Shown: one piece after another, positions 1 through 64,000 of the stretch
Layout: each line of letters begins with the position of its first letter
Numbering within the stretch: the first letter of the stretch is position 1
NCBI GenBank assembly: GCA_963751345.1
Contig: CAVVUS010000049.1
Coordinates: forward strand, 1 to 64,000
DNA length: 64,000 bases
Source of the DNA: an uncultured Chloroflexia bacterium
GTDB taxonomy: Bacteria > Chloroflexota > Anaerolineae > B4-G1 > SLSP01
Direction of reading: 5' to 3'
Program-made: the position numbers and the translations under genes
Notes under the pieces: model-generated
Told to the model about the DNA's origin: nothing
The model's input: only the letters and a program-made list of their open reading frames with translations
Database searches by the model: none

Positions 1-2
1 GC

Positions 3-410
3 GACTGCATCCTCGGACGACACGGCACCGACGACCTGCGTAACTGGGGGATCGCGTACCCGGAGACCGAGGATGAGCGCCGCCGGCGGGCCATCTCGTG
101 GAAATACCAGTACGATCTCGTTCGCGCGACCGCCAAGCCCGATCAGTGGATCGAGGTTCGTTTCGAGGACTTCGTCCTGAAGCAGGATGAAACGCTCGCG
201 CGGCTGGAGGACTTCCTCGGCTTCCGATTGTCCAGGATCGTGGTGCGACCCGAGTCGGTAGACCGCTGGCGTCAGGCCGAGGGCAACACGATGTACGACT
301 TCCTCGCGCCCGCGATGGCGCAATATGGGTATTCGACGGAGGTATTGGATGACAGCCTTCGCAAGGTGTCACGAGCGCAGCTCGTGACACCTTGCGAAAG
401 CCCAGAGTAG
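3..410 (+). CDS. Sulfotransferase-family protein, 3' part (5' truncated by window edge)
   Basis: Frame open from base 3: DCILGRHGTDDL...WIEVRFEDFVLKQDETLARLEDFLG resembles the sulfotransferase C-terminal VRYEDLVxxP...L..FLG motif; joins ORF 228..410. Confidence 0.6.
   Translation, partial: DCILGRHGTDDLRNWGIAYPETEDERRRRAISWKYQYDLVRATAKPDQWIEVRFEDFVLKQDETLARLEDFLGFRLSRIVVRPESVDRWRQAEGNTMYDFLAPAMAQYGYSTEVLDDSLRKVSRAQLVTPCESPE
358..398. repeat. REP-like hairpin (CCTTCGCAAGG family) inside the CDS 3' end
   Basis: Perfect 19-bp stem TTCGCAAGGTGTCACGAGC-gca-GCTCGTGACACCTTGCGAA. Confidence 0.8.
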
Positions 411-429
411 TTCAACCGGAGGCTACACA

Positions 430-1419
430 ATGCTACGAACCTGCGTTATCGGTCTGGGGCCGATCGGCAATCTGCACGCGACGCTGCACAAAGAAGATCC
501 GCTCGCCGAGTTGGTGGGTGTCTGCGACATCATCAAGGAGCGCGCGGATGCGACCGCGGCGCGCCTCGGCGTGCCCGCTTTCTACGATGCGCAAGAGATG
601 CTCGACGCGCTCTCGCCCGATGTCTGCAGCATCGCGACCGCCGGCTTCGAGAACGGCAGCGATCACTATGAGGTGACGCTGCAGGTGTTGGAGGCCGGCT
701 GCCACGTACTGGGTGAGAAGCCGATCTGCAACGAGATCCCGCAGGCCGAGGAGATGGTCGCCAAGGCCAAGGAGAAGGGGCTCTGCTACGGGATCGACCT
801 GAACCACCGCTTCACCCAGGCGGCGCTGATCGCCAAGCAGTGGCAGGACGAGGGCCGGCTGGGGCACCTGCTCTTCATCAATATGGCGATGTGGATCATG
901 AACCCCAACGAGAGCTCGCCCAATTACATGATCAAGTCACTCCACCCGCACACCGTCGACGTGATGCGTCACTTCTGCGGCGACGTCGAGTCCGTGCAGT
1001 GCTTTGCCACGAAGGCGCCGGGCCGCAAGATCTGGTCGACGGCGTCGTTCAACATGCAGTTCAAGAACGGCGCGGTGGGCACCCTGAGCGGCTCCTATGA
1101 CATCGAGCGCGGCCATCCGATGGAGCGCTGCGAGGTCGCGGGGACCAAGGGCCGCTTTGTGCTGGAGGACATGTGGCGCCAGGTCACGCTCTTTCCGGCG
1201 GGCGACTTCGTCAAGCTGCAGTTCACGAATCCCGTCTTCGGCGGGCACCGCGACTTCGACGACACCTTCCGCAACCGCATTCATAGGTTCCTGGAACAGG
1301 TGACAGAGGGCGCGGCGCCGGACGAGATCGACGCCTCCGGCGCCGACGGGCTCGCGGCGCAGAAGGTGCTGCAGGCCGCGATCGACTCGCTCGACAGCGG
1401 GGCGGTGGTACATCTGTAG
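430..1419 (+). CDS. Gfo/Idh/MocA family oxidoreductase
   Basis: N-terminal VIGLGPIG Rossmann motif, HVLGEKP motif, GGAGG RBS upstream. Confidence 0.9.
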   Translation: MLRTCVIGLGPIGNLHATLHKEDPLAELVGVCDIIKERADATAARLGVPAFYDAQEMLDALSPDVCSIATAGFENGSDHYEVTLQVLEAGCHVLGEKPICNEIPQAEEMVAKAKEKGLCYGIDLNHRFTQAALIAKQWQDEGRLGHLLFINMAMWIMNPNESSPNYMIKSLHPHTVDVMRHFCGDVESVQCFATKAPGRKIWSTASFNMQFKNGAVGTLSGSYDIERGHPMERCEVAGTKGRFVLEDMWRQVTLFPAGDFVKLQFTNPVFGGHRDFDDTFRNRIHRFLEQVTEGAAPDEIDASGADGLAAQKVLQAAIDSLDSGAVVHL

Positions 1420-1431
1420 TGCTCGACCCGA

Positions 1432-1487
1432 AGACCTTTGGGGTTTCCTTCATTACAGAAACGTGCTGGACGGGAAACCGAAGGTCT
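1432..1487. repeat. REP-like inverted pair (AGACCTTTGGGGTTTCC family)
   Basis: AGACCTTTGGGGTTTCC...GGAAACCGAAGGTCT; same arms at 10004 and 20925. Confidence 0.75.
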
Positions 1488-1503
1488 ACCTTGAACGCGA
1501 TTG

Positions 1504-1598
1504 AACCTTGCGAAGGTTACGCTGTGCCTTCACAACAGGGCACCTCCGTACCCAAAGAAGCCCTGTTTACAGGGCACGACGCTAACCTTCGCAAGGTT
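1504..1598. repeat. REP-like inverted pair (AACCTTGCGAAGGTT family), followed by short heptamer-like repeats
   Basis: AACCTTGCGAAGGTT at 1504 and its reverse complement AACCTTCGCAAGGTT at 1584. Confidence 0.75.
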
Positions 1599-1656
1599 GA
1601 CCAACTGACAACCGACAACCGTTAACTGAGAGTCTGACTGTTAGTCTGGAGGTCCC

Positions 1657-2706
1657 ATGGCCGCAAAGATCGGCATCGGCGTCATTAGCTTCGCCCACGG
1701 GCACTCGCAGGCCTACTGCCGGCGTATGCTCGGCTACGACGATGTCTCCCTCGTCTCGTGCTGGGACGACAACGAGGCGCGTGGAAAGGCCGCGGCAGAA
1801 GCCTACGGGATGCGCTACACCCCCCATGTGGAGGACGTGCTCGACGATCCTGACATCCAGGGCGTGATCATCACCACGGAGACCAACCGGCACGCCGAGA
1901 TGGCCGTGGCCGCGGCGGCTGCCGGGAAGCACATTCTCTGTCAGAAGCCGATGGCTCTGACGCTGGAGGACTGCGACCTGATGGCGGATGCGGCGGAGAA
2001 GGCCGGCGTGAAGTTCGTCATGGCCTACCAGATGCGCCACGATCCGTCGAACCAGAAGATCAAGGAGCTCGTGGAGAGCGGCGTGCTGGGCCGGATCAGC
2101 CTGTTGCGCCGCCGCCACTGCATCCCCGTGCTCTTCAGCGACGACTTCGTCAACGGGCCGACCCACTGGCACATCGAGCCTGAGAAGAACATGGGCATGT
2201 TCATGGACGACGCCTCGCACGCCACCGACTTCATCCACTGGATCATGGGGCGCCCGGCGAGCGTGATGGCCGAGATCGAGAACACGGTCACGGACGTCGC
2301 GCCCGATGACACGGGCGTCGCGATCTACAGGTATGCGAGTGGCGCGATGGTGGTGCTGCTGAACTCGTCGGTGACGCTGGCAGGAGAGAACACCACCGAG
2401 GTCTATGGCGACCAGGGCGTCCTGATCCAGAACTACGATGACCTGGTCTCCACGCACCTGGCGCCGCCCGGCGCGGTCGCGCTCAAGCTCTACACGCGCG
2501 ATGCCCCGCAGTGGCAGGATCTGGGCATGCCGATCCCGCCTCACCACGGCGAGCGCATCGCGGGCGTCCCACGGTCGTTCATCGACTGTCTCAAGTACGA
2601 CCTCGACCCGCCGGTCACGGCCGAGGATGGCCGTGTCTCGGTGGAGATGGTATTGGGCGCCTATCGATCGGCGAAGGAAGGGCGGCGGATCGCATTTCCG
2701 CTGTAG
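1657..2706 (+). CDS. Gfo/Idh/MocA family oxidoreductase
   Basis: IGVISFAHGH start, GKHILCQKPMA motif, GGAGG RBS. Confidence 0.9.
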   Translation: MAAKIGIGVISFAHGHSQAYCRRMLGYDDVSLVSCWDDNEARGKAAAEAYGMRYTPHVEDVLDDPDIQGVIITTETNRHAEMAVAAAAAGKHILCQKPMALTLEDCDLMADAAEKAGVKFVMAYQMRHDPSNQKIKELVESGVLGRISLLRRRHCIPVLFSDDFVNGPTHWHIEPEKNMGMFMDDASHATDFIHWIMGRPASVMAEIENTVTDVAPDDTGVAIYRYASGAMVVLLNSSVTLAGENTTEVYGDQGVLIQNYDDLVSTHLAPPGAVALKLYTRDAPQWQDLGMPIPPHHGERIAGVPRSFIDCLKYDLDPPVTAEDGRVSVEMVLGAYRSAKEGRRIAFPL

Positions 2707-2734
2707 ATAACCACTCACGTAAAGGAGACCCCCA

Positions 2735-3538
2735 ATGAAGATTGGAGCCAACTCGGTTCTGTTCGGTGCGTTCGATATGGAGACGGCGTTCAAGTATACG
2801 GCGATGGCGGGCTATGACGGGATCGAACTGTCGGCCATCAACGGCATGAGCGAGCACTTGGTGCTCGACCGGTGGCAGGAGCTCGCTCCCGAGATCAAGC
2901 GGCTTTCGCAGGCTTATGGGCTGGAGCTCCTGGCGATGGAGCAGCCCTCGCAGGACCCGGGCGTGATGGAGACGGCTTTCCAGGCCGCGGCAGAGATCGG
3001 CATTCCCGTAATCAACTGCGGCCCCGGCGGCAAGTCAGGCGACGAGGAGAGCTTCCAGCAGTCGGTCGACTCGTTGGGCAACCTATCTGTGCTGGCTGAG
3101 AAGTACGGTGTGACGCTCTGCGTCAAGGCCCACGTGGGAGCGGCGATCTACAACACGCCGACGACGCTACGGCTGATGGAAGCGATCGCATCGCCCGCTT
3201 TCGGCATCGACATGGATCCCTCGCACATCTGGCGCGCGGGGGAGGATCCCGTCGAGGCCATTGCTGCGGTGATCTCGCGGGTCAAGCACGTGCACATCCG
3301 AGACTGCAAGGGGCGGCAGCATGGTCCCGGCGAGCCCAACATGCAGGCCAACGGTCGCGGCGATATCGACCTGGTGGGCTACATCCGTGTGCTCTACGAG
3401 CGCGGCTACACCGGCCCCGTCGACCTGGAGGTGATCGGCACGAAGGCTAAGAGCTACACGCTGGAGCAGTGCTGCGTCATTGCCGCGGAGACCCGCGGCC
3501 ACATCCAGGCTAGTCTGCAGGCGTGCGGCGCGCGGTAA
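2735..3538 (+). CDS. Sugar phosphate isomerase/epimerase (xylose-isomerase-like TIM barrel)
   Basis: AGYDGIEL, DMDPSH, HVHIRD and DLE motifs; AAGGAG RBS. Confidence 0.85.
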   Translation: MKIGANSVLFGAFDMETAFKYTAMAGYDGIELSAINGMSEHLVLDRWQELAPEIKRLSQAYGLELLAMEQPSQDPGVMETAFQAAAEIGIPVINCGPGGKSGDEESFQQSVDSLGNLSVLAEKYGVTLCVKAHVGAAIYNTPTTLRLMEAIASPAFGIDMDPSHIWRAGEDPVEAIAAVISRVKHVHIRDCKGRQHGPGEPNMQANGRGDIDLVGYIRVLYERGYTGPVDLEVIGTKAKSYTLEQCCVIAAETRGHIQASLQACGAR

Positions 3539-3554
3539 GGAGTCTAGAATCTCA

Positions 3555-3685
3555 GAGCAATCAAAGTCGTTACCGCCAACCTGACTGCGCGACGTGAGGG
3601 TTCGCTGTAACCGATTTATCGGTTCTAGGAGCGCTGCCTGTCCCATAGCAGCCGGAATCGTTGCCACGACCCGGTTTCGCTGGGC
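3555..3685. repeat. Degenerate REP-like elements related to the 61529 element
   Basis: GTAACCGATTTATCGGTT hairpin and AGTCGTTAC/ATCGTTGCCAC motifs resemble GTAGTAACGACTTCAGTCGTT / AACCGATGAATCGGTTAC. Confidence 0.5.
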
Positions 3686-3728
3686 GATTGTGGCCTGATG
3701 GGCATGTATCCGAGTGCGAGGTGATGAC

Positions 3729-4836
3729 ATGATGGCTTTCGATGGTCTCGGGCTGCACCTGGGGAACCTCTCCCGTCTCTCACATGCGAAGACCCGGTCG
3801 ATCTCGGCCGAGAATCCCACGGGCGAGCGCGCGAAGGGCGGGATGGCGCCGGCCGACCCCAACGGGCCGGCGCGTGAGTTGGGCCAGGGCTGGAAGTGCG
3901 CTCCCTACGTGCCGGTCCCGCCCGGCACGACCCGGGTCCTCGCCGACATCGACGGTCCCGGTGCGATCCAATCGATGTGGTTTGGCGGGACCATCATCAA
4001 CAGGGAGTCCATCCTGCGGTTCTACTGGGACGGTCAGGATCGCCCCTCGATCGAGTGCCCGGTCCCTGACTTCTTCGCCTCGCCCTGGGCCTTTCAGGAC
4101 CGTCGGGCGCCCACGCGCGGCCCTTTCGCGCCGGTGAACTCGCTGCCGGTCGCGGTCAACCCGGTGCGGGGCATGAACTGCTTCTGGGAGATGCCCTTTC
4201 GCACGCACTGCCGCGTCACGCTCGAGAACCTGCATCCGACGGAGAGCGCGGCGTGCTTCTACCAGATCAACTATACGCTCACCGAGGTGCCCGACGATGC
4301 AGCCTACTTCCATGCTCAGTTTCGCCGCACAAACCCACTTCCCTACGGCGAGGTCTATCACGATCCTCGATGGCGTGAAGGGGCAGGGCCACTACGTCGG
4401 CACATCGATGGGATGGGCGGTCCACAACGACCGCTGGTGGGGCGAGGGCGAGGTCAAGTTCTACATCGATGGGGACGGTGCCTTCCCCACGATCTGCGGA
4501 ACCGGCACCGAGGACTACTTCGGCGGTTCCTACGACTGGGAGCTGGACGGCCAATACGTCACCTACACGACGCCCTTCATGGGGATGCACCAGGTCCTGC
4601 GGCCTGACGGCACCTATCGCGCCCAACACCGGCACGCGATGTATCGTTGGCACGTGATGGACCCGGTGCGCTTCGAGCAGGATCTCCGTGTGACGATCCA
4701 GGCGTTGGGCTGGCGGAGCGAGGGGCGATATCTGCCGGGCCGGCACGACATCTGCTCGGTGGCCTACTGGTACCAGACGCTGCCCGCCGCGCCGTTTCCC
4801 CTGCTCCCCGATCGCAACGGGCTCGAGATCGTCTGA
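3729..4836 (+). CDS. DUF2961 / GH172-family glycoside hydrolase (one frameshift near 4355)
   Basis: TRSISAENPTGE, DIDGPGAI, NCFWEMPF in ORF 3714..4607; WWGEGEVKFYIDGD, GTGTEDYF, YRWHVMDPVRF, SVAYWYQ in ORF 4297..4836. Confidence 0.85.
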
Positions 4837-4918
4837 TCGGCACCATCCCTTTGAGTCGCGCTGCATCTCGCCAAGAGGGATCGTGGGCAGAGGGGTATGG
4901 GAAAGGGAGGTGTCACAG

Positions 4919-5701
4919 ATGAGGCCTGGGTTCATGAGTTCGGTCTGCCCGAAGCAGACTCTTTCCGAACTGATCGGCACAGCACAGCGTTATGGCTACG
5001 AGGGCATCGAGTTTCGCACCGAGTGGGGCCACGCTCATAGCGTCGAGCTCGATACGACGCCGGCTCAGCGCGCCGCCACCTTCCGGATGCTGGCCGACGC
5101 GGGGATCGCGGCGAGCTGCATTGCGACCAGCGTCCGCTTCAACAGCCCCGATCCCGCCGACCACGTGCTGCAGCGTGAGACACTGCGGCGGTACGTCGAG
5201 CTGGCGGCGGATGTCGGCGCGCCCTACATCCGCACCTTCGGCGACAGCCTACCCGAGGGCGACCCCGGGTTGCGGAATCGCGTGCTTGGCCTCGCAGCAG
5301 CGTCCTACGCAAGTGTGGACGCCTGGGCCGGAGAGCACGGCGTCGTCGTGCTGGTCGAGACCCACACGAACATGCTGGGCCAGTGGGCTCGGCAGATCCT
5401 CGACGAGGCCGGAGCGGCCAACCTCGGCGTGCTCTGGCACATCGGCCACCACCTCCAGCGTGGGCAGGGCGTCGACGAGGCCTACGGCCATCTCCGCGGC
5501 TACGTCCGCCACGTGCACTTCGCAGCTCTCGAAGATCCCTACGTGACCGACGCCGACAACCAACGCTCCTTCGACCTGCTGGCGGCGGATGGCTTCGAGG
5601 GTTTCTTTTCGGTCGAGATCATCGATCCGGAGGACCCTGAGGCCGTCCTCGCGCACCACATCACCAAGTTCCACGAGTTCATGGAGGCTTTGGATGACTG
5701 A
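4919..5701 (+). CDS. Sugar phosphate isomerase/epimerase
   Basis: YGYEGIEFR, LVETH, HVHF, FSVE motifs; GGAGG RBS before ATG 4919. Confidence 0.8.
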   Translation: MRPGFMSSVCPKQTLSELIGTAQRYGYEGIEFRTEWGHAHSVELDTTPAQRAATFRMLADAGIAASCIATSVRFNSPDPADHVLQRETLRRYVELAADVGAPYIRTFGDSLPEGDPGLRNRVLGLAAASYASVDAWAGEHGVVVLVETHTNMLGQWARQILDEAGAANLGVLWHIGHHLQRGQGVDEAYGHLRGYVRHVHFAALEDPYVTDADNQRSFDLLAADGFEGFFSVEIIDPEDPEAVLAHHITKFHEFMEALDD

Positions 5702-6767
5702 GAAACTGCGCTTCGGCCTGATCGGCCTGGGTGAGATCGCGTACAGGGACACGGGCCACGTGCTGGCACGCTGTGCCAACGCCGAGGCCGTCGCCGGTGT
5801 GGACCCCGTCCCGGAGATCGCCGCATCCTACCAGGCCGAGTTCGAGATCCCGTGCTCCACCTCGCTCGACGACCTGCTTGAGAATCCGGACGTCGACGCC
5901 GTGATTGTCTCCACACCTCACTACCTGCACGTGCCGCTGGGCATCCGGGCGGCGGAGGCGGGCAAGCACGTGGTGGTGGAGAAGCCGATGGCGACGACGC
6001 TGGAGGACGCGGATGCCCTGATCGCCGCCTGCAAGCGGGCCGGCGTGCTCTGTTCGTCGAAGGAGGGTGGGGTGCGCTACCAGCCGGCGACGGAAAAGGC
6101 CAAGGCGCTGATCGACGCGGGCGCCATCGGCGACGTCATGGCGACCCAGGTCTACGGCGCGGCCGACAAGCCGGCAAGCTACTGGACCGGCGGCTACAGC
6201 GGGCGCGTGCAGACGACGTGGCGCAAATCGAAGGCCGAGGCCGGCGGCGGCATCCTGATCATGAACTACATCTACGACATCTACCGCCTGCGCTACCTCA
6301 CGGGACTGGAGGTGACGCGCGTCTTCTCCGAGTACGACACTTACCGTACGCCCGTCGAGGTCGAGGACTTCATCGTCGTCACCCTCCGCTACGCGAACGG
6401 GGCGCTCGGTACCTTTATGGCGGGCTCCTGCGCGCCGGGCGCGTCCAAGAGCGGCGTGCGCGGGACGCGAGCCGTGGGCAACCGCATCTTCGGCACGGCA
6501 GGGCAGATTGTCTTCGTGGACGAGGGGCTGCTGGTCTACACCGACCGAGACATCGCTGGGTTGCCTAAGGGCGAATGGACGCAGATGGTGTTTGACGAGG
6601 AGTTCAACGAGCAGGCCTACGTCACCTATTTCGACCGTTTCGCGGAGGCTGTCTTCGAAGGCCGCGAGCCCGACATCCCCGGCGAGGAAGGGCGCAAGGA
6701 CCTGGAAGTCTTCCTGGCGGCCTATGAGTCGGGCGCGACCGGGATGCCGGTGACGCTGGCGCGGTGA
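5694..6767 (+). CDS. Gfo/Idh/MocA family oxidoreductase
   Basis: MTEKLRFGLIGLGEIA, GKHVVVEKPMA, GGGILI; start overlaps the upstream gene end. Confidence 0.9.
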   Translation: MTEKLRFGLIGLGEIAYRDTGHVLARCANAEAVAGVDPVPEIAASYQAEFEIPCSTSLDDLLENPDVDAVIVSTPHYLHVPLGIRAAEAGKHVVVEKPMATTLEDADALIAACKRAGVLCSSKEGGVRYQPATEKAKALIDAGAIGDVMATQVYGAADKPASYWTGGYSGRVQTTWRKSKAEAGGGILIMNYIYDIYRLRYLTGLEVTRVFSEYDTYRTPVEVEDFIVVTLRYANGALGTFMAGSCAPGASKSGVRGTRAVGNRIFGTAGQIVFVDEGLLVYTDRDIAGLPKGEWTQMVFDEEFNEQAYVTYFDRFAEAVFEGREPDIPGEEGRKDLEVFLAAYESGATGMPVTLAR

Positions 6768-6838
6768 CCGCAGTCTGGGTCAGCGTCTGCGGGGATCGCT
6801 CGACGGCATCAGGCCAAGGGCCGGGCGATACCTGCAAG

Positions 6839-6946
6839 AGTGGACCGCGGGCGTCTCGCCCGCGTGCTCAGCGCTAATGAGACGTGACGCGACAGTCTGC
6901 GCACAGTTTCATCATGCCAGAGCGGGCGAGACGCCCGCGGTCCACT
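6839..6946. mobile_element. MITE/REP-doublet-like element, ~108 bp
   Basis: Perfect 25-bp terminal inverted repeats AGTGGACCGCGGGCGTCTCGCCCGC; related copy at 21849-21963. Confidence 0.75.
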
Positions 6947-7003
6947 TCTGCTGGTAGGCTGCTACATCCTTGACGGACCACACGTGACATAAGGAGGACA
7001 TCG

Positions 7004-8446
7004 ATGGAACGAACGCGACGCCGCAAACCCAAGATCGGCTACTTCGGCAGTGGCCTCGCCGCCTACTGGCCGCAGTTCCCGGCCCTCAAGCCGGCGGTCC
7101 TCAACACGATGGCGCGCCACGTGGCGAAGCTGGAGGCGATGGGCTGTGAGGTCGTGCAGGGTGGGCTGGTCGATCGCGCGGAGCGCAGTGGCCCGGTCGG
7201 CGATCTCTTCGCGCGGGAGCAGGTTGATCTCATCATCGGCGAGATCATGACCTATACAGCGTCGCATGTCCTGGTGCCGGTGGCCCAGCGCAACATCGCG
7301 CCCTACCTGACGCTGGCGCTGCAGATGGTGCCGACGGTCTCATACGATGAGATCGGCACTGAGGACATGACGATGATCGGTGCGGCGATGACCGCGCCCG
7401 AGGTCTCGTGCGCCTTTCAGCGGTGCGGTCTGCCTTTCCACTGCGTAGTGGGTGGTGACTTCGAGGTGCGCGTCTGGACGCAGGTGCAGGAATGGATCGA
7501 GGCCGCGGCGACCGTGCGCGCGCTTCGCGACAGCCGGTTGGGCTACCTGGGCCACTATTACCCCGGCATGCTCGACATGTACAGCGACTTCACGATGCAC
7601 CAGGGGCAGCTCGGCACCCACGTGGAGATCCTGGAGATGTGCGACTTGGCCGACCGGGTGCACAAGGTGACCGAGGCCGAGATCGACGCCAAGGTCGCCG
7701 AGGCCAAGGCGATGTTTCATATGCCGCCTCCTGGCTATGACCGGGTCACCGAGCAGGTGAACGAGGACGAGCTGCGGTGGGCCGCGCAGGTCGCCGTCGC
7801 GGAGGATAAGCTCGTTGGCGACTTCGCCCTCGACGGCCTTGCCTACTACTACCGCGGGTGGAACGACAACGAGTACGAGCGCATCGGGGCGGCCATGATC
7901 CTGGGGAACTCGATGCTGACAGGGCGCGGCATCCCCTGCGCCGGCGAGGCCGATCTCAAGACCTGCGTCGCGATGTTCATCCAGGAGCACTTCAACGCCG
8001 GCGGGTCGTTCTGCGAGCTCTATCTGCTCGACTTCGAGGGTGGGTTCGTGGTCGCAGGCCACGACGGCCCGGGTCACATCGGCATCGGCGACAAGCAGCC
8101 GATCCTGCGCGGGATGAAGCTCTTCCACGGAAAAGCCGGACGCGGTGTCTCCGTTGAGTTCAATGTAAAGAACGGGCCGGTAACGATGCTGGGCGTGACC
8201 CAGACCGGCGAGGGACGCCTGAAGCTCGTAGCCGCCGAGGGTGAGTCGGTGCCCGGCCCGATTCTCCAAATCGGCAACACCAACACCCGCGTCAAGTTCG
8301 GTGACATGACGCCGGGCGAGTTTGGCCAGGCGTGGACTGAGTCGGGCTCTACACATCACTTTGCGCTGGGTGTGGGCCACCAATTGGGCAAAATCCGGAA
8401 GCTGGCGAAGCTCCTCGACCTGGAACTCGTCGTTGTCGCGAAGTAG
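7004..8446 (+). CDS. L-arabinose/L-fucose isomerase family protein
   Basis: GIPCAGEADLKT, GHDGPGH, GNTNTRVKF, THHFALGVGH; AAGGAGG RBS. Confidence 0.8.
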   Translation: MERTRRRKPKIGYFGSGLAAYWPQFPALKPAVLNTMARHVAKLEAMGCEVVQGGLVDRAERSGPVGDLFAREQVDLIIGEIMTYTASHVLVPVAQRNIAPYLTLALQMVPTVSYDEIGTEDMTMIGAAMTAPEVSCAFQRCGLPFHCVVGGDFEVRVWTQVQEWIEAAATVRALRDSRLGYLGHYYPGMLDMYSDFTMHQGQLGTHVEILEMCDLADRVHKVTEAEIDAKVAEAKAMFHMPPPGYDRVTEQVNEDELRWAAQVAVAEDKLVGDFALDGLAYYYRGWNDNEYERIGAAMILGNSMLTGRGIPCAGEADLKTCVAMFIQEHFNAGGSFCELYLLDFEGGFVVAGHDGPGHIGIGDKQPILRGMKLFHGKAGRGVSVEFNVKNGPVTMLGVTQTGEGRLKLVAAEGESVPGPILQIGNTNTRVKFGDMTPGEFGQAWTESGSTHHFALGVGHQLGKIRKLAKLLDLELVVVAK

Positions 8447-8578
8447 CGTCTGCCTTCCTCCCCCGGTGAGTCTGCGAGCGCCCATGGGAGGGTTGGGGAG
8501 GGGGACGCTCGCGAATGCACGCGGCGCTAGACTGGACCAGTCTTCTGGGATTGGTCCAGTCTCCACCCCGGAGGATCT

Positions 8579-9992
8579 ATGTCAACCAAACCCAACGTAG
8601 TGTTTGTCTTTGCCGACCAGATGCGCGCTCAGGCGACGGGGTATGCAGGAGATCCCAACGCGCACACGCCCGCGTTGGACCGTCTTGCTGCACAGAGCGT
8701 CAATGTGACGCACGCCGTGTCGGGCCATCCCGTGTGCTGCCCCTATCGGGCCAGCCTGTTGACGGGGCAGTATCCCCTGGCGCACGGGGTCTACGTCAAC
8801 GACGTGCCGCTGGCGGACGATGTCACGTCGGTGGCCGAGTGCTATCGCCGCCGGCGGATACGACACGGCCTACATCGGCAAGTGGCACGTCTACGGTAGT
8901 CCCGACGGCGCCTACAACCGGCGACGCGCCTACATCCCGCCCGAGAGCCGCCAGGGCTTCGATTACTGGAAGGCGTTCGAGTGCAACCACGACTACATGG
9001 CATCGCCTTACTATGAGGATGACGATCCCGAGCCGAAGCTCTGGGAGGGGTACGACGCGATCGCGCAGACGCGGGATGCCTGCGGCTACATCGGCGGACC
9101 ATGCGACATCCGAGAAGCCGTTCTTCCTGATGCTCTCCTGGGCGCCGCCCCACGACCCCTATGACCTGGTGCCCGAGACGCTACAAGGCACGTCTTCCGC
9201 GACCGCAAGATCGAGCTGCGGCCGAACGTGGCCGCGTCCGACCGTGCAGAGGCAGCAGAGACGCTGCGGGGCTACTACGCTCACATCGCCGCGCTCGACG
9301 ACTGCGTGCAGATGCTGTTGGACGCTCTCGACACGAGCGGTATCGCCGAGGATACGCTCTTCGTCTTCACCTCTGATCACGGCGACATGCACTTGAGCCA
9401 CGGGCTGCGCACCAAGCACGTGCCTTGGGACGAGTCGATCCGTGTGCCCTTTCTGCTGCGTTATCCGCGGGCGTTGGGCGACGCAGGTCGCGAGGTTCCC
9501 TGTCTCCTCGACGCGCCGGACGTCATGCCAACGCTGCTGGGGCTGTGCGGCCTGCCGGTGCCGCACGACGGTCGAGGGGCGCGACTTCTCGCCGCAGTTT
9601 CTGGGTACCAGCTTCCAGTACTGAAACCGCGAAGGTCCTCACGCTTCTTCCTCTCGGTGCCGGCGAGCTACGGGATGTTGCGCACGCAGGGGCTGCCGGC
9701 CTATCGCGGTGTACGCACGCTGCGCTATACTTACGTCCGCAGCACCCGCGGTCCCTGGCTGCTCTACGACAATGAGACCGATCCTTACCAGGTTCACAAT
9801 CTCTGTGGCGATCGTGCCTAGGCGGCGATCCAGGAACAGCTTGGAGGCCGAGCTGCAGCCTGGCTCGATCGCCTGGGCGACGAATTCCTGCCGGGCCAGG
9901 CCTACCTCGAACGCGATGGTTTGACGCACTACCTTGAGGCTTCCGGCGAGTGGGGCCGCATCCGGACGCCCTGGTCGGTTCCGGCACCGTAG
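8579..9992 (+). CDS. Sulfatase (several frameshifts; in-frame TAG at 9819)
   Basis: KPNVVFVFADQMR, CCPYRASLLTG (CxPxR), YIGKWH, PPHDPY, FTSDHGD, LYDNETDPYQ across ORFs 8579, 8820, 8515 and 9228. Confidence 0.85.
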
Positions 9993-10003
9993 GAGATCCC
10001 GGA

Positions 10004-10063
10004 AGACCTTTGGGGTTTCCTTGCAGAGCAGATGTCTGCGGGACAGGGAGACCCCGAAGGTCT
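10004..10063. repeat. REP-like inverted pair (AGACCTTTGGGGTTTCC family) with an internal hairpin
   Basis: AGACCTTTGGGGTTTCC...GGAGACCCCGAAGGTCT. Confidence 0.75.
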
Positions 10064-10094
10064 CACCCGTCCCGCTATCACGAAAGGAGTCCAG

Positions 10095-11582
10095 ATGGCC
10101 AAGCTGACGATCAACCTGAACGACACCATCGGCGTCATCAATCCGAATATCTACGGACACTTTGCCGAGCATCTCGGTCGGTGTATCTACGAGGGAATCT
10201 GGGTCGGGGAGGACTCGGAGATCCCCAATACCGGCGGCATCCGCAACGACGTTATCGCTGCCCTCAAGAAGATCAAGCCCCCCGTGATCCGGTGGCCCGG
10301 CGGCTGCTTTGCCGACGACTACCACTGGCAGGACGGCGTCGGGCCTCGCGAGGCGCGTCCCCACCGCGTCAACATCCACTGGGGCGAGGTGCCCGAGACG
10401 AACGCCTTTGGCACGCAGGAGTTCATCCGCTTCTGCCGGATGGTGGGGGCAGAGCCCTACATCGTCGGCAACGTGGGCTCCGGCACCGTGCGCGAGATCC
10501 GCGAATGGGTGGAGTACTGCAACTACGACGGCGACAGCGCCCTGTCCCGGCAGCGCGCAGCCGATGGCAGCCCGGCGCCGCTTGACGTGACCTACTGGGG
10601 TGTCGGAAACGAGAACTGGGGGTGCGGTGGCAGCTTCTCGCCGGAGGACTATGGCACCGAGTTCCGGCGCTATGCGACCTTCGTGCGAGGCTTCGGCAAA
10701 CAGCTCTATGTCATTGCCTGCGGTCCCTCAGGGAATGATGTCGAGTGGACGGTACGTTTCTTCCGAAAGCTCAAGAAGGACTATTGGGATTTCCGGAACA
10801 TCCACGGCTTCGCCGCCCACTACTACTGCGGGACGGCAGGCACGGCGACGGAGTATACGGAGGATCAGTGGTACGAACTGATCTGGAAGGGCCTGCGGAT
10901 GGAGCCTCTCGTCGTCCAGCAGCGGGCCGCGATGGATGCCTACGATCCGCAGCGGAAGATCGGGCTCATCGTGGACGAGTGGGGCACCTGGCATCCGGCG
11001 GAACCGGGGCGCAATCCGCGTTTCCTGTACCAGCAGAACACGCTGCGCGACGCTCTGGTCGCCGCCACCAGCCTCGATATCTTCAACCGGCATGCCGACA
11101 AGGTCGTGATGGCGAACATCGCACAGACGATCAATGTCCTGCAGGCGATGGTGCTGACCGACGGCGCCAATATGCTGACGACGCCCACGGGCTACGTCTA
11201 CGAGATGTATGTCCCCCACCAAGGTGGAACGGCAGTGCGAACATCGATCGAGTCCGAGTCGGTCACGTTCAGGGCGCACGACGGCGAGGATGACCTGCCG
11301 CTGGTGTCGGGGAGCGCGTCGGTCAAGGGCAAGACATTGTTCGTGACATTGACCAATAGCCACGCGACAGACGCCATGGAAGTGGCCGTTGACCTGCTGG
11401 GCGGTGCTTCGGCCACGGGTGCAGCGGCCCGAGCGCTCTCCGGCGAGATTCATGCCCACAATACCTTCGATGCGCCCGAGGCCCTCGTGCCCTCGCCGAT
11501 GGATGTCAGGGCGGAGGGTGGCACGATGACACTCACGTTGCCGGCTGCGTCGGTGGTGGCTGTGACGGTGAACCTGGCCTGA
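10095..11582 (+). CDS. abfA: Alpha-L-arabinofuranosidase, GH51
   Basis: IYGHFAEHLGRCIYEG, RWPGGCFAD, WGVGNENWGCGG, IVDEWGTW, MANIAQTINVLQA. Confidence 0.92.
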   Translation: MAKLTINLNDTIGVINPNIYGHFAEHLGRCIYEGIWVGEDSEIPNTGGIRNDVIAALKKIKPPVIRWPGGCFADDYHWQDGVGPREARPHRVNIHWGEVPETNAFGTQEFIRFCRMVGAEPYIVGNVGSGTVREIREWVEYCNYDGDSALSRQRAADGSPAPLDVTYWGVGNENWGCGGSFSPEDYGTEFRRYATFVRGFGKQLYVIACGPSGNDVEWTVRFFRKLKKDYWDFRNIHGFAAHYYCGTAGTATEYTEDQWYELIWKGLRMEPLVVQQRAAMDAYDPQRKIGLIVDEWGTWHPAEPGRNPRFLYQQNTLRDALVAATSLDIFNRHADKVVMANIAQTINVLQAMVLTDGANMLTTPTGYVYEMYVPHQGGTAVRTSIESESVTFRAHDGEDDLPLVSGSASVKGKTLFVTLTNSHATDAMEVAVDLLGGASATGAAARALSGEIHAHNTFDAPEALVPSPMDVRAEGGTMTLTLPAASVVAVTVNLA

Positions 11583-11687
11583 CCACTGACGATCCCGCAA
11601 CTGCAGGTTGCTCAAGCTGACGCGTGATCCGGAGGTGGGGTCGGCCGTCTGATCAATCGTCACTTGTCACGCAGGATAGGAGGCATA

Positions 11688-12977
11688 ATGCAACACGATA
11701 ACAACGGCACATCGCCCCGCGTCTACGACGTCATCGTCGCGGGCGGGGGGCCGGCGGGCATGGGCGCGGCGCTTGCGGCTGCGATGAACGGCGCGAAGAC
11801 GCTGTTGTTGGAGGCACAGAGCTTCTTCGGCGGCGTGGCCGCGATCGCGCCGTGGATGCCGGTCAACCGCGTTATGCTCGAAGGCGGGCAGCGGGGCGGT
11901 GTCCACGATCTCTTTGCGAACAAGATCCTGGCGCTTGGCGCGGACGCGTCGATTCCCGGCAGGACGAATATGATCGACGGGGACGGGCTCAACATCCATC
12001 CGGACTACCTGCGCCTCGCCTGCTTCGAGCTGCTGGAGGAGCAGGGGTGTGCCTACCGGCTCTATAGCCCGGTCACGGGTGTCCTGATGGATGGCGCGAC
12101 CGTTCGAGGTGTCGTTGTGACCGGCAAGCGCGGACCTGAGAGCTTTGCTGCCGACGTCGTCGTGGATGCCACGGGCGATGGCGACGTCGCCTACTACGCG
12201 GGCGCCGAGATGGTACAGGGCCGCGAGGAGGATGGGCGTTCGATGCCCGTCAGCCTGGTCTTTGCATTGGCCAACGCCGACGTCGACCGGTTCTTCGCGT
12301 TTCTGGAGGAAGATCGGTCACGGCTCAATGCGCTGCTGGACGAGGCGGCTGCTGACGGCTATGCGGTGGCGGCCTGGTACAGCTACAACCGGACGACGGT
12401 CCCCGGCGTGATCGGGGTCAACAATGGCGCGCTCCGCGATATGGGCAACATCGACGGCACGAGCGCGGAGGATCTGACGGTCGCCGAGCGGCAGGGCATT
12501 CGAGTCGCCACAGACTTCGTCCGTTTGGCACGCGCGAAGCAGATTCCGGGGTTAGAGGCATGCTTCCTGATGCGCGTCGGCGCGCACGTTGGCGTCCGCG
12601 ACACGCGACGCATCGTGGGCGACTATGTGGTCACCGTGGAGGATGCACGCTCGGGCGCCGAGTTCGACGATGTGGTGGCGCGCAAGTACGGGGCGATCGA
12701 CGCGAACCAGCTTTTCATTGGCGAGATGGCCTCCGGTTTTGCATATCCGTACCGAAGCATGCTCCCCAGGGGCGTCGAGGGCCTGCTGGTCGCCGGGCGC
12801 TGTGGATCCGCGACGTTCCTGGGCCACGCGGCAGGCAAGAGCATGGGCAATATGATGGCGCTCGGCCAGGCGGCCGGTACCGCAGCCGCGCTCTGCAGTG
12901 CGGAAGGCGTTACCCCGCGGCAGTTGGACGTGGCGCGGCTGCAGGCCGTGCTGCGCGGAATGGGTGCGAAGCTCTGA
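11688..12977 (+). CDS. FAD-dependent oxidoreductase (PF12831-like)
   Basis: DVIVAGGGPAG, VDATGDGD, VGVRDTRRI, PYRSMLP, GQAAGTAAAL. Confidence 0.85.
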   Translation: MQHDNNGTSPRVYDVIVAGGGPAGMGAALAAAMNGAKTLLLEAQSFFGGVAAIAPWMPVNRVMLEGGQRGGVHDLFANKILALGADASIPGRTNMIDGDGLNIHPDYLRLACFELLEEQGCAYRLYSPVTGVLMDGATVRGVVVTGKRGPESFAADVVVDATGDGDVAYYAGAEMVQGREEDGRSMPVSLVFALANADVDRFFAFLEEDRSRLNALLDEAAADGYAVAAWYSYNRTTVPGVIGVNNGALRDMGNIDGTSAEDLTVAERQGIRVATDFVRLARAKQIPGLEACFLMRVGAHVGVRDTRRIVGDYVVTVEDARSGAEFDDVVARKYGAIDANQLFIGEMASGFAYPYRSMLPRGVEGLLVAGRCGSATFLGHAAGKSMGNMMALGQAAGTAAALCSAEGVTPRQLDVARLQAVLRGMGAKL

Positions 12978-12985
12978 GAGGGGAT

Positions 12986-13087
12986 AAGGGACAGCGGATT
13001 GGTGCCAATCCCTGTCCCTTCTGTGTTTGAGAACCGCGGAAACCTTCCGGGGTGCTCACGCCCTCTGCGGCGCGCAGCCCGGAAGGT
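12986..13087. repeat. Intergenic hairpins (possible terminator/REP)
   Basis: AAGGGACAGcGGATTGG-tg-CCAATCCCTGTCCCTT stem, then ACCTTCCGGG...CCCGGAAGGT. Confidence 0.55.
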
Positions 13088-13107
13088 AAAGACACCAGGG
13101 AGGAACT

Positions 13108-13968
13108 ATGCACACGTTCGAAACCCTCACCGTGCCCGAGGGGCACATCGGCATTCACTGGTTTGGCCAGAACTCGTTCGCTTTGAAGGATGCTGCCGGC
13201 ACGATCGTCTTCACCGATCCCTACTTCCCGCACAATCGCCCGCCCGAGCGCTTTATTCGGCCTGTGCCGCCGCTGAACGAGGCCGAACTCCCTACAGACT
13301 TCGTCCTGCTGACCCACGATCACGGAGATCACACGTGCATCGAGTCGCTGCTGCGCATCCGTGAGGGCAATCCAGGCGTGCAGATCGTGGGGCCTGTCGA
13401 GAGTATCGCGCGGGCGAGCGCCGCGGGCTTTGCTGGCGAGGCGCTTGCCGTCATCGAGTCAGGCTCGTCGATGATCCTGGGGTCGATGACCGTGTCGGCC
13501 TTCTGGTCGAAGCCACCGGAGGGCGCGCCCGAGGACGGCATCCCGAAGCCGGACGTCCAGCACCTGGGCTACGTGGTCGACGCCGGCGGCGTGAAGGTCT
13601 ACGTGACCGGCGACCTGATCAACACCTTTGGCGACCACGATGAACTGATCGCGCCGGTCGCGGCGCTCCAGCCCGACCTCGCCCTGATCACGATGCACCC
13701 TACCGAGGGGGAGTTTCCTTACTTCGAAGGCGCTGTGAAGATGGCGCAGAAGCTTGGCGTGAAGGCCGTCGTGCCCGCGCACTACGAGTGCTTCGCCAAG
13801 CGGACGTACGATCCTCACGCCTTCGCCGCGCTTCTGCCCGAGGAGGGGCCCGAGGCCCTGATCATCCCGTACGACAGCGCGGTCGTGTACCCGATAGTAG
13901 ATGAGACGGTGCCGGGGATCTTTCTGAAGTCCCCGGCACCGGAAGGCAGTACCCGCGTCCGTGGGTGA
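13108..13968 (+). CDS. Metallo-beta-lactamase-fold hydrolase (UlaG-like)
   Basis: WFGQNSF, TDPYF, THDHGDH, YVTGD, VPAHY. Confidence 0.85.
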   Translation: MHTFETLTVPEGHIGIHWFGQNSFALKDAAGTIVFTDPYFPHNRPPERFIRPVPPLNEAELPTDFVLLTHDHGDHTCIESLLRIREGNPGVQIVGPVESIARASAAGFAGEALAVIESGSSMILGSMTVSAFWSKPPEGAPEDGIPKPDVQHLGYVVDAGGVKVYVTGDLINTFGDHDELIAPVAALQPDLALITMHPTEGEFPYFEGAVKMAQKLGVKAVVPAHYECFAKRTYDPHAFAALLPEEGPEALIIPYDSAVVYPIVDETVPGIFLKSPAPEGSTRVRG

Positions 13969-14011
13969 CTTGTCTTCAAGTGCCAGGGACTGCGGAAAGT
14001 CCCCGGCACCG
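13907..14011. repeat. Two REP-like hairpins (GGTGCCGGGGA...TCCCCGGCACC family); the first lies inside the MBL CDS tail
   Basis: CGGTGCCGGGGA-tctttctgaag-TCCCCGGCACCG and GTGCCAGGGACT...AGTCCCCGGCAC. Confidence 0.75.
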
Positions 14012-14019
14012 CGGATCTT

Positions 14020-15615
14020 CTACGGCTCCTCCGTCTCCACGAGTGGGGCAATGTCGAGCAGTGTCTCCTGGCCGAATGGCGTGCCCGGCGCAACGCCGTC
14101 AACGCGGACGAGCGTCCCCAGGGGGGCCCAGTTATAGAGCGCCTCAGCGTCACCCACGTCGAGGATGATGCAGCCATACGACGCGGGCCAGCCCAGCACA
14201 TAGGGCGAGAGTCGGGCGCCGTAGGACGTAATGGGCAGTTCGTGGATGCCGTTGAAGAAGCCGTCACCTTCTTCATAGAAGGCCATGAAGTAGGGCATGT
14301 CGAGCGACCACCGCTGGGCGAAGGCCATATCCTCTTTGAACAGGACCTCGAACTGTCCCGCCAGCGTGGGCGTCGTGGAGATCCCGCTAGAGACCGAGAA
14401 CGTGAAGACCTGGGCCTCATTCTCGTAGGCCCTGAGTGTCTGTGTTGGGAGATCGATCTCGATCCGCTTGCCCTCCACCAAAGGATGAGGAAAGAGCACG
14501 TCGATCGACGGGATGGTCAGCACCTGTCCCACATCGATCTGGCCCGGGTCTACGTCGGGGTTAGCTTGCTCGAGCTGCCATTGCGGAAAGCCATGGAGGT
14601 AGGCGATGTCGTAGAAAGTGTCGCCGGACTGGACCACGTACGGCATCGCCGGGTGGCGCACGAGGGCCGCCGCCCGGTGGGTCGGTGTGCGCAGCGCCTC
14701 GACCACCCGCGCGGTGGTCCCGTCAACGTCGAGTGTGCGCTCCTCCCCAAGCTGCGGACTCACTGTCTCCACCCAATCGCGCACGGCCCAGACGTCCACA
14801 TTGAGTTGCATCTCGTCTCCCTGCCAAATCGGCCGCAACCAACTGCCGATGCTTTGGGGGTCGGCGGCGAACTCTCTGCGGAAGCTGCCGAGATCCGGAT
14901 CACCTGTGAGCGGATCATCGACGATCAGGACAAAGGGCTCACTGAGCAGCGCCGTAGCCTGCCCCAGGGCCGGTTCGGCCGTGGGGACCTGCGGGAGGAG
15001 GGGGTCGGGCGTGAGCTCGACACTTGTGGCGGCCCCGGCTATGGCGTCGAGGATCTTGGCTGTGGCTGCGTCGACGTCCAGCTGTCGGCCGTCTTGTGCC
15101 GGTGTGGCAGAGATCCGGCCGCCTGCGATGGAGAGGGTAGCGTCCTGTGGCAAAGCGGCGACTTCCGCGGCGATGTCCTCGGCGTACCCACGGGCCAAAC
15201 CCGGATCGGCCGGAATGATCGGAAGGGCCACGGTGGCGCGAACCGGCCACAGTGCCCTGGAGAACCCGAGCCACCACGGGCGGTCGCGCCCTATGTCGAG
15301 AGCGGCCTGAACCGCGACATCGATGTCATATGAGAGCCCTAAGTTCGACCACTTCAACTGCCACGTGTCATCGCCGACCTGGATGGTCAGCGGTCGCTGG
15401 TCGGGCGAGGTGATTCCCGCCGCCAGCCTGGCCTGCGCGGCCCCACGCGTCAGACCGCCTAGATCGATTGCGCCGCCCGGCGCATCGGCAGTGACGACGA
15501 AGACGCCCGGGAAGATGCGCGTGCGATAATGGTCGCTGGTGACCAACGCCGCGGCGACTGTGCCGAGGATGGCCAGAACCAGCAAGGCTGACGCTACGAT
15601 ACGAAGTGTCCGCAT
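14020..15615 (-). CDS. L,D-transpeptidase with PG-binding (VanW-like), LysM and YkuD domains
   Basis: N-terminal TM, YVVQSGDTFYDIA LysM, RIEIDLPTQTL, GIHELP...SYGCI catalytic His/Cys. Confidence 0.88.
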   Translation of the reverse strand: MRTLRIVASALLVLAILGTVAAALVTSDHYRTRIFPGVFVVTADAPGGAIDLGGLTRGAAQARLAAGITSPDQRPLTIQVGDDTWQLKWSNLGLSYDIDVAVQAALDIGRDRPWWLGFSRALWPVRATVALPIIPADPGLARGYAEDIAAEVAALPQDATLSIAGGRISATPAQDGRQLDVDAATAKILDAIAGAATSVELTPDPLLPQVPTAEPALGQATALLSEPFVLIVDDPLTGDPDLGSFRREFAADPQSIGSWLRPIWQGDEMQLNVDVWAVRDWVETVSPQLGEERTLDVDGTTARVVEALRTPTHRAAALVRHPAMPYVVQSGDTFYDIAYLHGFPQWQLEQANPDVDPGQIDVGQVLTIPSIDVLFPHPLVEGKRIEIDLPTQTLRAYENEAQVFTFSVSSGISTTPTLAGQFEVLFKEDMAFAQRWSLDMPYFMAFYEEGDGFFNGIHELPITSYGARLSPYVLGWPASYGCIILDVGDAEALYNWAPLGTLVRVDGVAPGTPFGQETLLDIAPLVETEEP

Positions 15616-15684
15616 GATCTCTCCTACACGCCCTGTCGGGAATCTACGGATATTGTACCGGGTTCGTGCTCCCGCGGGGCACTC

Positions 15685-15719
15685 AGCCTTGCGAAGGTTT
15701 CCGAAACCTTCGCAAGGCT
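15685..15719. repeat. REP-like hairpin (CCTTGCGAAGG family)
   Basis: 17-bp stem AGCCTTGCGAAGGTTTC-c-GAAACCTTCGCAAGGCT. Confidence 0.8.
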
Positions 15720-15732
15720 ACCGATATCGTCG

Positions 15733-18070
15733 TCACGCTGCGACCTCCAGGGTCACCTCGGCCGCCTCGAGGCCATCTGCTTGGGCGCGTAGCGTGATGT
15801 TGCCGGGCACGCCGTTGGTCTTCACAACGACCAGGCAACGGCCATGGAAAGCGTGGCGCTCGTTGCCCCGGTAGCGTTCCTCGCTGGCCGGGTTTGCATT
15901 GCCGATGGCTGCAAGCGTGCCCTCGCCTGCAACTGTGAAGTAGATGGCCGGGCTGGCCGCGGGATGGACGCGCCCCATAGCGTCGATGACCTCGACGGTC
16001 ACGAAGCTGAGGTCATCGGGCCGCGCCTCGAGCACATCGCGGTCCGGTACCAGGCGGATGCCGACCGGTACGTCGACGCTCTCGAGCTGCCACATCGCCA
16101 CTTTCTCGCCGCCCGTGAAGCCTACGGCCTCCAGCGTGCCCGGTTCATAGGGCACCTCGAAGCTGGCGATGAATCGTGACTCGCGACCTGCAGGCTTTGA
16201 CCCGAGGGATCTGCCGTTCAGGCGCAACTCGACCATGTCGCAGGCTGAGTAGACGTCGACCTTGAGGACCTCTCCCTCGTGGCCTGGCCAGGTCCAGTTC
16301 CCCCATGCCTCCGGCCAGCCCCAGTAGGTCAGTTTCGGCGTCTTGCCCGCGGGGTGGAGGCCGATATCGTGGACGACGATGTACAGGCTGCTGCCGGTGC
16401 CCCATAGGATGTCGCGGTAGTGTGATTGCGGGCGTTTGAAGCCGCAGAGGTCCAAGTCACCGCAGTTGGCCTGGTTCCAGGGATACTCCCCCAGGAAATG
16501 GGTCAATGGTTCCTCATAGTGGAGGCGTCCGATGCCGGCCTCGCCCAGGTAATCGAGCGAGGTCCACACGAAGTCGCCGATCACGTACGGGAGTTCCTCC
16601 GACCGCCGTCCAATGCTCCAGCGCCTCGCCTGCGGTCGACTCGGTGCCGACCATCACGCGGTCGGGGTGCCGCTCGTGGTCCGACCGGTAATGGCGCTCC
16701 TGGTAGTTGTAGCCGCAGACGTCGAGCGCCGCGAAGACCGGGTCGGTCTCGAGCCAGTCGTTCTCGCGCCCGGCGCCGAGGCCGTTGACCGCCGCGGTCA
16801 CGGGCCGTGTCGGGTCGAGCTCGCGGACGCGGCCGGCCAGCTTACGCGCCCACGCCGCGCCGTCCGAGCTGCCGCTGCGCTCACCTACCTCGTTTCCGAT
16901 GGACCACATAATGACGCTTGGGTGGCTGCGGTCACGAAGGACCATGCTGTCGAGGTCGCGCTGCCACCAGTCGGAGAAGGCCACGTGGTAGTCGTAAGGG
17001 TTCTTGCCCTCGCGCCAGCAGTCGAAGGCCTCGTCGATCACGAGCATACCAATGCGGTCGCACGCATCGAGAAAGGCGGGCGCCGGCGGGTTGTGAGCGC
17101 AGCGAATCGCGTTGAAGCCGCTGGCCTTGAGCACCTCCACCTTGCGCTCCTCTGACCGGTCATAGGAGGCCGCACCCATTACGCCGTCGTCGTGATGCAC
17201 GCAGCCGCCGCGCAGCAGCGTCGGTTCGCCGTTGAGCAGAAAGCCCCTGGATGCGTCAAACTCGAGCGAACGGATCCCGAAGGGTGTGGTTGCCGCGTCA
17301 ACGAGGCCCATCTCCTCCCCACCGACGACCTCGGTCTCCAGGTCGTAGAGATCCGGGGCATCTGGGCTCCAGAGTCGTGGCGCCTCTAGCGTTAGCTCCT
17401 GGATGAAACTCTGCTGTTGTCCGGCTTCGAGCGAGGCCGTCGCTTCAGTACTCGCCACGACGATACCCTCGGGCGTCACTACGTGTGAAAGGAGTGTCAC
17501 CATCCGTGCTTCCGGGCCATCGTTCACCAACGTGGTCTCGACCTTGACGACGGCCCTCTCCGCCGACACCTTGGGCGTGGTGACGAAGACGCCCCACGGC
17601 GCCACATGCACCGGCTCCGCGACCATCAGCCAGACGTGACGGTAGATGCCGGATCCCGAATACCAGCGGCTGTTGAGCTGCGCGCCATTATCTACGCTGA
17701 CCTGGAGCACGTTCTCTCCGTCGAGCTCGAGATAGGGCGTGAGATCGTAGTGGAACGACGTATAGCCGTAGGGGTGGCGGCCGAGGAGGTTGCCGTTGAG
17801 CCAGACCTCGGCGTTCATGTAGACCCCTTCGAACTCAATGAAGACCTTTTTCCCGACCCACGTCTCCGGTGCATCGAATGTCTTGCGATACCAACCGGTG
17901 CCCATCTGGAAGTAGCCACCCGGAGCCTGGCTGGGGGCGTCCGGCTTGCGGTCGAGCTCGATCGACCAGTCGTGGGGCAGATCGAGCAAGCGCCAGACCG
18001 AATCATCCACCTCCCGCCGGGGCCTGCCCAGGTGGAAGAGCCACTCGCGATCAAAGTTTTGCCTTTGCAT
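15733..18070 (-). CDS. GH2 beta-galactosidase-like (frameshift near 16595)
   Basis: LPHDWSIE, FEGVYMN, RWYSGSGIYRHV, GFNAIRCAHNP, WSIGNE, then GDFVWTSLDYLGE in ORF 15733..16584. Confidence 0.9.
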
Positions 18071-18180
18071 ATGTCCCTCCCTCAAGACAAAGAGTGAAGT
18101 ATGTAGAATGGAGAATCAGGAATCGGCGAATGCCGAACCGGCAACTGATAGCCAAGAACCGAGAACGGGTAAAGCGCGCA

Positions 18181-19313
18181 CTATTCGAGCGCGTGCAGGA
18201 AGGCTTCCGCACGCTCGGGATCGCGGAATTCGCCTTCGGCCTGCTCGATGACGAAGAGAAAGCCCTTGCCGCCCAGTGCGTCGACGATGGCCTTAGCGCC
18301 CTCGGGGCTGACGAAGACCTGGCAGAGCTTGCCGCCGTCACGGATGCGCTTGAGCAGGGGCAGCCATTCGTGGGGCGGCGGCGCGCCGTCGCCGGGTATC
18401 CACTGGATGCCGCGGAGGCGGTCGATCGAAAGCAGCAGGTCGAGGTGTGGGATCTCGCCTTTGCCGTCCAGGTGATAGAAGGCATGGTCGAGGTGGTCGC
18501 AGCAAGCGATAAGGTCGGGCATCACGAAGCGCGCGTACATCGCCGGCGAGATCATGTAGGAGAAGTCGCACTGCAGCATGTAGGTCTTTCCCGGCGACCA
18601 GAGCGGCGTCCAGCAGGTCGTGCCCCGGCAGGCCGGTCGAATGATGGCGTCCAACTCGTCATAGTAGCGCAGCCACAGTCGTGTGATCTCCCCGACGAGG
18701 CGCTCAACCTCCGCCGGATGGTCGATGACCTCGTAGAGCAGTCGCTGGGTGTCCCTAAGCGAGGCCAGGATGTCGAGGTTGCCGCCCAGATCGGTCAACC
18801 CTACGGCGAGTCGGCCCTCCCACCTCTCAACGGCGGCCGCGGTCAGGGCCTGCACCCGACGCCACCAGACGTTGTCGGGGTCATAGGCCACGTGTAGATC
18901 ATCGATCGGCACCTCCTCCGCCGGCGTACCCCGCCTGGGGGGCGTACCCCGCTTGCGGGGCGTACCCGCTTGGGGGGCGTGAACCAGACCGTCTCTGAGG
19001 GATCGGCCACGCTGTGGACTTCGCCACCTAGGAACCCGGCCATGATGCCCGGCCCGAAGTTCATCCACCAGGCGGGGAAGGCGTCGCCGTAGTAGTGGGT
19101 CGCGGCGAGGAGTGGCTCCACGCTGTCGACGACCGCCTCGGCCGGGAGATCGAGCGGGTAGTTGCTCGCGAATTCATAGGGCCTGTCTGACGGCACCGGG
19201 TCGGTCGAGCTCAGGTAGACCAGAGGACGATCGAGCTCGCCGGCCCACCACGCGAGCGTGTCACGCTCGACGCGATCCCAATCGGCTTCGGTGAAGTTCA
19301 GGTGTGGCATCAT
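18181..19313 (-). CDS. Uroporphyrinogen-decarboxylase/methyltransferase-like TIM barrel (frameshift in internal tandem repeat)
   Basis: NFGPGIMAGFLG, TDLGGNLD, LQCDFSYMISP, YHLDG, IQWIPG across ORFs 18843..19331 and 18181..19068. Confidence 0.75.
18923..18980. repeat. Three tandem 18/18/17-bp palindromic units inside the CDS
   Basis: GGCGTACCCCGCCTGGGG, GGCGTACCCCGCTTGCGG, GGCGTACCCGCTTGGGG. Confidence 0.85.
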
Positions 19314-19317
19314 TGAC

Positions 19318-19998
19318 CTACAGAACGCCATAGGTATCGTAGACCTCGCGCAGGCTCTTGCCCTCCAGCAACCCTTGGCGCGAGAGGGACTCCTTGCCGA
19401 CCTTCTCGCCGGCCAAGCGAAGTACCTCCTCCTCGATCGACTGTGGGATCACGACGATACCGTCAAAGTCGGCAAAGACGAGATCGCGCGGCTGAACCAA
19501 GACGTCGCCGCATCGCACCGGCACGTCGTAGGCCATCACTTTCCCGCGCCCCATAGAGTCGAGAGGGCGGACGCCTGCATAGTAGACCGGGAAACCCATC
19601 TCGACAATGCGGACGCAGTCGCGGATCTGGCTGTCGCAGACGCAGCCCGCAACGCCCTTGGCCTTGGCCAGGGTCGACATCAACTCGCCCCACGGCGCGT
19701 TGGTTCCGGCGAAGTCGGTTGAGTGTACCACGACGTCGCCGGAACCAAGCGAATCCATCGCCTCGATCTCCAGCCCGTAGGGATCGGCCTCGTTGACGTA
19801 GTCGATCTGCATCCATTTGAAGGTCCGCGCCCGGCCTACGAATCCGCAGGCACGGATATCGGGCAGCAGCGGCCGCAGTCGCTGGTGCATCGCCTGCTCC
19901 CTGTACCCTAACGAATCCAGGATGTCACAAACCGCCGCGACGTAGAGGTTGTCGCGGACGAAGGCGAAGATGGCGGAATCGGTACCTAACTCGGACAT
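19318..19998 (-). CDS. RraA family / HMG-CHA aldolase-like protein
   Basis: AVCDILD, GRART, APWGELMS, IRD, DLVFADFDGIVVIP. Confidence 0.85.
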   Translation of the reverse strand: MSELGTDSAIFAFVRDNLYVAAVCDILDSLGYREQAMHQRLRPLLPDIRACGFVGRARTFKWMQIDYVNEADPYGLEIEAMDSLGSGDVVVHSTDFAGTNAPWGELMSTLAKAKGVAGCVCDSQIRDCVRIVEMGFPVYYAGVRPLDSMGRGKVMAYDVPVRCGDVLVQPRDLVFADFDGIVVIPQSIEEEVLRLAGEKVGKESLSRQGLLEGKSLREVYDTYGVL

Positions 19999-20010
19999 GG
20001 TCTCTCCTGT

Positions 20011-20155
20011 GAGAATCTGAGAATCGGAGAACAAAGAATGCAAGAATAGAGAATGCAAGAGTAGAGAATCAAAGGATCAGAGAATAGAGATTGGGGGCTC
20101 AACACTCTGCCATTCTGTATTCTCTGATTCTCCATTTCTGCATTCTTCACTTCTG
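20011..20155. repeat. Heptamer-like short tandem repeats in an inverted arrangement
   Basis: ~10 AGAAT-core units (20011-20090) followed by ATTCT-core units (20104-20155); similar tracts at ~18100-18150 and 22321-22362. Confidence 0.75.
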
Positions 20156-22277
20156 TCACTCCGCACGCCAGCTCTCCGGCCCCATCGCCTCGACACCGTC
20201 GACGACGACGTGACCGATGCCCTTACTGCCGCCGATGACGTCGCGCGAGAAGTTGGCGACGACACGCGTACCATCGGCGAAGGCACTTTCCTGTACGTAG
20301 CCATTCTCAGAAAGGAAGCGGAAGTCCACCATCTCCTGTCTGCCGATGCGCCGGTGGAGCTTGGCCACGGGCAGCGCCTCACGCAGCGCGATCTGTACTT
20401 CGGGATCGCCGAACCGATAGCGATACAGGAACGTCTGGGTCCCTCGGCCCGTCCAGCCGTACTGCGCACCAAAGGGGAAGACGTCGGGCGGACAGCCCAT
20501 CAGCGCGTCAAGGCTCGCCATCAGCCGCGGTCGTCCTCCGCCGTACTCGAAGAAGGGGGCGACCATCTGCGTGCGGCCGAACCACGGGCTGTTGTAGTTG
20601 TGGACTTCCCACCACGAATGGATCATGCTGTCGTGGTAGACGAGCATCGTGAGTGGCACCGGCCAGAAGGGCCACGGCCCGTACTGCGGCCACGCCTTGA
20701 CCGACCCAAGATCGTATTCCATGCTGTAGGCGTCGTTGAAGTTCTCCGAACTGACGGCCAGACCGGCGGCCTGGTCCGTCAGGAAGGTGCGGCGGATGGA
20801 TTCGCGATCCTCGCTCCGCGAGAGGGGACGGCCCGGGTGGCCGGCGTGCTGGGTCGCGTAGCACTCGGCCACCGGTGCGCAGGCCAGGACGTCGAAGTGG
20901 TCCCAGGTCATGTCTGTCATTGCAGGAGATCTTTGGGGTTTCCGGCCCGAGCAGACTCGGGCTTGCCCCCAAGGTCTCCCGCGGTCGGCGAGTTCGGCTT
21001 GTTGGTGCTCCGGCACGACCGAGCTGCAGACCGGGTGCCATCGTTGGGCGTCGATCGCCCAACCCTGGAGCGGCTCGCCGTCCTCGCCATGCCGGAAGGT
21101 GGACCGAATACGATCGGTGCCGTCGTCCATCGCCTCGTTGAGCCAACTCCACGGTGCCACGTCATAGCCCAACGCCTTGATCGCGGCAACCTGCACCGCG
21201 TCGAGGTCGATGGCCGGTCGCCCGCCCATGACGATGGTTGGGTTGAAGGCATTGAACCGTACCGGGTAGACGAGGGCGCGATCGAAGCCGTACGCTTTGA
21301 GCTTGGCGCATTCCGCGGCGTAGTCGAGATCATCCTGGCAATAGCCGACAAAGGTCATCAGCGCGCCGAAGAGACGTTCGAGACCGGGCCGGGCTGCGAG
21401 TTTCTCCTCCCACGAGATGAAGCGTCCGCGCTCTTTCACCCTCGCACGGTAACACTTGGCGACCGCGACGATGTCGGGCTCGGTCACGTAGAGCCGGACC
21501 GCGCGCTCGTAGCGCAGCGTCCCCAGCGAGTCGATCTGAATGGGCGTGGCCCAGATCCTGCCCCCAGCCAGGCCTGGGGCCGCATCCTCTTTGCCGAATC
21601 CACCATCGCAGATCGTCCCGGGTCTCGGCCGTGACCAGCAGCCCGCCCCGCTCCCCAAGGGCACCAACAAAGGCCATCGAGAAGCCGAAGTGGGAGCCCT
21701 CCGCCCTGATCATGTCGAACGCGGGCCCGCGACCATCCCACAGCATGCCCTGCATGATGGGGAGGAGCAGCTTGACGTGAGCCCGTCTCCGGTGCAAAGC
21801 CGCCCGGCAGGGATACCGCCCGGACGCAGTGCTCCTCCATTGGCTACTTGGACCGCGGGCGTCTCGCCTGCTCTGGCGACGGGGATGCTGTGCGCAGACG
21901 GTTGGCGCCTCGTCCGTGGAAGCGTTCATGCACGCTCCGGAGCGGGCGAGACGCCCGCGGTCCGAGAGGAGGTGCATCCTGGCTATCGCACAGCCTCGAG
22001 TCGACCCGCGCCTCGACGTACGCCCTCGCCGAGGGTGTACACGACCCGCAGCGGCAGCGTCCCCGCCACGTACGTGAGCGCGATCGCCCCGTTCCCCACA
22101 GCTTCGGCTCCCACGCACCGCAGCGGCTGCCGGTCCGCGAGGTCGTGGTTGTCGGCCCAGACCAGCGTCCGCTCGTCCAGCACCCACCGCATCTTCCGCC
22201 GGATGTCGACCAGCGTCAGGCCGTGGCCCGAATGCGTCGCAGAACACCGCGACCGTATCGTTATGTATCTCAACCAT
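20156..22277 (-). CDS. Putative glycoside hydrolase (DUF5696/GH129-like), frameshifted, with two repeat insertions
   Basis: LLLPIMQGML, VAKCYRARVKERG.F.SWEEKL, VPLTMLVYHDS, VQESAFADGTRVVANF; family assignment is by recalled similarity only. Confidence 0.55.
20925..20979. repeat. Intragenic in-frame REP (AGACCTTTGGGG family) with nested hairpin
   Basis: GGAGATCTTTGGGGTTTCC-gg-CCCGAGcagaCTCGGG-...-CCCCAAGGTCTCC; translated as GRPWGQARVCSGRKPQRSP. Confidence 0.7.
21849..21963. mobile_element. Second copy of the 6839 MITE-like element, inside a CDS
   Basis: Arms TGGACCGCGGGCGTCTCGCC / GGCGAGACGCCCGCGGTCC plus shared internal GCTCTGGC...CTGTGCGCAGAC in reverse orientation. Confidence 0.75.
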
Positions 22278-22365
22278 CACCACGGAACCCCGTTCGGCGT
22301 CCGCTCTCCTCCGTGCTTGCCTTCTCTCTGATTCTTGATTCTGTATTCCTCATTCTGCATTTCCA

Positions 22366-23537
22366 TCACGCCACCCGGTACCGCGCCACCATCGTCCTCA
22401 TCGACCTCGACGCCGAGGCCAGGGCCGTTCGGTACGGCGATCAGGCCGTCGTGCATCTCGATGGGCGGCGTGCAGAGGTGGGTCAGGATCGAGGCGGTCG
22501 AGACGTTGTACTCCAGATAGAGCGCATTCATCAGGTAGGCGTTCAGATGCAGCGAGGTCGCTTTGAGCAGGTCGGTCAGCCACGCGTGCGGGGCGCAGTC
22601 TATCTGCAGCCGCGTGGCCATGTCCGCGATCTGGCGGCCAATGGTCAGCCCCCCGCATCGGCTGAGGTCGGGCTGCAACACGTCGATGTGGCCTCGGTGC
22701 GCCAGTGCCTCGAACTCCGTGACACCGGCAGCCTGCTCGCCGGCAGCGAGCCGCAGGCTGGTACATCGTTCCGCCACACGGGCATACCCCTCCACGTTCT
22801 CGGGGTGCAGGAAGTCCTCCAGCCAGACGACGTTCAGATCCTCCAGTGCCTGGACGAGAATGATCCAGTCCTTGATCGCCCTGGGCCGGAATGGCTGGTC
22901 GTACGCGACGCCATACCACCCACCGTCCACCATCAAGGCCACAGCAGGTCCTGCGGCGTCGCGGGCGGCGCGAACGAGTGCGATGTCGAGGTCTAGGTCG
23001 CGACCGAAGACGCCCCAACCGAACTTGATCGCCGTGAAGCCTGCCTCCAGGTAGCTCGTGACGGCCGCTTTCATCGCGTCCGGGGTGGGACGGAAGGTCG
23101 TCGAGGCGTAGGCCCGCACGTGGTCGCGATACTTCGCACCGAGCAGCGCCCAGACCGGCTGCTCCAGTGCCTTGCCGGCGATGTCCCACAGGGCAATGTC
23201 CGCGCCGGAGATCATCTGCATCCCGGCGCCCTGCCGCCCGTAGTAGGCGAGATAGCGCACCATCTTCTGCCAGAGCCGCTCGTGCTCCAATGGATTCTCG
23301 CCGACGAGCGCGGCACGGATCGACTCGAAGCCGATCTGTCCACCCGAAGGCGCTCCGACGATGGCTCTGCCGACGTGAGGCTGTGTCTCGACGTCGGACC
23401 AACCCACAATGCCTTCGTCGGTCGTGATCTTGATCAGTGATACGAAACGGACGCCGTGGACCTCGGTCGCTTGCGAGGGATCGGAGTAGTCCTTGCCGGT
23501 ATCGAGGACAATCGGCTTCAACGTCTGTGATCTTCAT
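22366..23537 (-). CDS. Mandelate racemase/MLE (enolase superfamily) sugar-acid dehydratase; frameshifts near both ends
   Basis: SGADIALWDIAGKA, AIKFGWG, LMVDGG, WLEDFL, AAGE, QPDLSRCGG, PGLGVE. Confidence 0.88.
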
Positions 23538-24659
23538 CTACGCTGAAGCCTCGTCGAAGGTGAAGGCGACCTTCAGCGCCCGGTCGTGCCCGTTGGCGGC
23601 GAGGTCCAGTGCCTCCTCGAAGGCGTCAAGTGCAAACGTGTGGGTCACCAGTTCCTCGAGCCCGAGTGACGCGTCGCCCAGGTTGGCGACGGCTTCATCG
23701 AGGAGATCCTCGTCGCTGCACGCGCCGACAATCTCCAGTTCCTTGAGGTGGACGCGGAAGAGGTTCACCGGCGTGTCACCCGGAAGTGCGGAAAAGATGA
23801 CGAAACGCCCCTTGGGACGGACCAGTTCGATCCCCTCGCGTACGGCCTCGGCGCTGCCTACGGCGAGGATCACGGCGTCGTAGCCCAGGGGTGGTTCCTC
23901 CTGTGGGGCGATGCCCTCGTCCGGGGGTAGGGGCGCAGCCCCGCGGCGTACGCGGGACAAGGCATGCTGCGCCCCTACAACGGCCACCAGGGCGTCGCGT
24001 AGCCGCGCCACGGGGTCGACTACCTGCCACGTGTTGACCGTCGTAGCGCCCGTGGCGAACGAGAGGCGGAAATCCTCCCAGCCCGCGATGACGACCTGTG
24101 TCATGGGAAGTGCCCGAGCAAGCCGCGCCATCAAGACGCCGAAGGGTCCGTCCCCCAGGATAAGCAGCGAGCCATCCTCCGGCAGGTTCGCCTGCGCCAG
24201 CGCCTCGAGGCAGACGCTCACCGGCTCCGCGAGGGCTCCCACGGTGAAGGGCACATCATCGGGGAGGCGCCGGGCGCGATCGGCGCGCACCGGATAGTAT
24301 TCGGCGAAGGTGCCGGGTCGATTGATCGCGAAGTGCTCCAGGTTGGTGCAGAGGTGACGCCACCCGCGGCGGCAAGCTGCGCAATGGCCGCAAGGGTGCA
24401 CGGGGTGGGTGGCGACGCGGTCGCCGACCTCAAACCCCAAGACGTCCCGGCCCAACGCTGCGATCGTGCCCGCGCCCTCGTGCCCCATCACGACCGGGAA
24501 GGCGATGCCAAAGGGATTCTCGCGGACGTCGTTCAGGTCGGAGGTGCAGATGGTCGTAGCGCCGGTCCTGATCAGGAGCTCATCATCCCTGATCTGTGGC
24601 ATCGGGAGATCGACCAGCCGAACGTCCTCGATGTCCCACAACTGCAGTGCCTTCATCAC
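23538..24659 (-). CDS. Zinc-dependent alcohol/polyol dehydrogenase
   Basis: ICTSD, GHEGAG, CGHCAACRRG...C, EPVSV, GDGPFG. Confidence 0.9.
   Translation of the reverse strand: MMKALQLWDIEDVRLVDLPMPQIRDDELLIRTGATTICTSDLNDVRENPFGIAFPVVMGHEGAGTIAALGRDVLGFEVGDRVATHPVHPCGHCAACRRGWRHLCTNLEHFAINRPGTFAEYYPVRADRARRLPDDVPFTVGALAEPVSVCLEALAQANLPEDGSLLILGDGPFGVLMARLARALPMTQVVIAGWEDFRLSFATGATTVNTWQVVDPVARLRDALVAVVGAQHALSRVRRGAAPLPPDEGIAPQEEPPLGYDAVILAVGSAEAVREGIELVRPKGRFVIFSALPGDTPVNLFRVHLKELEIVGACSDEDLLDEAVANLGDASLGLEELVTHTFALDAFEEALDLAANGHDRALKVAFTFDEASA
23927..23978. repeat. GTAG-type REP with a nested 24-bp insertion, in frame within the ADH gene
   Basis: GTAGGGGCGCAGC-[CCCGCGGCGTACGCGGGACAAGGC]-ATGCTGCGCCCCTAC. 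Confidence 0.85.
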
Positions 24660-25495
24660 TCAACTCCCAGGAGCTGCAGCGCGTCGCGCGTCAGGATGCC
24701 CTCGATGGTCTCGTCGGTGATCCGAGGCAGCCCGCTGGTGCCGGTGATGGCGTTCACGTTGCGCAGCCCCTCGATCGACTCCTGCGCCCCCGCGAAGGGG
24801 TAGTCGGTGCCGAAGAGCAGCTTGTGCGTGACGCCGTACTCCTGCGCGGTGACCAGCATATTGTAGAACTGCCACGGCCGGTAGAAGAGGGCGGAAATGT
24901 CGGCGTAGACGTGGGGATGTTTGCGGATCACGGCGAGACACTCGTCGTAGAAGGGGTGGCCCAGGTGCGCGAAGACCATCCGCAGCTCGGGATAGCGAAT
25001 TGCCACCTCGTCGAAGATCCAGGGCCGGCTCACGCCCAGGGGGGCGACCCGATTGTAGGTCGTGCCGGTGTGAAAGACAACGGGCAGCCCGTGTGTCTCA
25101 CAATAGGTGTAGATCGGATCGCATCGCGCGTCCCGTGGGTCGAACCCCGCGTAGATCGGCCCGAGCTTCAGCCCCCGCAGGTGAAGGTCTTCCACGGCGT
25201 GGATGAGGTCGTCCATATAGCCCGGCTGTGTCGGGTCGCAGCCTGCGAAGCCAACCAGCTTGTCAGGCGCCCTGGCCACGAATTCGGCAACATAGGTGTC
25301 GGGCACCCAGTAGCCTGTCAGCATGCCCTTCATCCCGAAGACGACGACGCGGTCGAAGGGCGTCATATCCTCTATGAAGGCATCGAACCGGACGGTCAGA
25401 TCCAGGGGATGACCGCGCGAGAGATCGGCCTCGCGGACCGTGGCCGGGTCGAAGTGCAGCTCCTGGCTCCAGGTGTGGGTGTGGACGTTCTGCAT
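24656..25495 (-). CDS. Amidohydrolase family 2 protein
   Basis: NVHTH, GLKLGP, VFHTG, AHLGHP, LLFGTDYP. Confidence 0.88.
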   Translation of the reverse strand: MQNVHTHTWSQELHFDPATVREADLSRGHPLDLTVRFDAFIEDMTPFDRVVVFGMKGMLTGYWVPDTYVAEFVARAPDKLVGFAGCDPTQPGYMDDLIHAVEDLHLRGLKLGPIYAGFDPRDARCDPIYTYCETHGLPVVFHTGTTYNRVAPLGVSRPWIFDEVAIRYPELRMVFAHLGHPFYDECLAVIRKHPHVYADISALFYRPWQFYNMLVTAQEYGVTHKLLFGTDYPFAGAQESIEGLRNVNAITGTSGLPRITDETIEGILTRDALQLLGVE

Positions 25496-25517
25496 AGCTC
25501 TCTCCCTCCTACGGATC

Positions 25518-26240
25518 CTACGGCAGCACGCTGTACGGCTTGAGCGCGCCGCGTCCGCGCATCGGCACGAAACCCTCGGCGTAGTCGCAGCCCACCGCCT
25601 GTCCCCAATAGCCATCGAGGCGACCGCAGAGCCGGCTGAATCCGGCGCCGATCGCCTGCTGCATCGCGGTCTCCTGGGAGCGATGGCAGGCCATCAGTGC
25701 CACCTTTTCGTCCTCGAAGGCACTCACATCGACGAAATGGCTTGCCGGGAAGACGACGGGTCCGTGGGGCGCGACCATGAAGACCGCCGGATGGGCGGAC
25801 AATGCTGAGCTTGCCGTGGGCAGGACCGGCAGGCAGGCCTGCATCGCACAGTGGCGCACCAGTGAGGTCACGGTTGTGTGATCGAGGTTGTAGTCCTCGT
25901 GGTAGTGAGTGAAGATCAGCTCCGCACTCGTGGCCCGGATTGCCTCGATGAGCTTCATCCGCACTCCGGGCGTGTCGTACAGGAACTCATCGGGCTCACG
26001 GAGGTTGAGGTAGTCGGCACCGATGCGGTCGGCAAGCTCGCGCATCTCGGCATCGCGGATGCGAGCGGCCTCGCCTGGATCGATATCGGGCTCCTGGACA
26101 AAGCCCTTGGACCCGTCGGTGAGCGTGATGAAGGCGATGGCGTCGCCGCGGGCACGGCACTTGAGCAGCGTGCCGAGGCACTGCATCTCATCGTCCTGAT
26201 GGGCCATGATGGATACGACGTGCACTGAAAAAGCCTCCAC
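25518..26240 (-). CDS. PIG-L/LmbE family deacetylase
   Basis: MAHQDDE, LTDGSKG, THYHEDYNLDH, CHRSQ, YAEGF. Confidence 0.88.
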   Translation of the reverse strand: MEAFSVHVVSIMAHQDDEMQCLGTLLKCRARGDAIAFITLTDGSKGFVQEPDIDPGEAARIRDAEMRELADRIGADYLNLREPDEFLYDTPGVRMKLIEAIRATSAELIFTHYHEDYNLDHTTVTSLVRHCAMQACLPVLPTASSALSAHPAVFMVAPHGPVVFPASHFVDVSAFEDEKVALMACHRSQETAMQQAIGAGFSRLCGRLDGYWGQAVGCDYAEGFVPMRGRGALKPYSVLP

Positions 26241-26270
26241 AGATCCGAACGCGACGCCCCAAAGTGTAGG

Positions 26271-28130
26271 CTACGTTGACGCGCGTGTCAATTCACGGTG
26301 CCCTGCGAGATAGTTGCCGATAGCTTCCGACGTAAGCAACGCGCGATCGTAGACGCGGACGGACAAGACCTCGCCGTCAAGTGACGGGCCGATGCCGAGC
26401 ATCTCGTCCCCGGAGACGCTGCGGAGGTTCGGGCTGAAGCGACCCCAGCCGAACTGGCGAGACGCGCCGCCGTCGTTCAGCATTCCATCGACGACAAAGG
26501 TGATGATCTTGGGGCCGCCATCCACGATGACGACAAGGTGGTGTAGTTTGCCGATCTGCAGCACCTCCGGATCGCAGTCCCAGCGATTCTCGGTGCGACC
26601 ATCGTTGAGAATGATCTCAAGTGTGCCCCGTGACGTGGTCTGCAGACAGAAGCCCTGGCCTGCGTGTGTCCGGTTGTCGAGTACCATCTGACCTGGTGCC
26701 AGCGAGTTCAGGCGCAGCCAAACGTCTAGGCTGAAGCCTTGGCGGAGATCCTTCGTGCCGTAGTCTGACCGGTTGGCGTCCCGCGCCAGGAATTGCGGCA
26801 TCTCGAGCATGAGAAGGTCCGGGAGGCTCGCAGGCCAGTCGAGGATCACGCCGTCGCGCGCGACCTCGGCGCCCTCTCCCTGGCGCCACAGTGCCTCCAG
26901 CAGGCGCGGCGCGATCTCGTGGACCCGCGCGATGTCTTTCTGTGTCTCCGTCAGATAGATGCGGCCATGTTCCTCGATCAGATCGGGGTAGCTCATCCGG
27001 ACGTAGGGATCGTCGTCGTAGAGGCAGATCTCGGGCTGAGACCAGCGGATGACTTTTCCCTCGGGCTCGTCGATCTCGACGCCGGCACAGAGCCAGACGG
27101 GATTGCGGTCCTCATAGGCGATGGTCCTCCGCTGCGGATGCTCCGAGATGAAGCGTCCGCCGTGGTTGTGGAACCAATAGAGATACCGGCCGTTCTCACA
27201 TTTCCAGACAAAGTTCGCGGCCCGGGGATGCTTCATACGCCGGCCGTCTGCATAGGTCTTGTATCTCGGTTCGCTCCAGGTATGGCCGCCATCCCGGCTG
27301 TAGGCCTCCACGGGATAGCCGTCGATCGTGCGATAGACGACGTAGAACGAGCCATCGCTAAGCACAACGTAACTCTGCTCCTCAGCCACGGGCCCGCCGC
27401 CGGGCGGGGTTCGCAGACCCTCTTCGCCGTCGGGCAGCGTCTCCCAGGTAATCTTTGTGGGGTCGGTCTCGGTGAGCAGGTTGGCGCTCTTGAGAAGCAC
27501 GCCCTCCGAGCTGGTGAAGAACCCCGTACCGAATCCCCCGACCTTGTGCAGCGAGCAGAACGCCGCGCCGTCGTGAATGAAGGGCTTGCCCACGTTCCAG
27601 AAGAACTTCAGCTCGCCGCCGTAGGGGTTCCGGCGGTCGATCGCCATCGTGCGCATCGGGACGTCGTACCGCTCGGCCGACCATGTCCGGCCGCCGTCGT
27701 CCGAGACCTTGAAGACATAGTGACCCAGCGAATCGACGCGGCGGCAGTATCCGTCCGGGAATGCGTCTCTGTCTGCGATGACCTGTCGGATGTTGTCCGT
27801 GTTGTGATTGTAGAAAACGTAGACGCGCCCGGCGGTAGGATAGCCGCTCGGAACCTTCAGCATCACGGCGTACGAGGCCTCCGGCCCCGATGCTGGTTCG
27901 ACGTCTACGGGCTGGGCCCACGTTCGACCTTGGTCCGTGCTGCGCAACGTAACAACGTGCTGTCCACCCGCACCCTCATGGCCTGCACCCGTGGTGACGA
28001 CGCAGAGCCACGCGCCATCGTCGGTCCTGACGACGTAGGGTTGGTCACTGTAGCTTTCGGTGGGAATCGTCCATCCGCTGCGGATATTGCGCCAGTCCCG
28101 GTCTATGTCCATGTGTGTCTCCGGTTTCAT
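26271..28130 (-). CDS. Sialidase-like BNR beta-propeller with C-terminal LamG-like domain
   Basis: Asp-boxes STDQGRTW, SDDGGRTW, SRDGGHTW; SYPD; C-terminal HHLVVIVDG...VRVYDRAL. Confidence 0.8.
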   Translation of the reverse strand: MKPETHMDIDRDWRNIRSGWTIPTESYSDQPYVVRTDDGAWLCVVTTGAGHEGAGGQHVVTLRSTDQGRTWAQPVDVEPASGPEASYAVMLKVPSGYPTAGRVYVFYNHNTDNIRQVIADRDAFPDGYCRRVDSLGHYVFKVSDDGGRTWSAERYDVPMRTMAIDRRNPYGGELKFFWNVGKPFIHDGAAFCSLHKVGGFGTGFFTSSEGVLLKSANLLTETDPTKITWETLPDGEEGLRTPPGGGPVAEEQSYVVLSDGSFYVVYRTIDGYPVEAYSRDGGHTWSEPRYKTYADGRRMKHPRAANFVWKCENGRYLYWFHNHGGRFISEHPQRRTIAYEDRNPVWLCAGVEIDEPEGKVIRWSQPEICLYDDDPYVRMSYPDLIEEHGRIYLTETQKDIARVHEIAPRLLEALWRQGEGAEVARDGVILDWPASLPDLLMLEMPQFLARDANRSDYGTKDLRQGFSLDVWLRLNSLAPGQMVLDNRTHAGQGFCLQTTSRGTLEIILNDGRTENRWDCDPEVLQIGKLHHLVVIVDGGPKIITFVVDGMLNDGGASRQFGWGRFSPNLRSVSGDEMLGIGPSLDGEVLSVRVYDRALLTSEAIGNYLAGHRELTRAST

Positions 28131-28205
28131 TCGATTCCGCGTGTCCCAGTAACGAGATGATCATAGGGGCCGGCTCCTCTTCTGTCAATGATCGTGAATT
28201 GGGTC

Positions 28206-28234
28206 TTGACAAGCCAGGCCATCTTGCCTATGAT
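28206..28234 (+). promoter_or_regulatory. Sigma70-type promoter of the LacI gene
   Basis: TTGACA (28206)-17 bp-TATGAT (28229). Confidence 0.8.
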
Positions 28235-28264
28235 GGAATCGATTCCATATGGAATCGATTCCAG
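28233..28264. promoter_or_regulatory. Tandem LacI-type operators
   Basis: ATGGAATCGATTCCAT immediately followed by ATGGAATCGATTCCAG; palindromes with central CG, typical of LacI-family sites; overlaps the -10 and start region. Confidence 0.85.
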
Positions 28265-28279
28265 ATGGGTAATGATGTT

Positions 28280-29311
28280 ATGTCTACGATCTACGATGTT
28301 GCCGAACGTGCCGGCGTAGCGCCGGTCACCGTCTCCCGTGTCATTAACGGGTCCGGCTACGTCAGCGATGAGACGCGCCTGCGCGTCGAGACGGCAATCG
28401 TGGATCTGGGATACCGGCCCAATCGGCTGGCCCAGGGGCTGCGCTCCAAGCAGACGGAGACCATCGCGCTGGTCGTCACCGACATCACGAATCCGTTCTG
28501 GACTACGGTCGCGCGTGGTGCTGAAGACGCGGCCAGCCAGGCAGGGTTCAGCCTGATCCTCTGCAACACCGACGAGTCAGAGGCGAAACAGGATCACTAT
28601 GTGCATCTCCTGCTGCAGAAGCAGGTCGATGGGTTCTTGCTTGTGCCGGCGTCCATCACATCTGACAGCAACGATGTAGCCTCCATTCGCGAGATCCAGC
28701 GGCGAGGGGTGCCGGTCGTGCTGATTGATCGGAAGCTGCCGATCCCTGTGGACTGTGTGCGGTGTGACTCTGAGGCGGGAGCACACGACCTGGTGATGCA
28801 CTTGATCGAGCGCGGGTAAACGCGGATAGCAGCGCTCAGTGGCTCTCGCGAGGTCTCGACCGCGAGGGATCGTGTCAATGGCTACCGGCGTGCCTTAGCG
28901 GAAGCCGGCATTGACGTCGATGACGCGTTGGTCTTCAACCGGGCATTTACGCAGGACGCCGGATATGCCATGGCGACCGCAGCTTTGGCGACGGTGCCGA
29001 GACCTACAGCCCTTTTTGCCGTGAACAATTTCATCGCCATCGGCGCACTCCGCGCGGTGCGCGATGCGGGCCTGCGGGTGCCCGAAGATATCGCGCTGGT
29101 GGGCTTTGACGATCTGCCACCCTCGCTGGTCGTTGAGGCCTATCTGACGGTTGTCTCTCAACCCGCCTACGAGATGGGGGAAAGGGCAACCCAGTTGCTT
29201 CTGGATCGCCTGTCGGGGGTCTTGGATGCCGAGCCTCGGGAGATCATTCTCCCGACCGAGCTGATCGTGCGACGTTCAAGTGATCCTGGCAAAAGTGAGA
29301 TGGTAGTGTAA
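28280..29311 (+). CDS. LacI family transcriptional regulator, interrupted by an in-frame TAA at 28817
   Basis: TIYDVAERAGVAPVTVSRVIN HTH, LGYRPN; frame continues after TAA (TRIAALSG...PTALFAVNN...VPEDIALVGFDD). Confidence 0.88.
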
Positions 29312-29349
29312 GGTACTCGAAACAGACTGGAAGGAGAAGGGACAACGCC

Positions 29350-30750
29350 ATGGAGACATACGAGGATAACTGGGGATCGTTGAGTTCGTACACGGTTCCG
29401 GAGTGGTTCAAGGACGCCAAACTCGGTATCTTCATCCACTGGGGGGTCTACTCCGTACCCGCGTTTGGTAACGAATGGTACCCGAACCACATGTACATTG
29501 AAGGGAGCCGCGAGTTCATGCACCATCGGGAGACGTGGGGGCCCCAGCGCACGTTTGGCTACAAGGACTTCATCCCGATGTTCAGAGCCGAGCGTTGGGA
29601 TCCTCAGGCATGGGTAGCACTGTTCAAGGACGCCGGCGCGCGCTACGTGGTGCCCGTTGCCGAGCATCACGATGGCTTCCCGATGTATGACTGCTCATTC
29701 ACGGACTACAACGCGGCGAAGATGGGGCCTCAGCGCGATATCGTCGCGGAGCTTGAGATGGCCACACGTGCTGCCGGGCTCAAGTTCGGGGTTTCATCGC
29801 ACCGCGCCCACAACGCCCGCTACTACACTTTCGCCGATCACTTCGATACCAGCGACCCCGACTATCACAAGCTCTACGGCGTGCCGCGGAAGGCTGAGGA
29901 GCCCGTGAGCTACGAGTTTGTGCTCGACTGGTACGCGCGGACTCGCGAGCTCGTGGACAAGTTCTCGCCCGATGTCCTCTGGTTTGACTTCGGCTGGCAC
30001 CGAGATGAGTTCGAGCCGTGGCGGCCCCGTGTCGCTGCGTACTACTACAATCACGCGCTTGCCCACGGCTACGAGCCGGTCTTGCAGTACAAGGCGAAGT
30101 TCCCGGATGACGTCGCCGTCCTGGACATAGAGCGCGGGAAGCTGGACAGCATCCGCGAACACTATTGGCAGACGGATACGTCGGTCAGCTACAAGTCGTG
30201 GTGCTATATCGAGAACGATGAGTTCAGGACCACGACATCGCTGGTGCACGATCTGGTCGACATCGTCAGCAAGAACGGCAATCTTCTGCTAAACATTGGA
30301 CCAAAGCCCGATGGCACGCTGCCCCAGGAGGTCGAGGATCTCCTGCGAGGTCTGGGTGCCTGGCTGAAGATCAACGGAGACGCGATCTATGGCACGCGCC
30401 CCTGGCAGATCTATGGTGAGGGTCCCACGGGCGTGCCGAAGGCCTTTCGCGAGCGCGACCAGGAGGCGTTCACCGCTGCTGATGTCCGGTATACCACCAA
30501 GGGCAGGGCGCTCTACGCGATCCTGATGGGTTGGCCCGGAACCGAGGCGACCCTGACATCGCTGTCTGAGGGAGGTATTGTCGGGGAGAGGCATATCGAA
30601 AGCGTGGAGATGCTGGGGACCGATGAAGCGGTGCCCTGGGGGCACACGCCGGAGGGACTGACGGTTGAGCTCCCCACGGACCCGCCCTGTGATCACGCTT
30701 ATGTGCTCAAGATCGTGCTCAAGAGCGCGCATTTTCACGGGTCACGGTAG
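29350..30750 (+). CDS. Alpha-L-fucosidase, GH29
   Basis: WFKDAKLGIFIHWGVYSVP, AEHHDGF, LWFD, VSKNGNLLLNIGP, AIYGTRPW. Confidence 0.92.
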   Translation: METYEDNWGSLSSYTVPEWFKDAKLGIFIHWGVYSVPAFGNEWYPNHMYIEGSREFMHHRETWGPQRTFGYKDFIPMFRAERWDPQAWVALFKDAGARYVVPVAEHHDGFPMYDCSFTDYNAAKMGPQRDIVAELEMATRAAGLKFGVSSHRAHNARYYTFADHFDTSDPDYHKLYGVPRKAEEPVSYEFVLDWYARTRELVDKFSPDVLWFDFGWHRDEFEPWRPRVAAYYYNHALAHGYEPVLQYKAKFPDDVAVLDIERGKLDSIREHYWQTDTSVSYKSWCYIENDEFRTTTSLVHDLVDIVSKNGNLLLNIGPKPDGTLPQEVEDLLRGLGAWLKINGDAIYGTRPWQIYGEGPTGVPKAFRERDQEAFTAADVRYTTKGRALYAILMGWPGTEATLTSLSEGGIVGERHIESVEMLGTDEAVPWGHTPEGLTVELPTDPPCDHAYVLKIVLKSAHFHGSR

Positions 30751-30846
30751 GCCTTACATCTGACCTTGCGGGGGCAGACCCGAATCTTCGCAAGGTCTCT
30801 CAAACGGCCCTTAGTTCATTCATAGTACAGACGAGGTGAGACCAGT

Positions 30847-31912
30847 ATGACCGAAAACAAGACGGCGGCTACGACAATCGACAAGGATGATCTGATCGTT
30901 ATCACCGGGGCGGGGGGCTTCATCGCGGGCTCCCTGGCACGCTACTTCCACGATCAGGGCTTTACGCGCATCCGCGCGGTCGACAAGAAGCCCTTGCCCC
31001 AGTGGTATCAGCGTGTGCCCTGGCGTGGAGAGCTTGTGTCTCGACCTGAGCGAGGCGGACAACTGCGAACGTGCGGTCGAAGGGGCCAGGGAGGTCTACA
31101 ACCTTGCCGCAGACATGGGTGGGATGGGCTTCATTGAGCGTTTCCGGGTCGAGTGCCTCCGCAGCATCCTGATCAACACGCACATGGTGGAAGAGGCCTA
31201 TCGAGCCGGTGTTGATCGCTACTTCTATTCCTCTTCGGCCTGTGCTTACAACACCGACCTGCAGAAAGATCCGAACGTCCGTGCCCTGAAGGAGTCGGAC
31301 GCTTACCCGGCGATGGCGGAACGCGGATACGGGTGGGAGAAGTTGATGTCGGAGATGTTCTGCCAGGAGTACTGGGCGGAGCGTCATCTCAAGACCTTCA
31401 TCGCAAGGTTCCACAACGTCTACGGGCCTAACGGCACCTGGGACGGTGGACGTGAGAAGGCCCCCGCAGCACTCAGCCGGAAAGTGATCGAGGCCAAGGA
31501 GAGTGGCGACCTCGACATCACGATCTGGGGCGACGGCCATCAGACGCGCAGCTTCATGTACATCGACGACTGCGTCAAGGGCATCGACATGATCACGCAT
31601 TGCGATGATCTCATCGCGACCCCCATCAACCTGGGCTCGAGCGAGCTGATCTCCATCAATGACCTCGTGAGCCTGATTGAAGGGATCGCCGGGGTCGAGC
31701 TGGCGCGTCACTACGATCTCGACGCGCCGCGGGGCGTCGCCGGGCGCAACAGCGACAACACCTTCATCCAGCAGATGCTGGGGTGGGAGCCGAGCACGCC
31801 GCTGCAGGAGGGAATGCGGAAGACCTACGGTTGGATCGAGCAGCAGTACGCCGATCGTAAGGCCGGCAAGCACACGCCGGCAGGTGAGTCTGACTTCACG
31901 GGCGAGCCATGA
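30847..31912 (+). CDS. NAD-dependent epimerase, GDP-mannose 3,5-epimerase-like (frameshift near 31020)
   Basis: ITGAGGFIA, NLAADMGGMGFI, SSSACAY, YGWEKL, RFHNVYGP, GGREKAPAA, GRNSDN. Confidence 0.85.
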
Positions 31913-32742
31913 CCGTATCCGTCACGCGCGACATTGCGATAACCGACGTGGTCGGGCGGCTGCCCTACCGGATGGCCTTCGCCGGCGGCTGGATCGACCA
32001 GCCGTTTGTGTCGGAGCGCAACCCAGAACCGCCGGGCTCGATGGTGGTGGTCGCCATCGAGCCCACGTGTCGGTTCATGGACCGCTGTGGGATGGGCACG
32101 AGCACGCGGAAGGTGGCGGCCCGGCTGTGGGGTGATGTATTGCCCGATGGCGATCCCGCCGGTCTGGTGCGGGACCTGTATGCCGAGGAGAACCGTGGCC
32201 AGGCCGACCCATCCGGCTCTCAGGATATGATCGGGTTGGTCTACCCCGGGGTCAACCGTCTCGATTATGATGCCGAGCACGAGGGTGGTTTCTTCCCGGT
32301 CCACATCGAATCCAACAACGACCTTGGGGTCGCGCGTTGGTTGGAGAGCGTGATCTACATGGTGCCCATCGCCCAGAGGCCCGCAGGCTATAACCCTTTG
32401 GGTATCCGCAACCTGGACCCTGACTGGGTGCGACGCTTGGGTCAGACGGGACGCGACTGCTACGATGCGATCGTCGCCATGGATGCCCAGGCGCTCGGCG
32501 CCTCGATGAATGCGTGTATGCTGTGTTGGGAAACGCTGCTCCCTCACGTCGTGCGTCACCCGACCATCACCGTCGATCTGATGGCGATCCTGGCCTACTA
32601 CCAGGCACGGTACGCCGGGGCTATGTATTCCGGATGCGGCGGAGGGTATATCTATGTCGTATCCGAGGAGCCGGTGCCCGGCGCGCTGCAGGTGCGCGTC
32701 CGGACAGCGGGGAGCGGATCAGCGAATGGAACTGAAGCATAG
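31909..32742 (+). CDS. GHMP-kinase-like protein (HddA-like, divergent)
   Basis: PYRMAFAGGWIDQP, GMGTS, GSQD, SGCGGGY. Confidence 0.7.
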   Translation: MTVSVTRDIAITDVVGRLPYRMAFAGGWIDQPFVSERNPEPPGSMVVVAIEPTCRFMDRCGMGTSTRKVAARLWGDVLPDGDPAGLVRDLYAEENRGQADPSGSQDMIGLVYPGVNRLDYDAEHEGGFFPVHIESNNDLGVARWLESVIYMVPIAQRPAGYNPLGIRNLDPDWVRRLGQTGRDCYDAIVAMDAQALGASMNACMLCWETLLPHVVRHPTITVDLMAILAYYQARYAGAMYSGCGGGYIYVVSEEPVPGALQVRVRTAGSGSANGTEA

Positions 32743-32753
32743 GGAAACGGCGA

Positions 32754-33596
32754 ATGGAGAATGACAACCGACAACTAAGAACGGTCGTTGTCTCCGGCAG
32801 CTTCGACAATCTCGGGTCGCGAGACGTGCGGTTTCTCCAGGAGGCAGCCCGGCTCGGCCTGCTCCACGTGCAGGTGTGGTCGGATGGCGTGGTCAACGAG
32901 CTGACAGGCCATCCCCCCAAGTTCGGGCAGGAGGAGCGGTGGTATCTGCTGCAGGCTATGCGCTATGTCTCGCATCTGGCGATGGTGGAGGACCTGACGT
33001 CGCCCGACCGCCTCGTACTCGACGACGACGCTATGCCGTCGATATGGGTGGTCAGGGCGGCTGAGGCAACGGCTGCCAAGGAGCAGTTCTGCACGGCCCA
33101 TGGCATCGGTTACCGCGTTCTCGATGACGCTGCCTTGGCCGGCTTCCCGATGCCGCCGGTGCCGTCGGCCGAAGTTGGCTCGCCACACGAGAAGGTGATC
33201 GTCACCGGCTGTTACGACTGGCTTCATTCGGGGCATGTGCGATTCTTCGAGGAGGTCTCGGAGCTGGGTGATCTCTACGTTGCGGTCGGCAACGATACGA
33301 ACGTCCGCCATCTGAAGGGCCCCGGTCACCCGATGCTCTCGGAGGACGAGCGGACCTACATGGTGGGCTCCGTTCGCTACGTCACGCAAGCGGTTGTGAC
33401 GAAGGGGATGGGATGGATGGACGCAGCCCCGAACATCGACGAGATCCGGCCCGACATCTATGCGGTAAACGAGGATGGCGACGTGCCCGAGAAGGCCGCC
33501 TTCTGTGCGGAGCGAGGCCTGAAGTACGTCGTGCTCAAGCGAGAGCCAAAGGAAGGTCTGACGCGGCGGTCGAGCACCGCGCTCCGCGGGTTTTGA
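32754..33596 (+). CDS. Tandem cytidylyltransferase-like (RfaE domain II/TagD type) protein
   Basis: Domain 1 SGSFDNLGSRD (no HxGH); domain 2 TGCYDWLHSGH; C-terminal RSSTALR. Confidence 0.8.
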   Translation: MENDNRQLRTVVVSGSFDNLGSRDVRFLQEAARLGLLHVQVWSDGVVNELTGHPPKFGQEERWYLLQAMRYVSHLAMVEDLTSPDRLVLDDDAMPSIWVVRAAEATAAKEQFCTAHGIGYRVLDDAALAGFPMPPVPSAEVGSPHEKVIVTGCYDWLHSGHVRFFEEVSELGDLYVAVGNDTNVRHLKGPGHPMLSEDERTYMVGSVRYVTQAVVTKGMGWMDAAPNIDEIRPDIYAVNEDGDVPEKAAFCAERGLKYVVLKREPKEGLTRRSSTALRGF

Positions 33597-33600
33597 AAGG

Positions 33601-33640
33601 AACGTTGAAACGTTAGAACGTTCTAACGTTTCAACGTGTT
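33601..33640. repeat. Five 8-bp AACGTT-core tandem repeats
   Basis: AACGTTGA AACGTTAG AACGTTCT AACGTTTC AACGTGTT; the tract is self-complementary. Confidence 0.75.
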
Positions 33641-33650
33641 GTTGCTCCAT

Positions 33651-33679
33651 TTGTCCTCAATCGAAAACCTCACTATCAT
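33651..33679 (+). promoter_or_regulatory. Candidate promoter for the kinase locus
   Basis: TTGTCC-17 bp-TATCAT in an AT-rich gap before ATG 33718. Confidence 0.4.
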
Positions 33680-33717
33680 GTGTGCATAGCTCTGACTAAC
33701 ACACCATAGGGGCGACG

Positions 33718-35772
33718 ATGTCACAACCTGGCGAGCTCCTGCAGCAACGCTACCGGATCCTGGACCGGATCGGCGGGGGCGGGATGGGAACCGTCTACCT
33801 GGCGGAGGATGGCCGTCTGCAGGGACGCCGGTGTGCGATCAAGGAGATGTCGCCCGCCGCGCTTGCCCCCTCAGGACCGCGAGTGGTCCATCGATGCCTT
33901 TCGCCAGGAAGCCCAACTGCTGGCCAAACTCCACCACCCAGGCCTGACGGCAGTGACCGACTTCTTCGGCGAGAGCGGCAACTGGTACTTGGTGATGGAC
34001 TACGTGGAGGGGGAGACGCTGGAGACACGGCTGGCGTCCGCACCTGGGGGGACGTTCGCGGTGCCGGAGGCGCTGCGGGTGGCGCGGCAGTTGGTGGAAG
34101 TGCTGAACTACCTGCACACGCAGCCGACGCAGGTGATCTTCCGGGATCTGAAGCCGAGCAACGTGATGTGCATGGCGGACGGTCAGATCAAGCTGATCGA
34201 CTTCGGGATCGCGCGGTTCTTCAAGCCGGGGAAGGCGCAGGACACGGCATTGTTGGGGACGCCGGGGTATGCAGCGCCGGAGCAGTACGGGGGGATGGGG
34301 CAGAGCGACGCGCGGACGGACATCTACAGCTTCGGGGTATTGCTGAACCGGATGGTGACGGGGTTCGACCCGACCACGGCGGTGAGCCCGTTTCCGATCC
34401 CGGACCCGCGGGAGACGATGCCGTGGATTCCGGAGCAGGTAGCGCACGTGATCGTGAGGGCGACGCAGATGCGACCGGAGGAGCGGTACGGGAGCATCGC
34501 GGAGCTGGCGGCGGACCTGGCGACGCCGTCGCACCCCTTGCCGATGAGAACACGGACGGAGGTGATGCCGCCGCCTAGTGGAGGCACGCCCCCACTCAGT
34601 GGCAGTACGTCCCCCGGTGGCCAACAGCGATCGTTGCGCGCCGGATCACAGCCGGTGGGCCCCCAACCGGGGAGTTGGTCACAGCCGACCGGTTCGCAGG
34701 CAGGTGGCGGGGTGCCCCCAAGCGGTGGATCTTCCGCCTAGCGGCAGCCGGCCGCGGGCGGGACGAGAGCGCTCGGCGACCATCTGGTACGTGCTGGGCA
34801 TCGCGGGATTTGCGCTCCTCCTCTGTGCAGGGCGTCTCGATCGTCGCGGTCGCGCAGGGCATCATCCCGCTCCCCACCTTTCTCAGGACCACTACGACAC
34901 CCGCTGCGACCCGCGTCATTACCGGCGACGCTGAGACGCCCACGGCACCAACCAAAACTGCGACTCCGGAGGGACCGATGGCGCAGGAGCTCTCGACCGA
35001 GACGCCTACCGTCGATGCAACGGAGCCCCCACCAACAGCCACGCCGGTGGACGAGGCGGCGGTCCGAGCCACCGCCGAGGCCGATCGTCTTGCCGGCCTT
35101 CGCTACCGGCCGCAGAACGGGCAGCCGTTTATGGCCTACCGGCCTCCGAGCCCGATTGTCGTGGATGGCCAACTCGACGAATGGGACGGGGTGTCGTCGT
35201 ATCCGGTCGACGCCCTGGTCTACGAGGCGACGCCCGGCAATTGGTATGGCGCGAGCGATCTCTCGGGATCGGCGCAGGTGGCGTGGGATGAGGCTCACCT
35301 CTATCTGGCCGTCAGGGTCGTCGACGACGTTCACGTCCAGACCCAGACGGGGGATGCGATCTTTAGAGGTGACGAGGTCGAGATCCAGATCGACGCGAAT
35401 CTCCAGGGTGACTACGATGTCGCCGAGTTGTCGAGCGACGATGGCCAGATCGGGCTCTCTCCGGGTGATTTTGCCGGCATCGCGCCCGAGGCCTACATCT
35501 ACCGACCGCCCAGCCTGGAGCAGCCGGGCACGATGATCGGCGTCGCGGCGCTGGCGCTCCCTGACGGCTATATCCTGGAGGCCGCGATCCCCTGGGCGGT
35601 GCTGGGTGGCTTCCCCGGCAGTGGCGGCGCGGTGGGGTTCTGTCTGAGCTTGAGCGACGACGACAGCCCTGGGGTTGCCGAGCAGCAGACCTTGGTGTCG
35701 TCTTCGCCGAACCGTACGTGGCCCGATCCGACGACGTGGGGCACGCTCGTCTTGATGGATCAACCTAACTGA
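33718..35772 (+). CDS. Receptor Ser/Thr kinase 1: kinase-TM-P/T linker-CBM9/DOMON-like sugar-binding domain (frameshifts near 33870, 34730, 34830)
   Basis: IGGGGMGTVY, AIKE, FRDLKPSN, DFG, GTPGYAAPEQY; TM IWYVLGIAGFALLLCAGVSIVAV; IVVDGQLDEW...WDEAHLYLAVRVVDD...GYILEAAIPW. Confidence 0.85.
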
Positions 35773-35820
35773 TACATCAGTTGGATGCATCAGTTTGCGG
35801 AAGGAGACAGGGGGACGGAC

Positions 35821-37586
35821 ATGAGCTCGGGCGAGCGAGGGGTCGTGCTCTCGCGGCGGCAGTTTCTGGCAGGTGTGGCGGCTCTGGCTGCCTCCTCGCT
35901 GGCCGAGGCCCTGGCCGGGTGCACGCCTCAGCTCGACGAGCCCGCTCCCGGCCAGGTCATCCCTGAACCGTCGTCGACGTCTCGCCCGACTCCCGATCCG
36001 GTGCCATCTCCCACGGCTGCTCCGACCCTGGCGCCAAGCCCGACTGCGGATCCGGACCTGCCGCGTTTTGATGACTCAACGCTCACGCCGGTCTACGTCG
36101 CCCACGACGCCACGGCGCAGGGGTACCCTGCGCTCGTGCCTTTCGATCCCGACAGCGCCTATCCCGAGTTGCCTTACGCACCGGGCGCACTGACCCAGCA
36201 AAACGACGCCTACCGGCTGGTCCGCGACGCATTGCGCCTTCTCCACCCGGAGGGCTTCGGCAAGCCGGAGTGGAACCCGTTGGGGGGCGTGATCAAGCCG
36301 GGCGACGTGGTCTTGATCAAGCCCAACCTCGTCGACGGCTCCCAATGGGCAAACGGACAGACGACGCATCCGGCACACCTGCGCCCGATCGTCGATTACG
36401 CTTTCAAGGCGTGCGGCCCCACAGGACAGATCCTCATCGGCGACGGGCCGTGGGCCGTCGACGTCTTCGACAGCGTGGTCTCCGTCACCGGTATCCGCGA
36501 CATGGTGGCGACGCTGGCCCGCGACCACGGCGTGCCCGTGGCGCTGGCCGATTTCAACCAGCCCGGCCCCGACGCGTCTCCACTCGTCGACCTGGGTGAG
36601 CTCTCCGAGCTCCACGGGGTCGACCGGGTGTGGTATGACGGGCACGGCAGTGTGCTCTACGCCGGTGGAGACCCCGGCATCGGCAGCTACCGCATCGCGC
36701 AGCCCGTGCTCCAGGCCGACGTGGTGATCTCCGCTCCGAAGGCCAAGGTGCATTGCTCGGGCGGCATCACCGTCGCGATGAAGAACATGGTCGGCCTCAT
36801 CCCGGCGTGGGACGGGCCGCACGGCGACGGGCAGCTCAAGGAGTGCGCGCACACCAACGACGTCGATCAGGCTGCCGGGAAGCGCGGCATGTATCTCGAT
36901 AATGATACTATCTGGCGGTCGATGGCGGATCTCAACCGCATTCTGCTCTACGCCGATGCCGAGGGCACGATTGGCGCCCGCCCGTCAGCGGGGTTACTTG
37001 GCGATCGTCGACGCGATCGTGGCGGCAGAGGCCAGCCAATACGACCCCGTCCCGCATCCACTGGGCGCTGTCATCGTCGGGACCGACCCGGTCTCCGTCG
37101 ACGCGGTGACGTGCCCGCTGTATGGGGTTCGATCCTCGCAGGCTGAAGTCGGTCGTCAACGTGGCCCGGCGCCAGGACCACCCCCTGGGCACTGCGGATC
37201 CCGCCCGCGTCAGGGTCGTGGTTTCCGAAGGGGAGACGCTCAGCAGCGCCTTCCGCGAGGCGCTCCAACCCGAGCTCTACGTCTACTCGTGGGCAGGATC
37301 GCTGGAGGCGACGGACTTCGATCCACCGGAGCTTCTCACGTCGGGATGGGATCCCGGCGGCGGCCTCTTGCACGTGCGGCTGCGCGATCTTTCGGGCGTG
37401 GCGTGGGTTCGGGCGTCGTATACGGTCGACGGCGAGCGACGCATGAAAGCGCTCGCCCTGGTCGACGGCTCACCCGGCGAGGGGGAGTGGGCGGTCTCCT
37501 TCCCGTTGGGCGCCGAGGTCCAGCAGATCGACCTGGCGGCGGGGGACGCGGTGTTCAACGAGCAGTCGCAGATCATCACGTGGTAG
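35821..37586 (+). CDS. Tat-exported DUF362-domain protein with C-terminal Ig-like part (frameshifts near 36985, 37120)
   Basis: SRRQFL Tat motif, GDVVLIKPNLV, TTHP, PKAKVH, ITVAMKNMVG, GTDPVSVDA. Confidence 0.8.
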
Positions 37587-37600
37587 GTCGAGGTCGTTGT

Positions 37601-37694
37601 CGTAGAGACGTGCCGGTGGCACGTCTCCGGACGGAGATGAATGGTCGCGACAGGACCTCCGCGTCCGCAGACGCCCCACCGGGGCGTCTCTACG
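37601..37694. repeat. GTAG-type REP doublet
   Basis: GTAGAGACGTGCCggtGGCACGTCTC ... AGACGCCCCaccGGGGCGTCTCTAC. Confidence 0.8.
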
Positions 37695-37739
37695 AAAGAA
37701 CAATACGCGCTGAGGTAAACCAGTGAGGGAGACACCGGC

Positions 37740-39822
37740 ATGATGCAAGCGGGCGCAATGCTCCAGAATCGCTACCGGATCCTCGACCGCATCGGCGGGG
37801 GAGGGATGGGGACGGTCTATCTGGCGGAGGACAGCCGTCTGCAGGGACGCCGGTGCGCGATCAAGGAGATGTCGCCTGCCGCGCTGGCTCCCCAGGACCG
37901 CGAGTGGTCGATCGAAGCCTTCCGCCAGGAAGCCCAACTGCTGGCCAAACTCCACCATCCCGGCCTCACCGCGGTGACGGACTTCTTCGGCGAGAGCGGG
38001 AACTGGTACCTGGTGATGGACTACGTGGAGGGGGAGACGCTGGAGAAGCGGCTGGCGATGGCGCCGGGAGGGACGTTCTCCGTGCCGGAGGCGCTGCGGG
38101 TGGCGCGGCAGGTCGTGGAGGTGCTGAACTACCTGCACACACAGCCGACGCAGGTGATCTTCCGGGATCTGAAGCCGAGCAACGTGATGTGCACGGCGGA
38201 GGGGCAGATCAAGCTGATCGACTTCGGGATCGCGCGGTTCTTCAAGCCGGGGAAGGTGCAGGACACGGCGTTGTTGGGGACGCCGGGGTATGCGGCGCCG
38301 GAGCAGTACGGGGGGATGGGGCAGAGCGACGCGCGGACGGACATCTACAGCTTCGGGGTGTTGCTGAACCGGATGGTGACGGGGTTCGACCCGACGACGG
38401 CGGTGAGCCCGTTCCCGATTCCGGACCCGCGGGAGACGATGCCGTGGATTCCGGAGCAGGTAGCGCACGTGATCGTGAGAGCGACGCAGATGCGACCGGA
38501 GGAGCGGTACGGGAGCATTGCGGAGATGGCGGCAGGACCTGGCGACGCCGTCGCACCCTTTGCCGATGGGGACGCACACGGAGGTAATGGCGCCACGCAG
38601 TGGCGGTACGCCGCCACACAGTGGTGGTATGCCCACCGGCAGCAGGGTGCCCTCGAGTGGCGGTCTGCCGCCGAGTGGAGGGTTGCCGCAGAACGTGCGC
38701 GTGCAGCCCACGCCCCGGCGTTCCGCGGGGATCTGGATTGGGTTAGGGATCGCGGGGGTGATCGTCGTCTCTTGTGGCGGCCTCTCGCTCTTCGCCCTCT
38801 CCCAGGGTCTCATCCGGTTTCCCACGCTCGCGCGGTCCACTGACACGCCGACCGCGACCCTCGCATCTCAGGGCGATCCCCCCACGGGCACTCCCGATAG
38901 CCCTACGTCCCAGCCGCAGCCGACGTCAGAGACGGTCACTACAGTGCCGGTTGACGTCGTTGTAGCGCAGTCTACGTCGACGCCGACAGTGGCTCCCGTA
39001 CCCACGGTGACGCCGAAGCCTCGACCACCTCGCCTGGCCTACGTCACGGGCAACGTGGGGAACACGGACGTCTACGTGGCCGACGCCGATGGGCAGAATC
39101 CAACGTGCGTAGCGTGTGCCGCGTGTGATGAGGCGGAGCCCGCATGGGCGCCGGATGGCCGGACGCTCGCATATCAGTCCAACTGCGACGGGCAGCTATG
39201 ACATCTGGATCGTCGGGCGCGCCGGGCCGCGCCGCGCAGCGACTGACGCGGACGTGCGAACGTGGACGAGCGTGAGCCCGACTGGTCGCCTGATGGGACG
39301 CAGATCGTCTATCGATGCATCGCCCCTGGACGTGGCGCGCAATGAGGATGGTGAGCTGAGGTTGATCAGCCGCGATGGCTCCGCGGGACGCGGGCCTGGG
39401 CATCCAGGGGCGTTCTCCCGTCTGGTCGCCCGATGGCAGCAGACTGGTCTTTATGTCGCAGCGCGATGGAAGCTGGCAGATCTACGCCTACGAGTTTGGC
39501 AGCCGCCAGACGCACAAGATAACCGGTTGTACGGCCAACTGCCGCTGGCCCGGCCTGGTCGCCCGACGGCACTGCTGTGATCTACCACGCGACGACCGGG
39601 CCCGGCAGTGTGACTGCCGACGCTATCTGGTCCACGCCGCTGAGTGGGGGCGGAGGGATACAGGTGGTCAGCGGTATGCACGCCGGCAGGCCAAGTTGGT
39701 CGAGCGAGGGGTCGATTGTCTTTAACTCAGACAACGGGATCGAGGTTGTGACGGCGCAGGGCCAGGGGCGTCGTACTCTCATCGGGGGCGATGCGAACTG
39801 GGCCCCCGTGTGGTCCAGGTAG
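37740..39822 (+). CDS. Receptor Ser/Thr kinase 2: kinase-TM-P/T linker-TolB/PD40 beta-propeller (several frameshifts)
   Basis: Kinase domain near-identical to kinase 1; TM IWIGLGIAGVIVVSCGGLSLFAL; repeats EPAWAPDG, SPVWSPDG, RPSWSSEG, APVWSR. Confidence 0.85.
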
Positions 39823-39850
39823 GCTGCTCAGGTGGGGGATTGGGGGCGTT

Positions 39851-41270
39851 ATGAAGACCGCTTCTAGGAAAGAGATCACGTTAGGGCTGCTCATTGGGTT
39901 GGGCATCGGTATCCCTGCCCTTGTGCTGGCGCTGCTTCTGTCCCGCGCCGGCTCGGAGTCCGGCCAGGATGCTGCGACGGCGACGATCGCACCAGTGGCT
40001 GTGCCGTTCGATCTGCCGACCCCCACCGGCTCCGCGACAGCGTTGGGAACGCCCGCTCCCGTCGGATTGACCGGCACCCTCACGCCGGAGGGGTCGGAGT
40101 TGCCGACGCCGGGCGTCGTCACGCATACGGTTGAAGCGGGGGAAACCCTTGGGGGCATTGCCCTGGACTACGACGTTTCTCTTGAGGACCTTATTGCAGC
40201 CAACGACATCGAGAATCCCGACTTTGTCTCCATCGGTGAGATATTGACGATCCCGGTCACCTCGACGGTTACTCAGCCGACGGTTGAGCCAGGGGAGTCC
40301 GGAGCGACGGAATTCCCAACGCAGACGCTGAGCATCGCGCCGCCGCCGTCGGTCACGCTGGAGATCGTCTCTGCCGGTTACCCGGCAATAATGGAGGGTG
40401 ACCTCGACGCAGCGTACCCTTCGGTCGCCGCGTCAAGTCGCTTTGACGTTCACACCACGCCGGATACCTACCCGGAGGCCGATCTGCCGAACGTCACGGC
40501 GATGCTTTCCAGGGCGTTGACGCATATCGAGACGACGCTTGATGCACACATGGACGAGTCCTTCGACGTCTACGTCGCCGGCTCGCTCTTCGAGCCGCCG
40601 GATCAGGAACTGCGGGGACGGAGTTTCTCGGCGTCCCGTCGTTACTTTTTCCTCCACGACGGTACGGGGAATCCCGCCGATCAGCAGTACATTGCGACCC
40701 ACGAGATGACGCACGTCTTCGCCTGGAACGTCTTTGGTCGCCCGGTCTCGGCCATGCTCAGCGAGGGCGTGGCGGTCTACACCGGGATGACGGCGATCGA
40801 GGGGTCGGATCACGTGTCGTCCCAGGCGTTCTGTCGCGCCTACCAGGTCGGCGGAGAGCTCCCGCGCGTGTCCTCCACCTTGCTTTTCGAGGGCCACATC
40901 CGCGATCTGGCGAATTACTACGCCGCCGGGTGTTTCGTACAGTACTTGATCGAGACCTACGGGCACAGAGAAGTTCGGCGAGCTCTACCCCACGGGAGAC
41001 TATGCCAGGGCCTACGGGAAATCGCTCACCGCCCTGGAGAGTGAGTGGCGGGCGGCACTTCAGGCCAGCACCGTCGATCCGGTGCTCGACCCGGACCGTC
41101 TTCTCGCGGCAACCGAGGCGGTCGCCGATGCCTATGATGAACTCCTGACGGGATTCAGTGCCGACGATGCGGCCTGGCAGTCTTACCTCGAGATTGATGC
41201 GGCGCGGATCGCCCTGCTTGAGGGGCGCTTCGATGACGTGGATCTATACCTCGCTAAGGCAGACCTATGA
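39851..41270 (+). CDS. Membrane-anchored LysM + gluzincin (peptidase MA-like) protein (frameshift near 40965)
   Basis: N-terminal TM, HTVEAGETLGGIA...ANDI LysM, HEMTH...SEGVA zinc motif. Confidence 0.8.
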
Positions 41271-41304
41271 AGCACACATACTCCATCCTCGCCAGGAGGC
41301 CACG

Positions 41305-42204
41305 ATGAGATGTCCGCACTGCAATACTGAGAACCGCCCCGGCGCCCGTTTCTGCGGGCACTGTGGGCAACCCTTGGAGGCGGAAGCTCCTGAGACGCTG
41401 ACGTGCCCGACGTGTGGTGCCTCGGTCAAGCCGGGAGCGCGCTTCTGCCCGCGATGCGGCAGCGATCTGTCCGTCACCTCTCGCAGCCCCGGCGCCCGAG
41501 AGTGCCGAGCGCCGAGCCACCGCGGGGCACCGGCGCCGTCGTGCGTGCCTGGACCTCGAGTTCCGGATGGCGCCCGCACCCTATGTGGGGGCTTCCCTCT
41601 GAGCCCGGAGGCCCACGCCGTTTAAGAGGAGCCCCCGGGCTCTCAGGCACCATCGCCTCCCGTCGGACGGCGCCGGCGGCCGATGTGGCCCCTGGCGATC
41701 GTCGCGGCGCTGCTGTCTGGCCTGGTGCTTCTCTGTGTGATCGTGGCGGTCGCCGTCGGCCCCGCCTTCGGGGAGACGGTGCCGCCTCCGCCGACGGCGG
41801 ACCCCAACACCCCGGACATCACGATCACGGTCGAGGAGGACTACATCAGCAGCGTGATTGCCGATGCGCTTCCGGCTGCCCTCGCGGGCGACGCCGTCCT
41901 GGACGTGCAGCCGGACAACTTGATGGTGATGACGATGAACTTCAGTCTGGTGTTCGTCAGGTTGGAGGTCGTCGTCACCTCGAAGGTCTCCGTCGAGTCA
42001 GGGCGGATCAACGTGGCGGTCGAGAGCATCGAGACGGGCGGCCAGGATATTCTGGGCCTCTTGGGAATGGATGAGGTCTCGTTGGGACAGAATGTCACTG
42101 ACACGATACAGCACGGCCTCGAGGGCGAGTTGGGCGCGGGTGCCCATTTGCTGAGTATCACGACCGACGACCAACATGTGATCCTGACCGCGAGGTGGGA
42201 CTGA
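41305..42204 (+). CDS. Double zinc ribbon-Pro linker-TM-extracellular domain (LmeA/DUF2993-like, tentative); frameshifted in linker
   Basis: AGGAGG RBS; CPHC..CGHC, CPTC..CPRC; RRRRPMWPLAIVAALL TM; domain homologous to the next gene. Confidence 0.65.
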
Positions 42205-42205
42205 T

Positions 42206-42763
42206 ATGATGACCAAGTTGGTACGCAATCCGTTGGCGATGGTCCTGGTCGGTGCTGCCTTGGGTATCCTTGGCGGTGTCGTGCTGGGTGGGGTGCTTCT
42301 GTTGCTGCTTAACGTCGGGCCGACGGAGCTGGCTGCAGCGCCGGTCGCCACCTCCTACGATATCGAGGCAGTGGTGGAGGAGGACTACATCAACCGGATC
42401 ATGGTGGAGAATGCCAACAGCATGACCGGCCCGGTGACGCTCGTCGCGGGGCATCTGGACCTTCGTCCCGGCGCCGTGGCCGACTTCGTCGTCCAGATCA
42501 AGCTGGGCCCGCTGCAGCCGGTGGTCGACGGCACCGTGGGCTTCGTCGCCACCGATGATGGGTCGAGCATCGAGGTGCAACTGCTCGACGTGAAGATGGG
42601 GCGGCTCAGGCTCAACCGCCTCGTCCCATCCGGCGCGCTGGACGACGTGAACGCCGACATCAAGCGGCTCCTGATCGATAGGATTGGCTCGCAGGGGCTG
42701 ATCGTCCTGGACGTCCAGAGCGACGATACGTCACTGCGACTCCATTTCGGGAGGGGTCTCTAG
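42206..42763 (+). CDS. Membrane-anchored paralogue of the preceding extracellular domain
   Basis: N-terminal TM; DIEAVVEEDYINRI versus DITITVEEDYISSV; C-terminal DVQSDD versus SITTDD. Confidence 0.75.
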   Translation: MMTKLVRNPLAMVLVGAALGILGGVVLGGVLLLLLNVGPTELAAAPVATSYDIEAVVEEDYINRIMVENANSMTGPVTLVAGHLDLRPGAVADFVVQIKLGPLQPVVDGTVGFVATDDGSSIEVQLLDVKMGRLRLNRLVPSGALDDVNADIKRLLIDRIGSQGLIVLDVQSDDTSLRLHFGRGL

Positions 42764-42764
42764 G

Positions 42765-45665
42765 ATGAGTTCCGCTCCCTGCCCGCAGTGTGGGACGCAG
42801 AACCGAGCCGGTGCGCACTTCTGCGTCAAGTGCGGTGCGCCGTTGTCCCCCGCAGAGAGCGTGGGTGCGGCGGTATGTCCCAGATGTGGCGTCCCATTGC
42901 GACCCGGGGCTCAGTTCTGTCCTGCATGCGGTGTCAATCTCGTCTCTCCTCCTGGCCCCTCCCCCGGAGGCGGAGACGGTTTTTCCTCGCCCGGAGGGAA
43001 AGGAAATGCCACGGTCGTTGATCTAGGTGTGGGCGCTGAGCGCAGGCTTGTCGTCCGGTGGCCTCGCGGGCAGACCGAGGAGCATGTCCTCTCCGGTCCG
43101 ATCGTGAACGTGGGGCGGGCACCTGACAATGACATCATGCTCAACTTCCCCACGGTGTCGGGCCACCACTTGCGGCTCCAGATCCCGCCGGCAGGCAGCG
43201 CAGGGCAAGTCAACGTGACGGATCTCCACAGTACCAACGGCACGATGGTCAAGGGACGCACCATCGCGCCGGATGTCCCCTATCCGTGGCTGCCCGGTGA
43301 TGTCCTTCGGGTGGGGGACCTGCGCGGCAACTCGATCAGTATGGTGCTCGAGGGCGACCCGGCCCCGTCGCTGCATACCCATCCGTTGGGGATGCACCTG
43401 CTGGCACAGTATCCGAGTATCGTCATTGGACGCGACCCCTCCAGCCAGATCACGTTGGAGCATCCCACGGTCTCCCGGCGTCATGCCGAGATCGTGCGCC
43501 GGGACGGCGGGCGCCGCGATCACGGGCACGCGATCCGAGATCTGGGGAGCGCAAACGGTACTTTCGTGAACGGCCAACGGGTCACCACGGACTGGACCCC
43601 GCTCCGAATGGGAGACGTCATCCAGTTGGGGCCCTACAAGTTGGTCTATGACGGGCAGGCCGAGCGGTTGAGCACGTCCGTCAGTCAGGGCCACAGGTTG
43701 GATGCCATCAATCTTGGTGTCGAGGTGCCGGGCGGGCGGATGATCCTTCAGGACATCTCGATCTCGGTGCAGGGCAGTGAGTTTGCCGCCCTGGTCGGCG
43801 GAAGCGGCGCCGGCAAGAGCACATTGATGAAGGCGATGAACGGCTTCCATCAGGCCACCCAGGGACGGATGCTGATCGATGGTGAACCCCTCTACCCGAA
43901 CCTGGCCACGTACCGCATGCTGATGGGCTACGTTCCCCAGGATGATATCATCCATCGAATTCTGCCCGTGAACTTGGCGCTCTGGTATTCGGCGAAGCTG
44001 CGGCTCCCCGATGCCACCAGGGACGAGATTGACAGGCGCATCGATCACGTGCTCGATATGCTGGATCTCACCCCGCACCGCGAGAAGCCTGTCAGGGTGC
44101 TCAGTGGGGGACAGCGGAAGCGCGTGAGTATCGCCGCAGAGCTCCTGGCCGAGCCGGATCTGCTCTTCCTGGACGAGCCAACCTCCGGCTTGGATCCCGG
44201 TCTGGAGAAGAAGATGATGTACGACCTAAATCGGCTGGCCGACCAGGGACGTACGATTGTCCTCGTCACGCACGCCACGGCGAACATCGAGCAGTGCAAC
44301 CACGTAGCGTTCCTTGTCCAGGGACGCCTTGCGTATTACGGCCCGCCACAGGAGGCGATGTCGTTTTTCCAGGCGCGCGACTTCGCTGACATCTATCTCA
44401 AGTTGTCGGAGGACGTCGATGCGTCGGGAAGTGACGTACCGGCGGAGCTCCAACCCTATCTGCCGAGAGTCCGGGCGCATCTCGCCGGCAGTGGTGGATC
44501 GGGCAGCGGCGCCTCGGCCGCCTCGACCTTTCCTGCCGGGCTGTTGTGGTCCGAGCGATACCTGGACTCGCCTTACCAGAAGCAATATGTTGCCGACCGG
44601 CAGGCGGACCTGGATGTGCCGCGGCAGTCGTCCCCCGCAGCCCCGCCTGCCCGGCGAAGAGGCACCCGTGACTCAGCATTGAGACAGCTTGTGATCCTTG
44701 CACGCCGTCAGTTCGATCTCATCCGGCACGACGTCCGCACGCTCTTCATCCTCCTGTTGATGATGCCTCTGATCGGGCTGCTCTTCATGGCGGTCAGCGA
44801 CAAGAATGCGCTTGTGGGACAGCCTGTCACGGAGAGTAGCCTCAAGGCTGAACTCCTGGCGTCCCTCGGGCGGGCCAGTGAGGACGATCTGCAGGCGCAG
44901 GATGTCGACACCAAGATCCAGTACATCCCGCTCTCAGATGCCAACAACCTCGTGGTCATGTTGGGCCTCGCGCTGACACAGGCGGGCACCTTTGGTGCCG
45001 CGTACGAGATCGTCAAGGAGCGTGCCATCTTCCGGCGCGAGCGCGGGGTCAACCTTCGCGTGATTTCCTACGTGCTCGCAAAGGCGTTGGTCCTCGGCGT
45101 CTTTGCCGTCGTCCAGGTGGCAAGCGTGTTGATCGTGTTGGGGCTAAAACTCAACCTGAACGTCGAACCCATCTTCAGCATTTTCCCCTGGGGCACGATG
45201 GAGCTCTTCGTTACGCTGTTGATCGCCGTCTTTGCGAGCATTATGTTTGGCCTCTTCATCTCTGCGATCGTACCGGGGCCTGACGTCGTGCTCTATGTGA
45301 TCCTGGTGCAGCTCTTTACACAGATTATCCTATCGGGCACGCTGTTCCCCCTGGAGAACAACCCCGCCTCGAAGCTTGTGACGTCTTATTGGACGATGGA
45401 CGCGATGGGGGCGACGATCGACTTGAACCGGTTGAACCAGGAGGGCTTGGTCTGCAAGGTGTGGGAGCAGGACGTGCCCACGGCGCAGGGGGCGCTGGAA
45501 ACGCAGCGTGGCATCGCATGCGAATCGGCTGCCCGCGATGAGTTGGAGCTGTCCTACGAACACACAGGGTCGCATCTTGCGACGGCGTGGGGCGCGCTTG
45601 GCGTCCAGGCCCTCCTCTGGGGGATCGCAACGGTGATTGTACAGTCAAGGGTGAAAGGCGATTAG
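42765..45665 (+). CDS. Zinc ribbon-FHA-FHA-ABC ATPase-ABC2 permease (Rv1747-like exporter)
   Basis: Four CxxC; FHA motifs GRAPDND..VSGHH..STNG and GRDP..VSRRH..SANG; GGSGAGKST, LSGGQRKR, LFLDEP; EIVKERAIFRRE and hydrophobic helices. Confidence 0.92.
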   Translation: MSSAPCPQCGTQNRAGAHFCVKCGAPLSPAESVGAAVCPRCGVPLRPGAQFCPACGVNLVSPPGPSPGGGDGFSSPGGKGNATVVDLGVGAERRLVVRWPRGQTEEHVLSGPIVNVGRAPDNDIMLNFPTVSGHHLRLQIPPAGSAGQVNVTDLHSTNGTMVKGRTIAPDVPYPWLPGDVLRVGDLRGNSISMVLEGDPAPSLHTHPLGMHLLAQYPSIVIGRDPSSQITLEHPTVSRRHAEIVRRDGGRRDHGHAIRDLGSANGTFVNGQRVTTDWTPLRMGDVIQLGPYKLVYDGQAERLSTSVSQGHRLDAINLGVEVPGGRMILQDISISVQGSEFAALVGGSGAGKSTLMKAMNGFHQATQGRMLIDGEPLYPNLATYRMLMGYVPQDDIIHRILPVNLALWYSAKLRLPDATRDEIDRRIDHVLDMLDLTPHREKPVRVLSGGQRKRVSIAAELLAEPDLLFLDEPTSGLDPGLEKKMMYDLNRLADQGRTIVLVTHATANIEQCNHVAFLVQGRLAYYGPPQEAMSFFQARDFADIYLKLSEDVDASGSDVPAELQPYLPRVRAHLAGSGGSGSGASAASTFPAGLLWSERYLDSPYQKQYVADRQADLDVPRQSSPAAPPARRRGTRDSALRQLVILARRQFDLIRHDVRTLFILLLMMPLIGLLFMAVSDKNALVGQPVTESSLKAELLASLGRASEDDLQAQDVDTKIQYIPLSDANNLVVMLGLALTQAGTFGAAYEIVKERAIFRRERGVNLRVISYVLAKALVLGVFAVVQVASVLIVLGLKLNLNVEPIFSIFPWGTMELFVTLLIAVFASIMFGLFISAIVPGPDVVLYVILVQLFTQIILSGTLFPLENNPASKLVTSYWTMDAMGATIDLNRLNQEGLVCKVWEQDVPTAQGALETQRGIACESAARDELELSYEHTGSHLATAWGALGVQALLWGIATVIVQSRVKGD

Positions 45666-45667
45666 CT

Positions 45668-46351
45668 GTGACGAAACTACATCATACATCCATACCGTTT
45701 CGACCTTGGTGGCTGTTGGCCATGGTGGTGGTGCTGACCCTGGGGGCCGCCGGTTGCACCGAAGCACCACCGTCGACCGCCACCGCGCGCCCGGCGACGG
45801 TCACGCCGACGTCAACGCCTGCGACGACGCCGACGACCGCGCCGACCCCGACACCGCTCTTCACGCCGACGTCGACGCCCACCCCGACTCCGACTATGGC
45901 CCCGACCTCGACCCTACAGCCGACGTCAACCCCCACACTCACGCCAACGCCTCGGCCGCGGCCTACGGCACCCTCGCCCGAGGCGCTCGCGACACAGTAC
46001 CCCCAGTTGGCCCCCATTCTCAACAATCCTGAGGTAGCCGGCGCCTATAAGCAGCTCGCCGTGGCCTACGAGGAGGACGGGCAGCAGGGCGCCCTCGCGG
46101 TGGCGCAGCAGCAGGGGTTGGTCTCGCCGGAGGGCAACATCCGAGCCGACCTGGTGCTGGATACCAACGATACCGCGAGTACCGTGGCCCAGCTCGAGGC
46201 GATGGGCATCACGGTGGTTGGGACCCACGACAACGTGGTCCAGATTGCGGTGCCACCGGCACTCCTCATGTCGGGCGCCAATCAGCCCGGCGACCTTCTT
46301 AACCAGCTTTCGGGCCTGGAGCACGTCGTCGGCGTTCAGCCTCCGGGATGA
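45668..46351 (+). CDS. Lipoprotein: P/T linker + stand-alone subtilase-prodomain-like domain
   Basis: Lipobox AAGC; C-terminal ~120 aa align with the N-terminal prodomain of the S8 protein at 50715. Confidence 0.75.
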   Translation: MTKLHHTSIPFRPWWLLAMVVVLTLGAAGCTEAPPSTATARPATVTPTSTPATTPTTAPTPTPLFTPTSTPTPTPTMAPTSTLQPTSTPTLTPTPRPRPTAPSPEALATQYPQLAPILNNPEVAGAYKQLAVAYEEDGQQGALAVAQQQGLVSPEGNIRADLVLDTNDTASTVAQLEAMGITVVGTHDNVVQIAVPPALLMSGANQPGDLLNQLSGLEHVVGVQPPG

Positions 46352-46397
46352 CGGGCGCTGCGTAAGATCGTCGGCTCCCAGTCCGTCTGAATAGACT

Positions 46398-48257
46398 ATG
46401 AACCTCAGTCCTGGTGTGACATTGCAGAACCGTTACCGCATTGTCGCTCGGCTGGGCCAGGGCGGCATGGGTGCTGTGTATCGCGCGTGGGATACACGGC
46501 TGAATGTGGCTGTGGCACTCAAGGAGATGGTCCCCCAACCGGGACTCGATGCCCAGACACTGGCCCAGATGCGGGCACAGTTCAGACAGGAAGCCACCGT
46601 CCTGGCACGTCTGAATCATCCCCACTTGGTCAACGTGACCGACTTCTTCGAGGAGGAGGGCAAGGTCTACCTCGTGATGCGATTCATCGAGGGCGAGAGC
46701 CTCGCGAGTCGCATCGCCCGCGAGGGCCCGATCTCCGAGGCACAGGTTGTGGCTTGGGCGCGGCAGCTTCTCGACGCACTGGATTACTGCCACAGCCAGG
46801 GCGTCCTCCACCGTGACATCAAGCCGCAGAACATCATCATTCGCGCCGATGGTCAGGCGGTCTTTGTGGATTTTGGGTTGGTGAAACTGTGGAACCCCGA
46901 TGATCCCTACACGCGCACGGTGATGCGGGGCATGGGCACACCGGAGTATGCGCCACCCGAGCAGTACGGGACGCGCAGCCAGCACACGGATCCACGTTCG
47001 GACATCTACAGCCTCGGCGCCACGCTCTATCACGCGCTGACCGGACAGCTGCCCCTGAGCGCCACCGACCGGATGGCGACGCCGGAGCAATTCATGCCGC
47101 CCGGACGTCTGACCCAGGGCGTCAGCCCTGGTGTCGAGGCTGCCATCCTCAAGGCCATGGCGCTCACCATCGGCCAGCGCTTCGCGAGCGCTCGCGAGAT
47201 GTCGGAGGCGCTTGACGGCAGCCGACCCCCCATACCCACTGCCCAACAGCAAGGGCCTCATCTGTCCTTGCCGGGCGCGTGGTTATGGGCAGCAGGCGGT
47301 GTTGTCTTGTTGCTGTTCAGCGGGAGTGCCCTTCTCGCCGTTCGTGCTTTCTCACCCCACACCTCTCCTACGGCTACGCAATCGCCACACGCCACATCGG
47401 TTGTCGTCTCCGACGCCGCCGGCCGGACACCGACCGCGACACAAGCGTCGACGCCCTTGCTAACCCGGACGCCAGTCGTGCCGCCGACGCAGGGCGTGCC
47501 AACGATTGAGTCCACGCTGGTCGTCGTGGAACAGCCCTCTGCGACGCCGCTCCCCGCGTACGCGACGGCGACGCCACAGCCGGCAGCGACTGCGCCGCCT
47601 ACGCGGACGCCAACGCCGCTCGCGACCGCCACCGCGACGCCTCCCGCGACCGCTACATGGACGCCTACGCCAACATCGGTGCCCACGACGGCTTACGAAC
47701 AGGTACCTCTGGGCTCTGTGGCCAACGCGACACAGGGCTTCGTTTCTCCCCCAACCGGCGACGTCACACTTGGCGGTGTGCCCTTTAGCCTGACGGACCG
47801 GGTGTTCCAGAGTCAGGCGGAACCGGCGCCGCACGACGGATACCCAACGCGCGCTCATCTGGTAACGAGTCTGACGGGCGCTCAGCGCGTGCACTTGCTG
47901 ATCACGACCGGAAATGGGTTCAACGAATACATCAATCAGAAGGTGGGAGAGGTCTGGGCAGCCTGTGATGGCTACTCCTACCTACTCAGTGATCTGCGGC
48001 TGGGACAGGAGGTCCGCGAATGGCACGGCGAGCCGAACGTCGTGTCGACGATGACCCGGTCCCGGGAGGTGTGGGTGGGAGAGATCGCCGGTGCCGGGGT
48101 TCAGGGCCACATTGACTTACTGAGCCTCGATCTGCCGGACCAGTGCCGCAACGGTACTCTCCAGGGCATTGATCTCGTGGATACGTCGGTTCAGACTATC
48201 GGTTCTATGGACCCGGCTTTCAACCTCACCGGCGTCACGGTCGAGGTCTACCGGTAG
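46398..48257 (+). CDS. Receptor Ser/Thr kinase 3: kinase-TM-P/T linker-unknown beta-rich extracellular domain
   Basis: LGQGGMGAVY, ALKE, HRDIKPQN, DFG, GTPEYAPPEQY; TM WLWAAGGVVLLLFSGSALLAV. Confidence 0.9.
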   Translation: MNLSPGVTLQNRYRIVARLGQGGMGAVYRAWDTRLNVAVALKEMVPQPGLDAQTLAQMRAQFRQEATVLARLNHPHLVNVTDFFEEEGKVYLVMRFIEGESLASRIAREGPISEAQVVAWARQLLDALDYCHSQGVLHRDIKPQNIIIRADGQAVFVDFGLVKLWNPDDPYTRTVMRGMGTPEYAPPEQYGTRSQHTDPRSDIYSLGATLYHALTGQLPLSATDRMATPEQFMPPGRLTQGVSPGVEAAILKAMALTIGQRFASAREMSEALDGSRPPIPTAQQQGPHLSLPGAWLWAAGGVVLLLFSGSALLAVRAFSPHTSPTATQSPHATSVVVSDAAGRTPTATQASTPLLTRTPVVPPTQGVPTIESTLVVVEQPSATPLPAYATATPQPAATAPPTRTPTPLATATATPPATATWTPTPTSVPTTAYEQVPLGSVANATQGFVSPPTGDVTLGGVPFSLTDRVFQSQAEPAPHDGYPTRAHLVTSLTGAQRVHLLITTGNGFNEYINQKVGEVWAACDGYSYLLSDLRLGQEVREWHGEPNVVSTMTRSREVWVGEIAGAGVQGHIDLLSLDLPDQCRNGTLQGIDLVDTSVQTIGSMDPAFNLTGVTVEVYR

Positions 48258-49599
48258 TCAGGACGTCGAAAGGCGCATAAGTTGCCAGGATCGTGCCATC
48301 GTGATCGAGGGCCAGCCAGTTGGTGTGTCCCCATTCGGAGGGATGGCCGTCCAGCGCAAAGGGCGTGACCGCGACGACGCGAGGGTCCGCCAACCAGGGA
48401 ATCCACCCCTCTTCGGGATAGGCCGGGTAGCGCCCATGGTTGCCACGAAGGGTCAGGTCCAGGTACTCGGCAACCGTTGTCGCATCGGGCAGCGGGCGAG
48501 AGTCGTCGGTGGCATTGAGGTCGCTGGTCTCGGCGTGACGCCATCCCGTTTCGGTGATCATAACCGGAAGAGAGGGCGCGCCAAAGGTCGACAGCAAGAA
48601 GAGCTCCCACTCATAGCCGTTGACTCCGCGATTGAAGATCCCCGGCGGCGGAGCGATATGGGCCGGATTGGCGGCGCCGTTGATCATATCGATCCGGAAC
48701 GTCTGCTGCCAGGGGCCGTTGGTCAATGGCCCCGTGGGGTAGGAGTGGCTGGCCCAGAGGTCCAGATGCGAGAAGACGTCTGGATTGGCCTGGACCATCT
48801 CGTCGAGGAAGGTCTCCTCGTCCATATAGAGAAGCCCGTCGACGAAGGGCACGTTGCCCGTATGCGGCGTGTAGGGATCGAAGCCTGCATTCAGGATCCT
48901 GGCGCCTGGGTCGACCCCGTGGATGGCGTCGGCGACGGCGATGAGAAATCGGCCGTAGCCTGCGGGGTCGGGACGACCGCTCCACTCGTTGCCGTGGTTG
49001 GGCTCGTTGCCGACGATAACGTAGTGTGCGCCGGTCGGCCAGTCGAGACCGGAAATAAAGGCCGCGTAGCGTCCGGCGATGGCGGCGTAGCTTCCGTCGG
49101 GATCGGGGGACGGTGCATTCCACCAGCCGGCGATCCCATCGTAGGTGGTTGCGAGCCGGAGGATAGGCGTCAGGTGGAGGTTTCCGCAGAGGTCCATGAA
49201 GACCTGCCAGCGGGCCGTGTCGAGGTCGCTCTCGCGGATCAGTTCCGTGACGTATCCCCAGTCGCCGACAGCCTGCCGGGCGTAGGCCAGGTGCTCGGGC
49301 CACAGATCCACAGGCCAAGCGTTTCGCCCGTCGTCAAGGAGCAAATGGATGCCGAGTTTGGCCGTGGACGGGTCGGGCGTGTGCGTGGGGCTGGGGGACG
49401 GCGGGTGTGTCGCCGTTGGCGTTTCCTTGAAGCGCGACACCGGGCCGGGCGTGGGCGTGCCTCCGGGACGAAGCGTCATTGGCGGAACCGGACTGCCCGC
49501 AGGCATCAGCGCTTGCCAGGAACAGCCTATAATAAGCGCACACGCCAGGATGACTGTGCGGACCCGCTGCCATCGTTCAGCATCTCTGCGATCGGTCAC
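48235..49599 (-). CDS. Secreted/lipoprotein clan-A-like glycoside hydrolase
   Basis: Signal-like VILACALIIGC; IVGNEPNH, ASHSYP, VMITETGW (two putative catalytic Glu). Confidence 0.7.
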   Translation of the reverse strand: MTDRRDAERWQRVRTVILACALIIGCSWQALMPAGSPVPPMTLRPGGTPTPGPVSRFKETPTATHPPSPSPTHTPDPSTAKLGIHLLLDDGRNAWPVDLWPEHLAYARQAVGDWGYVTELIRESDLDTARWQVFMDLCGNLHLTPILRLATTYDGIAGWWNAPSPDPDGSYAAIAGRYAAFISGLDWPTGAHYVIVGNEPNHGNEWSGRPDPAGYGRFLIAVADAIHGVDPGARILNAGFDPYTPHTGNVPFVDGLLYMDEETFLDEMVQANPDVFSHLDLWASHSYPTGPLTNGPWQQTFRIDMINGAANPAHIAPPPGIFNRGVNGYEWELFLLSTFGAPSLPVMITETGWRHAETSDLNATDDSRPLPDATTVAEYLDLTLRGNHGRYPAYPEEGWIPWLADPRVVAVTPFALDGHPSEWGHTNWLALDHDGTILATYAPFDVLTTGRPRP

Positions 49600-49744
49600 G
49601 GCGTTCGATCCTTGTTGAGCTAGGCTGGCCTTTTCGCCCGTGATCTTATCTGGTTCCGGTCTGGTGGCAACGGCAGGCAGCCTGTTCTTCCGATGGTGGC
49701 ACGATTTCGGTCTCTGCGGGCCGACCTTATAGAGGAGCTGTCCT

Positions 49745-50688
49745 ATGAAGTGTTCGGTATGCGGTGCCGACAACCGCGACGACGTTCGATTCTGCCGGCG
49801 CTGTGGCAATGCATTGGTGGCACCTGCTGCCGGCGGGCCGGGCGAGCGCGTCGCTGCCGCACCGGCGTCGAGCAGTGGCCAACCGGGGCCGGGAATCACC
49901 TGTCCGGCGTGTGGGGCTATGGTCAGGGCGGGAACGCAGTTCTGTCCGCAGTGCGGCCATGCGATGCCCGGCCCTGCGCTCAACGTCGCGGAAGGTCACC
50001 AGGCCGGAGGGGACCTCCCTGAAGGGGCGTTGATCGAAACCGGTAGTCCAAGCACATCCTCGCCCCAGGGCGAGGCGCTGACCCCGGCGCTCCTGCGCCA
50101 AGGAGGAGATTTCGTCGGTGGCCGCTGTGGGTCGGGGGGACGGTCGGCTTTGCCGGTGTGGCAGTTCTCCTTGCCGTCGTATTGGTCCGTCTCCTGGGGG
50201 ACGGCTCGCCCCTCGCTGCACCGGAGCCTATGGTGACGGCGACTGCGGTATCGTCGACCGTATCCAGTGCCACGCCAACCCCCCAGGCAACCCCGACGAG
50301 TGCCGCGCCTGCTATGGCGCAACCTCCTGCGGGCGGGATATCCGATCAAGCGACGCCGCACGTTGAGCTCGATGCCATGCCCGATGTGCCGAGAGTGGGC
50401 GATACCTTTGTGCTCGCTGCCCTGCTGGTGGTGCCGCCAGGGATGGAGTCGCAGGCTCAGGAGTACACACTGATCGCGAATGGGGAGCCCCAGTTGAGCT
50501 ACCAGACAACGCCGCTGCTGAGTGGCCTGCAGGCCTTTGGTGCCCTCGATGGCTTCCCCGAGCTTCTGGTATTCGAGGCCGTTGAGGCCGGGTCCACGCA
50601 GGTACAGGTTCGTGTATCCGTCAAGGGGGCGGACGGGACCGTGGGGGAGGTGCTCTCGCCGGTGTTGGCGGTGACGGTGCAGGAGTGA
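49745..50688 (+). CDS. Double zinc ribbon-TM-P/T linker-Ig-like protein (frameshifted)
   Basis: GAGGAG RBS; CSVC..CRRC, CPAC..CPQC; TM and beta-rich tail in ORF 50158..50688. Confidence 0.65.
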
Positions 50689-50714
50689 CGTTATCTTAGT
50701 CGTTGGGGGAATAG

Positions 50715-53086
50715 ATGCGACGCAATCATACGATAGGCCTACTGATTGGGGGCGGGGTAGCTGCTTCTGGCTGTGGGGGCCGTGCTGACCGTGGGCTTCC
50801 TGCGGGGTAGGCGCAGGGCCTTTGTCCTCGGGGGGACACGTTCCACCGTTGGCGACCGTATCGGCAATACCGCTCGATGCGCCACCATCCATCGAGGATC
50901 TGGTGGACGAATATCCGGAGCTGGCCGCGATCCTGACCGATCCGGAACTCGGCACAGTGTACAAGGAATTCTTGGTTGCCTATCAGGAAGGCGGGATTGA
51001 TGCCGCCGCCGAGCTCGCGAAGGAGCGTGGCATCCTCGCGCCGGATGGGTCGCATCTGATGGTGACCCTGGTTCTGGATACAGAGGACTCCACCGCTCTC
51101 GTTGCCCAGTTGACGGGGGTGGGGGTTGAGGTGGTCAGTGCCTATCAGGACCGAGTGAATATCGCCGTCCCGGTTGCCCTGATCGAACAGGCGATGCAGT
51201 CCGAGGACATCGGCGCCGTGTTCGGGCGCCTGACGGAACTCGACCATGTGGTCGCCGTGCGCCTGCCGAGTCAACGCGGCTCCAACCAGCAGTCGGGTGG
51301 CACGGAGGGCATTGCCGTGGTCGGGGCGGATAAGTGGCACGAGGCCGGCTTCACCGGGGCGGGCGTACGGATCGGTGTGTTGGATCTCGGCTTTGCCGGA
51401 TACGAGAAGCTGTTGGGGACGGCGCTGCCCGACAATGTGGAGGTCGAGACCTTCGGATGGTATGACAGGGAGGAGGTTCACGGCGCTGCCTGTGCCGAAA
51501 TCGTCCACGAGGTGGCGCCCGATGCCGAGCTCTTCTTCGCGTGGTACGACGGCAGCGACGCCGCGATGGGCGAGGCTGTGGACTGGCTGATGTCACAGAA
51601 CGTCGACATCATCACGCATTCTGCAGGCGGTGTCATCAGCCCACGGGACGGTACAGGATGGGACGCGCAGCTTGTCGACCAGACGACGGCACAAGGCGTC
51701 CTGTGGGTGAATTCGGCGGGTAACGAGGCGGACGTTCACTATCGCGGTGTCTTCAAGGATTCGGATGGCGATGGCTTCACCGAGTTTCCCTCGGGCTCGC
51801 AGTTGCTGCCGATCTACACGAACGGCCGGGTTCGCGTTACCCTGGTCTGGCAGGATGACTGGGATCGACCAACGCAGGACTTCGAGTTGACGATCCTTAA
51901 CGGTGATGGGGACATTCTGGCCTCATCCGAGGATGCCCAGGATGGTGGACCGGGACAACAGCCTGCGGAATGGGTGAGCCTGACCACAAGCGAATCGGTG
52001 GTCTATGCCACAATGTATGCGTATGCTGCCGACCGCAACGTGACCTTCGACATCTTCGCCTCGGGACCGGGTGCTGAGATTGCCGACGCGGTGCCCGCCT
52101 ACAGTGTCAACTCCCCGGGGGACGCGGTCAGCGCGTTGACGGTCGGTGCGGTGGACTGGAACGACGATCAACTGGCCTACTACAGCTCGCAGGGGCCGAC
52201 GACCGACGAACGGCTGAAGCCCGATATCTCGGGTCCTACAGGTGTTTCGGGGGCGACATATGGCCGGCGGGGGTTCGACGGAACGTCAGCCTCCGCACCT
52301 CATGTCGCCGGGGTCGCGGCTCTGGTGTGGGCGGCCTATCCGGGCTTCAGTCGTGAGGACCTCGTCAACTACCTGCTGGATTCGGTGGTCGATCTCGGCC
52401 CTTCGGGTCCCGACACCGGCTATGGCTATGGCCGGCTCAACCTACCCGCACCGCCAAACGGCGTCATCGGGCAGCCGACCCCAACGCCATCTGCCGGCGT
52501 CTCCGGTGCACCGGGGCGTGCGACGGCAGTGCCGGGAGGCCTGGCCACGGCGACGCCCGTTGCTTTCACGACGCCGGAGCCTGTGGCTGCCAGCGCTGGC
52601 GGGGGGGCGGGCTCACTGCTCCTCGTCCTCCTGCTGTTGGGCGGGTTCGGGCTGGGGGGAGGCGGGCTGCTTCTGGTCGGCGGCATTCTGTTGATTGCGG
52701 ATCTTCGTTCGCGGAGTCGCCAACGGACGGCATCGGCTGCAGCACCGGTCGCCATTCGGCCACAGCCACAGGTACCTCGGCCGCAGGCGCCCTATCGTCC
52801 GGCGGTCAGTCCGCGGGTGGAGACGTTGAATCCGACGCAACCATGGCTGCCGACGGCGGATGCTCCCGACCGGCCGATGCAAATGCCGCCCGCATCGCAG
52901 GAGAACCCTCCGGTTTCGGCCGAGTATTGTCCTACGTGCGGGAGTGCCGTGCGGCAGGGAGCGCACTTCTGTGCGAAGTGTGGAGCGTCGCTGAGCACTC
53001 CGTCGCACCACAAGTTCTGCCGGTACTGCGGCGCACCGTTGGATGCAGATAGCCGTTTCTGTACCTCTTGTGGACGGCCCGTGTAG
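50715..53086 (+). CDS. Membrane-anchored S8 subtilase with C-terminal cytoplasmic double zinc ribbon (5' frameshifts)
   Basis: Triad motifs IGVLDLG, HGAACA, GTSASAPHVAG; NSAGN; TM LLLVLLLLGG..; CPTC..CAKC, CRYC..CTSC; signal-like MRRNHTIGLLIGGG at 50715. Confidence 0.88.
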
Positions 53087-53172
53087 ATCGATCGTGCCCT
53101 GTCGTGCCACTTGCACCACGGGTCAAAGCGTACTATCGTTAGAATGTCGCGTCAGCAAAGAGGAGGGGTGCA

Positions 53173-53950
53173 TTGAGACCGAGACTTGGCCAGCGTTCGA
53201 CGACTGCGGCGGCATTGTGCCTGATCTTCCTGCTGTGGTTGGCGGGGTGTGGTCTGCTCGACACCCCGACAGCACTTCCTAGCGGCGAGTCCGTCTCCGA
53301 TCCCGGAGCGGTCACAGCACAACCCACGATTTCCCCGACAGCCGAGGCGACGACTCCCATCGGAGAGGCGAGTCCAATTGCGCCTGCCCAGGGATTGTTC
53401 GACTGGTTCTCACAGCATCTGGGGCGGACAGGTCTCCTGCTGGCGCTTCTGGCAGTGGTTGTCATGCTGCTGGCCATCGTGGTCATTGTCTTGGTCAGGC
53501 TCCTGACGCGGGCCCCGCAAACCTTCACAGACGGTGGCAGCGCCGGCGGTTCCGTCGCAAGGCATGCCTCGCCAGGGCGGGGGTAGTACCCGCGAGCTCA
53601 CCGGCGCACCCTCCGGTGCAACGCTGGTGCTGCAGGCGACGGGCAAGGAGGTACCCCCGGGAGAGCTGCCGACCTTCACGCTGAAGGCTGCCGGCGTGAC
53701 GATTGGACGGGAACCTGACAACGATCTGGTGATTGATGATGCCACGCCGGGCGCGGACACGGTCTCACGACGCCACGCTCGCGTTGTCCTTGAGGATGGG
53801 CATTGGATCGTCGAGGATCTGGACTCCCAGAATGGCATCTACGTCAACGGCCGGCGGACGGGCCGAAACCTGCTTCAGGATGGCTGGACGCTGGCGATCG
53901 GCGGCGTTCAGTTCATTTTCTATAACGGAACTGGGAGGACAGCGCAATGA
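53173..53950 (+). CDS. Lipoprotein-signal, TM, cytoplasmic FHA protein (frameshift near 53530)
   Basis: LAGC lipobox, TM LLLALLAVVVMLLAIVVIVLV, IGREPDND..VSRRHA..DLDSQNG. Confidence 0.75.
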
Positions 53951-55740
53951 AGTGCCCGAGGTGTGGCACCGAAAACGCATCGGATGCCGGCTACTGTGAA
54001 GAGTGTGGTGCGAGCTTTGGGGCCGCGCCCGCATCGGTGGCGGCGACCGGTAGCCTGAGCACGCGTCAACTGCAAGCAGGCCCAGCGACGCCGAAGAGTG
54101 GTGTGAGCTCGCTGAAGGATACAACACCGTTGGGGGAGTTCACGAACCGGTTTGCGGCACTTCCCGAAGGGGCGATTCTCGGCCGACGCTACATCGTGCG
54201 CGAGGTGCGGGTCGAGGGTGAGACCCATAACGTCTATCTGGCCGAGGGTCTCGTTCCTGCACATGAGTGTCCGAACTGTCACGCCGTCAGCGAAACCGAG
54301 GACGAGCGCTACTGCTCCGACTGTGGGGCGGAATTGCAGGGCACGGAACCTGCTGTCCGGCGCTATCTTGTGCAGGAGCGGGTGAACGGAAATGCCTTCG
54401 CGATGGAGCGCCAGCTTCTGGGCATGCAGCTCGCCCACCCGGGGCTGCTGTTGCCCCTGGAGGTGTTCCAGGAGGCTCCCTACGGCGACGCTCGCACCTA
54501 TCGCGTGGTGCCTGAGTTTGCGCCTCCCCTGGCACAGACCCTGGTACTTCCACAGCCATGGGGCAAAGTTGTGTCCTGGGGGGCCGCGCTGGCGCAAGCG
54601 ATGGCGCATCTCCACCAGCACCAGATCGCCATTGGCGCGGTGGATGTGGCCCACATTGCTGTGGATGGCGACCAGGCGCTGTGGACCGGACTTAGCGATG
54701 TAAAGATCCTTCCACCGGAGCAGCGAAGTGATGCCGGTCAAGTCTTTGCCGTGGATGTCCAGCGACTTGCCGCCGCTCTCATCTACTTAGGGACGGGGAA
54801 AGAGCAACCCGCCACCGGACTCGAGCTGCCGGTAGGACTCAAGCAACTGCTAGGACAGGCTCTCGACGGGATCAGTGCGGCGCAGTTGGCGGCGCAGCTT
54901 CGTGCGCTGCTCGGGGGGAATGGCCGGTCGAGCTATGTGTCGCTGGTCGTGGGGGCGCGGAGCGATGTCGGACCCGTTCGAGAGCTCAATGAGGACAAGG
55001 CGTTGACGCGTAACCTCTCGGCCGGTAACGGGCCGGGACCCGCAGTGGGCCTCGTTCTGGTGGCGGATGGTATGGGAGGCTACGATGCCGGGGAGGTCGC
55101 GAGCGACCTGGCCTGTCGCGCGGTCGCCGCCCTGGCGGAGACGGAGCCGCCGCGTGTGACCCCCTGGGGCGACGTGGTGCCCGAGCCGGGTGAGTGGCTC
55201 ACCCGGGCAGTGCAGGCGGCCAACCGGTCGGTGTTCGATCAACGCCGCGCGGCGAGTTCCGATATGGGCACGACGATGGTGACCGCGCTGGTGATCGGCG
55301 CCGGCATAGATGGCGAGACCGACTCGGCCCCGGCGGCAACGGCGACGATCGCCAATGTGGGCGACAGCCGATGCTACCATCTCGGCGACGGGTCGATCCG
55401 GCGGGTGACCGTTGATCATTCCCTCGTCGAGCGTCTTGTTGCGGCGGGGCAGATCACGGCGGAGGAAGCTATCAACCATCCCCAGCGGAACGTCATCTAC
55501 CGGGCAATCGGTGACCAGCCGGAGGTCGAGGTGGACCTCTATGCTCAGTTGCTTCGCCCTGGCGAGGCTCTGCTCCTCTGCTCGGACGGGTTGAGCGGCA
55601 AGGTGCGCGATGAGCGACTACTGCAGATCTGGCAAGCTTCGATGTCGCCCCAAGAGGCGTGTGACCGGATGGTCGAGGCTGCTGTTCAAGCTGGAGGCGA
55701 GGACAATATCACGGCTGTCATCATCCGGGCAGTGCCATGA
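53947..55740 (+). CDS. Zinc ribbon-pseudokinase-PP2C phosphatase fusion
   Basis: CPRC..CEEC; kinase-like RYIV..VYLAE, HPGL, LAQAMAHLHQ without HRD/DFG; PP2C RELNED, VADGMGG, NVGDSR, LCSDGL, GGEDNIT. Confidence 0.88.
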   Translation: MKCPRCGTENASDAGYCEECGASFGAAPASVAATGSLSTRQLQAGPATPKSGVSSLKDTTPLGEFTNRFAALPEGAILGRRYIVREVRVEGETHNVYLAEGLVPAHECPNCHAVSETEDERYCSDCGAELQGTEPAVRRYLVQERVNGNAFAMERQLLGMQLAHPGLLLPLEVFQEAPYGDARTYRVVPEFAPPLAQTLVLPQPWGKVVSWGAALAQAMAHLHQHQIAIGAVDVAHIAVDGDQALWTGLSDVKILPPEQRSDAGQVFAVDVQRLAAALIYLGTGKEQPATGLELPVGLKQLLGQALDGISAAQLAAQLRALLGGNGRSSYVSLVVGARSDVGPVRELNEDKALTRNLSAGNGPGPAVGLVLVADGMGGYDAGEVASDLACRAVAALAETEPPRVTPWGDVVPEPGEWLTRAVQAANRSVFDQRRAASSDMGTTMVTALVIGAGIDGETDSAPAATATIANVGDSRCYHLGDGSIRRVTVDHSLVERLVAAGQITAEEAINHPQRNVIYRAIGDQPEVEVDLYAQLLRPGEALLLCSDGLSGKVRDERLLQIWQASMSPQEACDRMVEAAVQAGGEDNITAVIIRAVP

Positions 55741-55779
55741 TGGCGTGAACCGACGCGACGACTAGACGGGAGGGGTGCG

Positions 55780-57999
55780 ATGAAGCTGCAACGTGTTCTG
55801 CTAAAGGTGATATGTTTGGCGGTCCTGTTCTCCGTGGGGTCGGTGCTCGTCGGTGCCCAGGATCTGGAGCCTCCTATCGTCGATATCCTTGGGCGGCCGG
55901 ATTCGCGTTCGGCGCCTCCCGATGTAAGCGCCTACGTGTCGGTTGTGGATCGCCCCAGTGGCCGGGTCATTGAGGGTCTGCAGGATGCCAATTTCTCGGC
56001 GCAGATCTCTGAGGAGGAGATTCAGCCGACGGTGGCTCTGGACACGACCGGTCTGGCGGTAGTGATGGTGATCGACCGGGGCGGGATCGCGCGTCGCAAC
56101 GACCCGCGTATCGGCAGTGCCGTGGATCTTGCGAGCGCCCTGCTCAATATGCTCAACGTTGACGGAACGCCCACAGCCGATCTCGTTGCCCTAATCGGCA
56201 TTCGCGGACAGGATCAGGGCGGGCTGACGCCTGCGGTGAATTTCACCGACTTCGACCCAGTCGCCATCAGCAACCAGTTTGATGCCCTGCGGACCGAGGT
56301 GGTGGACGAGACGACGCCGCTCTACGATGGGATCGACCGGGCGATCTCGTGGATTGCGAGCAACCCCGACCCAGCGATCCAGGACAAGCTGGCGCTTCGC
56401 CGCAAGATCATCTTTGTCTTCTCCGACGGCATCGACCGCGGTTTCAGCGACGAGTCGCACGAGGCCCTGATCGTCGATCAGGCCCAGCAGAACGACATCC
56501 TCATTTACGCGATCCAGATGACGGCGAACGGGAGGACCGCGGAGTCTGATAGCCTGAACGCCATGGCGACGCAGAGCAACGGCACCTTCTTCGTCGACAG
56601 CCCGGACACGCACGACCAGGTGATCTCGCACTTCCAGGACATCGTGACGCAGCGGCAGGCCTATCGTGTGACCTTCCCGCTGACCCGACCTCTGGGTGAC
56701 TACCAATTGCAGATCCGGGTGCTCAATGCGCCCGGGGGCGCCGGATCAGATATGAGCGTGGTATCTTCGAACCTGCAGAAGCCGGTCATCACCCTCAACG
56801 CTCCGCCCAATCCGACGTTCGTCGTGCCATACTCGGAGGACGATGGCGGATTCGTCACCACGATGGTGCCTTTGACGGTGCTGCTCAGCAACCGCGACGG
56901 CGCGCCTCGCAATCCCGATGAGGTCTCGTACTTCGCCAACGAGCAGCGCATCGGTGTGTCGGGTGATGTGCCCGACTATGCCTTCACGTGGGACGTGACG
57001 AACCTCGCCGCCCCGTCCACCGACCGGATCACAAGGACCTACACGCTTGTAGCGCGCGCAACCGACCCTTATCTCGACGAGGAGTTGCAGAGTCAACTGG
57101 TCGACGTGCAGGTGGCCTGGGAGCCACAGCCTGAGGCGGCCCCCCAGACGGTGTCGGAGGCGGTGACCGCCAGCGTCGCGGAGACGTGGTGGGTGCTACC
57201 GATCTTCGGTGTCCTGGGACTCGGGTTGATCGTCGTCATCGTACTGCTTGTTCGAACGCGCGGACAGGTCGCCCGGAAGGTCGTGCAGAATACCAGCACG
57301 GCAATCAAGGGGGTGACGCAGCGCCTGGGGAGCGGGGGGGCGATGCCTGCGGCCAGCGGCAAGCTCGTCGTGGTCCAGGGCCCGCGTATGGGCAACGAGT
57401 TCAGCTTGGCGACCCCTGCCGCGAGGGTTGGGCGAGATGCTGAGTTCAGCGATTTTGCCCTCAACGACCGGTTCGTCTCCAATCCGCACTTCACGATCCT
57501 GGAGGAAGGGGGGCAGTTCTACATCCGCGACGAGGGGAGTACCAACCGAACTCGCGTGAACGGCGTCGTCATCCCGCCTAACCAGCGCCTACCACTCTCG
57601 CCGGACGCCATCATTGAGGCGGGGCAGACTCGAATGCAGCTCAAACGATTGGGCGGCGACACGCGCCGGGTGGGCGCCTCGGAGACGGTCTATGCGCCTC
57701 AGACGGCGAATGCGCCTCAGACGGCGAATGCGCCTCAGACGGCGGGCGCGCCTCAGACGGCGGGAGGTCGTCCGACAGTCGCTGCGGGGCGAGGGCCTAG
57801 CTCGCCCGGGATCTCCCCGACGCGGATCGTATCTCCTCGCCAGGAGGAGCCGCGTGGTGATACGGCGGCGCCGACGGTCATCTCAGAGGACGCGGAAGAT
57901 GCTGCGACCCGGCAGCGGGCCTCCGAGGATGAAGACAAGTACAAGACGAGGAACGTCTCAGACGATAGGTACAAGACGAGGAACATCAGACAGGAGTAG
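55780..57999 (+). CDS. Signal peptide-VWA-Ig-like-TM-FHA protein with repetitive Thr-containing tail
   Basis: VMVIDRGG, TPLYDGI, FVFSDG (VWA); TM WWVLPIFGVLGLGLIVVIVLLV; VGRD..VSNPH..DEGSTNRT FHA. Confidence 0.85.
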   Translation: MKLQRVLLKVICLAVLFSVGSVLVGAQDLEPPIVDILGRPDSRSAPPDVSAYVSVVDRPSGRVIEGLQDANFSAQISEEEIQPTVALDTTGLAVVMVIDRGGIARRNDPRIGSAVDLASALLNMLNVDGTPTADLVALIGIRGQDQGGLTPAVNFTDFDPVAISNQFDALRTEVVDETTPLYDGIDRAISWIASNPDPAIQDKLALRRKIIFVFSDGIDRGFSDESHEALIVDQAQQNDILIYAIQMTANGRTAESDSLNAMATQSNGTFFVDSPDTHDQVISHFQDIVTQRQAYRVTFPLTRPLGDYQLQIRVLNAPGGAGSDMSVVSSNLQKPVITLNAPPNPTFVVPYSEDDGGFVTTMVPLTVLLSNRDGAPRNPDEVSYFANEQRIGVSGDVPDYAFTWDVTNLAAPSTDRITRTYTLVARATDPYLDEELQSQLVDVQVAWEPQPEAAPQTVSEAVTASVAETWWVLPIFGVLGLGLIVVIVLLVRTRGQVARKVVQNTSTAIKGVTQRLGSGGAMPAASGKLVVVQGPRMGNEFSLATPAARVGRDAEFSDFALNDRFVSNPHFTILEEGGQFYIRDEGSTNRTRVNGVVIPPNQRLPLSPDAIIEAGQTRMQLKRLGGDTRRVGASETVYAPQTANAPQTANAPQTAGAPQTAGGRPTVAAGRGPSSPGISPTRIVSPRQEEPRGDTAAPTVISEDAEDAATRQRASEDEDKYKTRNVSDDRYKTRNIRQE
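57694..57765 (+). repeat. 4 x 18-bp in-frame tandem repeat (APQTAN/APQTAG)
   Basis: GCGCCTCAGACGGCGnnn x4. Confidence 0.9.
57931..57990 (+). repeat. 2 x 30-bp in-frame repeat (EDKYKTRNVS/DDRYKTRNIR)
   Basis: Shared core GTACAAGACGAGGAAC. Confidence 0.85.
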
Positions 58000-58004
58000 A
58001 CACA

Positions 58005-59180
58005 ATGCCTATTTGCGCGAATTGCGGCGCCCAGCAGCCGGAGGGAGTGGCTTTCTGTGATGAGTGCGGCGCCCCATTGCGAAGCCAACAGGTGCCCGCG
58101 CAGCCGTCCCCGGCTGCAGGGCAGGCACGGACCGTGGTCGCCTCTAACGTCTGTCCGGTCTGTGGTGCGCGGACCTCGCCGCAGGATCCCTTCTGTTCGA
58201 ATTGTGGCGCTGCATTGAGAGAGGCGGCATCTGGTGTGGTGGCTGACGGGCAACCGCAGAACCTACCCCAACAGCAGGCTGTCTCGCAGCCGCCGGCGGA
58301 GCCCTGGCCAATGCCTGCCCCTGGCGCGTCGGCCGATGCCCCTACGGCTTTTGGGCAACCTGGAGTGTCTCCGCCGCAGGCGCCTGCACCCCAAGCTGGC
58401 CTCGGAGCGACCGTCGTCTCGGGGCAGGGGGGGCGTGGGATGGCGGGTGGCATTCCCCCGCAGGAGCTCTACGGTCCGCCCGGTGGCTTACCACCGGCCG
58501 GCGCCAATCTGCCCGCACCCGGTCCACTGATCTGCACGAACTGCGGGGCAAAACTCGAGCCCGACAGTGCATTTTGCGATATGTGTGGCGCTCCCGTGCG
58601 CCCACCGGCGTCTCAGAGTGCGGCCGCGCCTCAGCAGGTGCCGCAGCCTCGGACCGCATCCGGGTCCCAAGTATGGGGCCCGCCCGAGCCCGGAGCCGGC
58701 CCCTCGGCGGCTGAGCCCACGCAAACAACATCACCGCCGGCCCAGACGCCGGATGCTACTTCGTTAGCGTGGGGAGGTGAGTTGGGTACGTCGCAGTCTG
58801 CGCCACCTGTGGCCTCGGGGTATGAGGATGTTGAGCCGGCGCCTCGGCCGCCGCTGACCGGGAGGTTCATCATACAGGGGACTGACGCATCTCTGCCGAT
58901 CCCGCCCGGACAGATCGAAGTGATAGTCGGGCGAGAGGATCCTGTCAGGGGAATCCACCCCGATATTGACTTGACCGACCACGGCGGCGACGAAGGCGGC
59001 GTTTCGCGGAGGCACGCCCGGATCATCGTCGAGAGCGGTCAGTTCTACATCGAGGATCTCGAAAGCCTCAACCACACGCTTCTCAACCAGGAGCAGTTGA
59101 CGCCCGGGCACCTACGCCCACTCCATACCGGAGATGAAGTCGCCTTTGGCCGCGTGATAACCATCTTCCAGAGGACGTGA
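58005..59180 (+). CDS. Triple zinc ribbon-Pro linker-FHA cytoplasmic protein
   Basis: CANC..CDEC, CPVC..CSNC, CTNC..CDMC; VGRED..GVSRRHA..DLESLNHT. Confidence 0.88.
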   Translation: MPICANCGAQQPEGVAFCDECGAPLRSQQVPAQPSPAAGQARTVVASNVCPVCGARTSPQDPFCSNCGAALREAASGVVADGQPQNLPQQQAVSQPPAEPWPMPAPGASADAPTAFGQPGVSPPQAPAPQAGLGATVVSGQGGRGMAGGIPPQELYGPPGGLPPAGANLPAPGPLICTNCGAKLEPDSAFCDMCGAPVRPPASQSAAAPQQVPQPRTASGSQVWGPPEPGAGPSAAEPTQTTSPPAQTPDATSLAWGGELGTSQSAPPVASGYEDVEPAPRPPLTGRFIIQGTDASLPIPPGQIEVIVGREDPVRGIHPDIDLTDHGGDEGGVSRRHARIIVESGQFYIEDLESLNHTLLNQEQLTPGHLRPLHTGDEVAFGRVITIFQRT

Positions 59181-59359
59181 GAGCATCCGTGCTGGAATCG
59201 CGGATTTCTACGAACGCCGTAGGTTTGACGGCGGAAGTCCGGGACGCCGACCTCTTGGGCGGCGCGCCCGTCAGGATCACGTCGGAACGCGAGCAACCGC
59301 GATCCGTCGAGTCCAGCCAACGCGTATACTCTGGGAATCCGAGATCTCGCGAGCAGGTC

Positions 59360-60418
59360 ATGTATTCCCGGGTCGCCCAAAGACTGGACGGCGTGTTGCA
59401 TCGTGCCGAGATAGGCGATCCGAGTTGTGGGCACGTGAGCTTCGATGTGCACACGGACCGTTACATCCTCTTCTCCGACCTGCATCGCGGGGCGCGAACT
59501 GCTGCGGATGAGTTTCAGGGGGCCGAACGTGCCTATCGCGCTGCGCTTGCGTACTATCTCGAACTCGGCTACACCCTGGTCGTCCTGGGCGATGCCGAGG
59601 AGCTCTGGGAGGAACGTGCGGCTGCTGTTCTGGCTTCCTATGGTGAGACTTTCGAGCTCGAGGCAGAGTTCCATCGCCGGAGGAGATACCTGAGGATCTG
59701 GGGCAATCACGATGACGAGTGGCAGTATCCGGCCGGGGTTGGTCGGCTATTGGCACCTGTCTACGGATCACCTCGACTGCAGGTTTATGAGGGCATCCTT
59801 GTCGAGATGACCGAGGGTGATCGGACCTTGGGCCGGCTGTTCCTTGTGCATGGCCATCAGGGCGATGCGAGAAGCGATCGTTGGGCGTGGGCTTCGAAGC
59901 TGGTGATCCGCTATCTCTGGCGTCCCTATCAGCGATTGACGCGAGCGAGGATCAACACACCTGCGACAAGCTGGGGCCTCCGTGACAAGCTCAACCGCGC
60001 GATGTACGCGTGGGCGGAAACGCAAGGCAAGCTGGTGTTGATCGCGGGACATACACACCATCCGGTCTTCAGGTCGATGTCGCACGAGGCGCGAATCCGG
60101 GCGCGGCTGGCGGAGCTCGAAGCAGCCGCCGGAGATCCGATGCTGCCCTCCGAACGGCTGGAAATCGCCTACCTGCGCGCACAATTCCAGTGGGTCCGGA
60201 CGTCTAATCAAGGGTCCCAGCGGCAGCCGGAGGGGATCTCCTTCGATACGCCCTGTTATTTCAACACCGGATGCTGCTGCTATGATGACGGTGACATCAC
60301 GGGCCTTGAGATCGCTGACGGCGAGATCCGCTTGGTGCGGTGGCCCGACGATTATGGCGAACCACGTCCTCACGTGCTTGATCGCGACAGGCTGGACGCC
60401 GTGCTGGCTGCTTGCTGA
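59360..60418 (+). CDS. Calcineurin-like metallophosphoesterase
   Basis: SDLH, LGDAEE, GNHD, HGH, GHTH, NTG. Confidence 0.85.
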   Translation: MYSRVAQRLDGVLHRAEIGDPSCGHVSFDVHTDRYILFSDLHRGARTAADEFQGAERAYRAALAYYLELGYTLVVLGDAEELWEERAAAVLASYGETFELEAEFHRRRRYLRIWGNHDDEWQYPAGVGRLLAPVYGSPRLQVYEGILVEMTEGDRTLGRLFLVHGHQGDARSDRWAWASKLVIRYLWRPYQRLTRARINTPATSWGLRDKLNRAMYAWAETQGKLVLIAGHTHHPVFRSMSHEARIRARLAELEAAAGDPMLPSERLEIAYLRAQFQWVRTSNQGSQRQPEGISFDTPCYFNTGCCCYDDGDITGLEIADGEIRLVRWPDDYGEPRPHVLDRDRLDAVLAAC

Positions 60419-60434
60419 CCGGCTCTGTTAACGG

Positions 60435-61486
60435 TCAGTTTCTGACCATCACCTTGATGGTCTCCGACCGGTGTGCAGAGGCGAACTCAAAGGCTTCGAC
60501 AACCTCTGTGAAAGCGAAGCGGTGCGACACAAGCCGGTCGACGTGGAGCCTTCCCGACGCCAGCAGGCTGATCGCGGTCGGGTAGGTGTTGGCGTAGCGG
60601 TTGACTCCCCGCACGTCCAGTTCCTTTGTCCAGGACAACCTCAATCGGGAAGTCGACGGTGGAACTCTCCGGCCAACCCACGAGGGTGACCACGCCGCCA
60701 CGCTTGGCGAGGTGCGGCGTGAGTTTGCACGCGGTCGACGAGCCGCTTGTGTCGAAGACGACATCCACGCCGCGACCGTGGGTCAGCTCTGCGATCGCCT
60801 CGACGGGGTCGGATCGCAGCGACCGTTGATGGGCGTCGCGCCCAGCGAGCCGCCAGCGCTCAGCCGGTTGGCCAGGAGATCCACGGCGAACGCTTGCGTC
60901 GCGCCATAGGCCCGAGCGACGAGGAGCGTCACCAGGCCGATAGGGCCGGCACCCAGCACGGCGATCGTGTCGCCCGCGTGGAGACCCGCCCGGTTGCACG
61001 CCTGAATGCCCACGCTCACCGGCTCCACAAAGCCGCCGCCTCGTCGTCCACCGTGTCGGGCACCGGATGGGCGAAGTCGGCTGCCACAGCAGCGTACCCG
61101 GCAAAGGTCCCGTTTACGGGTGGCGCCGACATAAAGACGACGTCAGGGCAGAGATTGTAGCGTCCGGACTTGCACATCTCACAGCGTCGGCACGGAACGC
61201 CCGGTTCGATCGCCACCCGACTGCCCAGAGCAGGGCCGCTACCCGAGGCTGCTGCCTGTGCCACGACGCCGCACGCCTCGTGGCCCGGGATGTAGGGCGA
61301 GGTGACTACGAAGGGGCCGAGTTGGCCGCGCTCATAGAAATGAATGTCGGATCCGCAGAGCCCGTTCGTCGTGATGCGCACCAGCACTTCGTCAGGTCTG
61401 GGTTTCGGCGTCGCCACGCGTTCGTAGCGGAGATCGCGTGCGCTGTAGAGCACGGCTGCATCCATCGTTGCGGGCGTTTCGACCAT
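60435..61486 (-). CDS. Sorbitol/L-iditol-type zinc dehydrogenase (frameshifted)
   Basis: GLCGSDIHFY, GHEACG, RVAIEPGVPCRRCEMCKSGRYNLC, GAGPIG, RYANTYP across ORFs 61016, 60783, 60487 and 60435. Confidence 0.85.
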
Positions 61487-61528
61487 GGCGATGCTCCTTA
61501 TCGATGCGGAAACCTGGGCACCCCAGCA

Positions 61529-61607
61529 AGGTTTGTAGTAACGACTTCAGTCGTTCTGGCACCTCAGAAGGCGCTACCAGAACCGATGAATCGGTTACTA
61601 CAAACCT
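61529..61607. repeat. GTAG-type REP doublet
   Basis: AGGTTTGTAGTAACGACTTCAGTCGTT ... AACCGATGAATCGGTTACTACAAACCT. Confidence 0.8.
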
Positions 61608-61625
61608 GCTGGCCGTTTGTGGTTC

Positions 61626-62528
61626 TTACGAGTGCTTTGCTTCGATCCCGAATGCTCGTGCGACCTCTGTCAACTCCTCCATCCGCTCCTTGGTAGGCGG
61701 CGTCAGCGTGGCGGCGTCGTAGGCCATGTCCAGACTATCGTACTTGCTCGTGGCCATCGCGTGGAAGCGCAGAAGCTCGTAGGAGGCCAGGTTGGGCAGG
61801 CCTGCCACGAAGCCTGCTATCTCAGCGATGGTCGCCTCATCATCATTGACGCCCGGCACGATGGGCGTCCGGACGATGAGCGGTTTGCCCGTCTCGCCCA
61901 GACGCTTGGCGTTCTCCAGGATCCGTTCGTTGGGGACGCCAACGAAGGTGCGATGGCGCTCGGAGTTCATCAGTTTCACGTCCATCATCACCAGGTCGGT
62001 GACGGGTAGAACCCGCTCGATGCGCTCCCACGGCATGTTCGCCGCGGTCTCGATGGCGGTGTGGATGCCGGCATCGTGGCAGCGCGCCAGGACCGCTTCG
62101 GTGAATTCGAGCTGGAGCAACGGATCGCCGCCCGAGAGCGTCACGCCGCCGCCCGAGGTCTCATAGAACGCGCGGTCGCGCAACACGGTCTCGACGACAT
62201 CGTCAACGGTCTTGGTCTCGCCGATCAGGACGAGCGCCTTCGCGTAGCATGTCTCGGTGCATACCCCGCAGCCGATGCACACCGAGCGATCGAAGAGATG
62301 CTCGCCATCGACGAGGGTATGCGCGCCCTGCGGGCAGCGCTCGAAGCACTCACCACACCCGATGCAGCGGTCCAGGAAGAGCTGCAATTGCGGCTTCGGG
62401 CTCAGCGTCTCCGGGTTGTGGCACCAGAAGCAGCGTTGGTTGCAGCCCTTCAGAAAGACCGTCGTACGGATGCCTGGGCCATCGTGGATCGAAAAGTGTT
62501 GGATATCTGTGACGATGCCTTCGATCAT
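61626..62528 (-). CDS. Glycyl-radical enzyme activating protein (radical SAM with ferredoxin insert)
   Basis: HDGPGIRTTVFLKGCNQRCFWCHNPE; CIGCGEC and CIGCGVC; GGGVTLSGGD. Confidence 0.92.
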   Translation of the reverse strand: MIEGIVTDIQHFSIHDGPGIRTTVFLKGCNQRCFWCHNPETLSPKPQLQLFLDRCIGCGECFERCPQGAHTLVDGEHLFDRSVCIGCGVCTETCYAKALVLIGETKTVDDVVETVLRDRAFYETSGGGVTLSGGDPLLQLEFTEAVLARCHDAGIHTAIETAANMPWERIERVLPVTDLVMMDVKLMNSERHRTFVGVPNERILENAKRLGETGKPLIVRTPIVPGVNDDEATIAEIAGFVAGLPNLASYELLRFHAMATSKYDSLDMAYDAATLTPPTKERMEELTEVARAFGIEAKHS

Positions 62529-62536
62529 CAGATGGC

Positions 62537-64000
62537 TCAGCTCTCCGCGAGGATCCGGTCGACGATCGGCTGCCGGTACTCGCGCGACAGCGAGTTGAAA
62601 TAGGCGCTGTAGCCCGTGACCCTGATCATCAGATCGGGATGGGTGGATGGGTCCTCGTGGGCTTCCACGACCTTCTCCTTGGAGATCACGTTCATGTTGA
62701 TGAGCGTGCCGCCCTGGCGGTTGTGCGCCATGATAAAGGCCATCACCGCGTCGACACCGCCCATGCTCTTGACCAGTTTGTCATCCAGCTCCACTTGCAG
62801 TGGGGTGGTGTTTCCCCATCCCGACTGCGTGGCTGCCACAGCGTTGGCCTTGGCCGTAAGTGCCACCGCACCTCCGGGCAAGAAGCCCGGATCGGGGTCG
62901 GCGCTGTGCGACACAGGCGTGAAGGCGTGGCGTCCATTAGGCGTCGCGCCAAGCCGCCTGCCGTAGGTATTCGTGTTCCCGTGTGAGAAGAGGCCCGGGA
63001 CGCAGATGTAGTGTCCCTTTGGCGTGGGGGTGTCCCGCACCAGGTGCGTCCAGAGGTCGGCGATCCGCTCAGCCCACCAGTCGGCGCGCGAGCCGCCGCT
63101 GCCGTACCGTGGGATGTTGTGGAGCATCAGCCGGACGGCCTCCGCACCCTCGAAATCGTTCTCCAGGTGCTGCATCAGGGCTTCCCAACTCAGCCGCTTC
63201 TCCTCTACGACGCGCTGCTCGATCGCCGCGAAGGAGTCGGCTACCGTGGCAAGTCCGATGGCGTCGAAGGCCAGGTCGATGATGTCCAGTCCACCTGCGG
63301 AGGCATCGAGCCCGCGTTCCACAGGGCCGTGGCAGAAGAGGTTGAGCACGATCTCGGTGTAGTTGTCGGCCTGGCGCTCCATATGGATGTCCTTGCCGAC
63401 CTTGACCGCCTGGACGACGATGCTGAGGTGCTCGGCATAGCGGCGCCAGACCTCGTCCATCGTCCTATGGGCCTTCTCGTCCGCCATCATGTCGTCGAGG
63501 GCCAGCAGGAGAGGGGTGATCAGGCAGAGACGCGTGCCATCCTGGATGCTGTACTCGAAACCCGGTAGTGCCGTCCAGTTGCAGCCGACCTTGGCGCGCA
63601 TGCGGGCCAGCCCGATCGGGTAACCGTTCTTGGCAAAGCCCTCATCCAGCCCGCCGGAGAGCGCAAAGTCGACGCCTGTGCCATCCTCGATCATGTACTC
63701 CAGCGCTTGCCGGAGCAGGCTCTGGTCCATGCCCTCCCAAACACGCAGAGCGATGTTGGTGGGGATCTTGATGCGGTGCATCGCCTCCAGGATCAGGAAC
63801 GACATCTCGCTCGTCAGGTCGTGCCCGTCAGCGGCTTGCCCGCCGATCTGCGAGTAGTGCGGATCGTTGAAGAACATGCTGGCGATATGCCAGACAATCG
63901 ACTCGTCGGTCTCGCGACCGGCGGCGATATCGGCCTCGTAGTAGGGGCGCAGCAGCTCGTCAAGCTGACCCAGTGCGCCGCCCAGCGCCCACATACGATC
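62537..64000 (-). CDS. Glycyl-radical enzyme (PFL superfamily), 5' truncated by window edge
   Basis: C-terminal LMIRVTGYSAYF glycyl loop, ATPNGR, GLATVADS, Cys loop KVGCNW. Confidence 0.9.
   Translation of the reverse strand, partial: DRMWALGGALGQLDELLRPYYEADIAAGRETDESIVWHIASMFFNDPHYSQIGGQAADGHDLTSEMSFLILEAMHRIKIPTNIALRVWEGMDQSLLRQALEYMIEDGTGVDFALSGGLDEGFAKNGYPIGLARMRAKVGCNWTALPGFEYSIQDGTRLCLITPLLLALDDMMADEKAHRTMDEVWRRYAEHLSIVVQAVKVGKDIHMERQADNYTEIVLNLFCHGPVERGLDASAGGLDIIDLAFDAIGLATVADSFAAIEQRVVEEKRLSWEALMQHLENDFEGAEAVRLMLHNIPRYGSGGSRADWWAERIADLWTHLVRDTPTPKGHYICVPGLFSHGNTNTYGRRLGATPNGRHAFTPVSHSADPDPGFLPGGAVALTAKANAVAATQSGWGNTTPLQVELDDKLVKSMGGVDAVMAFIMAHNRQGGTLINMNVISKEKVVEAHEDPSTHPDLMIRVTGYSAYFNSLSREYRQPIVDRILAES

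Follow-up and report, generated by a model that had tools for sequence, protein, structure and literature searches.

Within the window, i.e., the whole stretch of 64,000 nucleotides that was analyzed, positions 33718 to 60418 hold what is probably an envelope locus of modular build, belonging to an uncultured genus of Anaerolineae-type Chloroflexota, in which Ser/Thr phospho-signaling would be wired to membrane effectors and phosphothreonine would control Rv1747-type export of lipids or glycolipids together with surface proteolysis. Pfam scans and ORF/GC3 calls gave 16 genes on the plus strand and a single ORF on the minus strand (Table 1), and the inventory of the initial annotation, three kinases included, was borne out. 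Five FHA domains are distributed over four proteins (ABC exporter, twice; TM-FHA; VWA-TM-FHA; DZR-FHA) and 13 CxxC..CxxC zinc ribbons, counted on intact orthologues, over six (2+2+2+2+2+3). These 27 kb, about 0.5% of the 5.4-Mb genome, contain 5 of its 16 FHA matches, 7 of its 17 DZR matches and 3 of its 20 Pkinase matches, a concentration of FHA and DZR far beyond chance. The core genes are closely packed (gaps of 1, 1, 46, 39 and 5 nt, overlaps of 4 nt). All eight locus genes tested are under purifying selection, with dN/dS from 0.02 to 0.19, and each effector gene occurs once in the genome. Of the 17 genes, at least 8 are interrupted here by changes of reading frame or an in-frame stop (STK1, DUF362, STK2, LysM peptidase, DZR-TULIP, DZR332, the S8 N terminus and TM-FHA); all of these are intact in a 95%-identical genome (G002), the locus of which is collinear with this one. 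The frameshifts look like assembly errors, but because half of the genes are broken in the assembly, this particular copy may instead be in real decay.

Table 1. Features of the locus, with positions in the window and the matches or motifs that characterize them
Feature	Position	Strand	Matches and motifs
STK1: Hanks kinase-TM-CBM9 receptor kinase	33718..35772	+	Pkinase 6.5e-37, CBM9_1 5.3e-23
Tat-signal DUF362 protein	35785..37586	+	DUF362 2e-22; SRRQFL twin-arginine motif
STK2: kinase-TM-PD40 beta-propeller receptor kinase	37740..39822	+	Pkinase 3.2e-43, PD40
TM-LysM-HExxH (MA-clan-like) metallopeptidase	39791..41270	+	LysM 1.1e-10; Peptidase_MA_2 weak 0.0069; HEMTH motif
DZR-TM-TULIP (LmeA-like) protein, fold predicted	41305..42204	+	DZR 2.2e-14
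TM-TULIP protein, 185 aa, fold predicted	42206..42763	+	No Pfam family; AF2 model
DZR-FHA-FHA-NBD-ABC2 half-transporter	42765..45665	+	FHA 1.4e-36 (2 stretches), ABC_tran 6.4e-28, ABC2_membrane 1.1e-13, DZR 1e-11
Lipoprotein	45587..46351	+	Conserved lipobox Cys, Pro/Thr linker, C-terminal ~125-aa domain
STK3: kinase-TM-outer domain without family	46398..48257	+	Pkinase 8.7e-51
Membrane-anchored glycoside-hydrolase-like protein (antisense)	48235..49983	-	PslG (GH39) match, E 0.017
DZR332: DZR-TM-outer domain without family	49745..50688	+	DZR 5.3e-12 on G002 orthologue (332 aa)
TM-N-domain-S8 subtilase-TM-cytoplasmic DZR	50715..53086	+	Peptidase_S8 3.6e-31, DZR 7.4e-11
TM-TM-FHA protein	53173..53950	+	FHA 3.9e-18; 278 aa in G002
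ZnR-kinase-like-PP2C phosphatase	53947..55740	+	PP2C_2 1.5e-10, PP2C 3e-10
VWA-TM-FHA: signal peptide-VWA-beta-rich region-TM-FHA	55780..57999	+	FHA 2.2e-12, VWA_2 weak 0.0036
Soluble ZnR x3-FHA adaptor	58005..59180	+	Zn_Ribbon_1 1.4e-19 (3 stretches), FHA 5.1e-14
Cytoplasmic metallophosphoesterase	59177..60418	+	Metallophos 3.8e-06

Judged by its domains, the half-transporter is a predicted exporter of the Rv1747 type that has, in addition, a double zinc ribbon at its N terminus. Its NBD is nearest to the ABCG/White family (TIGR00955), and its dN/dS is 0.10. In Rv1747 a long phospho-acceptor linker lies between the FHA domains, whereas the linker here has only about 33 residues, which counts against our reading. 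Otherwise, in both a single chain carries two N-terminal FHA domains, NBD and ABC-2 permease, and Hanks kinase genes lie close by; in Mycobacterium tuberculosis, PknF regulates Rv1747 (excerpts of PMC3138270). The surroundings differ from those of PknF/Rv1747, since the exporter stands here amid a TULIP pair, S8-DZR, pseudokinase-PP2C, VWA-TM-FHA, ZnR-FHA and metallophosphoesterase genes and is dispensable, being missing from 3 of 13 related and otherwise similar loci (G011, G018 and G003).

The two genes upstream of the exporter look like TULIP-fold (LmeA/BPI/CETP-like) proteins, with putative lipid binding. For the shorter one, the AF2 model (pLDDT 93.1) matched CETP (Z 8.9), BPI (Z 8.3), YceB (Z 7.4) and P47 (Z 6.7), the next unrelated structure scoring no more than 4.5; all nine top matches are proteins of the TULIP type. 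A Foldseek search with the same model agreed (BPI at E 5e-4). This 185-aa protein has only 21 cluster representatives in 1.84 billion proteins. In the longer protein, a double zinc ribbon in the cytoplasm is followed by a single TM helix and an outer domain of the lipid-binding fold, to which the 185-aa protein is paralogous; the unk185-family profile matches the longer protein at 1e-18 to 1e-21 (hhalign probability 93.8%). Its linker is garbled in the window, with an in-frame stop at 41623. The LmeA match of the TULIP proteins stays under the Pfam gathering score (sub-threshold in 4 of 6 orthologues of DZR-TM-TULIP), which again counts against our reading. Mycobacterial LmeA, described in excerpts of PMC7643837 as a TULIP-domain phospholipid binder, shares with them the type of fold and the outer face of the membrane, and they match its Pfam family at sub-threshold scores, but the proteins here are much shorter, single-domain and TM-anchored, with putative lipid binding; they are paralogues in tandem, of which one has a DZR on the cytoplasmic side. 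Rv1747 has been tied to the levels of PIM glycolipids and a PIM cargo has been proposed (excerpts of PMC5549992), which fits the TULIP neighbors of the exporter. The TULIP-TULIP-FHA2-ABC adjacency is found again in another family (G461); however, 9 of the 16 TULIP-family loci fetched from other families are without any neighbor resembling a locus protein, a further point against our reading.

The S8, LysM peptidase, FHA-FHA-ABC, VWA-TM-FHA, Tat and metallophosphoesterase genes of the initial annotation were all recovered by Pfam scans and motifs. The S8 catalytic D/H/N/S are intact here and conserved in 6/6 aligned homologues; the N-terminal TM region carries two frame changes, and in G023 an FHA-FHA tail takes the place of the DZR. 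The N-terminal domain of this protease has a homologue in the C-terminal domain of the lipoprotein (about 40% identity to S8 residues 58-199), which has no Pfam or PDB family and probably starts downstream of 45587. The LysM metallopeptidase, with one frame change near 40964, is present in G002, G015, G016, G011, G018, G003 and G024 and absent in G010.

Intact VAIK, (H/F)RD and DFG motifs make the three Hanks kinases active-looking. STK1 lies in three frames here (changes at about 33865 and 34729/34832) and is intact, with 683 aa, in G002; STK2 has several frameshifts (696 aa in G002) and orthologues in G015, G011, G018 and G024; STK3 is absent from G010, G001, G015 and G011. The pseudokinase-PP2C fusion was confirmed, with PP2C catalytic motifs invariant in 6/6 aligned proteins and a kinase-like region without catalytic motifs, into which a second ZnR is inserted. 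This middle region goes with the kinase clan in 9 of the 10 best Atlas hits having a family; its PDB profile matches to kinases are weak (E about 1). The metallophosphoesterase, with no NCBIfam family, retains all metal-binding motifs (DxH, GD, GNHD, GH and GHTH, conserved in 3/3); its called start and the preceding stop share 4 nt, and the real start is probably near 59300. Among the readers, VWA-TM-FHA has a degenerate MIDAS (DRGGI), a tail with NAPQTA four times and an FHA part like that of FhaB/FipA (1e-14). TM-TM-FHA, frameshifted here, was found in G001 and G024 and not seen in G010, and the ZnR-FHA adaptor is in every locus reaching that far, G001 excepted.

Five genes are accessory: STK1, STK3, DUF362, the antisense gene and DZR332. 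The frameshifted DUF362 gene (599 aa in G002) was found among the compared loci only in G000 and G002, and DZR332, also frameshifted, was detected by tblastn as two pieces in the window. The antisense gene, also in G002 and G431, is real; its glycoside hydrolase identity is weak, with no hit in Pfam, GNEPN and ITETGW motifs and PslG (GH39) as the best PDB match, itself weak. The sensing of glycan cues claimed initially could not be upheld, its sole basis being accessory genes.

Synteny, set beforehand as the refutation test, placed writers, readers, erasers and envelope proteins together in relatives, as had been claimed. Compact versions of the locus occur in G010, G001, G015, G016, G012, G007, G431 and G433, and shuffled ones in other families of the order. 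Among 80 FHA-ABC loci from many phyla, the 10 kb around the homologue include an STK in 38, PP2C in 17 and S8 in 11. The locus is nevertheless a mosaic of separable modules, and to call it self-contained or one circuit was an overstatement. Doubtful, in our opinion, is the extreme case of independent modules that are simply neighbors in a kinase-rich region (a PknF/Rv1747-like pair, a vWA-FHA-PP2C-kinase operon and a protease/TULIP operon). Each block does occur without the others: besides the three loci lacking the ABC exporter, the PP2C/VWA-FHA/DZR-FHA/STK module is on its own in G151, G376 and G432, and G024, from another family of the order, has ABC and S8 with no TULIP match. This separation also counts against the preferred reading. 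Elsewhere, the genome also carries another cluster of pseudokinase-PP2C with kinase and another FHA-FHA-ABC, as independent modules would allow. Against mere juxtaposition, order and tight spacing are retained in 8 other genomes of the genus, the TULIP and VWA-FHA markers co-vary (among 22 genus genomes, both in 12, neither in 8 and one only in 2), proteins of all blocks have zinc-ribbon or FHA tails, and G024 re-assembles the same families (FHA2-ABC, S8-DZR, LysM peptidase, STK-PD40, pseudokinase-PP2C and DZR-FHA) in another order.

Secretion and maturation of a peptide or protein, with the ABC exporting a substrate, the membrane subtilase processing it outside and the kinases in a regulatory role, is improbable. 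The comparison would be with NisT/NisP for lantibiotics or mycosin in type VII secretion, and the nearest NCBIfam model to S8 is indeed the T7SS mycosin, although at 51.8 bits against a cut-off of 278.75. The copy of the S8 N-terminal domain in the lipoprotein would also fit, as would the S8 genes within 10 kb of FHA-ABC homologues in 11/80 loci. However, the permease belongs to the ABC-2 type and its NBD is ABCG-like, which is not the make-up of a peptide exporter; S8 is kept in loci lacking the ABC, and the called genes showed neither a precursor peptide nor a modification enzyme nor an EccC/EssC-like ATPase. Highly improbable is a system for intercellular conflict, contact or phage defense with polymorphic surface parts. 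In two blocks, at 47.0-55.5 and 57.5-59.4 kb, identity between genomes drops to 72-84%, against 95-99% elsewhere, and kinase, ABC and subtilase domains match PADLOC models, but these are generic domains, with no match for 5/10 proteins. High dS (0.58-1.09) with dN/dS of 0.11-0.19 in the divergent blocks suggests that they recombined while under purifying selection, and Pfam scans of the locus showed no genes for toxins, nucleases or mobile elements. The role in conflict suggested initially is not supported, given also the dN/dS of 0.02-0.19 in the locus genes tested.

The vWA-kinase-FHA-PP2C type of operon includes the 'TerY-P' triad. In Deinococcus radiodurans, DRA0331-0334 similarly encode vWA, Ser/Thr kinase, FHA and PP2C together (excerpts of bioRxiv 10.64898/2026.01.23.701218); in contrast, the VWA here is extracellular, with degenerate MIDAS and TM-fused to FHA, the PP2C goes with a ZnR-pseudokinase rather than KI-FHA, and the block is joined to membrane effectors. 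The T6SS pathway PpkA-PppA-Fha1 is a functional analogy only: there too an envelope machine is gated by phospho-signaling, through a membrane kinase carrying an outer sensor domain together with PP2C and an FHA reader (excerpts of PMC5995506 and PMC12607579), but the machine here would be the ABC exporter plus protease, and the window showed no T6SS genes.

In the envelope-signaling reading that we prefer, receptor kinases would phosphorylate threonines in disordered cytoplasmic linkers and tails, and these marks would be read by the FHA domains of the exporter, VWA-TM-FHA, TM-FHA and the soluble ZnR-FHA adaptor. The zinc-ribbon tails of the exporter, one TULIP protein and the protease might, as pure inference, be a common docking module. 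Exporter, lipid acceptors and protease would thereby be activated or brought into one cluster, and the system would be reset by PP2C and perhaps by the metallophosphoesterase as well. The exporter would carry a lipid or glycolipid outward for the TULIP pair to take up on the outer face, while the protease and LysM peptidase would remodel surface proteins or the wall. The CBM9 kinase, STK3, glycosidase, DUF362 and DZR332 would be strain-level sensor or accessory add-ons. No named system with this composition was found in the literature or PADLOC, as initially stated, but the component parts are of known kinds, the Rv1747/PknF pair and vWA-STK-FHA-PP2C operons. What is new here is the predicted TULIP fold of two unannotated genes upstream of the exporter, and the locus resembles envelope systems already known to be kinase-regulated, of which it would be a modular variant rather than a wholly new kind.

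The 27-kb signalling locus is a real and conserved feature, and it is a variant of the known kinase/FHA/PP2C-regulated envelope systems with a new composition. Its gene inventory was drawn by combining Pfam with listed ORFs, GC3 frame plotting and simple gene calling. There are three Hanks kinases (kinase-TM-CBM9, or STK1; kinase-TM-PD40 propeller; and STK3, kinase-TM followed by an outer domain without assignment), a Tat-signal DUF362 protein, a TM-LysM-HExxH peptidase, a double zinc ribbon (DZR)-TM-(LmeA-like) protein with an unannotated 185-aa TM protein, a DZR-FHA-FHA-ABC-ABC2 exporter, a lipoprotein of 254 aa, an antisense ORF, a DZR-TM protein (DZR332), an S8-TM-DZR subtilase, a TM-FHA protein, ZnR-X-PP2C (ZnR, zinc ribbon), VWA-TM-FHA, a protein with three ZnR and one FHA, and a metallophosphoesterase. 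This recovers the gene content listed in the initial annotation, whose counts of five FHA domains in four proteins and 13 zinc ribbons in six proteins were exact. Since 5/16 FHA, 7/17 DZR and 3/20 Pkinase Pfam matches of the whole genome (5.4 Mb, 49 contigs, 63% G+C; contig C49 is 114 kb long, and the window is its first 64 kb) fall within these 27 kb, their clustering is not due to chance. Catalytic or ligand-binding motifs are retained in all three kinases and all five FHA domains, the ABC nucleotide-binding domain (NBD), PP2C, S8 and the metallophosphoesterase. No family could be found in Pfam (E up to 5) for the outer domains of STK3 and DZR332. The antisense ORF had no match in a PDB sequence search at E up to 0.01, and PslG was its single, weak match (E 0.017) at E up to 10. 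A promoter/terminator scan of 41-61 kb was uninformative because six and 10 sites were predicted, against 3.1 and 8.9 in shuffles. The perfect palindrome at the left border may form a hairpin or serve as an operator.

Positions of the locus, its main features and the flanking genes
Feature	Position	Strand	Remarks
BNR/Laminin_G protein, split LacI, alpha-L-fucosidase, epimerase, tandem cytidylyltransferase-like gene	26271-33596		
LacI, split	28115-29311		
Perfect 36-nt palindrome, AACGTT units	33602-33637		Directly after the cytidylyltransferase-like stop, 80 nt before STK1
Locus	33718-60418		
DZR-TM-TULIP protein	41305-42204		
TM-TULIP protein, 185 aa	42206-42763		
DZR-FHA-FHA-ABC-ABC2 exporter	42765-45665		FHA matches at 43107 and 43419
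Lipoprotein	45587-46351		
Divergent block	47000-55500		
Antisense ORF (putative GH)	48235-49983	-	
S8-DZR subtilase	50715-53086		
Divergent block	57500-59400		
18-nt tandem repeat	57692-57762		3.9 copies, 94% matches
Alcohol dehydrogenase, split	60438-61486		
PFL-like glycyl-radical enzyme with radical-SAM activase	61626-64000	-	Enzyme runs past the window end

Ordinary metabolism surrounds the locus, with LacI, fucosidase, epimerase and cytidylyltransferase-like genes upstream and alcohol dehydrogenase, glycyl-radical enzyme and activase downstream. The cytidylyltransferase-like gene is a conserved left neighbour (G002, G010, G015, G018 and G003), and the glycyl-radical enzyme with its activase also adjoins the locus in G002 and G011. 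At least eight locus genes are broken in the source assembly (G000), all of them intact in G002, a relative with a collinear locus (ca. 95% identity over the locus). Pseudogenisation specific to the locus was considered and rejected as the main cause, since the whole aligned stretch of 16-62 kb, locus exterior included, shows patches of frameshifting indels when compared with G002 (outside the locus, 12 in 20-22 kb and seven in 32-34 kb; also 15 in 40-42 kb, with 24-30 kb and 42-46 kb free of them), most of the changes are single bases added in G000 in a non-homopolymer context, and G002 itself contains frame errors. LacI and alcohol dehydrogenase, both flanking genes, are split too. The frame breaks are quite probably assembly errors, and the trouble is a patchy assembly-quality problem of this genome. 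The locus genes are single-copy and under purifying selection (dN/dS 0.02-0.19 in all eight tested), a result that also bears on the suggestion in the initial annotation that the system might act in conflict. A reading as anti-phage defence finds some matches in PADLOC, to kinase, ABC-NBD and subtilase, but they are generic, five of the 10 proteins are unmatched and none of the matches is specific to a defence system; together with the dN/dS values, this led us to discard it.

Conservation within the genus was followed in its 22 genomes (source included), where the 185-aa protein and VWA-TM-FHA are found in 13 each, both in 12, neither in eight and a single marker in two, these being counts over related, not independent, genomes. 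The gene order, read within contig reach in G002, G010, G001, G015, G016, G012, G007, G431 and G433, is STK, (LysM peptidase), DZR-TULIP, TULIP, FHA2-ABC, lipoprotein, (STK3, GH, DZR332), S8-DZR, (TM-FHA), putative pseudokinase-PP2C, VWA-TM-FHA, ZnR-FHA, metallophosphoesterase; STK1-CBM9, DUF362, STK3, the antisense gene and DZR332 are accessory. The ABC gene is missing from the locus in G011 and G018. G003 is reduced to the LysM peptidase, the TULIP pair, S8-DZR, ZnR-FHA and the metallophosphoesterase, and G432 has TM-FHA, putative pseudokinase-PP2C, VWA-FHA and a PP2C only. G024, from another family of the same order, has a different gene order (TM-FHA, putative pseudokinase-PP2C, DZR-FHA, STK, FHA2-ABC, STK, PP2C, STK-PD40, LysM peptidase, STK and S8-DZR), and in G151 and G376, of the same class, PP2C, VWA-TM-FHA, DZR-FHA and two STK genes are found without other locus genes. 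Near-full-length VWA-TM-FHA is present in three of the 401 genomes sampled across the phylum (source included). We also surveyed the neighbors of the 80 best FHA-ABC loci among 185,579 species genomes (the loci come from Chloroflexota, Myxococcota and Cyanobacteria, among other groups) by tblastn with the reference proteins, G002 and G010 counted and distant homologues missed: within 10 kb there was an STK at 38, a PP2C at 17, a PP2C with a kinase-like region at nine, an S8 at 11, the TULIP pair at three, VWA-TM-FHA at one and the metallophosphoesterase at one. The former proposal thus stands in part. The genes are linked and conserved, but they make up a modular locus, with versions that lack the ABC gene or are reduced to single blocks, and not one self-contained circuit. 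At the DNA level, the identity between G000 and G002 drops to 72-84% in the two divergent blocks, vs 95-99% over the remaining locus and flanks. With dS of 0.58-1.09 and dN/dS of 0.11-0.19, these blocks look like allelic replacement by recombination; VWA-TM-FHA, located between them, is unaffected.

The exporter carries two N-terminal FHA stretches (Pfam, 1.4e-36) with the pThr-binding residues in place (GR..S..H..NG motifs), followed in the same chain by ABC_tran (residues 328-474) and ABC2_membrane (641-867), the NBD being nearest to TIGR00955 (NCBIfam). STK3 starts 46 nt past the gene that follows the exporter, so that a Hanks kinase is adjacent. Two N-terminal FHA domains, an NBD and ABC-2 permease in one chain and a neighboring Hanks kinase are traits shared with the Rv1747 type. 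However, the long, disordered inter-FHA linker of that type, with its phospho-acceptor threonines, is absent here, where the linker has only ca. 33 residues. Elsewhere in the source genome, contig C22 (93.4-98.4 kb; 169.9-172.5 kb) holds a second putative pseudokinase-PP2C (38% identity) beside two STK3-like kinases, and a paralogous FHA-FHA-ABC (1085-aa ORF) that adjoins a separate FHA protein.

Directly upstream of the exporter, the 185-aa protein is a paralogue of the TM and outer domain of its DZR neighbor (hhalign, 93.8% probability, E 1.7e-7, 159 columns), and the family profile of the former matches the latter at 1e-18 to 1e-21. An AlphaFold2 model of the 185-aa protein built on a 24-sequence alignment reached a pLDDT of 93.1 and a pTM of 0.81, and was used instead of an earlier, unusable one from seven close orthologues (pLDDT 39.8). 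Its structural scan against the full PDB gave CETP at the top (Z 8.9, rmsd 3.0, 133 residues), then BPI (8.3), YceB (7.4), P47 (6.7), carotenoid-binding protein (5.8) and OrfX2, OrfX1-OrfX3, JHBP and Takeout (5.2-5.5), with unrelated folds scoring 4.5 or less; Foldseek agreed (BPI at E 5e-4). These top matches (CETP, YceB, P47, etc.) are members of the TULIP lipid-binding superfamily, and the outer domain of the 185-aa protein is predicted to have this fold. LmeA and BPI are assigned to the same superfamily in an excerpt of PMC7643837. The Pfam family of LmeA (PF11209) is matched under its gathering score, at best with 20.8 bits vs a cut-off of 27.3, by four of the six DZR-TULIP orthologues and not by the 185-aa protein; in the ESM Atlas, an LmeA-like Chloroflexota cluster was found at 0.93. 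LmeA and the locus proteins would have the predicted fold in common, and binding of phospholipid or glycolipid by the latter is putative. The family is small (21 cluster representatives in 1.84 billion proteins, E up to 0.001) and present in 34 of 401 class genomes (source included), often as tandem pairs. The arrangement TULIP-TULIP-FHA2-ABC appears again in one of the 16 TULIP loci fetched (G461, another family), and nine have no neighbor resembling any locus protein. Of the new leads from this analysis, a TULIP pair beside an Rv1747-type exporter is the most useful.

The vWA, Hanks kinase, FHA and PP2C genes are grouped as in the vWA-STK-FHA-PP2C operons, for which an excerpt of bioRxiv 10.64898/2026.01.23.701218 provides the precedent, and the block is also found in G151, G376 and G432. 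The VWA domain lacks a canonical MIDAS (DxSxS), which has degenerated to DRGGI in all four orthologues, and its VWA_2 match is below the Pfam cut-off (E 0.0036). The PP2C motifs of ZnR-X-PP2C are invariant (6/6). The region that precedes them is likely, if unproven, a pseudokinase: the kinase clan accounts for nine of the ten best Atlas hits having a family, and no equivalents of HRD, DFG or VAIK appear in the alignment. PDB-profile matches are weak (kinases at E 0.7-1.6), and Pfam gives no kinase match. The cytoplasmic tail of VWA-TM-FHA contains four NAPQTA units, encoded by the tandem repeat, and they may be a multivalent Thr array; a TANAP repeat resembling them lies in the linker of DZR332 (332 aa) in G002.

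The lipobox of the lipoprotein is conserved, and its C-terminal domain is ca. 40% identical to the domain preceding the S8 catalytic domain. The label "propeptide-like" follows from position only, because no family could be found for either domain (PDB profile; Pfam, E up to 5). A type VII secretion mycosin was rejected for the S8 protease (TIGR03921, 51.8 bits vs a cut-off of 278.75), and no FtsK/EccC-like gene is present among the called genes of the window. In another relative, a homologous S8 (L057, G023:C60, 92-2848) has a cytoplasmic tail of two FHA domains in place of the DZR, and the neighboring ABC (1215-aa ORF) bears extra FHA domains.

How these parts could work together can be proposed as follows. 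The kinases would phosphorylate threonines of disordered segments in the cytoplasm, the FHA domains would read these pThr marks, and PP2C, possibly with the metallophosphoesterase, would erase them. FHA-driven clustering reportedly operates in T6SS and Rv1747. The zinc-ribbon tails might be a docking module, for which the sole argument is that ribbons recur on proteins of every block, together with the DZR/FHA swap on the S8 tail. The TULIP pair would receive lipid or glycolipid from the exporter. In excerpts of the respective papers, PknF/Rv1747 is a precedent for a kinase-regulated exporter (PMC3138270) and a link to PIM is proposed for Rv1747 (PMC5549992). The fullest version of this scheme is a previously undescribed phospho-threonine-gated route of lipid or lipoglycan export in Chloroflexota, from an Rv1747-type exporter to a heterodimeric, membrane-anchored TULIP pair, with zinc-ribbon tails and FHA domains as a common docking code that would hold exporter, acceptors and subtilase in one kinase-controlled membrane cluster; we consider it rather unlikely to be right in all its parts. 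No system of this composition is described in the literature searched, in line with the initial annotation, which recognized no named one; in an excerpt of PMC7159879, the mentions of FHA, PP2C and zinc ribbon concern other systems. A functional connection between Rv1747 and LmeA is not drawn in the literature searched, where the two are only co-mentioned, in two papers.

Most knowledge of bacterial Hanks-kinase/FHA/PP2C signalling comes from a small number of actinobacterial, firmicute and T6SS cases. The locus offers compact and comparatively well-defined candidate targets (an exporter, two proteins of predicted lipid-binding fold and a protease) in the kinase-rich, filamentous Chloroflexota, and natural variants lack single modules and are therefore ready-made controls. 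Zinc-ribbon and FHA tails replace one another on the protease, which opens a way to study the as yet unexplained function of the DZR. LmeA-like TULIP proteins beside an Rv1747-type exporter provide a testable hypothesis on the route that cargo takes in this exporter family and, if the export route is true, would also point to a functional connection between Rv1747 and LmeA in mycobacteria.
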